Source: Bispira polyomma (taxonomy: Eukaryota). From it: DNA of 64,000 nucleotides. The stretch covers positions 46,996,001 through 47,060,000 of the forward strand of contig OZ287753.1 of the NCBI GenBank assembly GCA_965649765.1, in the 5' to 3' direction. The notes under the pieces are model-generated. The model ran no database searches. It saw only the letters and a list, made by a program, of their open reading frames with translations, and was not told where the DNA came from. This document shows positions 1-64,000 of this stretch, one piece after another. The position numbers were made by a program, and so were the translations under genes. Every line of letters starts with the position of its first letter. Position 1 is the first letter of the stretch.

Positions 1-987
1 TGATGTACTCTGGCTTATTTGATTAGATTTACCGCCGATACATAAGTGCACAGACAGAAAAAAGGGAAACTTGTACTTTTCTATTTAGTAAGTGTTTAAT
101 ACTAAACAAAAGCGTGGGCAGTTTGGTAAACAATGGAAGTTTATTAACCCTGTAAACTTGAATAAATAACCCACAACTTGGCATCTTTTTTTTAAGACGG
201 TCATTTAGAAATGATACTTCTGTCTGAAAAATGAAGGTTATGTTGCACACCTATAATTTACTGATATCAATATAGAAAGTTGCATGATTAAATGGACACA
301 CACGTCCATTGGTTCAAAGTTGATTAATTTCTGTATTACACACGCGGTCACAAGATCTATAAGCGGATCAAATTATATTACCAGTGTCACCATCCTTGTT
401 GGATCTCTAAAAACTAGTAAATCACAATTGTTAAGATGTCAAATTGGTAATTCCAGTTTTTCATTTTCACACAACCTATATTAGCTATTACACTGCCCTA
501 TTGCACAATCACCAATGTTAAGAAATCCAATTTGTTATTCTATTGTTTTATGTTAACACAACCTTAAATACTACACTGGCCTATTGTAAAACTCCCCTTA
601 TGTTCTAGTCAAACACCATGTCCTACCCACTGTCGGCTGGTGGGTAACACACTGGTTTAGGAACATCTACATATAAAATAGTGGGCCAGATGAGAAGTTT
701 ACATGGTGGCCCCTTGTCCCCAATGGCAGGTTAAAGAACCTTAAAAGATGTTGATATACAGTCATCTTAAGCCTCCCTCTTTAGCTAGGGGCATGGTAGT
801 TAATGGTGCTGGTTGTGGATGGTTGTACTTAAACAGTACTTAGACAGTACTTAGACAGTCAAGAAAAGGTGAATTAGTGATTTAAATACGAGGTAGATAC
901 CAAATCTAAATAAATGTGCTTACTATAAATTTGAATGTAATACACACAGTACCAAACAACCTTCAACTAATTATGTCCTGTCTCTAG

Positions 988-1080
988 TTTCAGAAAATGA
1001 AATACTCAAACCCAAGTGGGTCCAGTTAGAAAACCTGGCAGAAAGCCAATTGGAAGATGGCTTCTACCAAGCTTACAAAG
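988..1080 (+). CDS. Zincin-like gene, internal exon (5' part of the gene probably upstream of the window)
   Basis: tctctag acceptor (alternative in-phase cag at 993). Reads SENEILKPKWVQLENLAESQLEDGFYQAYK, then AAG|GTAAGA donor. Phase 1 matches the next exon. Confidence 0.65.
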
Positions 1081-1339
1081 GTAAGATGTTTTGCAGGTAG
1101 AGTAAACGAAGACCTGAATTCTACAAACCAACCCAAACTAAGAAGACTCAACTCCAATTTACGTTATGTGGAAATATCTGTCCAAGGAAATAACCTAGAC
1201 TTGTAGAAGACTTACTGATGGCCAGGGGTTTGCAAAGATTTTTTTTACAAACAACCCTGTTCTGGTTTCCTCTAGCGGTAAACTGCCTGTCCTGATATAT
1301 TTGTATATAAGATTTTACTATACACCTATTGTGGTGTAC

Positions 1340-1668
1340 AACATTGTACAAACCTCATACCTGGTATTGTAGGTGACATTGTACTATACACAAACCTCAT
1401 ACCTGGTATTGTAGGTAACATTGTACTATACACAAACCTCATACCTGGTGTTGTAGGTAACATTGTACTATACACAAACCTCATACCTGGTATTGTAGGT
1501 AACATTGTACTATACACAAACCTCATATCTGGTATTGTAGGTAACATTGTACTATACACAAACCTCATACCTGGTATTGTAGGTAACATTGTACTATACA
1601 CAAACCTCATACCTGGTATTGTAAGTAACATTGTACTATACACAAACCTCATTACTGGTATTGTAGGT
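1340..1668 (+). repeat. 42-bp tandem array (about 8 units) ending at the exon acceptor
   Basis: Unit acattgtactatacacaaacctcatacctggtattgtaggta. Confidence 0.97.
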
Positions 1669-1804
1669 GAAGAGTCCAGAATTCACAGACCAGGCACTTC
1701 CAGTGAAACCAGCAGTTGTTCACGGATAAAACGTGTGCCTGATGATATATTGGGCAGTGATGTCTACAGGAAGTACACTGAGGCCTACGGAATACCAATA
1801 CTGG
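1667..1804 (+). CDS. Zincin-like gene exon (GEESR...VYRKYTEAYGIPILG)
   Basis: ttgtag acceptor, G|GTGAGT donor, phase 1/1. YxKYTEAYGIP is a motif I recall from this uncharacterised metallopeptidase-like family. Confidence 0.85.
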
Positions 1805-1832
1805 GTGAGTAGTCAGTACATACACATATGTA

Positions 1833-1925
1833 CCACTGTGGCCTAGTGGCTAACACACTTGCCTAGGTATGCAGGGGACCAGGGTCCGATCTTAGCCTTG
1901 GGTTCCAAGTTACAAGCAGGTGCAT
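1833..1925 (+). mobile_element. tRNA-derived SINE head
   Basis: A-box-like TGGCCTAGTGG and B-box-like GGTCCGATC, without an intact cloverleaf. Confidence 0.5.
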
Positions 1926-2259
1926 TGGGACTAGTGTCTTGGAACAAAAGGTGGTAATTTTTCATTGGACAGTATCCTCGCCCGCAGGATGTAAAACTTT
2001 TAATGGTGTTTATAAATGGTTATCATTAATCTTTGTCTCAAATCAGCAATTTACTTGTGCATTTTAAGAGACATAACATAAATCCCAGAATGTGAGGAGA
2101 TAAGTAAAAAGATACAAGTTCATCTGGTTCCTAAATGTCCCGGAAACTTTCTGTAACGTTTAAATTTGTTAACTACTTGATCATATAACCGAACATAACC
2201 CTGCGGTATAATACTAACTAATGTTACCAGCATTACATAGAAGTCTTCTCTGTTTCCAG

Positions 2260-2687
2260 GTTCTCAGTATGTATCAGATGCTGCACTGAGTAGGGCCTGC
2301 TACGTGGTGCGTTTTTTCTTTGCTGACAGAAGAGATCTGAGGCGTACCTTTTACAAAGCATGGGGACGAGTGGCCATCATAGGCATGGATGAAAAGATTA
2401 CTGCTCTGCCTGAGTACGAGATGCTCCCTAAGAGTTACCAGGGTCTGCGGGGTCTGGGGGGAGTGCCCTCAGTGCCTGTGGTGGCTGTAGGAGAGGAACA
2501 CCTGGAGTGTGACGTCTCAGAGGACCTCTTCATACGGGAACTCACAATCGGGGTGGTGAACATCGCCATGACTCAGCTCTCTCCACGCTACGACTACCTG
2601 GACAGACTCCAGAACCAGTACACAATGGCCATGGCTAGCAGGATGTGGGAAGACACCTCCTCACGGCTCTCCTACCTCACCTATATA
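2260..2687 (+). CDS. Zincin-like gene exon (SQYVSDAALSRACYVVRF...RGLGG...GEEHL...FIRELTIGV...YLTYI)
   Basis: tttccag acceptor, ATA|GTAAGT donor. Contains most of ORF 2304-2753. Motifs SDAALxRACYVVRF, RGLGG and GEExL. Confidence 0.9.
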
Positions 2688-3075
2688 GTAAGTCTGATCT
2701 ACCTACCTCACCTATATAGTAAGTCTGATCTACCTCTCCTACCTCACCTATAAAGTAAGTCTGATCTATCTCTCCTACCTTACCTATATAGTAAGTCTGA
2801 TCTACCTCTCCTACCTCACCTATATAGTAAGTCTGATCTATCTCTCCTACCTTACCTATATAGTAAGTCTGATCTACCTCTCCTACCTTACCTATATAGT
2901 AAGTCTGATCTACCTCTCCTACCTCACCTATAAAGTAAGTCTGATCTACCTCTCCTACCTCACCTATGTAGTAAGTCTGATCTACCTCTCCTACCTCACC
3001 TATATAGTAAGTATGATCTACTTCTCCTACCTCACCTATATAGTAAGTCCGATCTACCTCTACTACCTCACCTAC
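2668..3075 (+). repeat. 36-bp tandem array (11 units) spanning the exon/intron junction
   Basis: Unit ctcctacctcacctatatagtaagtctgatctacct. GTAAGT at 2688, 2719, 2755 and every 36 bp to 3043. Confidence 0.97.
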
Positions 3076-3562
3076 TGTGCATGTCTGCTATGAATTCTGG
3101 GAAAACGTTGCTCCCTAGTCACTTCTATCAGTACAAAATATAAACACCTCTCAGCTGTTCTTAGAATAATTATTTATTAAATATTTAAGTACTGTATGTT
3201 TAAAAAAGACAGACATTTAAAGTCACTGCAATACAACTGTCCTATTGTACACAAAATAAGGGAGCGACCTTTACCCATAAGGCATTGCACATACCCAATG
3301 ACCCTTTGGCCGTAAAACGGTCTATGTATTTTATTCTCGTTATTACACATATAGCACATAATGTGCACAGCATTAAACTTGTTTGTACTTTAATTTTAAA
3401 GGTATTATATAGGATTTTTATGATGATTAGTGTAGGAATATTTGCAGACCTTAATTTATGATGGCTCTCCTGATAATATTGTAAGAAATATAGTTTTTCA
3501 AATAACTAATTATCCCAGATGTCTACATTTCCCTAATCTATTATATTATTTTGGTTGACTAG

Positions 3563-3731
3563 GGTGAGGGTGTACAGAGTTACTTCAATGTGAATGGTTA
3601 TGCGGATCCTCCCGATGGAATGCACAATAACATCAACTTGAGACAAACCCTTCAGGAGTATGATCCAGGACTGACTAACTTAATAGTGGAGCTACTGCCA
3701 TGTGGGAACAGCTACATACACAACTGCAAAG
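3563..3731 (+). CDS. Zincin-like gene exon (GEGVQSYFNVN...HNNIN.R..LQEYDP.L...CGNSYIHNCK)
   Basis: ctag acceptor in phase 0, G|GTGAGC donor in phase 1. Family C-terminal motifs present. Confidence 0.88.
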
Positions 3732-4550
3732 GTGAGCTGACATACTTAGCCTCAACAAATCAGATGATGTCAAAGAATATTTTCAGCCACTCAAATTGGT
3801 TGAGACAAAAACTTAAGAATAATAATCTTTGTGAATAAGTAAAACATTTATAATGTACTCCATGTGCGTAATGTCTTTACCACCGTGACTATAAATATAA
3901 AAGTAACAATGAATATATCCGTGGCAAGAGGACCTCGGTAATCTCTGTCTGTGACCTAGTGGGTAACAAATCAACTCAGAAACACAGAGGAACTGGGTTT
4001 GATCCCAGACTGGTTCACCCAATACCTGGACACATGCACATACATAGTGGCTCCGATGATCACAGGAAAGAGTATTCATAAGGGGACCTTGATAGATGGT
4101 TGACGCCAGGTATGTGTTTTCAGTAAGGGGAATAATACTAGTTCTGAATGTACTTGTTCAGGAACATGCTGAGTACAGCTCTGTGTCTCAGAATGGAGGG
4201 ACATACAGAGCTGAGGGTTAAAACAAACATTAGTATACAACACAAAAACCAGAAACTGTATTGTTATATGATAGCAATAGAAATCCTACGGTTTTGTGAA
4301 ACTGCCAGTTCAGGGTTGTTGACCTTAAAGTTATGAATGCAGTAATTTTTATAAGCACTGGTAAAACAAATACTATGTAAATATATGAGGGCAAATATGA
4401 TTTTGGAAAATGGAATGCATTTAGTAATATTGTGTGGTAATTTGGTCATTAAATGTTCATGTTACTCAGTTGTAGTAGATTTTATGGGTTGCTCCTGTTA
4501 TACTGTGTCGTGAGTGGCACAGTAAATCATGTACAGATGTATCATGTCTA

Positions 4551-4575
4551 ACACACACACACACACACACACACA
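4551..4575. repeat. (AC)n microsatellite
   Basis: Directly visible. Confidence 0.9.
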
Positions 4576-5795
4576 CTTCACCCACTTACCAACAATGAGT
4601 AAATACTGGAAATAAATGCGATCCATTTTAAATTATCTAAATTGCTTTTGCCACATTCCACAGTTATGTTTTATACTACAGTTGTGTTGATGTAATAGTT
4701 GTCCAAATAACATGTTGTAGGATTGGGTCCCAATTTATTAAAATTGAGTATTTTTATCTATGAATTGATCAGAATATGTTATGATAAGTAGCACTGTTGG
4801 CGTAGACTAGTAAACTGCAAACTCTCCAATTAATGGCCGTGGGTGTACAACATCTGTAACCCAGATTCAAGATTGTGTAGTGGGTTGATTCAAGTGTGTC
4901 CATCTGTCCATCATAGTATACCTGGCGACCAGATGTACTGGTTAACTGATAAGGTATTGATAACAATCCCAACTGTAGAACTGGTCATTTCTTTGCTAAA
5001 GGACCCCGTATCAGTATGATCTAGATAGCCTGTCTATTATTACACCAAAATAAGTTCAATATGTAGCTCTGATGAACCTATATGTACTTACAATAGAGTA
5101 CCAATAATCCGTAACTCTCGTTTAAGTTAAAAATATATTGGCCCATCTGAGATAAAGTCACTACTTACTATATCTGTCATACATAAGAATTGATGAATAC
5201 AACCAGCAATTACATACCACGTGTTATCAAATGTGTCATTGAGTGGATAAGCTCTTGATTACTTAAACTATGAAAGGGCCATCTAGGAGGCTTTGGAACA
5301 ACAGCTAAATTTAGGGGGTTGGGGGTGGGGGAGGTGGGGGGGGGGGTATTGACCGTGGGTATTAAACATGAGTATGTCCTTCTGTTTAATGGTGTTGTGC
5401 CTTACAATCTTCCAGCACAAAACTTTAACACCTTGAGTCAAATTAGATAAGATTCTAGAGCAACCATTTGAATACTGTTTTCTTATTGCTGACAAGGTTA
5501 AACACATTACAACCTCTATTATCGGACCTTATATTATAGATTATAGAAGTATTCAATTTTTTTGAACCCACTTTCACTCTCCAAAAGTTATGTTTTGCTA
5601 TTGTTTATAGTAAAAGGCATCTATAATCTGAGTAAAATCTTGCTCTTCGAACATGTTCAGATAATAGATGCTCCACTGTACACGTGATAAGAGTTCCCTG
5701 TGTAGATCTATTACCTGTGTCAGCTGCATACCAGCTGTATACTTCACATTGTGTTCAGTCTCATATCTCCAGCCTTTGTCGTTATTTCCCATCAG

Positions 5796-5851
5796 GTACA
5801 GAAGATCTCCAGGTGCTGTCCATGAACTGCCCAGTTCAAGTGTGGCCATAA
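5796..5851 (+). CDS. Probable terminal exon of the zincin-like gene (GTEDLQVLSMNCPVQVWP*)
   Basis: tttcccatcag acceptor, phase 1 compatible, TAA at 5849-5851. AATAAA at 6536 and 6549. Confidence 0.65.
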
Positions 5852-6552
5852 ACTAGCCAGTAACTGAGAGGCTCCCAGATGTGTCAAGTGTCCAGTCCAT
5901 ATGACCAGCAAGTCCCTGGATACTCCCCCCTCCCTCACATACAGAGGCTGGGGCACTTTTAGGCTAAGCCACTCTATATACTGTTACATCAGGGTGTCAG
6001 AAGCCACGGAACTGATATATAATAGTCTTGTTATGCCACTTGTTAATAAGAATCTTGTTATTAAGATTTCTTAACGGATGTCCTAATAGTTATTAGTAAG
6101 CTTTTTTCCTCGATGAGAATTATGAGAGTAAAAAACTAAATGTCAAAGACAGTACTCATAATACTCATCAGGCAAGTAATATTTAATAGAATACTGTTGA
6201 AAATAATACAAAACAAAATATGTAAATTCAGTTTTTCCATAAACTGTTTTTTGTAAGAGTTCAAATACTAAGACTTCTCAAGCATTGATATGGATTCCTA
6301 TATTTAACATAAAATGTTCTAACATGTAGCACAGTGGGTTCATGAGTGTAAGTGATCGCTCATATTACCTCAACATGGCTTTATGTCATAGATTCACTGT
6401 CTGTTTTTCTCCTATAAAGTTTGTTATTTATTGTTGTATATTTATGATATTTAAACATACATGTACTTAGTTAATGTTTGACTAATGGATTCTGTAGAGG
6501 GCTATGTATATATGTAGCTATTGTTATAGTGTGTAAATAAAGGCATACAATA

Positions 6553-6780
6553 AACTGGTGTACTCACTGATCTGTAGACAAGTATCAATAGATCGATTAC
6601 CTATACTAGATAGTGTCCTACATGAACTGGTGTACTCACTAAGCTGTGTACTCACTGAACTGTAGACAGGGGTCAATAGACCAACTACCTATACTAGATA
6701 GTGTCCTAGATGAACTGGTGTACTCACTGAACTGTAGACAGGGGTCAATAGAAGAACTAGCTATACTAGATAATGCCCTA
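6553..6780 (+). repeat. About 72-88 bp tandem repeat, 3 units
   Basis: aactggtgtactcact...tatactagata recurs at about 6553, 6625 and 6713. Confidence 0.85.
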
Positions 6781-8606
6781 CATCACACCTCACTTAAGTA
6801 ACATGATAATTTGAAATAAAAAACATACATATGATATAAGCCTTGCCATGAAAACATTAAGAAGAGGGGGATATCCATAAAATATGTTTGCTAAAACACT
6901 TCAGTTAAGTGTCTGAAAACATTACTGGATAGTCATCTCATTATTTAGGTCAAGATAGTCAATGCTTCCCAGTTCACCAACCTTTTCATAGTTATACCTT
7001 AACCTACAAGTAAGTCGACCTAATAGATTTGTGCTTTTTAAATTCATCAAATTACTTTTTGAATACCACTGTTAAAATAGGGTATAATTATCTCAAAAAT
7101 TTAGAAGTGGTAATATATTAGCTATAGCTCTAACCTGTCCTCCTTTGTGGCCATACATGTGTTGGCCACTGAATAAGTTAAACTCTTCTCAGACATTCTG
7201 TATAAATTAAACATATTAATTTCCATTTGAACTTGTATTGATATTTAAGTAAAATTTAAACAACAACCAAAATTAGGAAAAGTTCTCCAAAACTGTAGAT
7301 TAGTGAGATTTTCTTCTATCTCGAATTTCCACTTGTAGATTGTATTGAATTCTAGGAGGGCCTTGAGTATTGGTGGGCCTTAACTGATGTAGCACCAATT
7401 ATATTCAAAACTCGATTTAAAATCCAAGCTGAATTACAAACAGAAGTGTTGTGTTCATACCTTAGACCAACCCACTAACGTATAGACGTAGGGAGGTTGT
7501 CACTGCTCTTGGAATACAATGTACCAGATCACACAACGCAGTTTGGTTAGAAGTTAAAAACGGTGAGCATTTATACTAACCATAATGCACCAGACGTTAT
7601 CATCAGTAATCCCAACCCCATTCATAGGTCATTTATAGGTAGTATAGTCCATTTCTATAGAAATGCTTGCTTTATATACAAAATAGTCTGACACTTTATT
7701 TCTACATCCACGATCCCCGAACACAAGCCAGAAATATGGCATACGAGCATTATGTCCTCAATTAGAACTCCATCTACTTGTGGGATTTCAAAAATGCACA
7801 CATATCAATTTGTTGATTAAATTGATTTGTCTATTACTGTCATGATTATCAGTTAAAAGTCATCTACAGATTCTGTACCTTTATGCCTTATTGTAACTAT
7901 AATGATCTATTCTATTTGTCTCTTAGGACAGACAGGAAACCTATCAATTTAACTTAAAACGCTATCATTAATATAGATACAATTAATGTAATAATTCTAC
8001 TGAACTACATTCGATTATCCGGGTAAATGATTACAATGTAGGACTGACTTATCACAACAATAACCGGAATATGACGAGAACTCGCACCCATTTCTGCCAG
8101 GTTCTGGTTTTAGAATTCTGTCCGAAATACATGGGTGCATTGATTGAATCAGAGGCTTGTGGATATGTGAGTGATTCTAGCGATTTATAATAATACTTCC
8201 ATATTCAATGCTGTTTTGAATCTATGTTAAAGGTCGATCAATTGATTGGTATTAAACCTAGGGATTTTGTCTATGTGCCGTTTTACAAACAACTTGTAAC
8301 AGTTTTTCTAGTTTTCTATTATAAGGTTAACAACTGTTAACATTCTAATTAAATCAGGGCCACTTAGATTAACATGTATGTATGTACAACACATGATCAA
8401 TAATTAAATATTAGTATCACTTAAGCATCAGCACAATAAGTTGTTTAAAATTGATTAATACCGAGTTGTTAAAATATTATTTTTATTTCACTTTAAGGAT
8501 ACCTTAGCCTAAAGGTGTATTATATACACGACCAATATATATATAGACATATGACATATATCTGTCAGTCAGTGCCCCATTCGACCCACCAGACCTGTGT
8601 GCTGTG

Positions 8607-8663
8607 ATTGGCTGTATCTGTGTGACCACACTCAAGTCTGTTCCACCCTGCTCTGTGTATAAA
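8607..8663 (+). promoter_or_regulatory. Putative Pol II core promoter of the peroxidase gene (inverted CCAAT plus TATAAA)
   Basis: ATTGG at 8607 and TATAAA at 8658-8663, upstream of a Kozak-like caccATG at 9366. Confidence 0.5.
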
Positions 8664-8709
8664 GAGATAGCCCTGTGTATGGTCCAGACAGAACCAACAG
8701 CTCAGGTTA

Positions 8710-9124
8710 GTGTACGTTTCCATGTGCACGGCTTGCGGCAAGCGGCTTGCGGGTGCGGCTTGCGTTAATATTCTGTGGGCATATAATATACCAAATATAT
8801 AATTTTTATTCCGAAATTCATAACTTTCTTATTTATGGTCCGATTTTGAAAATTCTTTTATAATTTTAATCAGTAGAATAAGACGAGCAATTTGATACCA
8901 AATAACTTTATAAACATTAAATAAAAGTAAGTATTTTTGTGTACTTCCGGCTTGCGGCAGCTTGCGGGTGCGTTAAAATTCGATCCTAGAGCGAACTTTG
9001 CCGCAGCCGCAACCGCAAGCCGCGTACATGGAAACGGTTCTTCTATTTTACTTGCGATCGATTTGATTAACGCAAGCCGCACCCACAAGCTGCTGCCACA
9101 TCCCGTGCACATGGAGATGTACAC
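8710..9124. mobile_element. TA-flanked MITE with about 60-bp TIRs
   Basis: gtgtacgtttccatgtgcacgg...gcggcttgcgttaat versus attaacgcaagccgc...ccgtgcacatggagatgtacac. TA at 8708-09 and 9125-26. Confidence 0.85.
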
Positions 9125-9126
9125 TA

Positions 9127-9323
9127 ACAGCAACAACAGACATATATACTGAGAGGTTCTGAAGATACACAGCTAACAGAACCACCGTAGACATATATAC
9201 TGAGAGGTTCTGAAGACACACAGCTGACACAACCACCGTAGACATACATTCAGAAAGGGGCTGAATACACACAGCCAACAGAGCCATCGTAGACATACAT
9301 CCATAAAGGGGCTGAATACACAG
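9127..9323 (+). repeat. 51-bp tandem repeat x4 in the putative 5' UTR
   Basis: gacatata/gacataca at 9139, 9190, 9241 and 9292. Confidence 0.9.
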
Positions 9324-9365
9324 TCAGGTCTTTTACACAGTAACACACTGAGAAAGCTGGTCACC

Positions 9366-9419
9366 ATGACGCATCTACTACTACTGTTACCACCTCTACT
9401 CACTCTGCTGGTCTTACAG
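9366..9419 (+). CDS. Peroxidase exon 1, signal peptide MTHLLLLLPPLLTLLVLQ
   Basis: caccATG start, hydrophobic stretch, CAG|GTAAGT donor in phase 0. Confidence 0.8.
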
Positions 9420-12050
9420 GTAAGTCGTCAGTTACAAAACCTGTTGTAGTTGTACTAATAGAATTTTTGTTATCAACATTAATTTCGTGAACAGCAATTC
9501 ATAAAGCACGGTTAATACATATTAGTATATTACAAGATCTTGCATAACTTTACTTCCATCTGTTGTACAAGTTTTTATTTCGGGGGGCGAATTTCACTGG
9601 TGGGTGGACAAATTCATTGCCTCACCAGAAGTAGCCAAGGCTTGAGTAGACGTTAATGCAGATTGTAACCTATTACATTTAATTCAATAAAAGTTTTTCA
9701 TAAACTGTTTTATTTCTGGTGGTGAAATTCACTGACTGACCAGTACAAGAAATGGGAGTTGCATGGCGACATTTTTCGGAAACCAAATTTAAGATGGTTC
9801 TATTGACCATTAACTTTCAGGTGGGTCTTTACTACTGCAGCACTAATCTATGGTTTTGTAGTGGGTAAGTGCCACATACCACGTGGTGGATACAGTAGTC
9901 CACATATACCACGTGGTGGATACAGTTGTAAGGGTTCTAAAGGGCAACAGGAAATTACAAATTGTCCTACTGGGTAGAATTCTGTCTAGTAAATATTTGT
10001 TCGAGCCATTTAATAAACTTTCACATTTGGGTATTTATATTCTACATCAACCTCTCCATCTGACTAGCAATATGATTGCCCAAAAAAATGCTTTGAATAT
10101 GAAGGTTTTTATTTGCCCAATGTCTGCTCAACATATAGCGAGACGGTAAATTCAACCTTTACAACTGAATGTACTTGGCAAAATACAAAGGTTACTTCAG
10201 TGGAGTCTGCAGTTTTGCCAAACACTAAATAGGTCTAAAACTGATTATTACTGACAATATTTAACAAGTTAATCTTGGTGCACGTGATCGATAGTTTTCA
10301 GATGATTATGTAATAGAATTCGTTACACCAGTTACTTGTAGAGTGACAAAAAAGTGTATATAGTTATTAAATGAATAGTTTGTTCAAGTGTCAAACTAAA
10401 CAATTTACGAGACCGTCCAACAAGCTTTTCTGGGTGCAATTTAAAAAAAAAATAAATAGAAAATATGCAAGTAAATCCATCGTCTGTGGCAGTGAACTTC
10501 AATGACACTTCTCTAATAATGAGGTATTCTTGCTACCAGTAGATCCACCATAGTTTAGCTTTGCTGAAATCCTCTAGCTGTCTGGCTTAAAATGAAGCCC
10601 AAGGCCTAAAGTAACTCTTAGCTTTGTTGCATTGTGCATGATGTAAAATCTGAAGCTCCCCCCCCCCCCCACTACCCCACCCCCCACAAAAAAAATAATA
10701 AAATAAAATAAGAAATAGGGCCAAGAAAGAGGTCACACCTCCTGTACACAAGTCTATTACTAGTTGTAACAAACTGGTGGCTCTGACCTTTTGTGAATAC
10801 TGCTGCGGCAGTGACTGACAGTCTCACAAACCTAGGTGTGTCTTATATGATATAACAATATGATTAACCTTAAAACTACTTTGATAAGTTGTATGAAGTT
10901 GGTTGAGATTGGTTGAGAAAAGATGTGATGCAGTTTGGGGTATCTTTATTTAAAATTTGATTTTTTTTTACATCTGTACAGAATTTTAATGAAATTTCCA
11001 TTCATTACAATTTTAAAAGGCCAAAACTTTTTAAAAGAAGCAGTAATGATGGCAGCAAAAGTTTCTGGAATAATAGCAGCTGCGTGAGAAGTTTGTTCTA
11101 AATAACTCCAAACTGCATCCGATTTCCAACACCCATGCTTCTGAATGTTTTGTAATTTAATGTTATTGTTGATTATTTAATTTTTTACATCTGTACAGAA
11201 TTTTAATGGAATTTCCATTCATTAACATTTTAAAAGTCCATTACGGCTCACTTTTCCCAACAAAAAGGAAAATAAAATATAATAAAACGTATGCCAATCT
11301 AGCATAAATCACCTATAACAAGGCTACTAAACATTAAGTAATAACTGTTAACGCGTCCCATAAAAGGGGTATAAAGCTTGTAAAAAAAACATTTTTTTTT
11401 GTCCTAGAAACCCATAATAGGGTGACATATCAAAGAACAAGATAATTAAAAGTTACAGATAAAATAATTTTGACATCTTCAGTCAAAAAATAATATACTC
11501 TTGAAATACATGCACAATGTATGATTACTCTGATTAACCAAGAGAGCGCGCTGCAAGAAAATATGAAAAAGAACATATTCAGAAAATCAAGGTGGACAGG
11601 GGTACGTCAAAAACTGACAGCCTCCGCGTCCGGTCATACCCTGCAGGGCTCCGAATTCTCTTGGTAGCCACGCCAAGATCAAGTTTATAAGGAGAAGACC
11701 GACGGTTACACAGGTGCCGACTTAGACGCATCCAAATCCACTATGAAATACTGTGTTGTCTATGTGTAGGGAAGGTGGGAGGAATTTTTTCGCCTTGCCG
11801 TGTGTACCCTTAGGCTTTGGGTTTCAATGTGAAGAATAGGCCCTATGTTGCTAATCAGAGTTTTGAACCCCAACGACCACAATGCTCTTGGTTGGTAGGG
11901 ATTACAGTAAAGGTCTAAATTTTCGCGACTGACTGGCCATGCCCGACGGCAGTGACTATGACACTTTGTACACCACTAAATCCTATTCTTCAAGCATATA
12001 TGTTGAATGTCACCAGTATCCATTTGTTACTATAAGGGCTGTGTTTACAG

Positions 12051-12177
12051 AGTGTGAGTCCTGCCCCTAAAGAGTCTGAAGTCTATGATGTCCTCCATCA
12101 TCTCTCCCAGAAACAATTGGACACATTGGCTGACACCTTACTGAGAGGAGACAGTAAGAGGGAACTTCAACAAAGAG
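12051..12177 (+). CDS. Peroxidase exon 2 (propeptide SVSPAPKESEV...ELQQR)
   Basis: tttacag acceptor in phase 0. The donor is uncertain (12177 phase 1 or 12181 phase 2). Confidence 0.65.
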
Positions 12178-12851
12178 GTCAGTTGGTGCAATGGCAATAC
12201 TGTTAACTGCTCTCAGCACATTACATTTCCATCTTTATTAAACTAATGATGGTGCGATACCTTTTAAATGGACATTAAATTTTAATCTTTGCTAAACTCA
12301 TGTTGGTGTGATACCTATTAAATAGACATTAAATTTTAATCTTTATAAAACTAACGTTGCTGCGATACATATAGTTTAAAACAGATGATTTTTTGTGGAC
12401 CATTTCAACACAAAATGCTTCCAAGTACATGAATTCAACAAACTGATATCACAAAATCAGAACTGTTTCAAGACTCAATGTAATAGTATTAATTTTTTAT
12501 TTCAGTAGTAAGTGTATTTTAGAACTTACACACATATATGATCAAACCAAAAAGAAAGCTAGTTTTCCAAAAAAATGTTATATTATTTCAGTGGAGTAAT
12601 TAACATGGGCAGTGTGGTTGCCTAGTGGTTAGAAATGTTTCCTTTACAATTACTGTTGGCTCACCAACGTGGCTTTGAATCCTGTTCCTTGCTTGTGGAA
12701 TAGTTTGTCAGGTCTTCAGCACTGGTTTATTCCACCATTAAATCTCGCAGGCGTAACATGACTAAAGCAAATTTATATCCTTACATACTCAGTATTTTAA
12801 TAAATCGAAATATTTATAAATAGCATACACTGTGTATCCTATTTTTAACAG

Positions 12852-12940
12852 CTTTGAGAAAGAAGAGTTACTGGATGACGCCACAAAGATGACAGCAGCT
12901 CTGATCGCCCAGGAGAGTGTGGCAGCCGAGACTGGTAGAG
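12852..12940 (+). CDS. Peroxidase exon 3 (FEKEELLDDATKM...ETGR)
   Basis: ttaacag acceptor, GAG|GTATGT donor. Open only with phase-2 entry. Confidence 0.65.
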
Positions 12941-14465
12941 GTATGTACACAATTAGTGGTCAGAAGTAAACTAGTCTAGTGTAGTATAGGTGTGTACACA
13001 ATAACTGTGGCTGTAAGGGGTCAGAAGTAAAGTGGTCTAGTGGAGTACAGGTAGGTATACAATAACTGTGACTGTATGGAGTCAGAAGTAAAGTGGTCTA
13101 GTGTAGTACAGGTAGGTATACAATAATTGTGGTTGTATGAGGTGAAAAGTAAAGTGGCCTAGTGTAGTACAGGTAGGTATACAATAATTGTGGATGTATG
13201 AAGTCAGAAGTAAAGTGGTCTAGTGTAGTACAGGTGGGTATACAATAATTGTGGTTGTATGAGGTCAAAAGTAAAGTGGCCTAGTGTAGTACAGGTAGGT
13301 ATACAATAATTGTGGATGTATGAAGTCAGAAGTAAAGTGGTCTAGTGTACTACAGGTATGTATACAATAACTGTGGTTGTATGTGGTCAGAAGTAAAGCG
13401 GTCTAGTGTAGTACAGGTAATTGTAATTAGACTTTTATTGCGTTTAATCTCCCCTTAACAAAGGGGACTCTAAGGCGCACCAGCACAAAAGACAGTTATC
13501 CAATTTCCAAAATCAAGGGACAGAAAAAGGGTCAGCAACATAGAGCGCGCCGGGGGATGATTGAGACTAAGGTGGATATGCTTTAGTGTACAAGTGGGTT
13601 TTAAGCTTCTTTATAAAACAGGCTAGTGAGGGGGAAGCACGAATCACATCAGGAAGACCATTCCAAACAATGGGAGCATCAAAAGCAAAGCTGTGACCAA
13701 ACTGTTTTACCGACCTTTGAGTAGATGGGTGGAACTTCGGAACAACAAGGAAATTACTACCACTAGGTAGATATGCAATAACTGTGGGGTCAGAAGTAAA
13801 GTGGTCTAGTGTAGTACAGGTAGGTATGCAATAACTGGTTGTATGAGGTCAGAAGTAAAGTGGTCTAGTGTAGTACAGGTAGGTATACAATAACTGACTG
13901 TATGGGGTCAGAAGTAAAGTGGTCTAGTGTAGTACAGGTGTGTACACAATAACTGACTGTATGAAGTCAGAAGTAAAGTGGTCTAGTGTAGTAAAGGTGG
14001 GTATACAATAATTGTGGTTGTATGAGGTCAAAAGTAAAGTGGCCTAGTGTAGTACAGGTAGGTATACAATAATTGTGGATGTATGAAGTCAGAAGTAAAG
14101 TGGTCTAGTGTACTACAGGTATGTATACAATAACTGTGGTTGTATGAGGTCAGAAGTAAAGCGGTCTAGTGTAGTACAGGTAGATGTGCAATAACTGTGG
14201 AGTCAGAAGTAAAGTGGTCTAGTGTAGTACAGGTAGGTATGCAATAACTGTGGTTGTATGAGGTCAGAAGTGGTCTAGTGTAGTACAGGTAGATATGCAA
14301 TAACTCTGGGGTCAGAAGTAAAGTGGTCTAGTGTAGTACAGGTATGTATGCAATAACTGTGGTTGTATGAGGTCAGAAGTAAAGTGGTCTAGTGTAGTAC
14401 AGGTATGTATACAATAACTGTGGTTGTATGGAGTCAGAAGTAAAGTGGTCCAATCTGGTACAAGT
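12941..14465 (+). repeat. About 61-bp tandem array (about 20 units) starting at the exon 3 donor
   Basis: Unit gtaggtatacaataactgtggttgtatgaggtcagaagtaaagtggtctagtgtagtacag. Confidence 0.97.
13420..13764 (-). mobile_element. 5'-truncated L2/CR1-type LINE 3' end inserted in the array
   Basis: Reverse complement encodes FGHSFAFDAPIVWNGLP...FIKKLKTHLY. AGGTA duplicated at 13415-19 and 13765-69. Confidence 0.85.
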
Positions 14466-15281
14466 AGTGTTGAATGATTTTGTAAGGTTAGTAGTAACTT
14501 TAAGATGTGCATAATATTGTGGTGACTAAAGTAAAACTGAAAATAAAATTTAATATTGCCACTAATGTGTTCCTAATATGAGAGGTCAGTGTCGATATTG
14601 GACTTTTCACATAACAACTTAAGTTCACCGTATGTAGAACTACAACCAAACACATAGTTTGAAATTACGGTAGTGTAAAACTTTAAAAATAAGTAATGTG
14701 AAAGGGTCCTTCAAGATTTCCTTGGTCTACTAGGGATACCACATGTTGTAAATGCTAATCATATTATATATTATTATATACCAGCTACATAATTGAACAC
14801 CTAAAATAGAAATCATTCCAGCATAGATATAACAAAAGTTCGTTTAAAGAAACTAACTTCACAATTTTCAGCTGTTTAGCAGCCAGTTGAGTAGATTACC
14901 TGTTGGTGAACGTCAGGGCCATGGGAAATTCCAAATTTGTATGTGCTTTTATCTTTACACACGTCCAGATTGATGAAAAAAGTTTGGCGAAAAATCTCTT
15001 ATAGTCAGGGTAGCACTCTCGCTTAGAAGACCTGGGCCTAATCCTAATCTGGTCAGACTAGCTATAGACAGACATTGGGACTTGTATCTAGTGATAGGCT
15101 GTAGATAAATGGTCACCCTGAAGCATAGACAAGAAACAACTATTTTCTGCTTGAGGAGTGAAATCCCCTTTATTGAGTAACTTAAGGGAAACCAATAATA
15201 CAATGTACAGTCTTAAAATCATGTTATTAAATCTGCTATAAACCCAAATTTAAAGCCTATCATACTTTTATTTCTGTACAG

Positions 15282-15411
15282 TTAATGAAGCCACCCAAAA
15301 ACTGCTGCAATTTCTGTCCACCAACCCCCGGATTAAGAGAGCTGGACTGGCAGCCAGCACCCAGCTAGAGACCATCAAGTCTTACAGGAACGAGTGGCTC
15401 CAGAAAAGAGG
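15282..15411 (+). CDS. Peroxidase exon 4 (VNEATQKLL...WLQKRG)
   Basis: gtacag acceptor, GG|GTAAGG donor, phases 1/2. Confidence 0.75.
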
Positions 15412-16156
15412 GTAAGGGAGCTTAGAACTACCCTATAAGTGGTTATAATCAGAAGTAATAGCTTGAAACATTTACACAGGTGAAAGACAAATTTAAAGCT
15501 GGGAGGTACTTTTATCTTTCAAGAAAATTTGAGATGCAATCAATTGTAGTTATGTGCATAATTATAATTATTACAGATTACATGCCCAACATTCAATTTG
15601 TCAGACAAAAGTTGGGATTATGCAAAGATTAATACATTTCGGCACATATCTGTACCAAGCATTGGAGTTAACCGGTATGATGAATTTATAAGGCTACACG
15701 GAGGGATTTTCAATCCGATTTTATCTTGGCAACTGATATGATACGATGGATTTTAAACACGCCTAATTGATGCCAGGCATCTTTTAAAGTGCAACATCAT
15801 TGACAATGTTGTAAACATTGTACTCGGTTGCAATGCAAATTTGTGATTGGGGATTGCAATTGAGAATGTCCCAGTGGTTAGGAAGTTGGTCTTGGAAGGT
15901 TTCCCATAAGACTCCTGGTAACACCATAGTGGTTGTTAGGGGAGAACATCTTTTGCCAAAATGTTAATATGCCATTGCCTACTTTTGATGCTCAATTGGC
16001 TATAAATTAGGATAACGATTAATAGTTTATTGGTTCTAATGTTGTGCTTCAAATAATGCCCAGTTCCATATGGCACATTAAAATCTTAACAACTGTAGTG
16101 TTAGTGCCTGATCTGTACATTGTTAATCTTTAATACCACCTTCTCTTCCTATGTAG

Positions 16157-16420
16157 ACATCTGGAGGAGGAGGCAGACTTCTGGACTGAGATGAAGAGAC
16201 ATAGGTTCAAGCTTTCTTAAGGAGAACCCTGAGGTTGTTAGCCCAGATACCAGGCAGACCATCTTTGACCCGTATACATGTCCATTCCCCAAGGTGGCCT
16301 GTGACAGGAAGGTGAAGTACCGCACCATTGATGGCACCTGTAACAATCAGGGGGCAGACAAGGAGGCTTGGGGCAGTAGTAACAGGGCACAGGCCAGGTT
16401 ACTTGAGCCTGTGTATGATG
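16157..16420 (+). CDS. Peroxidase exon 5 (HLEEEADFWTEM, frameshift, DIGSSF...YRTIDGTCNN...WGS...RLLEPVYD)
   Basis: Start of the peroxidase domain. G|GTGAGT donor. Internal +1 frameshift near 16195. Confidence 0.85.
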
Positions 16421-16692
16421 GTGAGTTAGAACATAGTATGCCAGGGGTCACAGTTAAACCTGTAATGATTGTACAAGATACATATTCAGCTCTGAGGAAG
16501 TTCAGTTGTTGGCCCATTGTCAGATAATATACTGTAATTTATGTAATCAAAGCTCCAACATTATTTTAACATTGTCAAGACTGGCTGAAGCTTACGCCAG
16601 ATTTTACTATTTTGTATGTGTTAGTTTCAAGATCAGTCATATTCTTAAATTATCATGTCATCTGTTAAAGGATCAACAGGAAATCCAATGTA

Positions 16693-17448
16693 CACTGGTC
16701 AAAATTGAATAGGACTCAGACATATAAATGTTGGTAATTTCAAAAGTTTGGAGAACTTCAATTATTTTGATATGCATTTGTATAAACACATCTATTATTC
16801 ATTTTTAATTTTTGCAGCTTTTACCAAAACAAAATTATTTAAGGAATTACCAACCAAAGAATGTGATGGGCGAGAAATTCAAAGTCACAAGCAGACAGAT
16901 TTACAGATGTCAGGAAAACAAAAGTTGTCTTTAATTTGCCAATTTATTGAAAAATTACTTTTTTATAGTGGGTTCTACTCTTATTCAGGTTTATGCACTG
17001 TCTTTGAATAGTCACAACAGTATTCCAGAATACTTGCTTTTCCCAGTTTTTCCACTCTTTCTGAGGGCCTGGATCTGCATGGGCACATTGGAACAGGTGG
17101 ATTATGATCTGGAACACTCTTGTGATTATGCAAAGACATTGTACTGAGTTTATTGACCTAAATGGGGTGCAACCCACTATTAATACTTATTTTTTCAATC
17201 AATTGGCAAATGAAAGACAACTTTCATTTTTTTGACATCTGTTTTCCTGTGTTTGTGACTTTGGATTTCTCGCCCATCACATTCTTTGCTTGGTAATTCC
17301 TTAAAGAATTTTTTGGGAGGAAGCAACAATAGATTAAAAAAAGGACAATAGATGTGTTTATACAAATACATATCAAAATAAATAAAATTCTCCACAATTT
17401 TGAAATTAGCAACATTTATGTCGGAGTCCTATTCTATTTTGACCAGTG
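16693..17448. mobile_element. Tc1/mariner-like fold-back MITE with about 255-bp TIRs
   Basis: TA|cactggtcaaaattgaataggac... versus ...gtcctattctattttgaccagtg|TG. Confidence 0.85.
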
Positions 17449-17455
17449 TGGTAAG

Positions 17456-17585
17456 GACCACACATCTGCCTATGGTGACCACACATCTGCCTATGGTGAC
17501 CACACATCTGCCTGTGGTGACCACACATCTGCCTGTGGTGACCACACATCTGCCTGTGGTGACCACACATCTGCCTGTGGTGACC
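17456..17585 (+). repeat. 21-bp tandem repeat x6
   Basis: Unit gaccacacatctgcct(a/g)tggt. Confidence 0.95.
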
Positions 17586-17682
17586 TGTATCTGTATATTC
17601 TATGACTTGTACAGCTTCAGATCTGTATATGCTGTTATGGTAGGGTAACGTTTCACTTCTGTATAGTATGTTGTTCGGGAAG

Positions 17683-17859
17683 GTGTGGACTCCCCCAGGA
17701 TAGCTGCTGATGGAGGTAGCCTCAGTAGGACCCTGTTTGACATGGATACGAAGTCCAGTGGACTCTACACTGTACTTAACATGGTCTTTGGTCAGTTGCT
17801 GGACCATGACATCAGCCACAGCCCTGTTTCTGCCTTGGCAACCAATCTGGATACACTGG
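17683..17859 (+). CDS. Peroxidase exon 6 (GVDSPR...FGQLLDHDISHSP), distal His
   Basis: Motif match and G|GTAAGT donor. The acceptor position is uncertain. Confidence 0.85.
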
Positions 17860-20800
17860 GTAAGTGGGTGTGCATGGTATGAATGCTGGGGGAGGGCATG
17901 TGTGCCAAAACACTAATTATTCATATGTCTATGTTAAACTTCTATAGCGTCCCAATTGATGTCTAGATATCAGTGGAACACATCCCACTCAAGATCCTAC
18001 AAAAATAGCCTGATAGAAGGACTAGATTGGTGAACAGACTTCCTGTAACCAGGAGACGTATGTCATGGCGGCCGAGCGAGTTGTTACAAATAGGTTGGGA
18101 GTTATTCTTAGGAAAGCCTGCTATATTTGTGTTGGTATTGATACTGAGAGGGAGACTATTCCATTTAGACGAGGTGATGCAACTTTAATTAATGTAGAAC
18201 TTACTAGTGTATTTGGTAATATGTCAGAGGTGCAAAACTGATTTTCCTCTTGAGATTGCGGATATATATCATGGGTAATAAGTAAGCTAGCTGTTGAACA
18301 TGAACAGTGAGGACATTAATTTAAAATTAAAAACGGAACTCAATTGGTAACCAGTGGTGTTTTTAAGCAGAGTGGTATTTGTGAGCCATGACCAGCTTGA
18401 TATTGATCTTAACAAATTATATTTAAGCTATTCTTCAGCAGTACTTTCTTGCAATATCTGAATTAATTATTTGCAAGATGTTGTCAACATAATCTTTCTG
18501 TGACCTTGTTCCTATCAGGACTCGTACAAAAATGTGTCTAAAATTGATACATATACACTGACACTTAATCATTTACATGTTTTTCACAAAGTAAAGCTTT
18601 TTATCAAGATGTTTACATTGTAGATTACGCGACAGAGAAAATCGAATCGTGAGGACAGCACTTTCTACTATCTCCTTGTATCATTTTTACTTCATTTTTC
18701 GTACTTATTTCGTATTTATTTTATTTGTTTGTTAAATACTTTTAGTACTTTAGTCTACTAATTACCACATTTTTCCTTATATATTTCATCGCTTTAACGG
18801 ACTTGGTCAAGAGATAGATATACAAGGAAAAGCATGGGTTTGCCAATATATATATATATATACAATATAATGTATATACACTATACTGACGGGATATATA
18901 TAATTTCTATGTAATTGCTTCTAACTTGCGAGAACACACGCCTTCTAACTATAGTTAGACCACTAGATGGCGCCATACTACAGTGTTTTTTTTTGTAAAC
19001 AAGAAGACCTCAAACAGAAGATAGACGAAATTTTCAAAATGAGGTGTAAGAAGTGGCAAATAGAAACCAAATTGCCTTTATTCAATAAAAATATTAATAT
19101 TATATAAAAGTTTGATAAAATAATCACATCATATGCACATATAGTTGCTTTAATCCGTTAAAATTTCGATAGTTTGCGAGACTTCCATTAGCTTTCAAAA
19201 CCGCCATATTTGTTGTCATTAAACACGTGTAAACAGATGATCAAAGATGGCCACTGGCCTCATATTGTGATTGGCTGAAAATCTGGGCGGTTTCCAATGC
19301 GCTTGCGCAGTAACTGAAGTGTATCAGGTTAAAGGTCAGACCTCTCAGAAATGGCTACAATTTTTAATCCTCCAATCAAAAACTCGCCCCTTCTTCCCCT
19401 CTTCCCCTATCTGTGTACTCCTCTAAGAGTATATAGATACTCGAGTGACCATTTGACAACTTCAAAGTAATGCTGTGTGTAGCGAAATGCTTTATTATTG
19501 TGGTTATATACGCAGATATACTTTACTCGCATATTCAAACTACAATATACTTGGATATCCATCTTCAAGGCGATATAAGGTAGGAAATATTGTATATACA
19601 ATTCGCCATTTTTTTTAAATACATATTTAAACTACAATCTATTTGATCATATTGGAAGTAAACAACTATACGTATCTTATATACCATGGAGGATCCGACG
19701 TCTATATTAGAAGGAAGCAATTAATGAAACTTCCCAATGGCTTTGATCTTTGACTGGGAACATATATTAGTGTAAGATATTTAAAGGATAGTTTTTCGTG
19801 TTCTTTTTGTGAATGAAAGTTGAGTATGTGGTTCAAATGCATATATACTTCATTTTATTTTCAAATCGTTTAGTTTCATAATATTTCTTTAATTGAATCA
19901 CGGATTCTTCTATTTTGGGGGAATTGCTTTATTATTATGTTGTGTATATATATTATTTGTTTTATAACAATTTATTTTTTAATATAATTAACTAAATAAC
20001 CCTGCCTCCTTGTACACCATTTCTACTCTTCAAATATAAACTCACAGGAAGTAATATAAAAAAAATGGCAAATGGCAAAATGCTTTATTATTATTAAAAG
20101 ATTTCAATTAGAATAGTTTGGGCTCGCTCTGCCAGAAGTTAACACACTATGGTTTGTGTTAAATTCTTTCATTGTCGCTCATATACACATGCTTTAAATA
20201 ATAAAAAATATATAAGGATTTCGTGTGTACTTTGGGTACTTCCTGGAAACTCGCCCCATCTGTGTACTTCAAAGCAATGCTGTGTATATAGCAAGTATTG
20301 TCACAACACGTGCCTTTTTCTGGACATTTCGGAACACAAGAAATTAAGATAAACTCTTTATTTTGTCAGACAAATACATTTAGCATTTCTAGAATTTATC
20401 TTTATAATAATCCCTTCAATTTGCTTTTCAAATGAAAACGTATGTTGGAAAATTTGAAGCATAGAAATGGTATGCAACGACCCACGGATTATTATTATTC
20501 AAAAAGTAAAAATTAAATTGCAAAAATGTAAGATACATTTTTTTTGTCATACAAATACAATAAATTTCTAAAATTTACCTTGTGTCTTACTAATTCATTC
20601 AATTTGCTTTTCAAATGTCCACGTGCTTCCCAACTGCGCAATATTTATTATTATAAAGCGTCACGTGTTTGTGGTTAGCCAATTAGAATCACTGATACAG
20701 TAACCAATAAAATCGCTTCATACAGACATTAGGGTGAGCAAAAATATAAGATGTTTTGTACAAACGAGTTGGGTAATACTACTCCCATCTTCGCAACCAG

Positions 20801-21013
20801 TGACTAGTCCACTATTTTCGTACTCTTTAGCAATCTTCCATCTTGATATGTGGTGACCACTGTCACCACTATTTTCCTTGTTATTGGTTGTAATAGTCCA
20901 TAGAATGAATTATTACCGTTTTGCCACATAGTTGCAATATTTAGGTGTATTATTAGTACTAGTAAAAGAGCAGTGGTATAAACACCGTCTTTATATGTGA
21001 ACTCTTTTTACAG

Positions 21014-21187
21014 AAAATGCCACCATTAATTGTGGTCTGCATGGCTGTGACACGTATGATGGGATGGATTTGTTCAAAAAGGACTGTTTCCCTATCACCT
21101 TCCCACCAAATTATATGTATGCAGAGGGCAGGCAGTGTATGGCCTTTGTGAGATCTCAGGCTTACCTCAACTCTAACTGTGACCTCA
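21014..21187 (+). CDS. Peroxidase exon 7 (CFPI...CMAFVRS)
   Basis: tttacag acceptor, A|GTAAGA donor, phase 1/1. Confidence 0.9.
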
Positions 21188-21627
21188 GTAAGATTAAATG
21201 TTTTAACATAGCTATGTGTACACTTTAAATAAAGTTTGCAAAACAAAAACAGAATGTATAGTGTAGTGGGTTATGGTATTGTAATGCTTTAAATTAATAT
21301 ACTCTTGTATAGTGCAAGTATGTGAAGGTGACCACCATGCTAACAATGGTCGACGTCAAATTCACATGGTTTTCTTAGTATTGACAAGAAAAAAAAATAA
21401 TATACATAAAATGCTAGTAACTCATGGAGGAATCTGTGATCTTTGGTATTTGTATAATTAAGATCAGAATTATAACGAAATAAATCTATAAGCAGCCATA
21501 ACTTTGACGTAATTGTGAGTATTCTGGGTATGTTGTGTTGGGTGTTTGGATATGTGATTTTAGACGTGTAGTATGTTAGTATAGTAAGCTCTAGTGTTCT
21601 GTAGTGTGGTGGTGTTTGTGTTGGTAG

Positions 21628-21729
21628 AACCCAGACAACAGGCAAACTCCATCACCTCTTGGTTAGATGTGTTCATGGTCTATGGCAGTACAAGGACAAG
21701 ACATAGCCAATTAGTAGATACTGCTACAG
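21628..21729 (+). CDS. Peroxidase exon 8 (RQQANSITSWLDVFMVYGS; Ca-binding loop)
   Basis: tag acceptor, G|GTAAGT donor, phase 1/1. Confidence 0.9.
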
Positions 21730-22682
21730 GTAAGTCATGCTCTTCAGCATTTTGTGATGTATAACTTCTATATCGTTACCATAATGTCCAGGCATCCTCA
21801 TTAACGGACACTAATCCAGATCCAACAAACTGTAGTCTGACAGAAAGAAACAGGTGTATGATCATAGTCCAGTGGAAATCGACAGATGTATGTCCAATAA
21901 GTTTTGTCCAAAGATGCTGCAATGAAATCCTAGTGACAGCTGGTCCATACTTGATAGATTTTGTTAACTGAACCACTACAGTCTGAATGTTTTCTGATTC
22001 TGCACATAAAGTAGAAAAGTACTGTGCAGTTTAGATTTGTAATGTTTGTTATTAGAGTTTGGCAAATTCATTTCAAAATTGAGAAGAAAGAATCGACACT
22101 TGCTTTATGAATTGTTTTGTATAAAAAAAGACTTAATATTTCCACAATGTTCCAAATAAATTGTTTTGTAGTGTATTCAAATTATTAGTAAACACATTCA
22201 TCTACATTTTTCTGGTGTTAAAAGTGATATTTACCAAACTACAGTCAACCAGTATTTGTGAATCCCCTAACTAAAGATAGGCTTCAAGATGGCAATTTAT
22301 CAACCGGTTCTTCATTTAGCCTGTTTGGATAGAATCCTAGGATAGAGGACCAGTGTTTTAAGTTATCAACTGAGTCACTGTATAATTGCCTGTACCTGGT
22401 TGCCTCAGGCTGTGATTGAACCCATGTACTCTGTTTCTAAGCGAGCATTACCCAATATGTCAGCTAATTGTTACACAAGTCCAAAATACACTTTAGATAG
22501 TTTTAAAATAATTTTGCTAAAATCTGGATAGTTACCTGAAGTTGTTTATCCAGCTCCCTCACTATAGTTTAAAATTCACTGCAAAACGTGTTTGTTTGAA
22601 TACCTTATTATACTATGACATCAGCCCATGTCACTGTAGAATTATATAACTTTGAATTGTTTTACCTTTGGAATCTAAACAG

Positions 22683-22796
22683 GAGAAATGGTGATGATGC
22701 CTCATCCAATTGTTTCGTTTCAAAAGCCATTGTTGCCACCAAGTACAGGGGCTAGGTGTAGAGGACTGACCGATGTGATTCAATGTTTCCTTGCAG
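22683..22796 (+). CDS. Peroxidase exon 9 (...LLPP...CFLAG)
   Basis: cag acceptor, G|GTAAAG donor, phase 1/1. Confidence 0.88.
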
Positions 22797-22977
22797 GTAA
22801 AGTTATTTATAATGTACAGGTGTGAACAGATGTATCCAAACTTAGAAATCTTTTTGTAATATCCTAAATACATGTGTGAAGCATGGGTTGGAATAATGTG
22901 CAAGTGTATTCCTGGATTACCAGTATGAGTTCTAGTGTACTATACAGTTGTGATGAGGAGTTTCTGTACATGGTAAG

Positions 22978-23270
22978 TAGGATCTAGAGCTGATTAGGTT
23001 TTGGAGGGTATCTAGCAACAACTGTTGGCATGGCAACGCTTTTAAGATTTTGGGTCTTAAACATTGTGGGTGTTCCACAGGCTAAACCCATGCATAGATT
23101 TTCACAAATTTTTCAGGATACGTTTACCCCAAGAGGATCTAGAGCTGATTAGGATTTAGGGGTATCTGGCAACAATTGTTACCATTGCAACACTTATAAG
23201 ATTTTGGGCTCCTCAACTTTGTGGGTGTTGCACAGCCTAAAACGATCTATGGATTTTCACTAAATTTTTA
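22978..23270 (+). repeat. About 155-bp direct repeat x2, probably internal to a non-autonomous DNA element
   Basis: aggatctagagctgattagg...gattttcac at about 22978 and 23133. Confidence 0.7.
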
Positions 23271-23722
23271 TGATAGGTTTGAGTTTTGTATACTTCTAAC
23301 TTTTTAACTTATTCCTTATATTTTACCAAATCTCAATGTTGTTGCCCATTTAGTTGTATCTGAGGGCTGGGGTACCTGCCTGCCGAGGCTGGCTATTTTT
23401 CACAATTGTACTTCTGTAAACGATGTATATTTAGCAACTAATCAACTGTATGAAATTTTAATTTTATACGTTAGGCCTGGAAAATTTACTTTTGGTGTTT
23501 TGTATTAGGTAGTTGTGTATAAAAGGATCAAGGTTTTTACCCAAGCCTCTATATGAACCATGAGGTATTGTTTTGACCTGGGTCATCCGGGTGGGCAGGT
23601 AATAACTGCCATAGTTCATATACAAATATTTTTGAGGGGCACTAGGTGTACAAGGTGTGATTTCATCTAAAGGCTGTTGGGTTTTGGCATCTCTGATACT
23701 ATTTTGAAGTTTGTGTTTACAG

Positions 23723-23865
23723 GAGATGTACGTCAAAATGAGCAGGTTGCCCTCACTGCCATGCATACCGTGTTTTCTCGAAAGCATAACCACATTCTGG
23801 AGCAACTGAAGAGTGCCTATGCATCTGCTGGTGTTACTGCACCTAACACGGACACATTATTTCAG
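23723..23865 (+). CDS. Peroxidase exon 10 (GDVRQNEQVALTAMHTVFSRKHN...LFQ)
   Basis: Motif match, phases 1/0. Confidence 0.92.
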
Positions 23866-24580
23866 GTAGTGTACATTACGCTCTGATTCCATGTATCAGG
23901 AGGCTATTTTTGATAGTGTACAGTACAGAAGTACAGGTGTCTGTACATCTGCCTCTTGCATATCTGCTATTATTATGAGTAAGCGGGACATTACCAGTAG
24001 ATCATAATTTCATAGTTTTACATATTAATCCAATGTTTATATCCATTAACAATCATTGAGTTGATACTGATAGATGTTAGGCTGTTAAATATCTAATGCC
24101 TTACCAAAGTGATTGTGCTAGTGTAGCTACAATGTAATTCTATCTCTGTCGCTGACGCACAATTATACCATAAGATGTACAGCTATTATCCAATGTAAGT
24201 ACTTCCACACAGTTAATTCATGTAAATTCTACATTACATCTAGTTTAAATGTTCCCCTACATCTATTTTTTACGTTGGATGTAAATGTATGTACAATTTG
24301 TGTCCTGCAATATTTCCTCCACTTATAAGGCCGTAGGAATAAGCTTAATAGCTATGCAGTAAAGTTTGCTGCTAAGTTTCTTTTACTTTACTGGCACCAC
24401 TGCATTTGTTTAATGACCTGCAATTAGAATTATTATTTATAAAGTAAACCCTACATTAATGAAAAATTAAATATTATTATGGGGCAAGCCCCTCAATGCC
24501 TAGTTAGAAACGTGAGGAGAATTGTGTCCTAAAAGTAGCCATAAATTGAATGTTTTCTGAGATGAGTGAAGTTTATTCAG

Positions 24581-24707
24581 GAGAGTAGGAAGATCCTGGG
24601 AGGTGTGTGGCAGCACATGGTATACAATGAATACCTGAGAGCACTGCTTGGACCAAAAATCATGGCTGAGTATCAACTAGAACCTCTGAAAGAGGGATTC
24701 TTTACCG
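24581..24707 (+). CDS. Peroxidase exon 11 (ESRKILGGVWQHMVYNEYLRALLG), GC donor
   Basis: Motif match. G|GCAAGT gives the required phase 1. Confidence 0.9.
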
Positions 24708-24831
24708 GCAAGTTATATCCACTCGTATCTATTATTCTAACGTCATAAGTTGACTTAACATAGGTTTATTTAAAAGAGTCGACAGTAATTTATAGAGCAT
24801 TTCGCTTTTAATATTGTCATTAAATATTTGT

Positions 24832-25562
24832 ATAAATTTGTGGTGGCTTGCCTTAACCATCTGAATTTGTAGACGCTTACGTTAACCATCTGAATTTGTA
24901 GTCGCTTACCTTAACCATCTGAATTTGTAGTCGCTTACCTTGTCCATATGAATTTGTAGTCGCTTACCTTGTCCATATGAATTTGTAGTCGCTTACCTTG
25001 TCCATATGAATTTGTAGTCGCTGACCTTGTCCGTATGAATTCGTAGTCGCTTACCTTGTCCGTATGAATTCGTAGTCGCTTACCTTGTCTGTATGAATTC
25101 GTAGTCGCTTACCTTGTCCGTATGAATTTGTAGTCGCTTATCTTGTCCGTATGAATTTTTTGTCGCTTATCTTGTTCGTATGAATTTTTAGTCGAATACC
25201 TTATCCGTATGAATTTGTAGTCGTTTGCCATATATGTATGAATTGGTAGTCATTTGCCTTATCGGCATGAATTTGTAGTGGCTTGCCTTGTCCGTAAGAA
25301 TTTGTAGTGGTTTGCCTTATCAGTATGAATTTGTAGTCGTTTGCCTTATCAGTATGAATTTGTAGTCGTTGGCCTTATCAGTATGAATTTGTAGTCATTT
25401 GCCTTATCAGTATGAATTTGTAGTCATTTGCCTTATCTGTATGAATTTGTAGGGGCTTGCCTTATCTGTATGAATTTGTAGTGGCTTGCCCTATCCGTAT
25501 GATTTTGTAGTCATTTGCCTTATCTGTATAATTTGTAGTGGCTTGCCTTACCCATATGAATT
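24832..25562 (+). repeat. 30-bp minisatellite, about 24 units
   Basis: Unit aatttgtagtcgcttaccttgtccgtatga and variants. Confidence 0.97.
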
Positions 25563-25655
25563 AGTACTCTCTTCTCTGCTTTTGATACTCCAATTACTCC
25601 TATAATATTTGAGTGCAGTACATTGTTTATAAATGCATCTTTTTACCACCGCCAG

Positions 25656-25791
25656 ACTACAGTGAGGATGTCCAAGCATATGTCGCCAATGTGTTTGCTG
25701 CTGCAGCCTTCAGATTTGGACACTCAGAAATTCCAGACATGATGAGATTTGCCAGTAAACTGATGTTTTTGAGGAAACACACCTGTCAGAG
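25656..25791 (+). CDS. Peroxidase exon 12 (NVFAAAAFRFGHS; proximal His), -1 frameshift near the 3' end
   Basis: Motif match. The frame must shift to EETHLSE| to join IFFAP. Confidence 0.9.
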
Positions 25792-25869
25792 GTAGAGTAT
25801 AATATTGTGCACGCAAGATGATTTTACGGTAAGCATTGCAGTGTAGAATAAAATTCTTTTAAGTTATGA

Positions 25870-26020
25870 TTTGATTCTGGGTTTAACGTCGCTTAACACA
25901 TTGTGTAGGTCACATAACGACAGGCAGTTTTAGTGCTGGAGGAAACCAGTTTATACTAGTTGGTCAAGATTTTACACTGTATACCAGAGACCATCGGCAA
26001 GTACCTGCCAACTTTCCTAA
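25870..26020 (-). mobile_element. SINE 3' part (same family at about 36410-36640 +, 46075-46280 -, 55450-55590 +, 56415-56600 -)
   Basis: Shared ggaaagtt..caggtacttgcc..ggt...ttcctcca...g(c/a)cgttaaacc core. Confidence 0.65.
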
Positions 26021-26732
26021 AAAAGACAATTAATTTTTTAACCATAAAGCCAAAACAGTAGCAATATAAAAGTAAAACCTAACCTCACTGTTACTGTAAT
26101 TTACATATGAAATCAAAGCACTGGAATCTATGGATTTAAATATTTGCAAATACTATATGATTAGTCATGCAAGTATAGATGTTTTTCTCGTTAATCTTGT
26201 TTTTATTTAAATTGTGTTTTGACCCTTTTCTGTCTAATGACAAACAGAACAATGAATTAAGAGTTTAATTGTTGCGCCTTACACATTACTTGTACTGAGA
26301 TGCAGCGTGCTAGGTGTCCATGCACTGTGACAGGTAATCATATGTGCAACTTGAATCTCTCCACTTGTTTTCTTAAAGGCATGTTTTATCAGGGCATATA
26401 TTGTGCATATTTTCTTGATTCAGTACAACCTCTATAATCCGAACATGGTGCAAATCACAAAGAAAATGTAAATTTGGGACAGCAATTGTGTGTACATAAA
26501 ATTGAACATTCGTATAATATAAGTTTTGATTAAATGCAGGTTATACTCTATAGTGTACTTTCCAATTTGCTCCCTGTTTACGATACCTGATACTCTTGTT
26601 GTTCCCGATATTTTTCAGCCCATAACCCTGAACCACAGCCCAGTTCCTGAGATTTCGAGTGTGGAATATTTACTATTGCAGGTTCTCAATTTGCTCTGTA
26701 TTTAAAATACCTGATACTCTTTGTTGTTCCAG

Positions 26733-26952
26733 ATATTTTTTGCCCCCACAACCCTGTACCACAGCCCAGTTCCTGAGATGTATGGTGTGGACGCCATCAT
26801 ACTGGGAATGATTTCTAGTCGCGCTGAGTCACCAGATGACCAATTCTGTGGACAGATTGACAACCACCTTTTTGCACAGGAGCCTCCATTTGGTATAGGC
26901 CTAGACCTGGTAGCCTTAAACATACAGAGGGGCAGAGACCATGGCATTCCAG
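26733..26952 (+). CDS. Peroxidase exon 13 (IFFAP...DLVALNIQRGRDHGIP)
   Basis: Motif match, G|GTAACA donor. Confidence 0.93.
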
Positions 26953-27472
26953 GTAACACTGCGTCGGTCATTGATTAGTGTAAAGCACTTAATGTATGTA
27001 CAAAGATCATACAGGGACAGCTTAAAATGGTTTTTGACATAGAGCTTGAATAAAAAGCCTATAAAAGCACTGTAAAGTGGGTATGGCTGCATGGGCTGCT
27101 TGTTCAAAGTGTCTGCTTAATCATGTGCATTTTACCTTTGGGCAGTGACAGGGGATTCGGCAGTGTAGTGGTAACACACTCCAAGTTGATGGTGTACTTG
27201 TTGGAGGTGGCTGGTATCGAACTACCCTCTTCTGACTTTCTTTACCAGTGAATTACTAATCATGATATGATACAAATGTATTGAAACCAAGGCAAAACTA
27301 AATTGAGCAATGGTCTGAATGTCACTTGTTCCGTCGTGGGTCTGAATATCACTGTTCAGTCACAATTACAAAATGAACATTACTGTATGACATCTTCTAA
27401 AGCGACAAAGTTGTTAAAATCGTGGTTAAGTCCCATGTACAACTTTCTAGCAATGATATGTTTATATTTTAG

Positions 27473-27578
27473 GCTATGCGGCATGGAGCAACTTCTGTCA
27501 TAATGATAACCCACAGTCATTTGGTGATTTCAAAAATATTCCTGCTGAATCACGAAAGAAGTTGAAGGACGTTTACAG
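27473..27578 (+). CDS. Peroxidase exon 14 (GYAAWSNFC...LKDVY)
   Basis: Motif match, phases 1/2. Confidence 0.9.
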
Positions 27579-27674
27579 GTATTATTTGTCTAATTCCTTT
27601 AATGAATGTTGTTGAATTTAAAGCTTTAAAGTTTATGCAGTTTCTCTACCTGATATGGTCTGATTTTATTTTAG

Positions 27675-27841
27675 CAATGCAGTGGATGTTGACCTTTATG
27701 CTGGAGCCATGTTGGAGAAACCAGCTGAAGGTTCACAGGTTGGGCCAACCTTTGGCTGTATTATTGCTAAACAGTTTCATAACTTAAAGTTCGGGGACAG
27801 GTTTTACTACGAGAATGACGAGGAAACCGGTTTTACTAAAG
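27675..27841 (+). CDS. Peroxidase exon 15 (DVDLYAG...VGPTFGCII..QF...GDRFYYEN)
   Basis: Motif match, phases 2/1. Confidence 0.93.
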
Positions 27842-28456
27842 GTAACAGCTTAGGTTTTACTGTAAGATTAGTTAGATTAGTTGGAAGTAAATGCCACTAT
27901 AACCCGATTTTCTGTATCCTCATCAGATTCTTTAGCCCCTAAATATGTACATGGGCAAGACTTTCTGCTAAAAATTTCTGTAAACTAGAGTACAAAACAC
28001 TTCTATCTTTTAATTAGTATATATTGGAATTTAGGGTATGAAATGTATCGGGTGATACTAAATCTGGCGGGGAATAGTAAAGTTTTTGCAACCACCCTTA
28101 CCACAAATATGACCGACAGATTTGTTCCCCCAATACATTTTCTGAGGGATACAGAATCTGGCACTACACAGGTCTACCTCCGATACTAGCATGTCATATG
28201 TAGCCATCAATAACACCTGACATTGCTGGGTCTGATGCATGTTTTTTGTCCCTTTTAATGTAAATAGGGTTGTCCAATGATGTCGTCTCATTTATTAAAA
28301 AATGAATGGCAAGTTTTGATAAAACATGTACATTTCCTGACATACTGCATAATTTTAAAAATTATTTATAGTTTTTTTCTGGGAGTCATTAATGATTTTG
28401 TTACTTCATAACTGACTGTATTCTCTTACTTTGACCATCAACCCCGAACCTCACAG

Positions 28457-28571
28457 AACAACTGACAGAGATCCGCCAGTTCACCCTAGCCAGGCTGCTC
28501 TGTGACACACTGGATGATGTCCATTCCATTCAGAAGTTTGTCATGCTCCAACCACTGGACGAAATCAACAT
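28457..28571 (+). CDS. Peroxidase exon 16 (QLTEIRQFTLARLLCD...IQ)
   Basis: Motif match. Confidence 0.9.
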
Positions 28572-29128
28572 GTAAATATGCTGGAGCAATAGAAAATTTA
28601 TTGATTTTCTGTTGAGTGGTTTTACCTTTAAATAATTTCACCAAATTATCAGGATATGTTTACTGTTTACGTCTTGCTCCTGAACTTTGAAAAACATGAT
28701 GGCTGCTATGACTATAGACCTAACTATGCATCTCTTTATATCCATTTATGTTCTGCAGCTATCTTTACCTATCAAGCAAACTATTTTTTATCTCCAGGAT
28801 ATACAACATGCATCAGTCCTCCTATGCAATTGGTCTAATGTACAAATTATATTTTAAAAAACTTGATTAATAATCAGAGTAGTTATTACAAATTTATGAA
28901 GATTTTATGAAAATGTTTAAACATGAATACCTTTGTATAACTGCTATCTGCATTTTCTGATTTTGTCAAGTCAAGAATATAATTAAGAAGCAGAGATATA
29001 GCCAGGTTTTATGTTCAGGAAACCTTTTGCAAGATAAATCTAAATGTTAACTAAAAATGCTGTAATTATACCAAACAGTGCTGTTAAGAGTAACTTAACA
29101 AATATGAAATTGTATTGCTTCGGAAGAG

Positions 29129-29234
29129 GAAAATCGAGATGGACTACATCCAGCAGGGTGATCACAATAAGAGGCGACCTTGTAGCATGATCCCAGACAT
29201 GGATTACTCTGTGTTTGTAAGGTCTGGGCCCTGA
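29129..29234 (+). CDS. Peroxidase terminal exon (NKRRPCSMIPDMDYSVF...*)
   Basis: Matches the C-terminal N..C..IP.MD motif. TGA at 29232 and AATAAA at 29450. The acceptor is uncertain. Confidence 0.7.
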
Positions 29235-29934
29235 TATGGATGAGACGGACCGGACGCATTGATAAGTAATACAATATTGTGGTCAGCTGATCAGCTGGTA
29301 ATGCGATGTTGTCCTGATATGTTGGATGTCTGTCAATTCAAGAATTTTGTTATGGATACAATTTGTTAAGATTTTGTTAAGTCTTTAAAAGTTAAAGTAT
29401 TGATTGTTAGTGCATGTTAAGAATATACTGTGAGATTATATACACGAGTAATAAACTATATGATGTAATGGTGTCTACACATCTTGCGTTAGTTCTGTAT
29501 TTCCAAGATATCTAAAAATAACCAATACTTCTGACCCGTTTTCATTTCAAAAGTCAGGCTATAATTGATGTTTGATTTGAAATACGATTTGTAGGACAAG
29601 TTCAGTATAGCGCAAAAGGCTATAAGATAACATATAACAATATTAATAGTAGTTTCACTCTAAACTTAAACAAACTTGACAGTTTTATGGACAAGTTAGA
29701 GTAAGATACTTGAAATGTCCCATTTAATCATTTAAACTTGGAAGAAGCCGTTATGGAACCATTCATATTTCATAAAACAAAATATCTGACCATGGGATTT
29801 TATCTTTGCATTCAGTGATATACTGGTATTTACTTAATGGTCACTTTCGATTCAGCTTTTTTCGTTTGACACTCGTATTGGCAACATCTGTCACTCCTGC
29901 TATTACCATATTCGCGACATCAAAATAATTTGAA

Positions 29935-30560
29935 ACCACCTGTCAATGAACACAGCAATAACTGTAGCTAACGGCCTTGTGAGCAGCCGCCTTGACTACT
30001 GCAACTCTCTTCTGTTTGGAGTAAACAAGTCGATGATTAAAAAGCTCTAGTCCATCCAAAACTACTTATGCAGGGTTATTTTTCGCCTGGGTTGTCGCAC
30101 AGACGTCACTCCTTACCTCAAAAAAATTACAATGGATGCCCATTCAATCTCATATTGTGTTCAAGATTCACGTTACCACTTTTAAGGCTGTAGTCACTCA
30201 ACAGTCCTCCTACCTTGCTTCCTTTCTCTCCTTCAGTAAACGTAAGAGAGGCAACAGACTGTTTGTTCGGTCAGACCCATCAGGAAGGCAGGATCCAGAG
30301 CATTCTCCATTGCAGCGCCTTTGTTGTGGAACAGTCTTCCAGTTGACCTCAGATCAGTTGATACACTCGTCTGTTTTAGGAAAAAGCTTAAAAACTATCT
30401 TGTTAACCTTGCCTACCTACCTTAGTTTCCCTTGTGCACATTCTTACTTCTTTCCTTACGACTTTGCTATGCCCATGGACTTTATGATTGGATCAAAGAT
30501 TCTGCTGTTGCGATTTAGAAGATGCCTGGCATCAATAAAAAAGAGCATTAAAAATTCATA
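29935..30560 (+). mobile_element. Degenerate L2/CR1-type LINE ORF2 3' fragment
   Basis: SRLDYCNSLLFG, W.PI..HI.FKI and APLLWNSLP..LKTIL across frameshifts. Confidence 0.85.
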
Positions 30561-31319
30561 ATAATTTTATAGTTGATATTTTGATTTTATGTTATAATGA
30601 CGATCAGATATCAATTACATCAAACGATATGACCTTGGCATTAAATGCGTTTTAATTTCATGATGAAACCTTACTTCAGGAACAATGTAGAAGCGATTTG
30701 GATTTAAAATTTGGGGTTGCATGTCATTGTAAATTTGCATTTTAGTTGTGCAATATTCAAACTAAATGGAGTAAGATATTGGCAGTGTTGAAGTGTAAAT
30801 TTCTAGTATATTTATACATTTGACTTTTAAATTTTGTATACTTGTCAAATGTTTTAACATTTTTAACTTCTGAACATTGTCGGTAGATAATAGAACATTC
30901 TTTCCAATTTCCGGCTTACAAGTCAGTATGTTCCTCGAATATCAACTTTGTAAATCAGTTACTTTAGGCCTTTCCCGGCAAAAAAAAATTCCGTTTCAGG
31001 AGTTGAGCTTTGTAGTTGTTTATGCCCTGGTTTACGTCTAAGCTTTACTAGGTATGGTTTTAATGACATCAGGTAGTGCAATAGAGGCAGAGCTGTCAAT
31101 CAAACAGATATAACCCTCGTCAAGGACAGCAAGGGGTGGGGCCTCTGTCTGAGCAGGTTTATCTGGACAAATGAGGTGTCCTCCCAAATATTTCATTTCT
31201 GTCCTGTAGTTTTAACAGGGGTGCACAAAATTATAAAAGTTTTGTGCAGGGCAGGGTAAAGCTATAAAATCTTAAATGCATCTTTTTCCCTATAATTGTT
31301 TTGTTCTAGATAACACTTG

Positions 31320-32430
31320 CAAGAAGCTCTTGTCCTTCTGTATCTCAGTTGCTTTTGATACCATTGACCATAGTTTTCTATTGGACACCCTTAAACAGTG
31401 GTTTGTACTGAATTGCATTATCCTTGATTAGATTAGCTCCTATCTGACTCTGAGCCTCCAAAATGATATTGAATGATCACTTCTCATCCTCTTTCAACCT
31501 ACCATGCCCCAGGGGTCAGTAGTCCTCGGGTCTCTATTTTTACCCCGTCTACATATCCCCCCCTCAACACAGTTAATAATAGTCACAATGTATGCGGATG
31601 ACACTCAAATCTCTTTCTCTCAATCCTCACAATGCCTAGAAAAATCTTAGTCTACTTGCCGACTGTCTTTTCTAAGTCCAGGTTTAGATAAATCACTCTA
31701 AATGAAAATTTAATTCAGACAAAACTGAATTTATTCTCATTGGTACCAATAAACACAGGGATTACTCGATCATTATTCCCCATTACACTACTGGGTAAAA
31801 AATACATCCTTTTATCAATGTCAAGAACCTTGGTATTACCATTGACTTTGCATTTTTATTTAAAACGTAATCAACATCAGTGACTCCTGTTACTATCATT
31901 TGTAATATCCAAAGAATCCGAAATCACTTGTCACTGGATACAGCTATTACTGCAATTCCCTTCTGTTTGGGGTAAAAAGGTATCTCATTACAAGTTACAG
32001 TCTCTTCAAAACTGTATGTATGGTCGTTTTTTGTTTGAGCATCCTTACTGATGTCCCTTTAAATTCCATTGGCTTGCCATTCGTTATCTTGTTTTAAAAT
32101 TCAATGCACCACTTTTAAAGAGGTCTCTCAACAGACAACCTTAGAAAGAAAATGGACTGTTTCTTCTGTAAAACCCATCACGAGGGCTGTATCCCGAGCT
32201 TTCTCACTTGCTGCTCCTATGTTGTGGCATAGTTTCCCAGCTGTGCATAAATCACTAGGAACACTGTGTGGGTTTAGGAGAAAAATTAAAAAATATCTTT
32301 TTAAAATTGCTTTCACCTCCCATACCCTTCCTTACGATCTAGCTATGTTAGATAACCCGATTGGTTCATTTATTCTGTTGTGTACAACATACTTAAAGAG
32401 TGTTCACTTATTAGTGTCATTAAAAATAAC
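31320..32430 (+). mobile_element. Highly degenerate LINE RT fragment
   Basis: LSVAFDTIDH, PQGSV, YADDTQ, KTEFILIG and RAFSLAAP.LW. Confidence 0.85.
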
Positions 32431-33924
32431 TACAAAAGGAATTGGATACCATATACATCTAGAATAGAAATTCGTAGAAACATAAAATAACTAATGGGGT
32501 TTAAGTAGGTTCTAGTCCTTGTTGGTGGTAACTATTTGAAAAGATGGAGCACTAAAGTGGACCCTGACAAACATGTTTTATGTAGATTTTGTTTACATGT
32601 GTGTAGGTTTTAAATAAAAAACACACATTCGGGGATCTCTATTTTTCAAAAAGAGAACACTAGCTTGTATTATGACCCAACCGTTTCACTTCTGTATGTG
32701 TCTCCTTTTATTAATAACATCCCATTGATTTAACGATCTGAATAAGTGTGCACTCTTTAGAAATACTCTTTTAAAATACTCTTTTAAAATGCTAAATCCC
32801 CAGGTGTAATATAATATTAAAGTTTATACAACATGTCACTGTTGCGGTCTCAAGTTGATGTCTCTGTCTGGGAGGATGTTCTCTTATCACAAAGTTTGTT
32901 GCTCTGACAAACGTCTAACTTGAGTCCTGGTCGGCGTGCCCTGACCATGGAATCTCTTCAAACAGTAGACTAACCCCTGGGGGTCATACCGAATAGTGTG
33001 CTGATAAAAGAGCTTTGTGGGGACAACTGGCTGTGGGAATTGCATAGAGTTACAGTTGTCTAGGGAACAATAGGTAACCTTAACCCAACAGACAGGATTG
33101 TTTTAAATTATGTTATATTATTGTATTGATACATCATGGTAAATTAAGTAATGCAAACGCCTAATAGGCATTGAAAACGCTGTGGAACCTTTGATTAGAA
33201 GTTACAGGTACTTAACAGAAATAAATAAAGCGACATAAGTTTGAGTTGAGAGATTAGTTGACAGAACTACTAAGCAAACCATAGCCCGAGGATCCTGCAC
33301 ACAATGGCGCAGCAACAACCGGGGTTCCACTCCAAAGCAATGCAATCAACTGGGATTTTTTTACTTCTAAATATTTTTTTTTATAAATTGTTCTGGGGTC
33401 CCCGAATTAGTCCGTGCTTATAGCATCTCGAACACTGGCAATCCTCTGAGAACAAAACTCTAATCTTCAAAGGCAGTAAAGCCGGTAAATACTCCCCACA
33501 GTTTTATTTAAGCAAGCAGTTTCCTGGGCATTTGTTAGTAGAAAACTACAAATGAGATGGTTAATGAGTATATTTTCTCTTCAACTTTTTGCTTGACTTT
33601 GTCTCGCTTGTGTTGATCTTTTAAATCAGGCTGTTAGTCTGTGTTGGCATGCAGTTTATGTAGGGTTCATGGCTAAAAAGATAGGTCAGTGTAATTGTAG
33701 AATGTCTGGACATGGTAATCAGAAATGTTTAGTCCTCTCAGTGAGGAATGTTTCTGTCTGTTTTATCTGTCACTGTGGGTAGCACTTTTTTAAGAACACC
33801 GACACACCAGGGTTTGATTCCAGTCTGGGGCTCCTACAGTGGCTTGAAAAACTACTTAAATGGAGGTCCTTTGTCATTGTGTCTTGTGCCAGTGGCAGGT
33901 TGTAGATCCTTCGAGACATTGGTA

Positions 33925-35175
33925 AACTAACAAATGACATTTTGTGGGCCATGAAACATCAAAAAGTAACTGCAATGATGGCAATAGACTTATCAGCTGC
34001 TTTCGACACAGTTGATCATGAAATCCTACTTAAAGTTTTAAACAAACAATAGGGTATATCTGGAAGTGCTCTGGAATGATTCAATAACTATCTAAATCCA
34101 AGCTCATGCTGTGTGAACATAGGTAAGAGCTATTCTAATAAAACTAGATTTCTCAGTACCACAGGGCAGTTGTGCGGGTCCAACTCTCTACTCTAGCTAT
34201 GCAAGTACCCTGAAATATGTAGTTCCAGCTGATGTGTCACTGCACAGATATGCCGACGACCATGCAATCAAATTGCCATTCTCAGCCAACAACATCTCAG
34301 CAGAAGCCACAACTCTTAGATCATTAGAAAATTGTGCTGAGGACATAAAATTGTGGATGGATTCCAACGGTCTTAAAATGAACAGCTCTAAAACTGAATT
34401 CATCCTGTTTGGCCATCCAAAGCAATTCAAAAATTGTTCCTCGCATAGTTTAAAAATGAATGGTAAAAATGTTAATTCAAGTGCTGACATTAAGTATCTA
34501 GGAGTCTATTTGAATAACCACCTCAACTTCAAACAATACATTACCCATAATTGTAATGTAGCTATGCTAAACATTCACCGAATTAGAAACATCAGATCCA
34601 CCCTTACAACGGAAGCAACACACACACTAGTTCTAGGCTTAGTAATGTCACATCTCGGTTTTTGCAATTGTGTACTGTTTGGTTTACCACAAAACTCAAT
34701 CAAGAAATTGCAAAGAGTTCAAAATATAGCTGCCAAATTAGTACTTAACAGAGCAAAATATGAAAGCTCGACTGAATCCAGAAACCTTCTTCACTCAGTA
34801 CCAATTGCTGCCAGGATTGAATTCAAAATTATGGTGCTTGTGTTCGAATGCCTGCAAGGAAATGCTCCAGAATATTAGCAGAGCCTGCTGACTCAAAAAT
34901 CAGTGTTCAGAGAAGGACTCAGATCCTCGACTTTCTCAAACAATCTTCATGTACCTAAAACAAGCCGACACTTTTATCAATATCATTCAGTGTAAGTGGC
35001 CCATCATTGTGGAATGAGTTACCCTGCAACATCAAGTACTATAACAATCTAAAACTGTTTAGGAAAAAAGTTAAGAAATATCTCTTTAATAAGTATTTGA
35101 TAAGACTTCCATGTAAATGCGCATTTGAAACAGAATTGTAAAAATGCACAATATCAAATGCAATATGTTATGTTA
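33925..35175 (+). mobile_element. 5'-truncated L2/CR1-type LINE, RT pseudogene
   Basis: DLSAAFDTVDH, VPQGS, YADD, KTEFILFG, KYLGV and LQRVQN.AA (ORF 34234-34878), with stop codons and frameshifts. Confidence 0.93.
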
Positions 35176-35644
35176 AATGGTCATACTTCAGCATCTCTGT
35201 TCCACTAGAGCAATGGAAGTTACTGGTGCTTGGTGACAGCTTTTTTGGGCAGTCAATAAAATAATAATTAGCTATTTGAATACAGACATAGATAAATATT
35301 AATACAATGACCCCTTTAACGGTTTTTGTGAAACAAACATTTCATTTCCTGACTTTGCTAAGTCTTTAATCATAAGAAGATGTACAACTGCTCTGTGACG
35401 TGAGTAAACTTACACAAATGAAGGGGTTGAGCTAGTGTGAAGATTGGAACACGTCTTTGGCTAGTTCGTAAGCTATGAGAAATTGTTCAGATAAAGGATC
35501 ATTTATAAAATGTAAGTTTTTTCATATAAATCAATTCTTAGTTTGCTACCTGGTAATCTTAGCTTGGCAATCTGAGTAAAAATATTAATATCAACATGAG
35601 GGTGTAAAATAAATTGTGACAAAAATCATAATGGCTCTTCTTAT

Positions 35645-36201
35645 GCCCTGGTCCCACCAGATTTACGTTAGTCTATGTTAAGCACACAAGGCTGACGCAA
35701 ATATTTGATGCAAAAGTCTATACACAAGTCAATTTCAAATTTATTTAATACTTCATAGGCGTTAACTTACCCAGACATCCACATCAATACCTGTAAAGAC
35801 TCGTAGCTGATGCAACAATTCACAGAAGATTATGTATTGAAGCTCGCGTATTTGTACGCAAAGATATGCAAATATACATAAATGGTCGCACATTGATACA
35901 TTAAAGGCTGTAATATTACGTGCATTATGTTAACACTCGTTTGGCCATGTCAAACCATGTTATACTATGTTACATCTTGCAAAGCTCTCGCAAATATTTA
36001 TGCTAATCCCTGTTCCAATCTTAAGTTTTTTGTGTGTTCAACTTTCAAACAGTTTGAAATTATAAATTTCATGCGCGTCATCTCTCACGCCAGGTTATGT
36101 ATTTTTATGCATGTTACGTTAGCTCCTGCAAATACCACGTAAAACCAATGCAAATTAATTTTCAAACCACTCCTAACGTGACGGCCGGTGGGATCAGGGT
36201 C
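35645..36201. mobile_element. MITE with short TIRs
   Basis: gccctggtcccacc ... ggtgggatcagggtc. Confidence 0.6.
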
Positions 36202-38984
36202 TTAGGAAGATCCACGCAAATGTATATCTGCCATAACTGGACTGGGACATTATGTTTAAATACTTTAACATTCATAGTCGTTCTTAGATGAGATTTTAAC
36301 TGAATCTGAGATAATATAGCAACAAAATATGTACTCTGCTATGCTGCAGTAGTACCAAAACATTATTTAAAGAGATACTCAATAGCACCAGCTCATAACC
36401 TGCTAAAACTGGTCAACCTCTCAGGGCTCCAGTCGCCTGGCGACGATAAGCATCTGTTGTAATATCACCAGCCCATGACAAGTGGGTTTATTCCCATTGC
36501 TTCCTACACCAAGGAAAGTTTGCCAGGTACTTGCCGGAGGTCAGTGGTTTCCAGTACAAATATCATTGGTTCCTCCATTAATAAATCTGGCCGTTACAGT
36601 ATGACCAAAGATGTTGAAAGTGAAAGAAAACCAAAACAATTTAACCCCTTAGACCTTTTGTATGGTGATTAATAAGTTCTGACTACACAACTGACTTCAA
36701 AGTGCTGATTTTATTTTTATCTAAATTCAAATGGAATAGTCCTGATGTGTAGGCATCTAAATTATTCAGTAATATTTGTGTTTATATTACTTCAAACTTA
36801 ATTGCTAGTCTTTTATTACTGTTAATCATAAGCCACATAATACAACATCTGTCTTGCTGACTCGTTTAGGCTACTCGGTCAGATTTAAAAGAAATGCCTG
36901 TAATAGTGCAGCCATAAAAAATGGAATGAAAGATATCTTTGCTAAACAGAAATAGCGTTTGATGGCTCTTTGTTATTAAACACTCCCTTGAGTATCAGAT
37001 GTGATTAATGGCACAGGGTTAGATGTTAGGAAGTTATAAATTGAGAAACCTACTGATTGCTTATTACATAATAATGAGAGATTATACACATTGTGTATGG
37101 TTATCAATGATAAAAGACACTTTACTGCATGCTGCATTTTTACAGTAATACTTCACATCTTCCACAAAAAACAGTTGTAGAATAAGAGGTTAGCTGCCAC
37201 AGTAATCTTCTCGGGGGTTTCATTTGACAAGCTCCATGTTAGTCCAAGTCCCTGAATTGGTCTCCACACTTTAAACAAATCCCCTCATGACCAAAATTCT
37301 AATCAGACAAAGTGATATATTTAAAAGGGGAGTTAAGGGTATTTTTGAATGAAGCCCTGTTGCCTTTTAGCTTTAAAAAATATTCTTTGCCCAAAGAGAT
37401 ACTTTGCAAGATTACACTTTGTCTGGAATTGGTTGTGTTACCCTTTGAGGTTTTGCGTTCACATATGGAAAAAGAAAATTAGCATTCATTAATTGTAATA
37501 TTTATTAGGTAAAACTTTCGATTATCTTCGCCAAACATGTTAAGCATTTGTTGTAAATTTTATAGTCTTAGTATGGTAATATGTTATCTTTTCTTGCGTG
37601 CAGCTGTCATTTCTGTAATATAAATATCTTTACCAATAATTAAAACCCTTCTTAATATTTGATACAGAAAATATATTTGTTAAAACAAATCAAGAAAGAC
37701 TGTAACAAAATATCCCAATCGTTCAACCCAGAGAAGTCAAGGTTTCCTTGCAATAAGGTTTTCATATGATTTTCCTATAATTATGAAATGATTTTCTTCT
37801 GTATATTCTTGGTTTTATCGCTCTTCTTAAATCCTTGTCATCTCTGGAAGTGTGAGTAACCCGACATCTCTTATGTTTGCTGGCCCTGATTTGTCCACTG
37901 GCTGTATGAATGTGGGTTAAATTTATTCGTTGAGGATGCACTTTAGAATGTGCTAGTACAATGTTTATGAAAACCAGTAGCAGATAAATTATAGCTACTT
38001 TTCATGTAGTACAGTAATCAATATTTGTCCAGCTTTTGATAGAACACTGATGTATTTTCTTAAGTGGAACTTGTTTTAATTTAACACAAACAAAGTTTAT
38101 TTTATTTTTCTTCTCTTGTCTGAAATAGTTCCTTTGAAATGGGAATTGCGGTGAATTGACATTCCAATTACCAATGACAATACAGAAATTACTACAAAAA
38201 AATTCGATAACACAAATTGAAAATTCATGTACTCTTTACCGTCCACCAGCAGAGATGGATGATACTAAAATTCCCAAAATAAGTAGTTTTTATAGCTTAA
38301 AACAGTTTTACAACAAAAAGCAAACGTTGTTCCTACCTTTGGCACCAGTTTCGTAAAAACATGGGTAAATGAAACTGTTCATTACCATTTTGCAGACTTT
38401 TAATTTTATATTTGTACCAATTTGGCACTTTGTTTATTGGCGAGATGTGGGATGTGCTGGCATTTGTAATGCATAAATATTGAAAAATGGGGACGTTAGA
38501 GAACAGAGCAGTGAAAAAGTACCTTGAAAAAAGGGGAACGATGTTCAAGAAAATAAATAAAGAGATACAAATTAGTGATACCTCTCTGCGATATTCTGCT
38601 GCCAAGAAGAGGGTTACTGAATTTTAATGTGACAGTGGTAAAATAAACTGTGAAGATTACCTATGGTTGCGGCTGTCTGCTGAATGCTGATGAAGGACAG
38701 GATATCGACCATTCAGCATCATCAGTTGTTTGGTGAAAACTTTTCCCAATGTTTGCGACTCGAGATAAAGTATGGGTTTATCACAATGATCCAGACTTAA
38801 AAGTTAAAATAGTGCAAGCAAGTATTTAAAACATTGAGGTTTCGACAGGTTGGGTCAGTAACAAAGGTTGTGGCTTCTAGTATTATCAAGGTATAATCCT
38901 GATTATCTCCAACCATCAATGAACATTACTATGCTATTCAACTATGACAGCTTAGAGGAACAAGAGAAAACCTTGAAAGTCAAA

Positions 38985-39130
38985 GTTTAGGGTTTTACGT
39001 CCTGTTCGACAGCCGGGGTCATATTAGGACAGGCCCTCAGCATTTGCCACTTGAAGGAGGCGAACCCATGCAGAAGTGACAGCCTGTGATTAGATGCCAA
39101 ACTTGCTAACCACTCGGCCACTGAGGACCT
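38985..39130 (-). mobile_element. tRNA-derived SINE
   Basis: Reverse complement has TGGCCGAGTGG (A box) and GGTTCG (B box), then a ...aggacgtaaaacc tail. Confidence 0.7.
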
Positions 39131-39430
39131 CTGAGAGAAATATTATATCTGGCCACCACTGCATCCGCCCAGTGAAGCTTTAAACTTTTCTCACATTATT
39201 CTGTATTCTGTATTATGCATTTTTAACGTGCCTTGTTTTTGATGCAAGGTATCATCTAAAACGCAACAACAGAATCGGTAAACCAATAGAGAAGTCTAAA
39301 AAACATAGCCACGGTTATAAGGAAGGATGTGGGGTGTAGATGGAGGGACTTACGGAGGTACATGATTTTGAAGGGATAAGTTTGAAGCTTTTACCTAACC
39401 CAGAAAGTATTTCAAGTCATCCAAGCTTAA

Positions 39431-42160
39431 AGGGCCAAAGAACTCCCAAACACAAATTTCACCTTCTTATTCTCTCAGATATTGTAGTGTAAATACACCA
39501 AGCCAAAAATGATGAAATTGTGTGTGTGTTGAGAAATTCCTACTTGTTCGCTCACTGCAGCAGTAACTCCACTATATACACATTTGACCCCTGGTTTGTT
39601 TATGCTACGTCACAGGCTGAAGTCAGTTTCCTACACAAACACGGATGTGTGTGGGTTATCTATACAATACTGCACTCTGCTTCAGTTAATGTATGATTAC
39701 TTTGTTTGAAAGTAAAGTTTTAGTTTTGGTAAATATTGTATGCTGCTTGTAATAGTCACTGATTTTTTTGGCATAAGTATTAACAATTTGAAGCACCCAT
39801 CATGACAACAAAACCTGTTAATATTTGAAATATTAATTAATAATTACCTGTTAACTAATAGTAATAGTTAATTAATAGTAATAGTTAATTAATAGTAGTT
39901 AATTAATAGTAATTAATTAATTACCTGTTAATATTAATATTTGAAAACAGATTTTTACACATGACAGGGTGATGACACACAGGAAGTTATTACTTTTTTT
40001 ATTAGTAATGAAGTAAATATTAGTATGAGTAAATATGTAAATATGTACAATGAATATGATTATTGAAATGTGTTCAACAACTTTGTGGCTATTTCTGATT
40101 ACTTAGAATGATAAAATGATTTACTTCAGACATGCCTGCTCGCTGTATAGCTGCAAACGATGGTAATACACATAAAGACAATGTGTCCCTTCATAAATTC
40201 CCTCCCCAGGATAAGGATCCAGATCGACACAATGAATGGATATGTCAAGTAAAACGTACAAGAGACAAATGGAATGGCCCATCAAAGTTTTCTTACATAT
40301 GTAGTGTTCACTTCACAGGTGACTAATTTGAAGAGACTCCACAATTACAAATGACTTTTGGTGTGTCGGTGAAACGTCCATGACAGTTAAAGTCTACAGC
40401 AGTCCACACTCTATTTAATGGATTCTGTGCCGGAACTATCCACTTCAAACAGACAATCCAGTACAATAGAATAACTTAATCGAAAGTGCACTATTGCTTC
40501 TTTATTTAAAACTAATCAAAGTGCCATATCTGAGGTTGGATTCGAAACAGCCACAACAAGTGATGTGGACTGTGACACGAGATACTGTAATATTTGTGAA
40601 TCATGCTGAAGTTCAGACAGACTATGTATCTCAAAAAAGCAGAGCCAGTCATTTCCTATCCAAATAGATGTAGGGACACAGTTCGAGGATCAGAATGAGG
40701 ACAGTTGTACTAGTGATGTTACGAGTGATTCATGAACTGCAAATGAAGATGAAATGGATCATTTAAGAGATGTTACAGAACAAAGCAGTGCAGAAGAATA
40801 TAACCGAGAAAAGTACATCATTTTTTGGGATATGTTACATTTATTGTTTACTTGGATAACTTGTACAAGTTGTGGTATAGGACGTGTCAGCTACAAGGCT
40901 AGAAAAATGGGTTCCTTGATTATTGTAACATTCTCATGCCTAGAATGTTTATCCATATGGGCCTGGAATAGTCAGCCCTTCCTAGGATCATTCCCGGCAG
41001 GAAACATTCTCCTTTCTGCTGGAGTTTTGTTTTCTGGTGCAATTGCCAAGAAAGTGCTAATGGCCCTCAAACACATTCGAGTAGCAGTTCCTTCTGAGCG
41101 GTCATATTTCTACCCTCAAGAACGGATACTGTGCTCTTCCATTGAGAAAGTTTGGTTTCAGGAACAAGAGTCCTATATTGGATATTTGCGTTCTCTGAAT
41201 TCACCAGTGATGCTTGGAGGTGATGGTCGAGCAGATAGTCCTGGACATTCTGCGAAGTATGGAACCTATACGATGATGCCCCTAGATTTGAATGCTGTTA
41301 TTGATGTCCAATTAGTCACCAGCAATGAAGTAAATGAAAGCTCCAATATGGAGAACGAAGGTTTCATCAGATCTATAATTTATTTCAGACCGACACCTGT
41401 CAATTGCAAAATGGATAAGAGAAAATTTACCCAATGTAGTACATCTTTATGATATCTGGCATGGAGCAAAAGGGGTCAGCCGAAAATTAGAAGCAGCAGC
41501 AAAGCTTAAAGTAATTAGGCGCTAGATTCACAGTATTAGCAATCATCTGTACTGGTGTGCTATCTCTACCCCTGATGGTGATGGAGACCTGATTATGGCA
41601 AAATGGGAATCCCTAATCCCAGGTTTCCAAAATGTGAACATGATCTGTTACTTAGCCGTGAAACATGGAATCCGTGGATTAAACCTGGTTCCAAGGCAGC
41701 TTTCAAGATGGAAGAAATCATCCTGAGAAGTAGTTTGTTGAGAGATATTTAAAAATTATCTGGAAATCATCAAACATCCACTATTGAGGCATTTCACAGT
41801 GTTCTAATCCAGTTTGCACCGAAAAGTTACATTTTTGGCTTCACAGGGATGAAGTGCAGGACATTGATAGCAGCTTTGCATTACAATGAGAACAGTGGTC
41901 GTAAGCAGGCAATCACAACCAATGGCAAGAAACAATACAAGATTAGATTCTCTCAATATAAAAAGGGGGATATATAGTTAGGAAAGTGTTGTGCAGCCCA
42001 AGCTTTCAATATGTTGATCGCTTAATGACCCAGGTGAAAGAAACTTGTGAAATACCAGTCAAAGATAGACTCGCTGCTGTTGCTGCAATGAAACAAGTTC
42101 AGTCCCCAATACTATCCTCTTCATGTGACAAACCAGATAAAGATCATGCAATCAGACTCC
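39431..42160 (+). mobile_element. Kolobok-like DNA transposon: THAP domain plus DDE transposase, degenerate, right end missing
   Basis: TTAA|AGG left end. THAP domain (C..A...LHKFP...W...ICSVHF, 40132). GDGRADSPGHSAKYGTY, SDRH..I, YDIWH and QTSTIEAFHS...APK...ALHYNEN. Many stops and frameshifts. Confidence 0.85.
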
Positions 42161-45100
42161 ATTTTGATATCAAAGCGGCTAGCCCACATGAAATATTTCG
42201 TGTGTATGCAGTGAATACAGGATCTCTGGTACGTCCGGTTTCTAGAACGCTGACAACCACTTGGTTATCACACTTAAATATCACCTTTTTCCCCATCCAT
42301 TCCCCAGACCAAAGTTTAAGGGCCACAAGAATATTTATCATTTCCAAGGATGCTATGTTGTTACTAGACATATGGCTAGGTACTTTTAACTTATAAACTT
42401 AGTTTCCACAAATGCCTTCCATGCCAGTTAAGCAGGCATCCAACTCAATTTGAGTGTGTATTTGTTTATGGGAAAAGAAGCTGATGCCATTAAATTGACT
42501 CACAAACGTGGTGAACCAGTTAAGGTCCTGTTTGAATTCCTGTGCTACGCTGAGTTTTTCTTTGTATTAATTATCACGCAGTAATTGCAAGAATACTCTG
42601 GCATATTTTATGCATTTTGCGACATACAGTAATGAACTCAGTAATGATTGCAAATCCCTTTTTGTGCATTGGGTCGTAGTTCTCCACTTTTCTCCACTTT
42701 TCCCTAATTTCCGTTAATTTATCATCGGGAATAGAAATTGTGAAATCTTTTGTATTTACCATGATTTCCAAACAGACAATCTGTGTGCTGAGGGCCATTA
42801 GTTTTTACTACTGACGGTCAAACCAAGTTCAGATAGTAAAATCTGAAAACGTTCATAAATGCGCCCAATTTTGCTGGGTAAATTAATGGCCAAAAAATCG
42901 TCTATATAGTTGTGTATATTGTAGCCCTCCAACGTCATGATAAATCGGACTTCCAATTTAGGCCTAGTAAATTTATATCACTCGGGTCAATAGGGACATG
43001 ACGAAAGCCCCACTGACGTCCACTTTAATTATTTTACAACCTTTGCCAAGTCTGATAACTTCATTTGTTATATTATCAACCGACGGGTAAGACAAAAGAA
43101 ATTCTGTTTTTAAATAGGAAGTGGCAGACGCCCCTGCGTTTACTGAGTGGCCACGTGGCCAACTCAAATCCACTATTACCCTTCTGTTGGTGGAACTAGA
43201 TTTATCGCGGGTCATCATGGGTGAGAAATGTAAGTCTTTAATAGGTGGTTCAGAAAAGGGGCCTAGTATGGCCCCGAATTGACACTCTTTCCGCAAATAT
43301 GTATCCACATGTTCCGGGAACTTGTCCGCCGAACTATGATTTACGTTCTCAGACTGGCTAATATTGCCCCATGTTACATCTAAGGGAACGCCATATTTGA
43401 CTAAAAGGAGAAGTTGCCAATCCCAATATTGTTCAAGGTAACTTGCCCATTTTTCAGCATTTAGTTGTGAGGACACGGCTAGTTGTAAACCCTTGTAATT
43501 GTGCTTGCCATTTGCGTGCAATTTTTCATGCAATTGAAATGTATTAAGTCTGTGACAAGTGAAACCACTGTCCCTCACTTTACAACAAGTGTTGTGAGTG
43601 AGGTAAAACCATACTCCACCTTGTTCTGTTTTTTCCATTCACTGTACATTTTGTTACCTCGAGCTTCTAAATCATACTTGTCATTTGAACCAGTGGTATC
43701 AATGTGTTGTTTGTTTACAACTACTTTGCGAGCGCTTTGTGCGACCCGAGTTATATTGCCTTGATTTACTTTTTTTGTAACCACTTGTTGGTTTCTATCA
43801 CTTTTGTGCTCGGTGTCACACTCAGTATCTGCCCCTCCCCTATTATTTTCTGTGGTCCCCATTTTTTCAAGGGGTCAAAACCTATTGTGGAGCGCGAGTC
43901 CTGAGTTGGCACCTGCCAAAGTGTCTTTGTTGACACTTGTTTTTACTGTTCTCAGCCTGCCCTGTTGTTTCTTTTCACAAGTGTTACGTTTGTTTTGTGT
44001 CATAGGAACAAAAGGGGAGACCCATTGTCCAGAAAGTTGACACCTGAATTCTTTTGAATGCCTTTAGTTGTTGCTGCCTGATTCACACGTTTTTGTTCAT
44101 GGGTTGTAAATTCATCCCTCTCATTATTTTTAAAGTACAGTTTGCATTCTTGAATCTTGTTTCGACTTTCTGGCACATTAGTATATACACCATTACCTTG
44201 TTGTTTACTATTCACATTTTTGACAGACTGGCTATATGTACAGCCAGTCTGTCTGCCTCTATTATATACAAACATATAACCCGATTTTGTTTATTGAATA
44301 ACTCCTGAAAGCTAGAGTTATAAAACACCCGACTAAAAACAAACTTGTCCACTGCATTTACGCAGAGGCCACCTAGTTTTTTAACTGTTTTTACTGCGTG
44401 TGCTACTTTTATGTGTACCCCCACATGCCTTACAAACGTGCTTAAAATAAGAACTTATGGCTAGTAGTATTTACAGGTTCCCTCCTGGAAGAACTTGCAA
44501 TTCGCTGTGGTTTGTTTTTTGACTAATTTTATTTGCACCACGACTACTGTTATTTTGACCCGCACTATACTAGTAATGTGTCTTTGCGCATGTGCCCGTC
44601 TCAATCTATCAAACTTATCTACTTCAGACCACTTCAGCTTGTCCATCTCCATTTGAGTCAAAGCCAAAAAGAGTAAAATCCGCCGAATCCTCCATTAAAT
44701 TGGACATATAGTCCAACATAATTTCCTTAACTTCATTACACTTTTTGTCTTGTACAATTCTCGTAAAACCACAAACCCACTGAGTGATAGAGAGGTCGTC
44801 ATAACTGCGTCTTGTTTGAAAGTTACTAGTTAGGACATGATTCTGTGGCCATTCGACCACCTGACAATGATATCAACACCACCGCCCCTTTGAGATTTTA
44901 GTTTACCTCGGCTGGGACTCTCGTTAATTCTTTTCAGCCAAACGTAACTTGACCTGACTCTGTATCTGGGAATTTGTGTGTAGAAAATCTACAGTAGGTA
45001 TTAAATTTCAGGAGCCGAAGCTTCAGAATTGCCCTTCGCAGAACTACTACTACTGGTACTAGTATGAGTAGAATTACTGGCATGATTTTTGCTGTGATCT

Positions 45101-45860
45101 CCTGCCAATGCTGCTTCAGAAAGTTGAACACGCTGATCCATCCGTTCCATCATGGCACTCATTGATTGAAGTTGTAACAATGTCTGATTATTTACCCCAA
45201 TATTTGTAGTGAAGAAATCAACATTGGATTGATCAAGTGTTCAGTGTTGGCAGAAGATCCCTCTCCAGCAGTTGCAAGAGTACAGGCAGCACCAACAGGT
45301 CTGGCATGTTTTCCAGAGCATTTCGAACAATTAAATACCGGAGGCATCTTAACACACACAATATTTAAAATAGTAAAAGTTTAAAATGATAAAACCAGTA
45401 ACAATTGTAAATTGAACATAAAATTTCCAGAAAATTCTGGCTTCTTTTTTCAAAAAGGCGGGAACATTTAAATGGCTGGCCTTTTATAATGGCCTCAGTC
45501 ATTCAAGCGTTACAAATAGACTGGTACCCCAGAACTGAACTCGTCTGCGTTGGGCGCTCCCTTATAGTCCCACTTACTACTTCCTGTTCTAGACTCTAAA
45601 TGCCACTCAGACCATCATTTGCACTGGTAGCTACGAGTCTGTCCCACTTACTACTTCCTGTTCTAGACTCTAAATGCCACTCAGACCATCATTTGCACTG
45701 GTAGCTACGAGTCTGTCCCACTTACTACTTCCTGTTCTAGACTCTAAATGCCACTCAGACCATCATTTGCACTGGTAGCTACGAGTCTGTCCCACTTACT
45801 ACTTCCTGTTCTAGACTCTAAATGCCACTCAGACCATCATTTGCACTGGTAGCTACGAGT
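42160..45860 (-). mobile_element. Ngaro/PAT-like (DIRS order) retrotransposon remnant: gag, RT and RNase H, with no recombinase seen
   Basis: gag VEWPQ..V...YDDLSITQWVCGF and CKFFQEGTC. RT GPF...SPMMTRDK...RRVIVDLSWP.G.SVN and NYIDDF (near 42900). RNase H LDACL.G, IASLEMINILVA and CDNQ.VV. Confidence 0.88.
45567..45860 (+). repeat. 74-bp perfect tandem x4
   Basis: gtcccacttac at 45567, 45641, 45715 and 45789. Confidence 0.97.
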
Positions 45861-45873
45861 TCTATGTGTAATT

Positions 45874-46008
45874 TATACTAGTCAAGAATCCACCATATAG
45901 ACATATGTGTATGCTATACTAGTCAAGAACCCACCAAATAGACCTGTGTGTATGTTACACTAGTCAAGAACCCACTATATAGACCTATGTGTATGTTATA
46001 CTAGTCAA
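45874..46008 (+). repeat. 41-bp tandem repeat, about 3.3 units
   Basis: Unit tatactagtcaagaacccaccatatagac.... Confidence 0.9.
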
Positions 46009-48904
46009 TGTACTGGTCATCTTGGTCAGTGTATACTAGGATGTAGTTACAGTTTGGTAAATAGTTTCCTTTCTGTATGGCTTGGGTTTAACGTTGCTTT
46101 CAATACATCTTGTGTCATATTACGATGGGCAAAGCACTGGTGGAGGAAATGTAGGTAGATGATCAAGGTATATTTCTTTGCAAAGCACCAGCACTGGTCT
46201 ACTGCCAACTTTTCAACATACATGCCAGGATTGAGATTAGAACCCACAACTGTAGAGGTGGCAGGCCAATGTGGTTACACCAACGAGAACCAAACAGTGT
46301 CTACTTAAATTAGGTAACCAATATTATAGTGAAAAATATGATTTATTTTGTGTTTTAAAATCATATAAAAATCATTAATTGAAACTGGAAGTGGCATGGT
46401 AGTGTTAGAACAATGCTTACAATAGTTCTGTTTATGTGTCCTCTACTAGATTGTATTATTGCTCTGTATGTCAAGGCCCTGTATATTGCAGTTCTTTCAT
46501 TCCTGATTCATCAACCCAGATTTCATCCTGCTTACAATCTAGCCCTCTAACTCTATTTGAGCAGCTTTGACTTGGGCTTTTTGTAAAAGCCTGTCCAAGT
46601 AATTACTTTCCTTTTTGTATCATAGGGGACAAAAAGCCAATACATTTTACATCAAGATACTGGCACAGGGTTTCCTTTTGAGGATTATATGAGGGGCTTC
46701 AAGTAACCAATAAGCTTACTTATAAAAAGACAGAAATGAACACAAAATAAAGGAGCCTTTTACCATGGTAACGGCTTATTTTGAAAGTTCAGTATTTTAC
46801 AAATATGTAGAGAAATGCTGATTGTAGGATCACCGGTTGGGGAAATGGAACACTAAAAAGGTCAACAATGGTTAACCTGTTTTGTAAAACAAACTGAAAT
46901 AACAAAATATGACATCAATAGTTTTACACAAAGACAAGTAAAATACTTTTAAATGAAATGGCTTTGTACTATTTGACTGCTTATCTGAATACACGAGGCA
47001 TTATTTCAAACTTAATTATATCACCTTCAAAACTCCACATATATTATATAAATGAGGTAGTATCTCAACTCGATTATGCCACTTACAGAACTACAAATCT
47101 TTTAAATATTTTAGGGTACCTTGTGCCCAGTGACTGCCTTGAAGACTACTAATTACCACTAGTGAAGGTCCGCAGGGATTATAATATGTGAACACTCTTA
47201 GTTATAAGAAAAAAGTGCTACAAAAATAATTTTTAATCGTATTTTTTAGAAGTTTTGTCATCTGTGTAAAATCAATTTAAACTCAATTAATTAGTTCACA
47301 TAATCATTGTATGTGGCTGTATAATGTATATACTGTACAAGTTTAGAAAGTAATGAAAATGATTCATTTTCATCAGTGCCAGGTCATATGAATCTATGTT
47401 TTCTAATCTTTAGAAAAGAATAGGAAGCTTTCTCAGCAGGTGATGTACGTATACATTGCACTGGATAATTCCAGCATTTTGCCCTTAGGATTTGGTTATC
47501 TTGCAAGAGTTGGAAAGCAAAGATATGTGAGCTGAAGCTAATCTGGACAAAAGCCAACAAGTTGATTCTTTACCTCGATTTCTTTTGTCATTATTTCCAG
47601 CAAATTTCCCTTATTGATTTTCGATTATTATTTCGACATATATTTTAAACATCTTGTATGTTTTTGTTTAAATAACTTTTGCAAAAGGAACTCTCGGCAA
47701 ATGTAATCCAAATCGCCATCACACATTTGTCATGTGAAAAGTTTTCTTTTCTTATTGTGTGGTGAGGTGGTACGAGTCTGTGGGGATGTGTCAGACTGCA
47801 GAATCTGAATCTGGATGAAATGCAAAGTGCCCTGAGGATTTAGCAGCATCTATGCTCCTGCTGGGTAGGAAGTACCCTGGGGCTGCTCAAGGAGATTGAT
47901 TGACCATTCCATGAAATTGTTCACCAGTTTGTAGGTCTGGTCGGTGAACTCATTTCAGATAATGGGATGAATCCGGTTCATGCAGGCCTCCATTCATAGA
48001 CCCCAGCTATGTTGCATTGTAGGCTTCTCACTTGGCCTCACACTAAGCCTTGTTCACCCTCTTAAAGACCTTTCTTGTGCCCTCATTGCCCTCCATCAAG
48101 GTTTCCAGTAGTTTATGGCCCCTTCCTACATTCGGTACTAGTAGCCTTCTTGCTGCGATTTGCAGGCTGCGAAGTTAGGGTGATGCTGCCACTTGCGTGT
48201 GGTTGAGATGGTCCCTGCGGATATCGTCCCCTACCTCCAGAAGGGTGTTAATCAGCCTGGAACCTTATGTTTTCCCACCTCATGGATGGATCTGTGGGTG
48301 GATCCCTGGCTGAAAAAAATACAGGAAAACATGGTAATATACATGTGTACAAGTGTATACTGACCATATACAATTATATTTATTGATATACAGATAATAT
48401 CTACCAATTACCAACCAATTAATAAATTATTATTTTCTACAAGTAAAAATATCTTTCCCCCATACACAAACCTCCATTTTTACACATAATACTATTTGCA
48501 TACAAATATCTCTGAAACATACTCAGCACATATAAATCTAACTTTTAAAAAATATATATATATAGATGCTTACATTACTACACTTCCTGCTGGCCATGTG
48601 ACCTCCTCTTATCGCTTGCTACCGCTTCAGTCAGCATGGATTAACCCCATTTACTGGGAGTCTACTGGATGGGACCGCCTCCAACTGCCTCTAACCGCCT
48701 CAGATTGTATCTTAACCATGTCTGTAACCGCCTATTACCATATATTACCCAGCTCTACCCTCAGCAAATATTCATTAATGGTAAAGCGGTGATAGTTAAA
48801 AGCAGCTATAACTGGGGTCAACGCCCTTTTGGGTAGTCGCCCTGCCACTCTTTTTTGTTTGGAATAAAAAGCTCCAGTACAGTCAAAACGACCTATGGCT
48901 GGGC

Positions 48905-49295
48905 GGGCGCACCAACATCACTCCTTACCTTAAAAAACTACACTGGCTTCCCATTTTGTTCAAAATTCACATTACTACATTCAAAGCTGTAGTCGCTTAA
49001 CAGCCATCTTGCCTCGCTTCCCCTCTCTCTTTCAGTAACTCGAAGAGAGGTAATAGACTCTCTGTTTCTTCTGTTAGACCCACCAGGAAAGCGGGATCCA
49101 GAGTTTTTTCTATTGCAGCTCCCTTGTTATGGAATAGTCTCCCAGTTGATCTCAGATCACTAGATACACTTATTGGCTTTAGGAAAAAGCTCAAAACCTA
49201 TCTTTTTAACATTGCCATATCTGTCCTTATGACCTTACTATGCCCATAGACTACACGATTGGATCACTGATGCTGCTGTTGCATTTTAGAAGAGT
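48905..49295 (+). mobile_element. LINE 3' fragment, same family as 30.1-30.5 kb
   Basis: LKKLHWLPI...APLLWNSLP...RKKLKTYLF and a shared 3' UTR. Confidence 0.85.
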
Positions 49296-50590
49296 TAGGG
49301 TTATTTCAGAAGTGACCGATTACTGCAGGTACCAGGCGATATGTATACCATCTCCAACCGTCTTTCCATACCACTAATGTGAGACTGTGGCTTTGCATCA
49401 ACCCCTTTATCCTTTCATCTGTTCACAGGAAGATTATAAAATAAGCATTATTTAATGCAGTTTTAAGCATAACATTGGTATAGTCCTGATGTGTTAGAAT
49501 CTTATTTTCAACGAAGTAGTCTCGACATATAGGTTTAATGTTAGCTTTTTCTAGGTGTTTTCTATATTTTCTGTGCTTTGTTAATGTCAATCACAAGCCA
49601 CATATTACAACTCTTCTCTCTTTTCCATTCATAGTAACCTGTTCAGACTTCATATAAATGGCGACAGTAGTCATTGTTTGTGGTCATAATAGGATGACAT
49701 GTGGGAAAAATACTATTTTGCTAATGTCATCTTAAAACTCGTTTGTGTATTCATATGAGGATAAGGTACATATATTAGGTTTTATGTTTTGGTATTGACA
49801 TCTCTAGATCAAGTCGAATAGATAATGAGTACCTGCATATTGCGTGTTAGAATATATATGGTGCAATTAAAGCCTTAATTTTTTTTATTTAATGGTAAAG
49901 CTGAAGTGATTTGTGGTGATACAATAATACGTCTATGGCAAAATATGCAGCTGTACTCCAGTTATACTGGCTCCTAGAGTAATCCTCTCAATGGGGCAAT
50001 TTAGAAAAGTTTTTTGTTTTTACAAATTAGTCTGAGTCCCGACTCCATGCCTTTAACAGATCCCTCATGACCAAAAGTCTGAGAGGAGATATATCTAAGG
50101 ATATTAATCTGGTTGACTATGGGCAGCTTTTTGTTGTAAAAGTATCCTGATAAAGGATGTTCTGCCCCGACAAACCTAATTTCAAAATTAAGGTGTTATC
50201 CTTTGTGTTTTAGTTTCAACAGAAAATACTAATTCATGTAATTACAATAAATTAATTATCCTCCCAGAAAATTGTGAAGTATGTTTTGTCAAACTAACAG
50301 TAAAAAACCTAATACATTATGTGTTCTTGAATACAGCTACCACTTTTACCAGATAATTGTGTCTTTGATATTTGACCGTTATTGACTTGGGAATATCCTC
50401 AAGGCCTAACTAGTTGTGTGACAGTATTAGTGCACATAGTGGTATTCTTAAGATTAGACAATTTTCTCATTTATAAGGTATTATATTCGTTGGTACCCCT
50501 TCAAAACAGAATGACCTTTTAAAGAATGTTAAATAAGAAAAGTATGTTAGTCAATTGACTCTTAAAGAAGGTTATTACGCTCTTCATTTA

Positions 50591-53500
50591 GCCTACGCTT
50601 CCTTTTAGCACATTAGAAAATTCTTAACAACATCGGCTGTTTTATTGCATAAAAATAGACTTACCTCCTAACAGATGCTATAGTTGATGGTCGTCAACTA
50701 AACCACGGTCAAATAACCGAAAAAGCTATCACCCTACCTTAACTTGTGGTTCAGTGGTGTACTTGATAAATCATTCTCGACATGGTCACGTGATCCCGTT
50801 TGAATTCTCACAATTTTTTTGACCGTCAAGGTATACACAGCCATTTTAAAGTTTTGATTTAATTTGATTCTTTTTTCAGAGTTTGCTTCTTAGGAAGTAA
50901 TAATGGCTTTACACAAGTGCTAGTATAGAATATATAAGCTGTTTTGTAGCGATTTAGACGATTTTAAGTTAATAACTTGGCTTTTTAACAATAAAAATGG
51001 AGGGGCCAGTCGAGCTTGTATCTTCCGATAGCCATTTTGTTTACATTTGCTGCGTTGCCTATCAACGAGGACGGGAGAGTTCGGTTGGGCTTGACGAAGA
51101 GTGATTTTCGTAGTCTGAATGCCCCGGATTAAGGTTGTCTTCAGAATCACTACAGCACTACCACTTCATAACAGAGAGTAAGTTTGCAAACGGAGTCGAA
51201 GGCGGACTCAGCTAGTCGCCCTGCAGAGAGAAATCATCTATTTTGGGGCCTAGTCCCCTGTTTTTCAGAAACTACATGCAAACTACTCCTATGGCTTGTT
51301 TAGAGGTGGAAATGTTTTGCAGGGTGTACAGATCAGAAGACTAAATGCACTGCAGAGACTACATATGGCTTGTCTAGTGGTGGAGATGTTTTGCAGGGTC
51401 ATACCCCTAGCACTCATTCAAAACCAACTAACAATGCTAAATCTACAGATCAGAAGGCTAAAACCCCGAACAAACAACAATCACAAATCCCTTATTTTAG
51501 AATAATTACCAGGTAAATCAGAAGGTTTAATGCCCTGTAGAAACGTTATCAACCTTCAGATGGCTTGTTAAGACTGGAAATGTTTCGCAGGGTCATATCC
51601 CTAGCACTCATTTCAATCCAGCTAACAACAATACTAAGTCTTCTACTGTTACTGGCTAATAATTACACATCTACAAATAAGACTTCTGCAGAGCCTTCAA
51701 GGGGCCTTCATTTTGAGGCAGGCTATGATAGGGGCCACGATTTCCCTACGATCCAGGTAGGTGTAGGTTGAGAATTTTTGTCAGAAGGCCATGGGGCTTC
51801 ACTACAGTCTACTGACTACGACCCTGCACTTCCCACATAATTATACACACTATACATAATTATTATGGAAAGTACAGTCTCATCATTCTGAGGATTGGTC
51901 TTAAGGGGTTTGGTTACTTCAGGAGAGATCAGGGGTAATATTTTGAGGTTTCATACAGGAATATTTTATTTCTTTACACAACTTTAGACTTTTGGGAAAA
52001 GATAGACAAGAAAGTTTATACAACTGGATGAGGATTTCTTCAGGTATGGAAAACATTTCAGTGTAGTTTTCCTTCTTCTATACATCTATTGTCTAGATAT
52101 TCGTGTTTATTCAACGTTTTCTAGTATTTTGGTGGGAACTGCTGTTCTTGTAAATCCACATATCGGCAGTTACAGTGTAAGGAGAACCGGTTTCTATAGT
52201 CGATAGTTTCAAAACTTTGTCCTGGGCAGTCCAGTGATCTTAAGTCTGTAATGATTTAAACCTGGTTTCAATGTGATAGTATTTTGGAAGTTTAGGGCTT
52301 ATTATGATTGTGACTTTCACACATATAAGTCTACATAGAACTTTTCCTTCCTAATGACTTTAGTCTTAGTCTAAGTCTTAAGGAGGAATGACTTTCAGGT
52401 ATGGACGTTTTCTTCTCCCAAGGCTCAATCTGATTGGTCTCGGGTTACTATTCACTTGCTTTTTCTGTCTGACAATCAGTTCCTTTCTGTTTGGCCTGAT
52501 TCTCTTAGACATGTGGTCTACCCAACTTTTTGGATATCTTCTGTAGGAATGCCTTAGTTGGGGACTTGAGCATCCTAATGTTTTGCCTAGCAGAACAAAG
52601 GACTTAACAACAGTTTTCTTGAATCTTTTGCTTGCTTCTATGAAACAGGATCATTCGGAAGATGTTTTCTTAGGCTCCTAGATCAATCTATTTTGTATTC
52701 TTACAGATTTTCTGATCAGGAGGTGTAACAAGTCTCTCAAGGGAAGGCCCATGATGTGAGGGCCATGGCCTCTTGTTTGGTATTTGAAGGCTTATGTCTC
52801 TTCATCAAGTCTTGGGAGCTTTGTGTCTCTTGACACTTAATCGGATTTTGTCTTGAACTTGTTCCTCGGGATACCAGGACATTTTTAAGCTGGGTCCTTA
52901 TGTGTCAGCTCAAGCTGTTATTTCTGATAGTAAGTTTCAATTTTGAAATTGTACTGTTTTGTTTATGTTAACTTAATATTCAATATAACAAAGGTTATAT
53001 GTCTATTTTGTTATTTTATACACTCTTTTATTGTGAAATTGGGGTGTAGAAAACAGTTTGTATTTACATCGGTTAGTAGGGGGATATGCTGTTGTGCAGA
53101 TGACGGGATCTTGATGTCTCTTACAGAGCATCTCAACACCCTAATCATATGCTTGCGTGGTGATGTGATTGTTTTGAAGTTTACAATTTCTACCATCAGA
53201 CATCATTTTGTTTGGTGAGTGAAATGTTGGCGTTTTTTATACTAACTTATCTAAGTAGTTTTGTCTTATGTCATGTTATGCTTCAGATGTTCATATATGT
53301 TTATATATGTCATTCATGGTACACCGTCACATGGGTATTGGCTATGTGCTTCACGGTACACCGTCACATGGGTATTGGCTATGTGCTTATAGGTTACATT
53401 GTCTATTTATCCATAGACAATTTTTTCCTTTTATTTTTCCTGGACCCTACTGTGCTTCAGTGGTTCAGAAGATTCTTACCCAACCAACCAAGCTGTTGGA

Positions 53501-54661
53501 TTCAGCGTCTCTTAGGATGAGGTAAGTCTATTTTTATGCAATAAAATTGGTTAATTTTATTGTAATTATTATTTTTATAAATGAAAATACTTACCTCGTT
53601 CTAATAGGAAGACTCCCATCCCGCCTCCCTGCTTCTGGAATCTTCTGGGGAGTATGTCAAAAATATTGTTAGGATTCAAATTAGATCACGTGATCATGTC
53701 GAGATTGACTTAACAATTACACCACTGAACCACAGGTTAAGGTAGGGTGATAGCTTTTTTGGCTATTTGACCGTGGTTTAGTTGACGGCCATCAACTATA
53801 GCGTCTGTTAGGATGAGTTAGATATTTTTATTTATAAAAATTACAATTACAATAAAATTAACCAAATTTATTCCCTCATTATACAATACAACCAATTGCT
53901 TCCTTTCAGCAGATTGCAATAGATCAGATCCGACGTCGGCCGACGTCTGTTGGGCCATCACATTTTATCTGTCAGGGAGTGAAAAAATCGAAAGGACTGA
54001 CCGATTTTGAAACAGAAATGGCTAGAAAAACGCTATCACAGTTATAGCTTTTATCCATACATACTCAATATTTGTCATATGTTGACCTTGAAAATTGCAG
54101 GAGTAAACTTATTTCTTTGTGATTACTGTGTTTTTTCCCCACTAAAATCTGTTAAGAAACGGGTTAGATATTTAAGTTTACAGATGGGTACCCCATTTAA
54201 CTTCCCCAGTTATTGTGCATAACTATTTTTGATTTTCACTATTTTTTGATTTCCACTATTTTTGATTTTCGATTAACGTTTTGGTTTTGTTGCACCTTAG
54301 AATTTGTTGTACAAAGATTAAGCGCTATAAAAGTACGACTAGATTAGATTAGATCATAATACGTCACAGCATTGTCATAATGACGTCAGTTTTGTAGCTA
54401 CGTCACAGATTACACACCTAGAAGTAAAAATGGATACCCTGACCTAAATGTATTTATCTCATCCGTTTCTCAACGAATTTTGGTGGAAAACCCCACTGTA
54501 ATCACAATAAAATAAGCTTTCTCAAGCCATTTTCAACATCAACATCCGACGAATTTTCAGTATATATCTGATGAAAGGAAGCACAACATCAGCGGACGTC
54601 AGATCGGATTGGACACCTTCAAATCGGCCGACGTCAGAATGTCCTGAAAGGAAGCGCAGGC
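50591..54661. mobile_element. TA-flanked MITE interrupted by the DIRS insertion
   Basis: TA|gcctacgcttcctttt...gaaaggaagcgcaggc|TA. A related copy lies at about 61.7-62.3 kb. Confidence 0.7.
50640..53872 (+). mobile_element. Internally deleted DIRS1-type retrotransposon (ITRs, ICR and tyrosine recombinase remnant)
   Basis: Left ITR 50640-50823, right ITR 53656-53865, ICR about 53512-53606 complementary to both termini. Recombinase remnants GKAHDVRAMAS (52741) and KLGPYVSAQAVI (near 52890). Confidence 0.9.
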
Positions 54662-56168
54662 TAAGACTACGCACATGTCAAAAGTATTCCATTATGGTAA
54701 AGGCTGTTACACTGTGGCTTGGTTTATTTGAGACAACACTTTACTTGGGACAACTTGATCATTTTATATATTTTTGTTTGAAATTTCTAGCTGTTCCAAG
54801 ACAATAAGGTTGTTTTACCTATAGTGTTGCAGTAATGATAAAACTAGTAGATGTAAAAACAAAACTAGTGTGGGATTCAGCAAGTCGAACACTAGGAATG
54901 GAAAACTTTTAAAGGAATAACTATGATCATATTTAATGCAAGAAGATGGTTCAATGTAATAGCAAGGTTACATTCAAATTGATAACTAGGTTTTGCAGCA
55001 AATGTGTTCCCAAACTAAATAGATAAACTTAAGGATGTCAAAAGGCTTTGAGAATATTTTTGTGAGAAAGGACCCTCCAATAAAAACATAATAAAAAGTA
55101 GTAACATACTCAGTATCCATAATTTATGAAAGACAAATACAAATATATCACACCGGACACTGACATACTAATTTTAGAAAACTAAACAAGAAGCCAGGCC
55201 TCATAGCTCGATTTGGCTTTAGACCTTACGGACAGGTTTAAATCTATTCAGTGTTTTAGTGTTGTCAGAAAACATAGACCTGAACAATTGCAAACAAGTA
55301 AATTGCATAGAAAGGCTACTTTCGATTTAAAGAACCTGTAAGAACCTCTTAGAATAACCATCTCTACATGTTTTCTTGAGTCTCTCGGGTTTGAATGTTA
55401 GCCTTGGTGTATATGTGGGAGAATTGGTAGTAGATTTGCTGCTGGCATGTGGTATGTGGAGTAGAACTCCTTGACCAACTACCTCATTCTGATGAACTGC
55501 TCCACTATTGAACTGTCTGTCGTGATAGCACACAGAACTTGATGAAAGCGACGTTAAACCCTACCAAAACTACACCAAAACTAAAGCTTCTCCAGCCATA
55601 TCCAAGAAAACTGTCTGGTCTGTAAAATATGATTGGTGAGAATTGTCTGTACAGCCTTCACCTCCACACTGTTTATGGGACACACACGACTTTCTACAAG
55701 ACATAAGACAGCCTTTGATTACTCCAGGGGCCTGAAGTTAACTGCCTGAAGTATCGTCTTCTGGAGATGGAAATGATACAGACCTCTTTAGTCAGAAGAC
55801 TCTGTATAAGTTATAGGTGTAAGTAGTGACCTTATACGTCATCAATTAAATAACTCAAATCCCAAAGAGAAATGACTATTCTTGAAGCTAAGGGACAATG
55901 GTCCTTGTAATGTATTCTGGAATGTTATTCTGTATTTCATCCTGTGTTTACATCATTTGGTGAAATCAATTGGTGTGTATTTATTTCTACTCCAAGGATC
56001 ACTTCAAAGCAAATTATACAGTAGGGAAGAGGGGATATATGTTGTTATTATTGCACAAATCAAGATAGGGTGACCATTAAATGTCTGTCATATTATCACT
56101 AAAGTTGTGAAGAGTTGAACCAAACAGAAAAACTGTATGAAAGGGCAGCCGTTCCCCATCTCCCATTC

Positions 56169-56216
56169 CCACACACACCCACACACACACACACACACAC
56201 ACCCACACACACACAC
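56169..56216. repeat. Interrupted (AC)n microsatellite
   Basis: Directly visible. Confidence 0.9.
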
Positions 56217-58375
56217 TTGCCAAACATGAACTTTGTACAATCCCACTGCAGTCAAAAATTCTAAAACTCAAATGTAAAGTAGCTTATATTTCAGTCGTAT
56301 GTTAAACTTACAGTCTTCAGTATTTATGTAACTTGCCCCAACTAGTTATAATTATTCTATAATTATAATGTCACTTGTTGAATCAGCAAATAAATTTTTG
56401 GATGCAATATTTTATTTCAGGTTTAACATCACTTCAAATGATCAGTTTATCGGTGCAGAAAATTAGTGTTGGTCAATATCTGAAGATTATTAAGTTCCAG
56501 CAAAGAATTACTGCGGCACTGTAAACCACTGGCCTTAAGATATTCGAACCTGCCACCACAGAGATGGCAGATGAGTGTCTTACCACTACACTACAAGGCC
56601 ATTCCTAGCGATAGTAACATATATCTGTAGTAAATATCTTAGCATGACTATTGCCAGATCATACTGTGCAAATTTTAATTTAGATTAATTGCAATTGTTC
56701 ATAATTTTCTTCAGAAAAATAGCATATATTTTTGTATTAATAATATTATACTGTTTTAATCAATATGTACTGTTTGACATTGTTTAGAAATGACAAAGCC
56801 TTTAGAACTTATTCTGTGAACTATCCCCATTTACACTTCCAATCTTGTGTCAAGTGATATGTTTATCACTAGCAAGAAACCTTTTTATCTCACAAACAAG
56901 ATTTTAGTATTTGAATCTCTAACTACCACTCAACACAAAGCTATGTTTGGCAAAAGCCAATTGTATGTTTTCTTCCTCTAACCCTCTGGGATAGACTTAT
57001 TGCTGGTGTCTGCATACAATAAGGTCACCCTATTCTTAAAATAGCTTTACATTCTATTTTAACAGTATTTTTACTTACTATTTTTAACAGTAACAACTAC
57101 TCTCTCTGGCATTAGTATATTTTTATTGCATGATATAAATTCGAGGATATATTTTGTCAATCTAAAGTTCTTTTTATAGTCACAATAATGTCGAGTTTCT
57201 ATATTTATCCAGTCCGTTGCTATCCTTACCAAAGATGTGTGGGCTGACCAATTACTGGTCTACATGTAGAATTATCTGGCAATGTTGTGGCTTTTGCAGA
57301 AATAGTAGTGACAAGTCTGTATATTTCCTGTAGCGTTAGAACAGTGACCCCATCACGGAATGGTTAGAGGTCAAATAGAGCTGAGTAGTAAGAACTCCTT
57401 TATATGACAGCCCTATGGCTATTTTTAGACCTTTAGTACAGTCCTAATTGTCTGACATTCTTATACATCCACACACAGGTCTAAGTTTGGCCTATCACAA
57501 ACCAGATAGAACATCCTTTCACCCAGTAGTGGGACACCAATATTTGGACCATCAATTAAGCTGCAGAAGTGTCAAGCTCAACACAATGATAGGCAACAAT
57601 TTGATCACCTTAGAGGAATCCTTGGGGACTAAGTTTCTCCTCCAAATATAAACTTCCAGATGGTTGCAAAATTTTGGCCTATCTGATAAATTTGTGTACA
57701 ATCAAATTAACTATATTGAGATTATGGATAATTTTTACAATACTTGTACCATTTGTGACTGTGTCGCTGTTTTATCTTAAACCAGTGTAGGCCCTGCATA
57801 GTGTAAGCAATGCATAGATTTATAGAGCTGGGAACAAAAAACGAGTTAAATATAAAAGCTGAAGTGATTGAAAATAGTCAAATCTGTAAAATTGGCCAAG
57901 AATAGTGTATGCATTACACCATGAAAACCATGAAGTTTGCCCATTTCGTGAAATTGGCAACTCACTTGCACATTTCATTAAATGGGCAAAATGGTTGCTC
58001 TTTTTATAAAATGAGCAACAAATTATCTGCTCATTTTGCAAAATGAGCAAGTCAATGTACGAAATTTTAACTTCCACACTACATACAGTGATTCAAATAT
58101 GTGACTGGTGTTTTTTTAATCTATATTTTGATTTTTTCCCAACTTCGACAAATATTTTATTACTTATATTAATTAATCAGTTTGTAAAATATCACCATTT
58201 GTATTGGGGGTGTGGTTCAATGAATTTCTAACATGCTCCAAGCATGAACAAGTGTTGTAAGACTCTGCTAGTCGGGTTTTAAGTAAACTTTTGGTACAGA
58301 AACCTAAATTCAACTTGTGTTATAAATTTAAGCAAAATTTTTGGGTAGAGGAATATATTACTGATAAAATAAAAT

Positions 58376-58599
58376 TGTAAATCTATGCACTTAGATAATA
58401 TTTTTAAAATATTGAAAAATGTAATTTCTGATCATTAATTCTCTTTTCTTATAGAAATACATACAACATGCTCACTCAGATCCAACAATGTAAATCTATG
58501 CACTTAGATAATATTTTTAAAATATTGAAAAATGTAATTTCTGATCATTAATTCTCTTTTCTTATAGAAATACATACAACATGCTCACTCAGATCCAAC
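58376..58599 (+). repeat. 113-bp exact tandem duplication
   Basis: tgtaaatctatgcac...cagatccaac at 58376 and 58489. Confidence 0.95.
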
Positions 58600-61500
58600 G
58601 TCGGCCAATCTAGCCGCTAGGCCACACAGACCACTAGAGATAATGAACTATAATTATTTCATCACCGAAAATAACAATGCAAAACACTACTCTAATATTG
58701 AATGCACTCATAACAGATATTTTTAACAACAAATATAAATGTTTACGTTAGTGCAGTGTTTTTTATTTACGCATTCACTTTCGATGTAATTCATGGATCC
58801 AATTTTTTTCTTAAATTGACTTCACAACTAAAACATGTCTTTCTATGAATCATCATCTGCAATCAGTGGGAAGTGTCAACTGTCAGATGTGAAGGGTGAG
58901 GCTACTGTGAGAGAGACAGATAAGTGTCATCTATCAGACATTGTGACATGGGCTGGCTTAAAACAGTTCTAGGTGCAGGAAACTAGGTCTTCTGTACTTA
59001 CAGAGACTGATGGGTGAAGTGAAGGTCCCCGGATGGACAAATAAGGGGCTTAAAAGAAAATAATTTAAAGCTGATTAAAGGGCATCTGTGATATGTCTCC
59101 AGTCATGACCACTGTACAATAGCAAGTTTAATTCAAAATAAAAGAAATGAGAATTAAATTAACAACAGTCCTAGAGTAACCTTAGTAACCTTGAGTTGGA
59201 AATCAACCACAACAACCAGAGGCCACAGATCCCGTTATTATTAAAACAAGAAATCAGATGAATGTCACTGTGTCACCTGCTCTTGGGTAAGTTGGAGAGA
59301 TAAAAATTGTGTAACCGCAGAGAAGTATGAAACAAGCATCAAGTGGTACTATCACTTTTATTTTAAGGCAATGGAATATATTTTCGCCAGGTGGAGCTAA
59401 TATACACTACATATTTTTTTCAAAGCATTTCAAAATTTTAGACACCCTAAAAACATTCTTCACAAAATAACAATCCGTTTTCGTGAGGTTGGGTTAGTCT
59501 AGCGTACTAGTGAAGTGGACAAAATTGACGAAAATTGCTCTTAACTTTAAATATTAACTTAAAAGTGTATAGGAAGATTCTGTGTTACAGTCTGGAAGTA
59601 ATACAACATGTCGAAACATGTGTAAACTCATTATAATACTTTTACAAGTTTAAGGTCACCATACAATAGGGTTCCTCCTCAGGTCCATATACATCTGTGT
59701 ACCAGATATGAATGAAATCCAATAAGCAGTTTTAGAGTTAGAGTCCAAAAACAAAAGCGTCTTTTTGGTTATGGTGATCTATACCTGGACGAAAAAGTCA
59801 CGAACCTACTACTGATGAACGTCCTTCTTAATGAGACCGAGCCATAAAAGAAGTTAAAAATTTCTTACTTACAACATTTAAAAACTTAAAACAGTGGGAT
59901 TGCTTTTTTACTATCCAAAAAATCTATTTACACATATATCTTGTAAACTGATACTTAATAATACAAAGTATTTAATAATACAAAGCAAGGACAGTAAGAC
60001 TGTGTTGTTAGTTTCTTGATCTGTAAGTGCAGTCAGTAACCCTTGTGTAATCTGAACACTAACTTGTAAACAGCTCATATTAAAATCGATCTTTAATGTA
60101 GGGACATATGCACTGGAACTCTCAAGTAAACAAAGTATTTATGAGTATCGCCTTGCGTAAGGCTCAACATTGTTCTTACATTAACACAATGACTGCACTT
60201 TTAGAACATCTTTTGAATAGAGCTGTTTTCAATGACGTAATAGGCAGGTGGGTGTTGGACTACCATAATCTGGTTCTCGATGTTGGAATTTAGCAAAACA
60301 GTTCTTCTGTTATATGATTTAATATAAAGGTGGGGTCATTTTAGGCCTACTATTATTTAACAATGGACAGAAATGATATATTAAAATCTCATCATTGTAT
60401 ATTTGTGACATATGTTAATACCTGTGTCCCAACAGCCTGTGTGCGCTGTATGTTTATGTGGGACTTTTTCTCTGTGTTCTCGGGTTTTTCCTGAACCTTG
60501 GTCAGACTAACTCCTATATTTGCTGGCATCCGATCATATGCTTAGTCAAATATGTTTACTTGAGATTGTCTATTTGCACAATCCACTGGTATAAAGAGGC
60601 TCATGAAGTGTGTACTTAACCATTCCATACAGTCTGTCCTACCTAGTCTTTCTTTGGAGATAAGGAAAAATGTATGTTACACATTTGCGTCAAACTTGAT
60701 ATTTTCTTGCCCTTTTGTCATCCATGGGTGGAATTTATAACAAGTGTCAATAAATAAACTCCCATTGCTTTGCAAATACTACAGATGTTGTACACATATT
60801 TCTAGCTGTCATGTTTCAACCTTATTCTGGTCTCTACATAAACCAGTGTCACAGTTATAGACTGTTACTCTTCAACCAGTGAAATTGTGTGACAAAATGA
60901 AACCAATGTAGATCACAATGTGTTAGTCTTTCTTGTCTAATTTTTGTATATTTTACAGACCTTTGCATTCCTTTCCAATACATAAGTGACTTGACATGAC
61001 ATGACATGAACAATCATTAAAGTCTGAGACAGGCTAGGACAATAATGAACTGAGGTTTTATTTCAAGAATTAATGTCGGAGATAAAAGTTTGTGATTTAT
61101 TTCCTCCTCAAAGCATCTGTCATTTTCTTTTTACAACACCAAAATCTAAGCATGAACATGCTGTTATACTTATTAACCAAATTCAATGTTTTTTGTTTGA
61201 CTCTGACTCATAGAAAATATCACCAGTGTATTTAAGAACCAGACCATTGTTACACTAAAATATGTCAGCCATAACCCAAACTAGGTCATGTAAACAGAAT
61301 ATGTCTGGCATCACACGAGTTAAGCATAGAGTAATATATCTGGTACGTGCAATATATCAATCATTATGTACAGTCTGTGCAGTGCAGAAATCAACAAGGT
61401 CAATTAATCGAGATTGCATAAAATGTCAAATAACAGCGGGGGTTATGTTATTCCCATTGATTTTTCATGTACTTTGTCATATCGCTTTGAGCCTGGGCTT

Positions 61501-61732
61501 CCAGTCAGATGTCAAGCAACGAGTGACTTGTGTGACTTAGTCACTTATGTGCTTCTAATTAAAGATATTTCAATAGAGATTTTGTTGATAAAATTAGAGG
61601 AAAAAATGGTCACTTATGTGCTACCAATTAAAGATATTTCAAAAGAGATTTTGTTAATAAAATTAGAGAAAAAAAAATATAAGGTTTGTTTACCAAGGGG
61701 CTTAAGACAGCTGCCTGAGCTTTTTGCTCTTA

Positions 61733-62345
61733 GCCTTGGCTCCCTTTCAGCATGTTTCTGTCGGTCAGCCTACATCAGCCGAATATTTCGGTCACTGTAC
61801 ATCATTGAAACTGTTTCCTTTGAACAGATTTGCATCAGATCCGATCAGATGTCGGCAGACGTCTGTTAGCCTAGGCTTCCTTTCAGCTGATCTCGACATC
61901 CCGATCTGATCTGAGGAGAATATGTTGACAGGAAGCAGTTACTAAATAGTGACCGATAAAATCGGCCAACATCGGCCGATAAAAATATGCTGAAAGGAAG
62001 CCTATGCCTACACCATCAGAATTTATTGGTCAGGGAGTGAAAAAAAATCCGGGGGTCGGTCCAATTTTTTAAAAAAAATGCAGAAATTTAATTTACATAT
62101 TGTTAAACAATAATAGAAAGTAAAGAGTGGTACCCGTCTATAAACATAAATATCTCTGTTTTCTAAACGGATTTTGGTTGGAAAAAAAACAACACAGTAA
62201 TGACAATAAAATATGCTTTCTCCTGCCAACATCTGACGAATATTGAGTACATATCTGATGAAAGAAAGCACAACTTCAGCTGGCGTTGGTTCGGATACAT
62301 TTAAATACACCGACGTCAATGTCTGCTGAAAGAAAGTTTAGCCCA
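61733..62345. mobile_element. MITE family copy (related to 53.9-54.66 kb) with nested palindromic repeats
   Basis: cctttcagc / gctgaaagg motifs, and a shared tatctgatgaaag.aagcacaac segment. Confidence 0.7.
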
Positions 62346-62624
62346 AGGGGGAAAAAACAAGAATTGCCACCAGTCAACAGTTTCTGCACCAGCCGTATCC
62401 CAAAGGGAAACACGTAAAGGCTAGGTCACAAATACAAGGTTTTGCCCCGTGTCAGCTATGTTTTCAAATCCTAGATCTAGATCATACATGATTATCTTTA
62501 AAACGACCTGGATCACAAGTAGAGATGACATACACCACTGCCGACACCTTGGCCACAGAAGATTTGAACTGTTTAAAACAATCATCGAAATCCCACATAT
62601 CTGTGCATTTTAGTATAATAATAA

Positions 62625-63185
62625 TATAACAATAATAACTGTATTTAATGTGCCAATATCTATCTGAAGGTAATCACTGACACTACAATAGATTAGATTA
62701 CTCCATAACTTAGGAGCACTGTATGAAAATGATTGATCCCCAATGGGTTTTGTAGAGGGATTTTGATATGTTTAACAGGTAATCACTAATTGATCGTAAG
62801 GCCCTTGGTGGTCTGTATACACTTAGTATATCCCTGATGTATTATGGTGCAAGACCATTTAAGGCCTTAAATGTTAGCAACAAAATTTTAAACCTAATTC
62901 TTTGCTGTATAGGTAACCAGTGTAGTTCATAGCAAATGTAAGAGATGTGACACTGTTTTGGACTTAGGGTGATCACTCTAGCAGCATTATGCAATATCCT
63001 CTGCAGTCTGTTCAGATGATTGCCGGGAAGTCCAAACAAAAGAGAGTTGGCATACTCCAACCTGGAGGTAATTAAGGAGTGGACTAAACAAGAACAAGCA
63101 TCTTTGGTTAGAAATTTTCGAATTTTTCCACTGTTTCTCAGATGAAAGTTTGTAGACCTGCATATTGAAGATATGAACCTTGGAG
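62625..63185 (-). mobile_element. L2/CR1-type LINE ORF2 3' fragment
   Basis: LVHSLITSRLEYANSLLFGLP...LQRI..AAR...LHWLPI..RI.FKILLL.FKALNGLAP. Confidence 0.92.
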
Positions 63186-63244
63186 ATTCGTAAAAAAATT
63201 CACCCAAACATACAGACATTCTGCATAACCTTGTGTATATGTTA

Positions 63245-63456
63245 CAGTCAATCTGTGAAACTAGTCATTATGCATAATGACTGAAGCTTTAAGTCATTTC
63301 GTGTAATGACTGAAACCACAAGTCAGGTTTCAGTCATTACGCGGTTTCAGTCATTACCACCAGTTAGGTTTCAGTCATTACGCGGTTTCAGTCATTACGC
63401 GAAATGACTGAAAGTTTTAGTCATTACGCGTAATGACTGATTTCACAGATTGACTG
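63245..63456. mobile_element. 212-bp TA-flanked MITE (CAGT... ends)
   Basis: TA|cagtcaatctgtgaaa ... tttcacagattgactg|TA, with internal tcagtcattac repeats. Confidence 0.85.
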
Positions 63457-64000
63457 TAACATATATACATAACAAACTGTGATGAAACTTGTCCATAGTA
63501 ATACCTTGTGACAAAATTGCAAGCCGAAAACAAACCATTTTTCAAAGATGACTGTTGAACATAGAAATGGCTTCTCCATGCATATACACGTATATATGGG
63601 GCCCATCTGTGGCCACACGTTGTACATGTGAACAGCATCAAAGAAAAAATAAAAGTGGTTCAAATTTATGATATTATAATAGATGTTATACATGACTTTT
63701 TTATTTTTATAGTTCTGGAAAAATGCTGGACAAAATCATTTGTTTCAATTTATACTCGCCACCTTTATCGTGTAAACAATGGGTTAGTAAACCTGTTCTT
63801 GATTGCACAAGGATAGTGAACCAGCACCAGTAACTGTCAATCAAGTATAGAGAGATGTTTGAGAATGATCATTTCTCATTTATCTGTAGTCTGACACTAG
63901 AGATAGGAGCCAATGACAGAGGGACTGTGGTTTTAAGTGGTCATCTGAGCCAAGATGTATTTACTGGTACCTGGTCATCCCAAACTGGATCGAACCCAGT

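Follow-up and report, generated by a model that had tools for sequence, protein, structure and literature searches.

Exon-edge tandem repeats in Bispira polyomma are more frequent at splice junctions than in intron interiors of the genes sampled

Excess of tandem arrays at exon-intron junctions

In 20 dynein genes of the Bispira polyomma genome we saw tandem repeats crossing the exon-intron junction ('straddling arrays') at 86 of 942 homology-defined junctions (471 donors and 471 acceptors), that is at ~9% or about 1 in 11, while ~25 were expected from the null, the intron interiors of the sampled genes. For units of 30-160 bp the count was 84 of 942 against ~18 expected, a 4.6-fold excess (3.4-6.1 in a gene bootstrap). 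In the genes sampled, junctions carry exon-edge arrays four to five times as often as intron interiors do. It is this measured excess that is new; the structure itself is already known, the name 'mirage' having been given to exon-edge tandem repeats in amphioxus (PMC3087553). An earlier interpretation of a single stretch of this genome, the sequence-only reading, had suggested a mutational process focused on exon-intron boundaries; the enrichment over intronic positions was borne out, and the interpretation as a whole was partly supported.

Donors and acceptors were affected alike (41 of 471 and 45 of 471, with 12.6 expected on each side), with no preference for either; arrays at both ends of one intron did not cluster (5 observed, 3.9 expected). 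Unit lengths in the 86 cases ranged from 26 to 151 bp, and 84 of the 155 dynein-intron arrays with 30-160 bp units lay at junctions. Outside the dyneins, in other gene families, straddling arrays were found at 13 of 201 junctions, with 2.6 expected.

Arrays in the 64-kb window

The window is the whole stretch of 64,000 nucleotides of the forward strand at OZ287753.1:46,996,001-47,060,000 (assembly GCA_965649765.1). Its host genes, arrays and one insert are as follows.

Gene 1: 990-3731, forward strand; four coding exons (~990-1080, 1667-1804, 2260-2687 and 3563-3731), 3' end unplaced.
Array 1: 1348-1668, forward strand; 42 bp x 7.6 copies by TRF, intron tail up to acceptor 1666/1667.
Array 2: 2667-3074, forward strand; 36 bp x 11.5 copies by TRF, at donor 2687/2688.
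Gene 2: 9821-29237, forward strand; animal haem peroxidase (PF03098), ~17 exons.
Array 3: 12941-14450, forward strand; ~20 units of 53-61 bp from predicted donor 12940/12941.
Insert: 13418-13764, reverse strand; 347 bp, high-copy, retroposon-like, splitting array 3.
Array 4: 26563-26791, forward strand; 126 bp x 1.8 copies by TRF, at acceptor 26732/26733.

The product of gene 1 belongs to a family of secreted-type proteins, for which the same genome gave 13 matches; it is 42% identical to homolog P0001 across the largest exon, and spliced alignment to this homolog backs both acceptor 1666 and donor 2688. Acceptor 26732 of gene 2 is backed by three of five peroxidase references. The 5' exons of gene 2 were inferred from open frames only, and donor 12941 is predicted from an open-frame chain of three exons. 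The reading frame of gene 2 appears to shift twice, around 16190-16215 and 25750-25765; we looked for an overlooked small exon in the interval 25755-26732 and saw none.

The four splice-site-touching arrays were confirmed as real, each at an exon edge and at one end only of its intron. The claim that all four hold a real splice site stands in its main part, with the qualification that donor 12941 is an open-frame prediction and that the exon overlap of arrays 1 and 3 is just 2-4 bases, which makes them intron ends abutting the splice site. In arrays 2 and 4 the end unit clearly spans the boundary: the unit of array 2 consists of ~21 nt of exon tail, the donor and the intron head, that of array 4 of ~45 nt of intron tail, the acceptor and ~58 nt from the start of the exon. 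Unit lengths are 42, 36, 61 and 126 bp, and every unit corresponds to its own edge; as had been proposed, the arrays are not one repeat family. By inspection, the units at the other loci were likewise unrelated, each matching its own exon or intron edge, and no repeat or transposon family common to all loci was seen.

In array 3 the edge unit is diverged, and TRF reports 61 bp units at 12958-13419 and 13788-14450, on the two sides of the insert. The read depth of the insert is ~4e5 against ~17 in unique bins, and full or near-full copies with 82-97% identity are present in 6 other stretches of the genome examined; it resembles the 3' end of a LINE.

The strict straddling rule is satisfied at 3 of 39 candidate junctions in the window, or 4 if array 3 is counted, with ~0.5 expected by hand arithmetic from the intergenic half; the window was chosen after the fact, and an unbiased test comes from the genome sample.

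Controls on the excess

Where repeats are plentiful and introns short, arrays could fall at junctions by chance, and stutter in the assembly could put them there too; the median intron is indeed just 604 nt long. However, positions shifted within the same introns carried arrays at 4-13 of 458 sites, compared with 46-54 of 458 at true junctions under four TRF settings, and the interior null gives the same four- to fivefold difference; TRF settings are ruled out as the cause as well. Copies within arrays diverge by up to ~30%, which also speaks against an artefact. In Logan DNA contigs (three runs, at most two samples, one study) the unique flanks matched without differences, and the contigs end inside arrays 1 and 2, as read-borne repeats would make them, giving no copy numbers; the comparison extended as far as the 5' half of gene 2, short of array 4 and the two apparent frameshifts. 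We regard the explanation by chance or artefact as largely refuted already and its residual probability as very small.

Local GC is ruled out as the cause by GC-adjusted expectations of 6.6 and 7.3 against 39 and 45 arrays observed. Repeat-derived intron interiors are ruled out by a repeat-mask control, in which 10.9 or 12.2 arrays were expected against 84, whether the interior was repeat-derived or not. Splice-like motifs on either strand are ruled out since such pseudo-sites showed no excess (11 of 922, with 11.9 expected).

Breakpoints and the origin of the excess

Exon-side breakpoints were broadly distributed, from 1 to 110 nt; they did not pile up at the junction, and every offset bin showed a 2- to 8-fold excess. 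The exon part of the unit was 4 nt or shorter in only 4 of 41 donor and 3 of 45 acceptor arrays, and the exon fraction of the unit was indistinguishable from uniform. On the other side, the intron part fell below 7 nt in only one of 41 donor arrays and below 10 nt in none of the 45 acceptor arrays; acceptor units were longer than donor units (70 versus 48 bp, P=0.00015). No array lay wholly inside exons in 114,709 exon bases.

With about an even chance of being right, we read the four arrays as mirages and the junction excess as a product of exon-biased duplication, or first expansion, combined with selection against wholly exonic copies; the excess would arise because exon DNA duplicates more and only copies spilling into the intron are tolerated. 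A duplication of 30-160 bp would have one end anywhere up to ~100 nt inside either edge of an exon and its other end in the intron. Wholly exonic copies, absent from our sample, would have been lost, and straddling ones could persist if their intron part keeps the authentic site working. The spliceosome would pick the site nearest to the exon body, and through slippage or unequal exchange the pair could then lengthen on its intron side. The instability itself is visible at three paralogous myosin loci, which carry 12, 24 and 16.8 copies, two of these loci being 99.4% identical in the flank.

As to why exons should duplicate more, no cause was found among GC, CpG and gene CpG o/e. CpG-rich exon ends are rejected, as the mirage-bearing ends were not GC-richer and had slightly fewer CpG (P=0.07 and 0.055); gene CpG o/e is rejected too, the per-gene rate showing no correlation with exon CpG o/e (rho -0.07).

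One could speculate, along the lines of the sequence-only reading, that the duplications start from damage coupled to splicing or transcription at boundaries, such as R-loops, polymerase pausing or spliceosome-linked breaks; a germline junction-duplicating process of this kind would be the main source of intronic minisatellites and would mark roughly every eleventh junction. Junctions show a sharp excess, of the same size for donors and acceptors, GC and motif controls do not account for it, and the highest rates occur in myosin (8 of 53) and at HECT last-exon acceptors (3 of 11), all of which suits this explanation; yet the breakpoints show no spike at the splice site. Just inside introns, 14 arrays (30-160 bp) started within 30 nt of the junction; 8-9 of these were, by eye, diverged mirages and the rest were at about the background level, leaving little excess there. 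Identical structures also occur at stop and start codons. On balance such damage is possible but somewhat doubtful, and nucleation at the splice site itself, as the sequence-only reading had it, is not supported by the breakpoints, by the motifs alone or by the arrays at stop and start codons.

Arrays of like structure were seen at 4 of 189 stop codons and at 2 start codons. The stop-codon rate was lower than that at the junctions (84 of 942, Fisher P=0.0005) and, with P=0.057, than that at non-dynein junctions (15 of 246); relative to local background it was 2.7-fold (interval 0.7-6.8), compatible with no excess (P=0.066), as a splicing-coupled origin would have it. On this basis the odds are only about two to one that the effect belongs to exon edges and not to splicing alone. 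A paired last-exon comparison, which is underpowered, gave arrays at 3 of 45 acceptors and 1 of 45 stops. Rates varied widely: from 0 of 50 to 8 of 46 junctions per dynein gene, 1 of 52 at peroxidase loci and 0 of 34 at the last-exon acceptors of a set made up mainly of fibrinogen-domain and P450 genes.

Alternatively, arrays could be born evenly, with exon-anchored ones outlasting others (deletions being blocked by the splice site, one copy being under selection). Array density declines from junctions toward the intron interior, and genes with a higher density of interior arrays also have higher mirage rates (rho 0.49, P=0.03), as survival bias would predict. The ages of arrays argue in the opposite direction: the excess was larger among arrays at least 92% identical (26 versus 3.5 expected, 7.5-fold) than among those below 85% (27 versus 8.3, 3.3-fold), though copy identity is only a rough clock because arrays homogenise; it was present as well in young two-copy pairs (10 versus 2.2, 4.5-fold) and against non-repeat interiors. 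We consider survival bias an unlikely source of the excess.

Decoy splice sites

The site nearest to the exon body is likely the one used. In array 1, six of seven decoy AGs are intact and the nearest one is dead (it reads AA); in array 4 the upstream copy is 83% identical and its copied AG is now CG, also dead. The impression that decoys beside acceptors are killed was not general: in the dynein arrays the nearest decoy AG was intact in 39 of 45 cases (35.5 expected) and the nearest decoy GT in 36 of 41 (32 expected), and no purging of decoys was found. All 10 decoy donors of array 2 are intact and, since the first lies 31 nt downstream, all are out of frame; most decoy donors of array 3 outscore the authentic donor.

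Selection might maintain the arrays if their decoys, or the exon motifs copied in them, adjusted splicing or produced isoforms. Over all decoys, 281 of 303 and 141 of 159 were intact, slightly above rough neutral expectations of 243 and 121.5, and the units of array 1 are stop-free and in frame with the exon. The neutral expectation is biased low, however, as gaps were scored as differences, and 157 of the donor copies come from a single array; no in-frame preference of decoys was found, and copy number varies between near-identical paralogs. Such selection appears improbable. Under the preferred reading, use of the innermost site would leave decoys nearly silent and free to drift. Judging indirectly from intact reading frames, splicing is putatively normal despite the decoys. 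Decoys are tolerated, as had been supposed, and the special splicing rule invoked for this is unneeded, since use of the first donor has been reported for human F7 (PMC1557585).

Relation to known systems

As described for amphioxus Adh3, the globins BflGb6 and BflGb9, troponin C and PGBD5, mirages have units of 10-160 bp, vary in copy number and seem to leave splicing normal; these are single-gene descriptions in which the mechanism is called unclear and no null model was found (PMC3087553, PMC3902484). The Bispira polyomma arrays are like them in having tandem copies over either exon boundary, many but not all with AG or GT, in unit lengths within the 10-160 bp range and in units unrelated between loci; a difference in copy number was seen among the paralogous myosin loci. 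They differ from these accounts in marking ~9% of junctions, in the measured four- to fivefold excess and in giving no sign of the proposed intron gain in 471 dynein introns.

Of the four arrays, array 2 comes closest to the 37-bp VNTR in intron 7 of human F7, whose first unit crosses the exon-intron boundary; there the donor copies further downstream, though functional, stay silent because the most upstream donor is chosen (PMC1557585). That is one donor-side locus with experimental proof, whereas in Bispira polyomma both sides and many loci are involved, as known from DNA. Human segmental-duplication genes have internal tandem repeats of ~30 bp units at exon-intron boundaries, with cryptic splice sites inside (PMC2812944), and intron gain by tandem duplication is represented by the Rogers model, as cited in PMC2812944, and by a case in potato (PMC4974935). 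Those cases alter transcripts or create introns, while in Bispira polyomma the authentic exon stays intact. The link to intron gain drawn earlier found no support: among the 471 dynein introns, no array extended across an intron, no intron lay between matching junctions, and none had both ends in copies of one exonic AG/GT segment, as in the Rogers model. Splicing QTLs related to repeat length are the topic of PMC10078293. In the literature searched, which included few subscription papers, we found no genome-scale enrichment test of mirages.

Mirages have so far been treated as single-gene curiosities. A four- to fivefold excess, strongest in young arrays, means that the duplication rate is probably uneven along genes, and the origin of mirages becomes testable as exon-biased mutation versus splicing-coupled damage. 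The arrays also provide many naturally occurring series of decoy sites, 86 of them in these 20 genes alone, for studying how an invertebrate spliceosome chooses the innermost donor or acceptor. In one gene mirage arrays misled the spliced aligner, and they are likely to corrupt gene models.

Four arrays at exon edges

The window (G000:C6:46996001-47060000) belongs to an animal assembly that comprises 1.035 Gb in 75 contigs. Positions 1-29.3 kb of the window carry two plus-strand genes, gene 1, of an unnamed family (42% identity to its reference homolog P0001; 13 matches in the genome), and gene 2, an animal haem peroxidase; the rest is for the most part transposon remnants. Four tandem arrays claimed at exon edges by the sequence-only reading were all present as described:

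1348-1668, array 1, 42 bp x7.6, acceptor at 1666
2667-3074, array 2, 36 bp x11.5, donor at 2688
12941-14450, array 3, 61 bp units, predicted donor at 12941
26563-26791, array 4, 126 bp x1.8, acceptor at 26732

Judged by their structure, the four arrays are ‘mirages’, a term from amphioxus for minisatellite-like tandem copies spanning an exon edge and its splice signal. The structure is thus already known; what is added here is a quantified excess at junctions. No genome-scale enrichment test of mirages was found in the literature searched, largely without subscription papers, supplements and the original amphioxus report.

Spliced alignment backs the junctions at 1666, 2688 and 26732, while the donor at 12941 is predicted from frame continuity. 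Arrays 1 and 3 include only 2-4 exon bases, array 2 ∼21 and array 4 ∼58. Among the decoys (copied GT or AG within a unit), all 10 donors of array 2 are intact and all 10 are out of frame, most of those in array 3 outscore the real donor, and array 4 and the nearest unit of array 1 carry a dead copy of the AG. A very high-copy retroposon-like piece of 347 bp, inserted in reverse orientation at 13418-13764, lies inside array 3, so the array is older than the insertion. Across 900-14800 the unique flanks are matched by DNA contigs of three runs (at most two samples, one study), which break off within arrays 1 and 2. An artefact as the cause of the excess at junctions we consider most improbable.

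Excess of arrays at splice junctions

For 20 dynein heavy-chain genes, a 40-kb stretch each was retrieved; of 150 reference proteins taken, those of at least 3000 aa were used, and the two best per gene were aligned with a purpose-written spliced aligner. The second reference confirmed 477 of the 593 introns of the first; six introns, all in one gene, were left out since the aligner had mistaken array copies for exons, which leaves 471. The sample as a whole is dominated by these 20 related genes; all DNA retrieved, for these and the other families, amounts to ∼0.2% of the genome.

The end unit of an array straddles 41 of the 471 donors and 45 of the 471 acceptors, with 12.6 expected for each from intron interiors (282 kb of intron sequence, at least 150 nt from any junction). 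The proposed comparison of splice junctions with other intronic positions revealed an excess, 4.6-fold for units of 30-160 bp (gene bootstrap 3.4-6.1); units <30 bp or >160 bp showed none at dynein junctions. More than half of the 30-160 bp arrays in dynein introns (84/155) straddle a junction. One donor mirage, in dynein gene D14 (G000:C1:24406001-24446000), has 158 units of 41 bp and takes up 6.4 kb of its 6.8-kb intron.

When the junctions were moved 100-300 nt inward within their own introns, 4-13 of 458 were straddled versus 46-54 of 458 at the real positions, over four TRF settings; masking of interspersed repeats left the excess unchanged. Local GC was ruled out as its cause by GC-matched expectations of 6.6 donors (39 observed) and 7.3 acceptors (45 observed), as was a splice-like motif alone, since strong pseudo-sites on either strand were straddled in 11 of 922 cases (11.9 expected).

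For other families junctions were set by motif near HMM edges and hence are less exact. Straddling was seen at 8/53 junctions in myosin, 1/52 in peroxidase and 1/23 in the gene-1 family (68 of 73 loci used), and at 3/73 in HECT/E2 internal exons; pooled, the non-dynein families gave 13/201 versus 2.6 predicted by their own flanks. Last-exon acceptors were straddled in 3 of 45 cases. Given the rates in the sampled gene families, a count of 3-4 straddled among the window's 39 candidate junctions is thus typical for this genome. Near-identical copies of one myosin gene lie on three chromosomes (L018, L019, L020), their donor mirage having 12, 24 and 16.8 units, respectively.

Breakpoints and age of the arrays

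The sequence-only reading had duplications nucleating on the splice junctions. The excess at junctions stands, but a focus on the site itself is not supported: no breakpoint spike at the splice site was seen among 41 donor and 45 acceptor arrays, and breakpoints spread through the exon end. In the dynein sample the exon part of the straddling unit measures 1-90 nt at donors and 2-110 nt at acceptors, with a 2-8-fold excess in each offset bin. Arrays beginning within 30 nt inside introns are, by eye, mostly mirages with a diverged edge unit, which places the step at the junction or exon-ward of it.

All 45 acceptor arrays have an intron part of 10 nt or more, and 40 of 41 donor arrays one of 7 nt or more; acceptor units are longer than donor units (70 versus 48 bp), and no array lies wholly within exons in 114,709 exon bases. 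Such minima, longer acceptor units and array-free exons would fit the action of a selective filter. Of the causes considered, we put first exon-biased duplication with such a filter, giving it an even chance of being correct.

Under survival bias, arrays at junctions would owe their excess to longer persistence. However, the excess is larger in near-identical arrays (26 versus 3.5 expected) than in diverged ones (27 versus 8.3) and holds in young two-copy pairs (10 versus 2.2), which favours a higher rate of birth or early expansion; we regard survival bias as improbable.

Stop and start codons

Of 216 stop codons examined at galactosyltransferase, fucosyltransferase, GPCR, P450, HECT and fibrinogen-domain loci, 189 were kept after removal of broken, distant-stop and duplicate rows. 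Five are straddled, four of them by 30-160 bp units where local flanks predict 1.5; the ratio of 2.7 (0.7-6.8) corresponds to a likelihood ratio of ∼2 for a junction-like excess versus none. Two start codons are straddled too (one found by eye). These mirage-like arrays (stops at loci L254, L268, L296 and L411; starts at L191 and L388) involve no splice site, so the structure can arise without one. This counts against splicing-coupled damage as the cause; in its favour, the straddling rate at stop codons is below that at junctions, although the 3′ UTR may tolerate arrays less than introns do. We judge such damage rather doubtful, if a more serious candidate than survival bias. Among the features compared in the sampled genes, none emerged as a sequence correlate of the higher rate. 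The 30 best P450 matches (L374-L403) are all intronless across most or all of the domain.

Decoy sites and intron gain

The nearest decoy GT is intact in 36 of 41 donor arrays (32 expected) and the nearest decoy AG in 39 of 45 acceptor arrays (35.5 expected); a decoy equals or outscores the real site in 30/41 and 28/45, respectively, and no frame preference of decoys was seen in either set. A function of the arrays seems to us quite unlikely. Exon definition and nonsense-mediated decay would be the reasons for a cell to use the innermost site, that nearest the exon body, and the intact reading frames imply that it would be the one in use. For a human F7 repeat at a donor (PMC1557585) innermost-site use was shown, and for amphioxus mirages (PMC3087553; PMC3902484) it is reported; of the window arrays, array 2 is closest to the F7 repeat.

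Tandem duplication as a route of intron gain, also proposed earlier, left no sign in the dyneins, which are strongly constrained genes: among 471 introns, not one has an array running across it or matching flanks at its junctions.

Other features of the window

The peroxidase gene has two apparent frameshifts (16190-16215 and 25750-25765), each at a short simple run; apart from these, motifs that we take to be of catalytic type are present. The frameshifts may reflect a gene recently turned pseudogene, a null allele or mistakes in the assembly. Further upstream, the frame link joining the predicted peroxidase exons at 12037-12177 and 12852 is provisional. The donor at 24708, after exon 24581-24707, is GC and was selected by all five peroxidase references. 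Two arrays, 24830-25573 (29 bp x25.7) and 17456-17585 (21 bp x6.2), are wholly intronic, straddle no junction and end 80-100 nt from acceptors. A 51-bp x3.6 array at 9138-9430 immediately precedes a short open stretch with a strong donor at its end (9420), which could represent either the 3′ end of gene 1 or the beginning of gene 2.

Broken reverse-transcriptase-like frames on the minus strand at ∼42200-45500 suggest a decayed retrotransposon, possibly of Ngaro/DIRS-like kind; after them, at 45567-45860, comes a perfect repeat of 74 bp x4. Decayed frames at ∼40100-42100 may belong, by resemblance, to a THAP-domain/transposase-like element.
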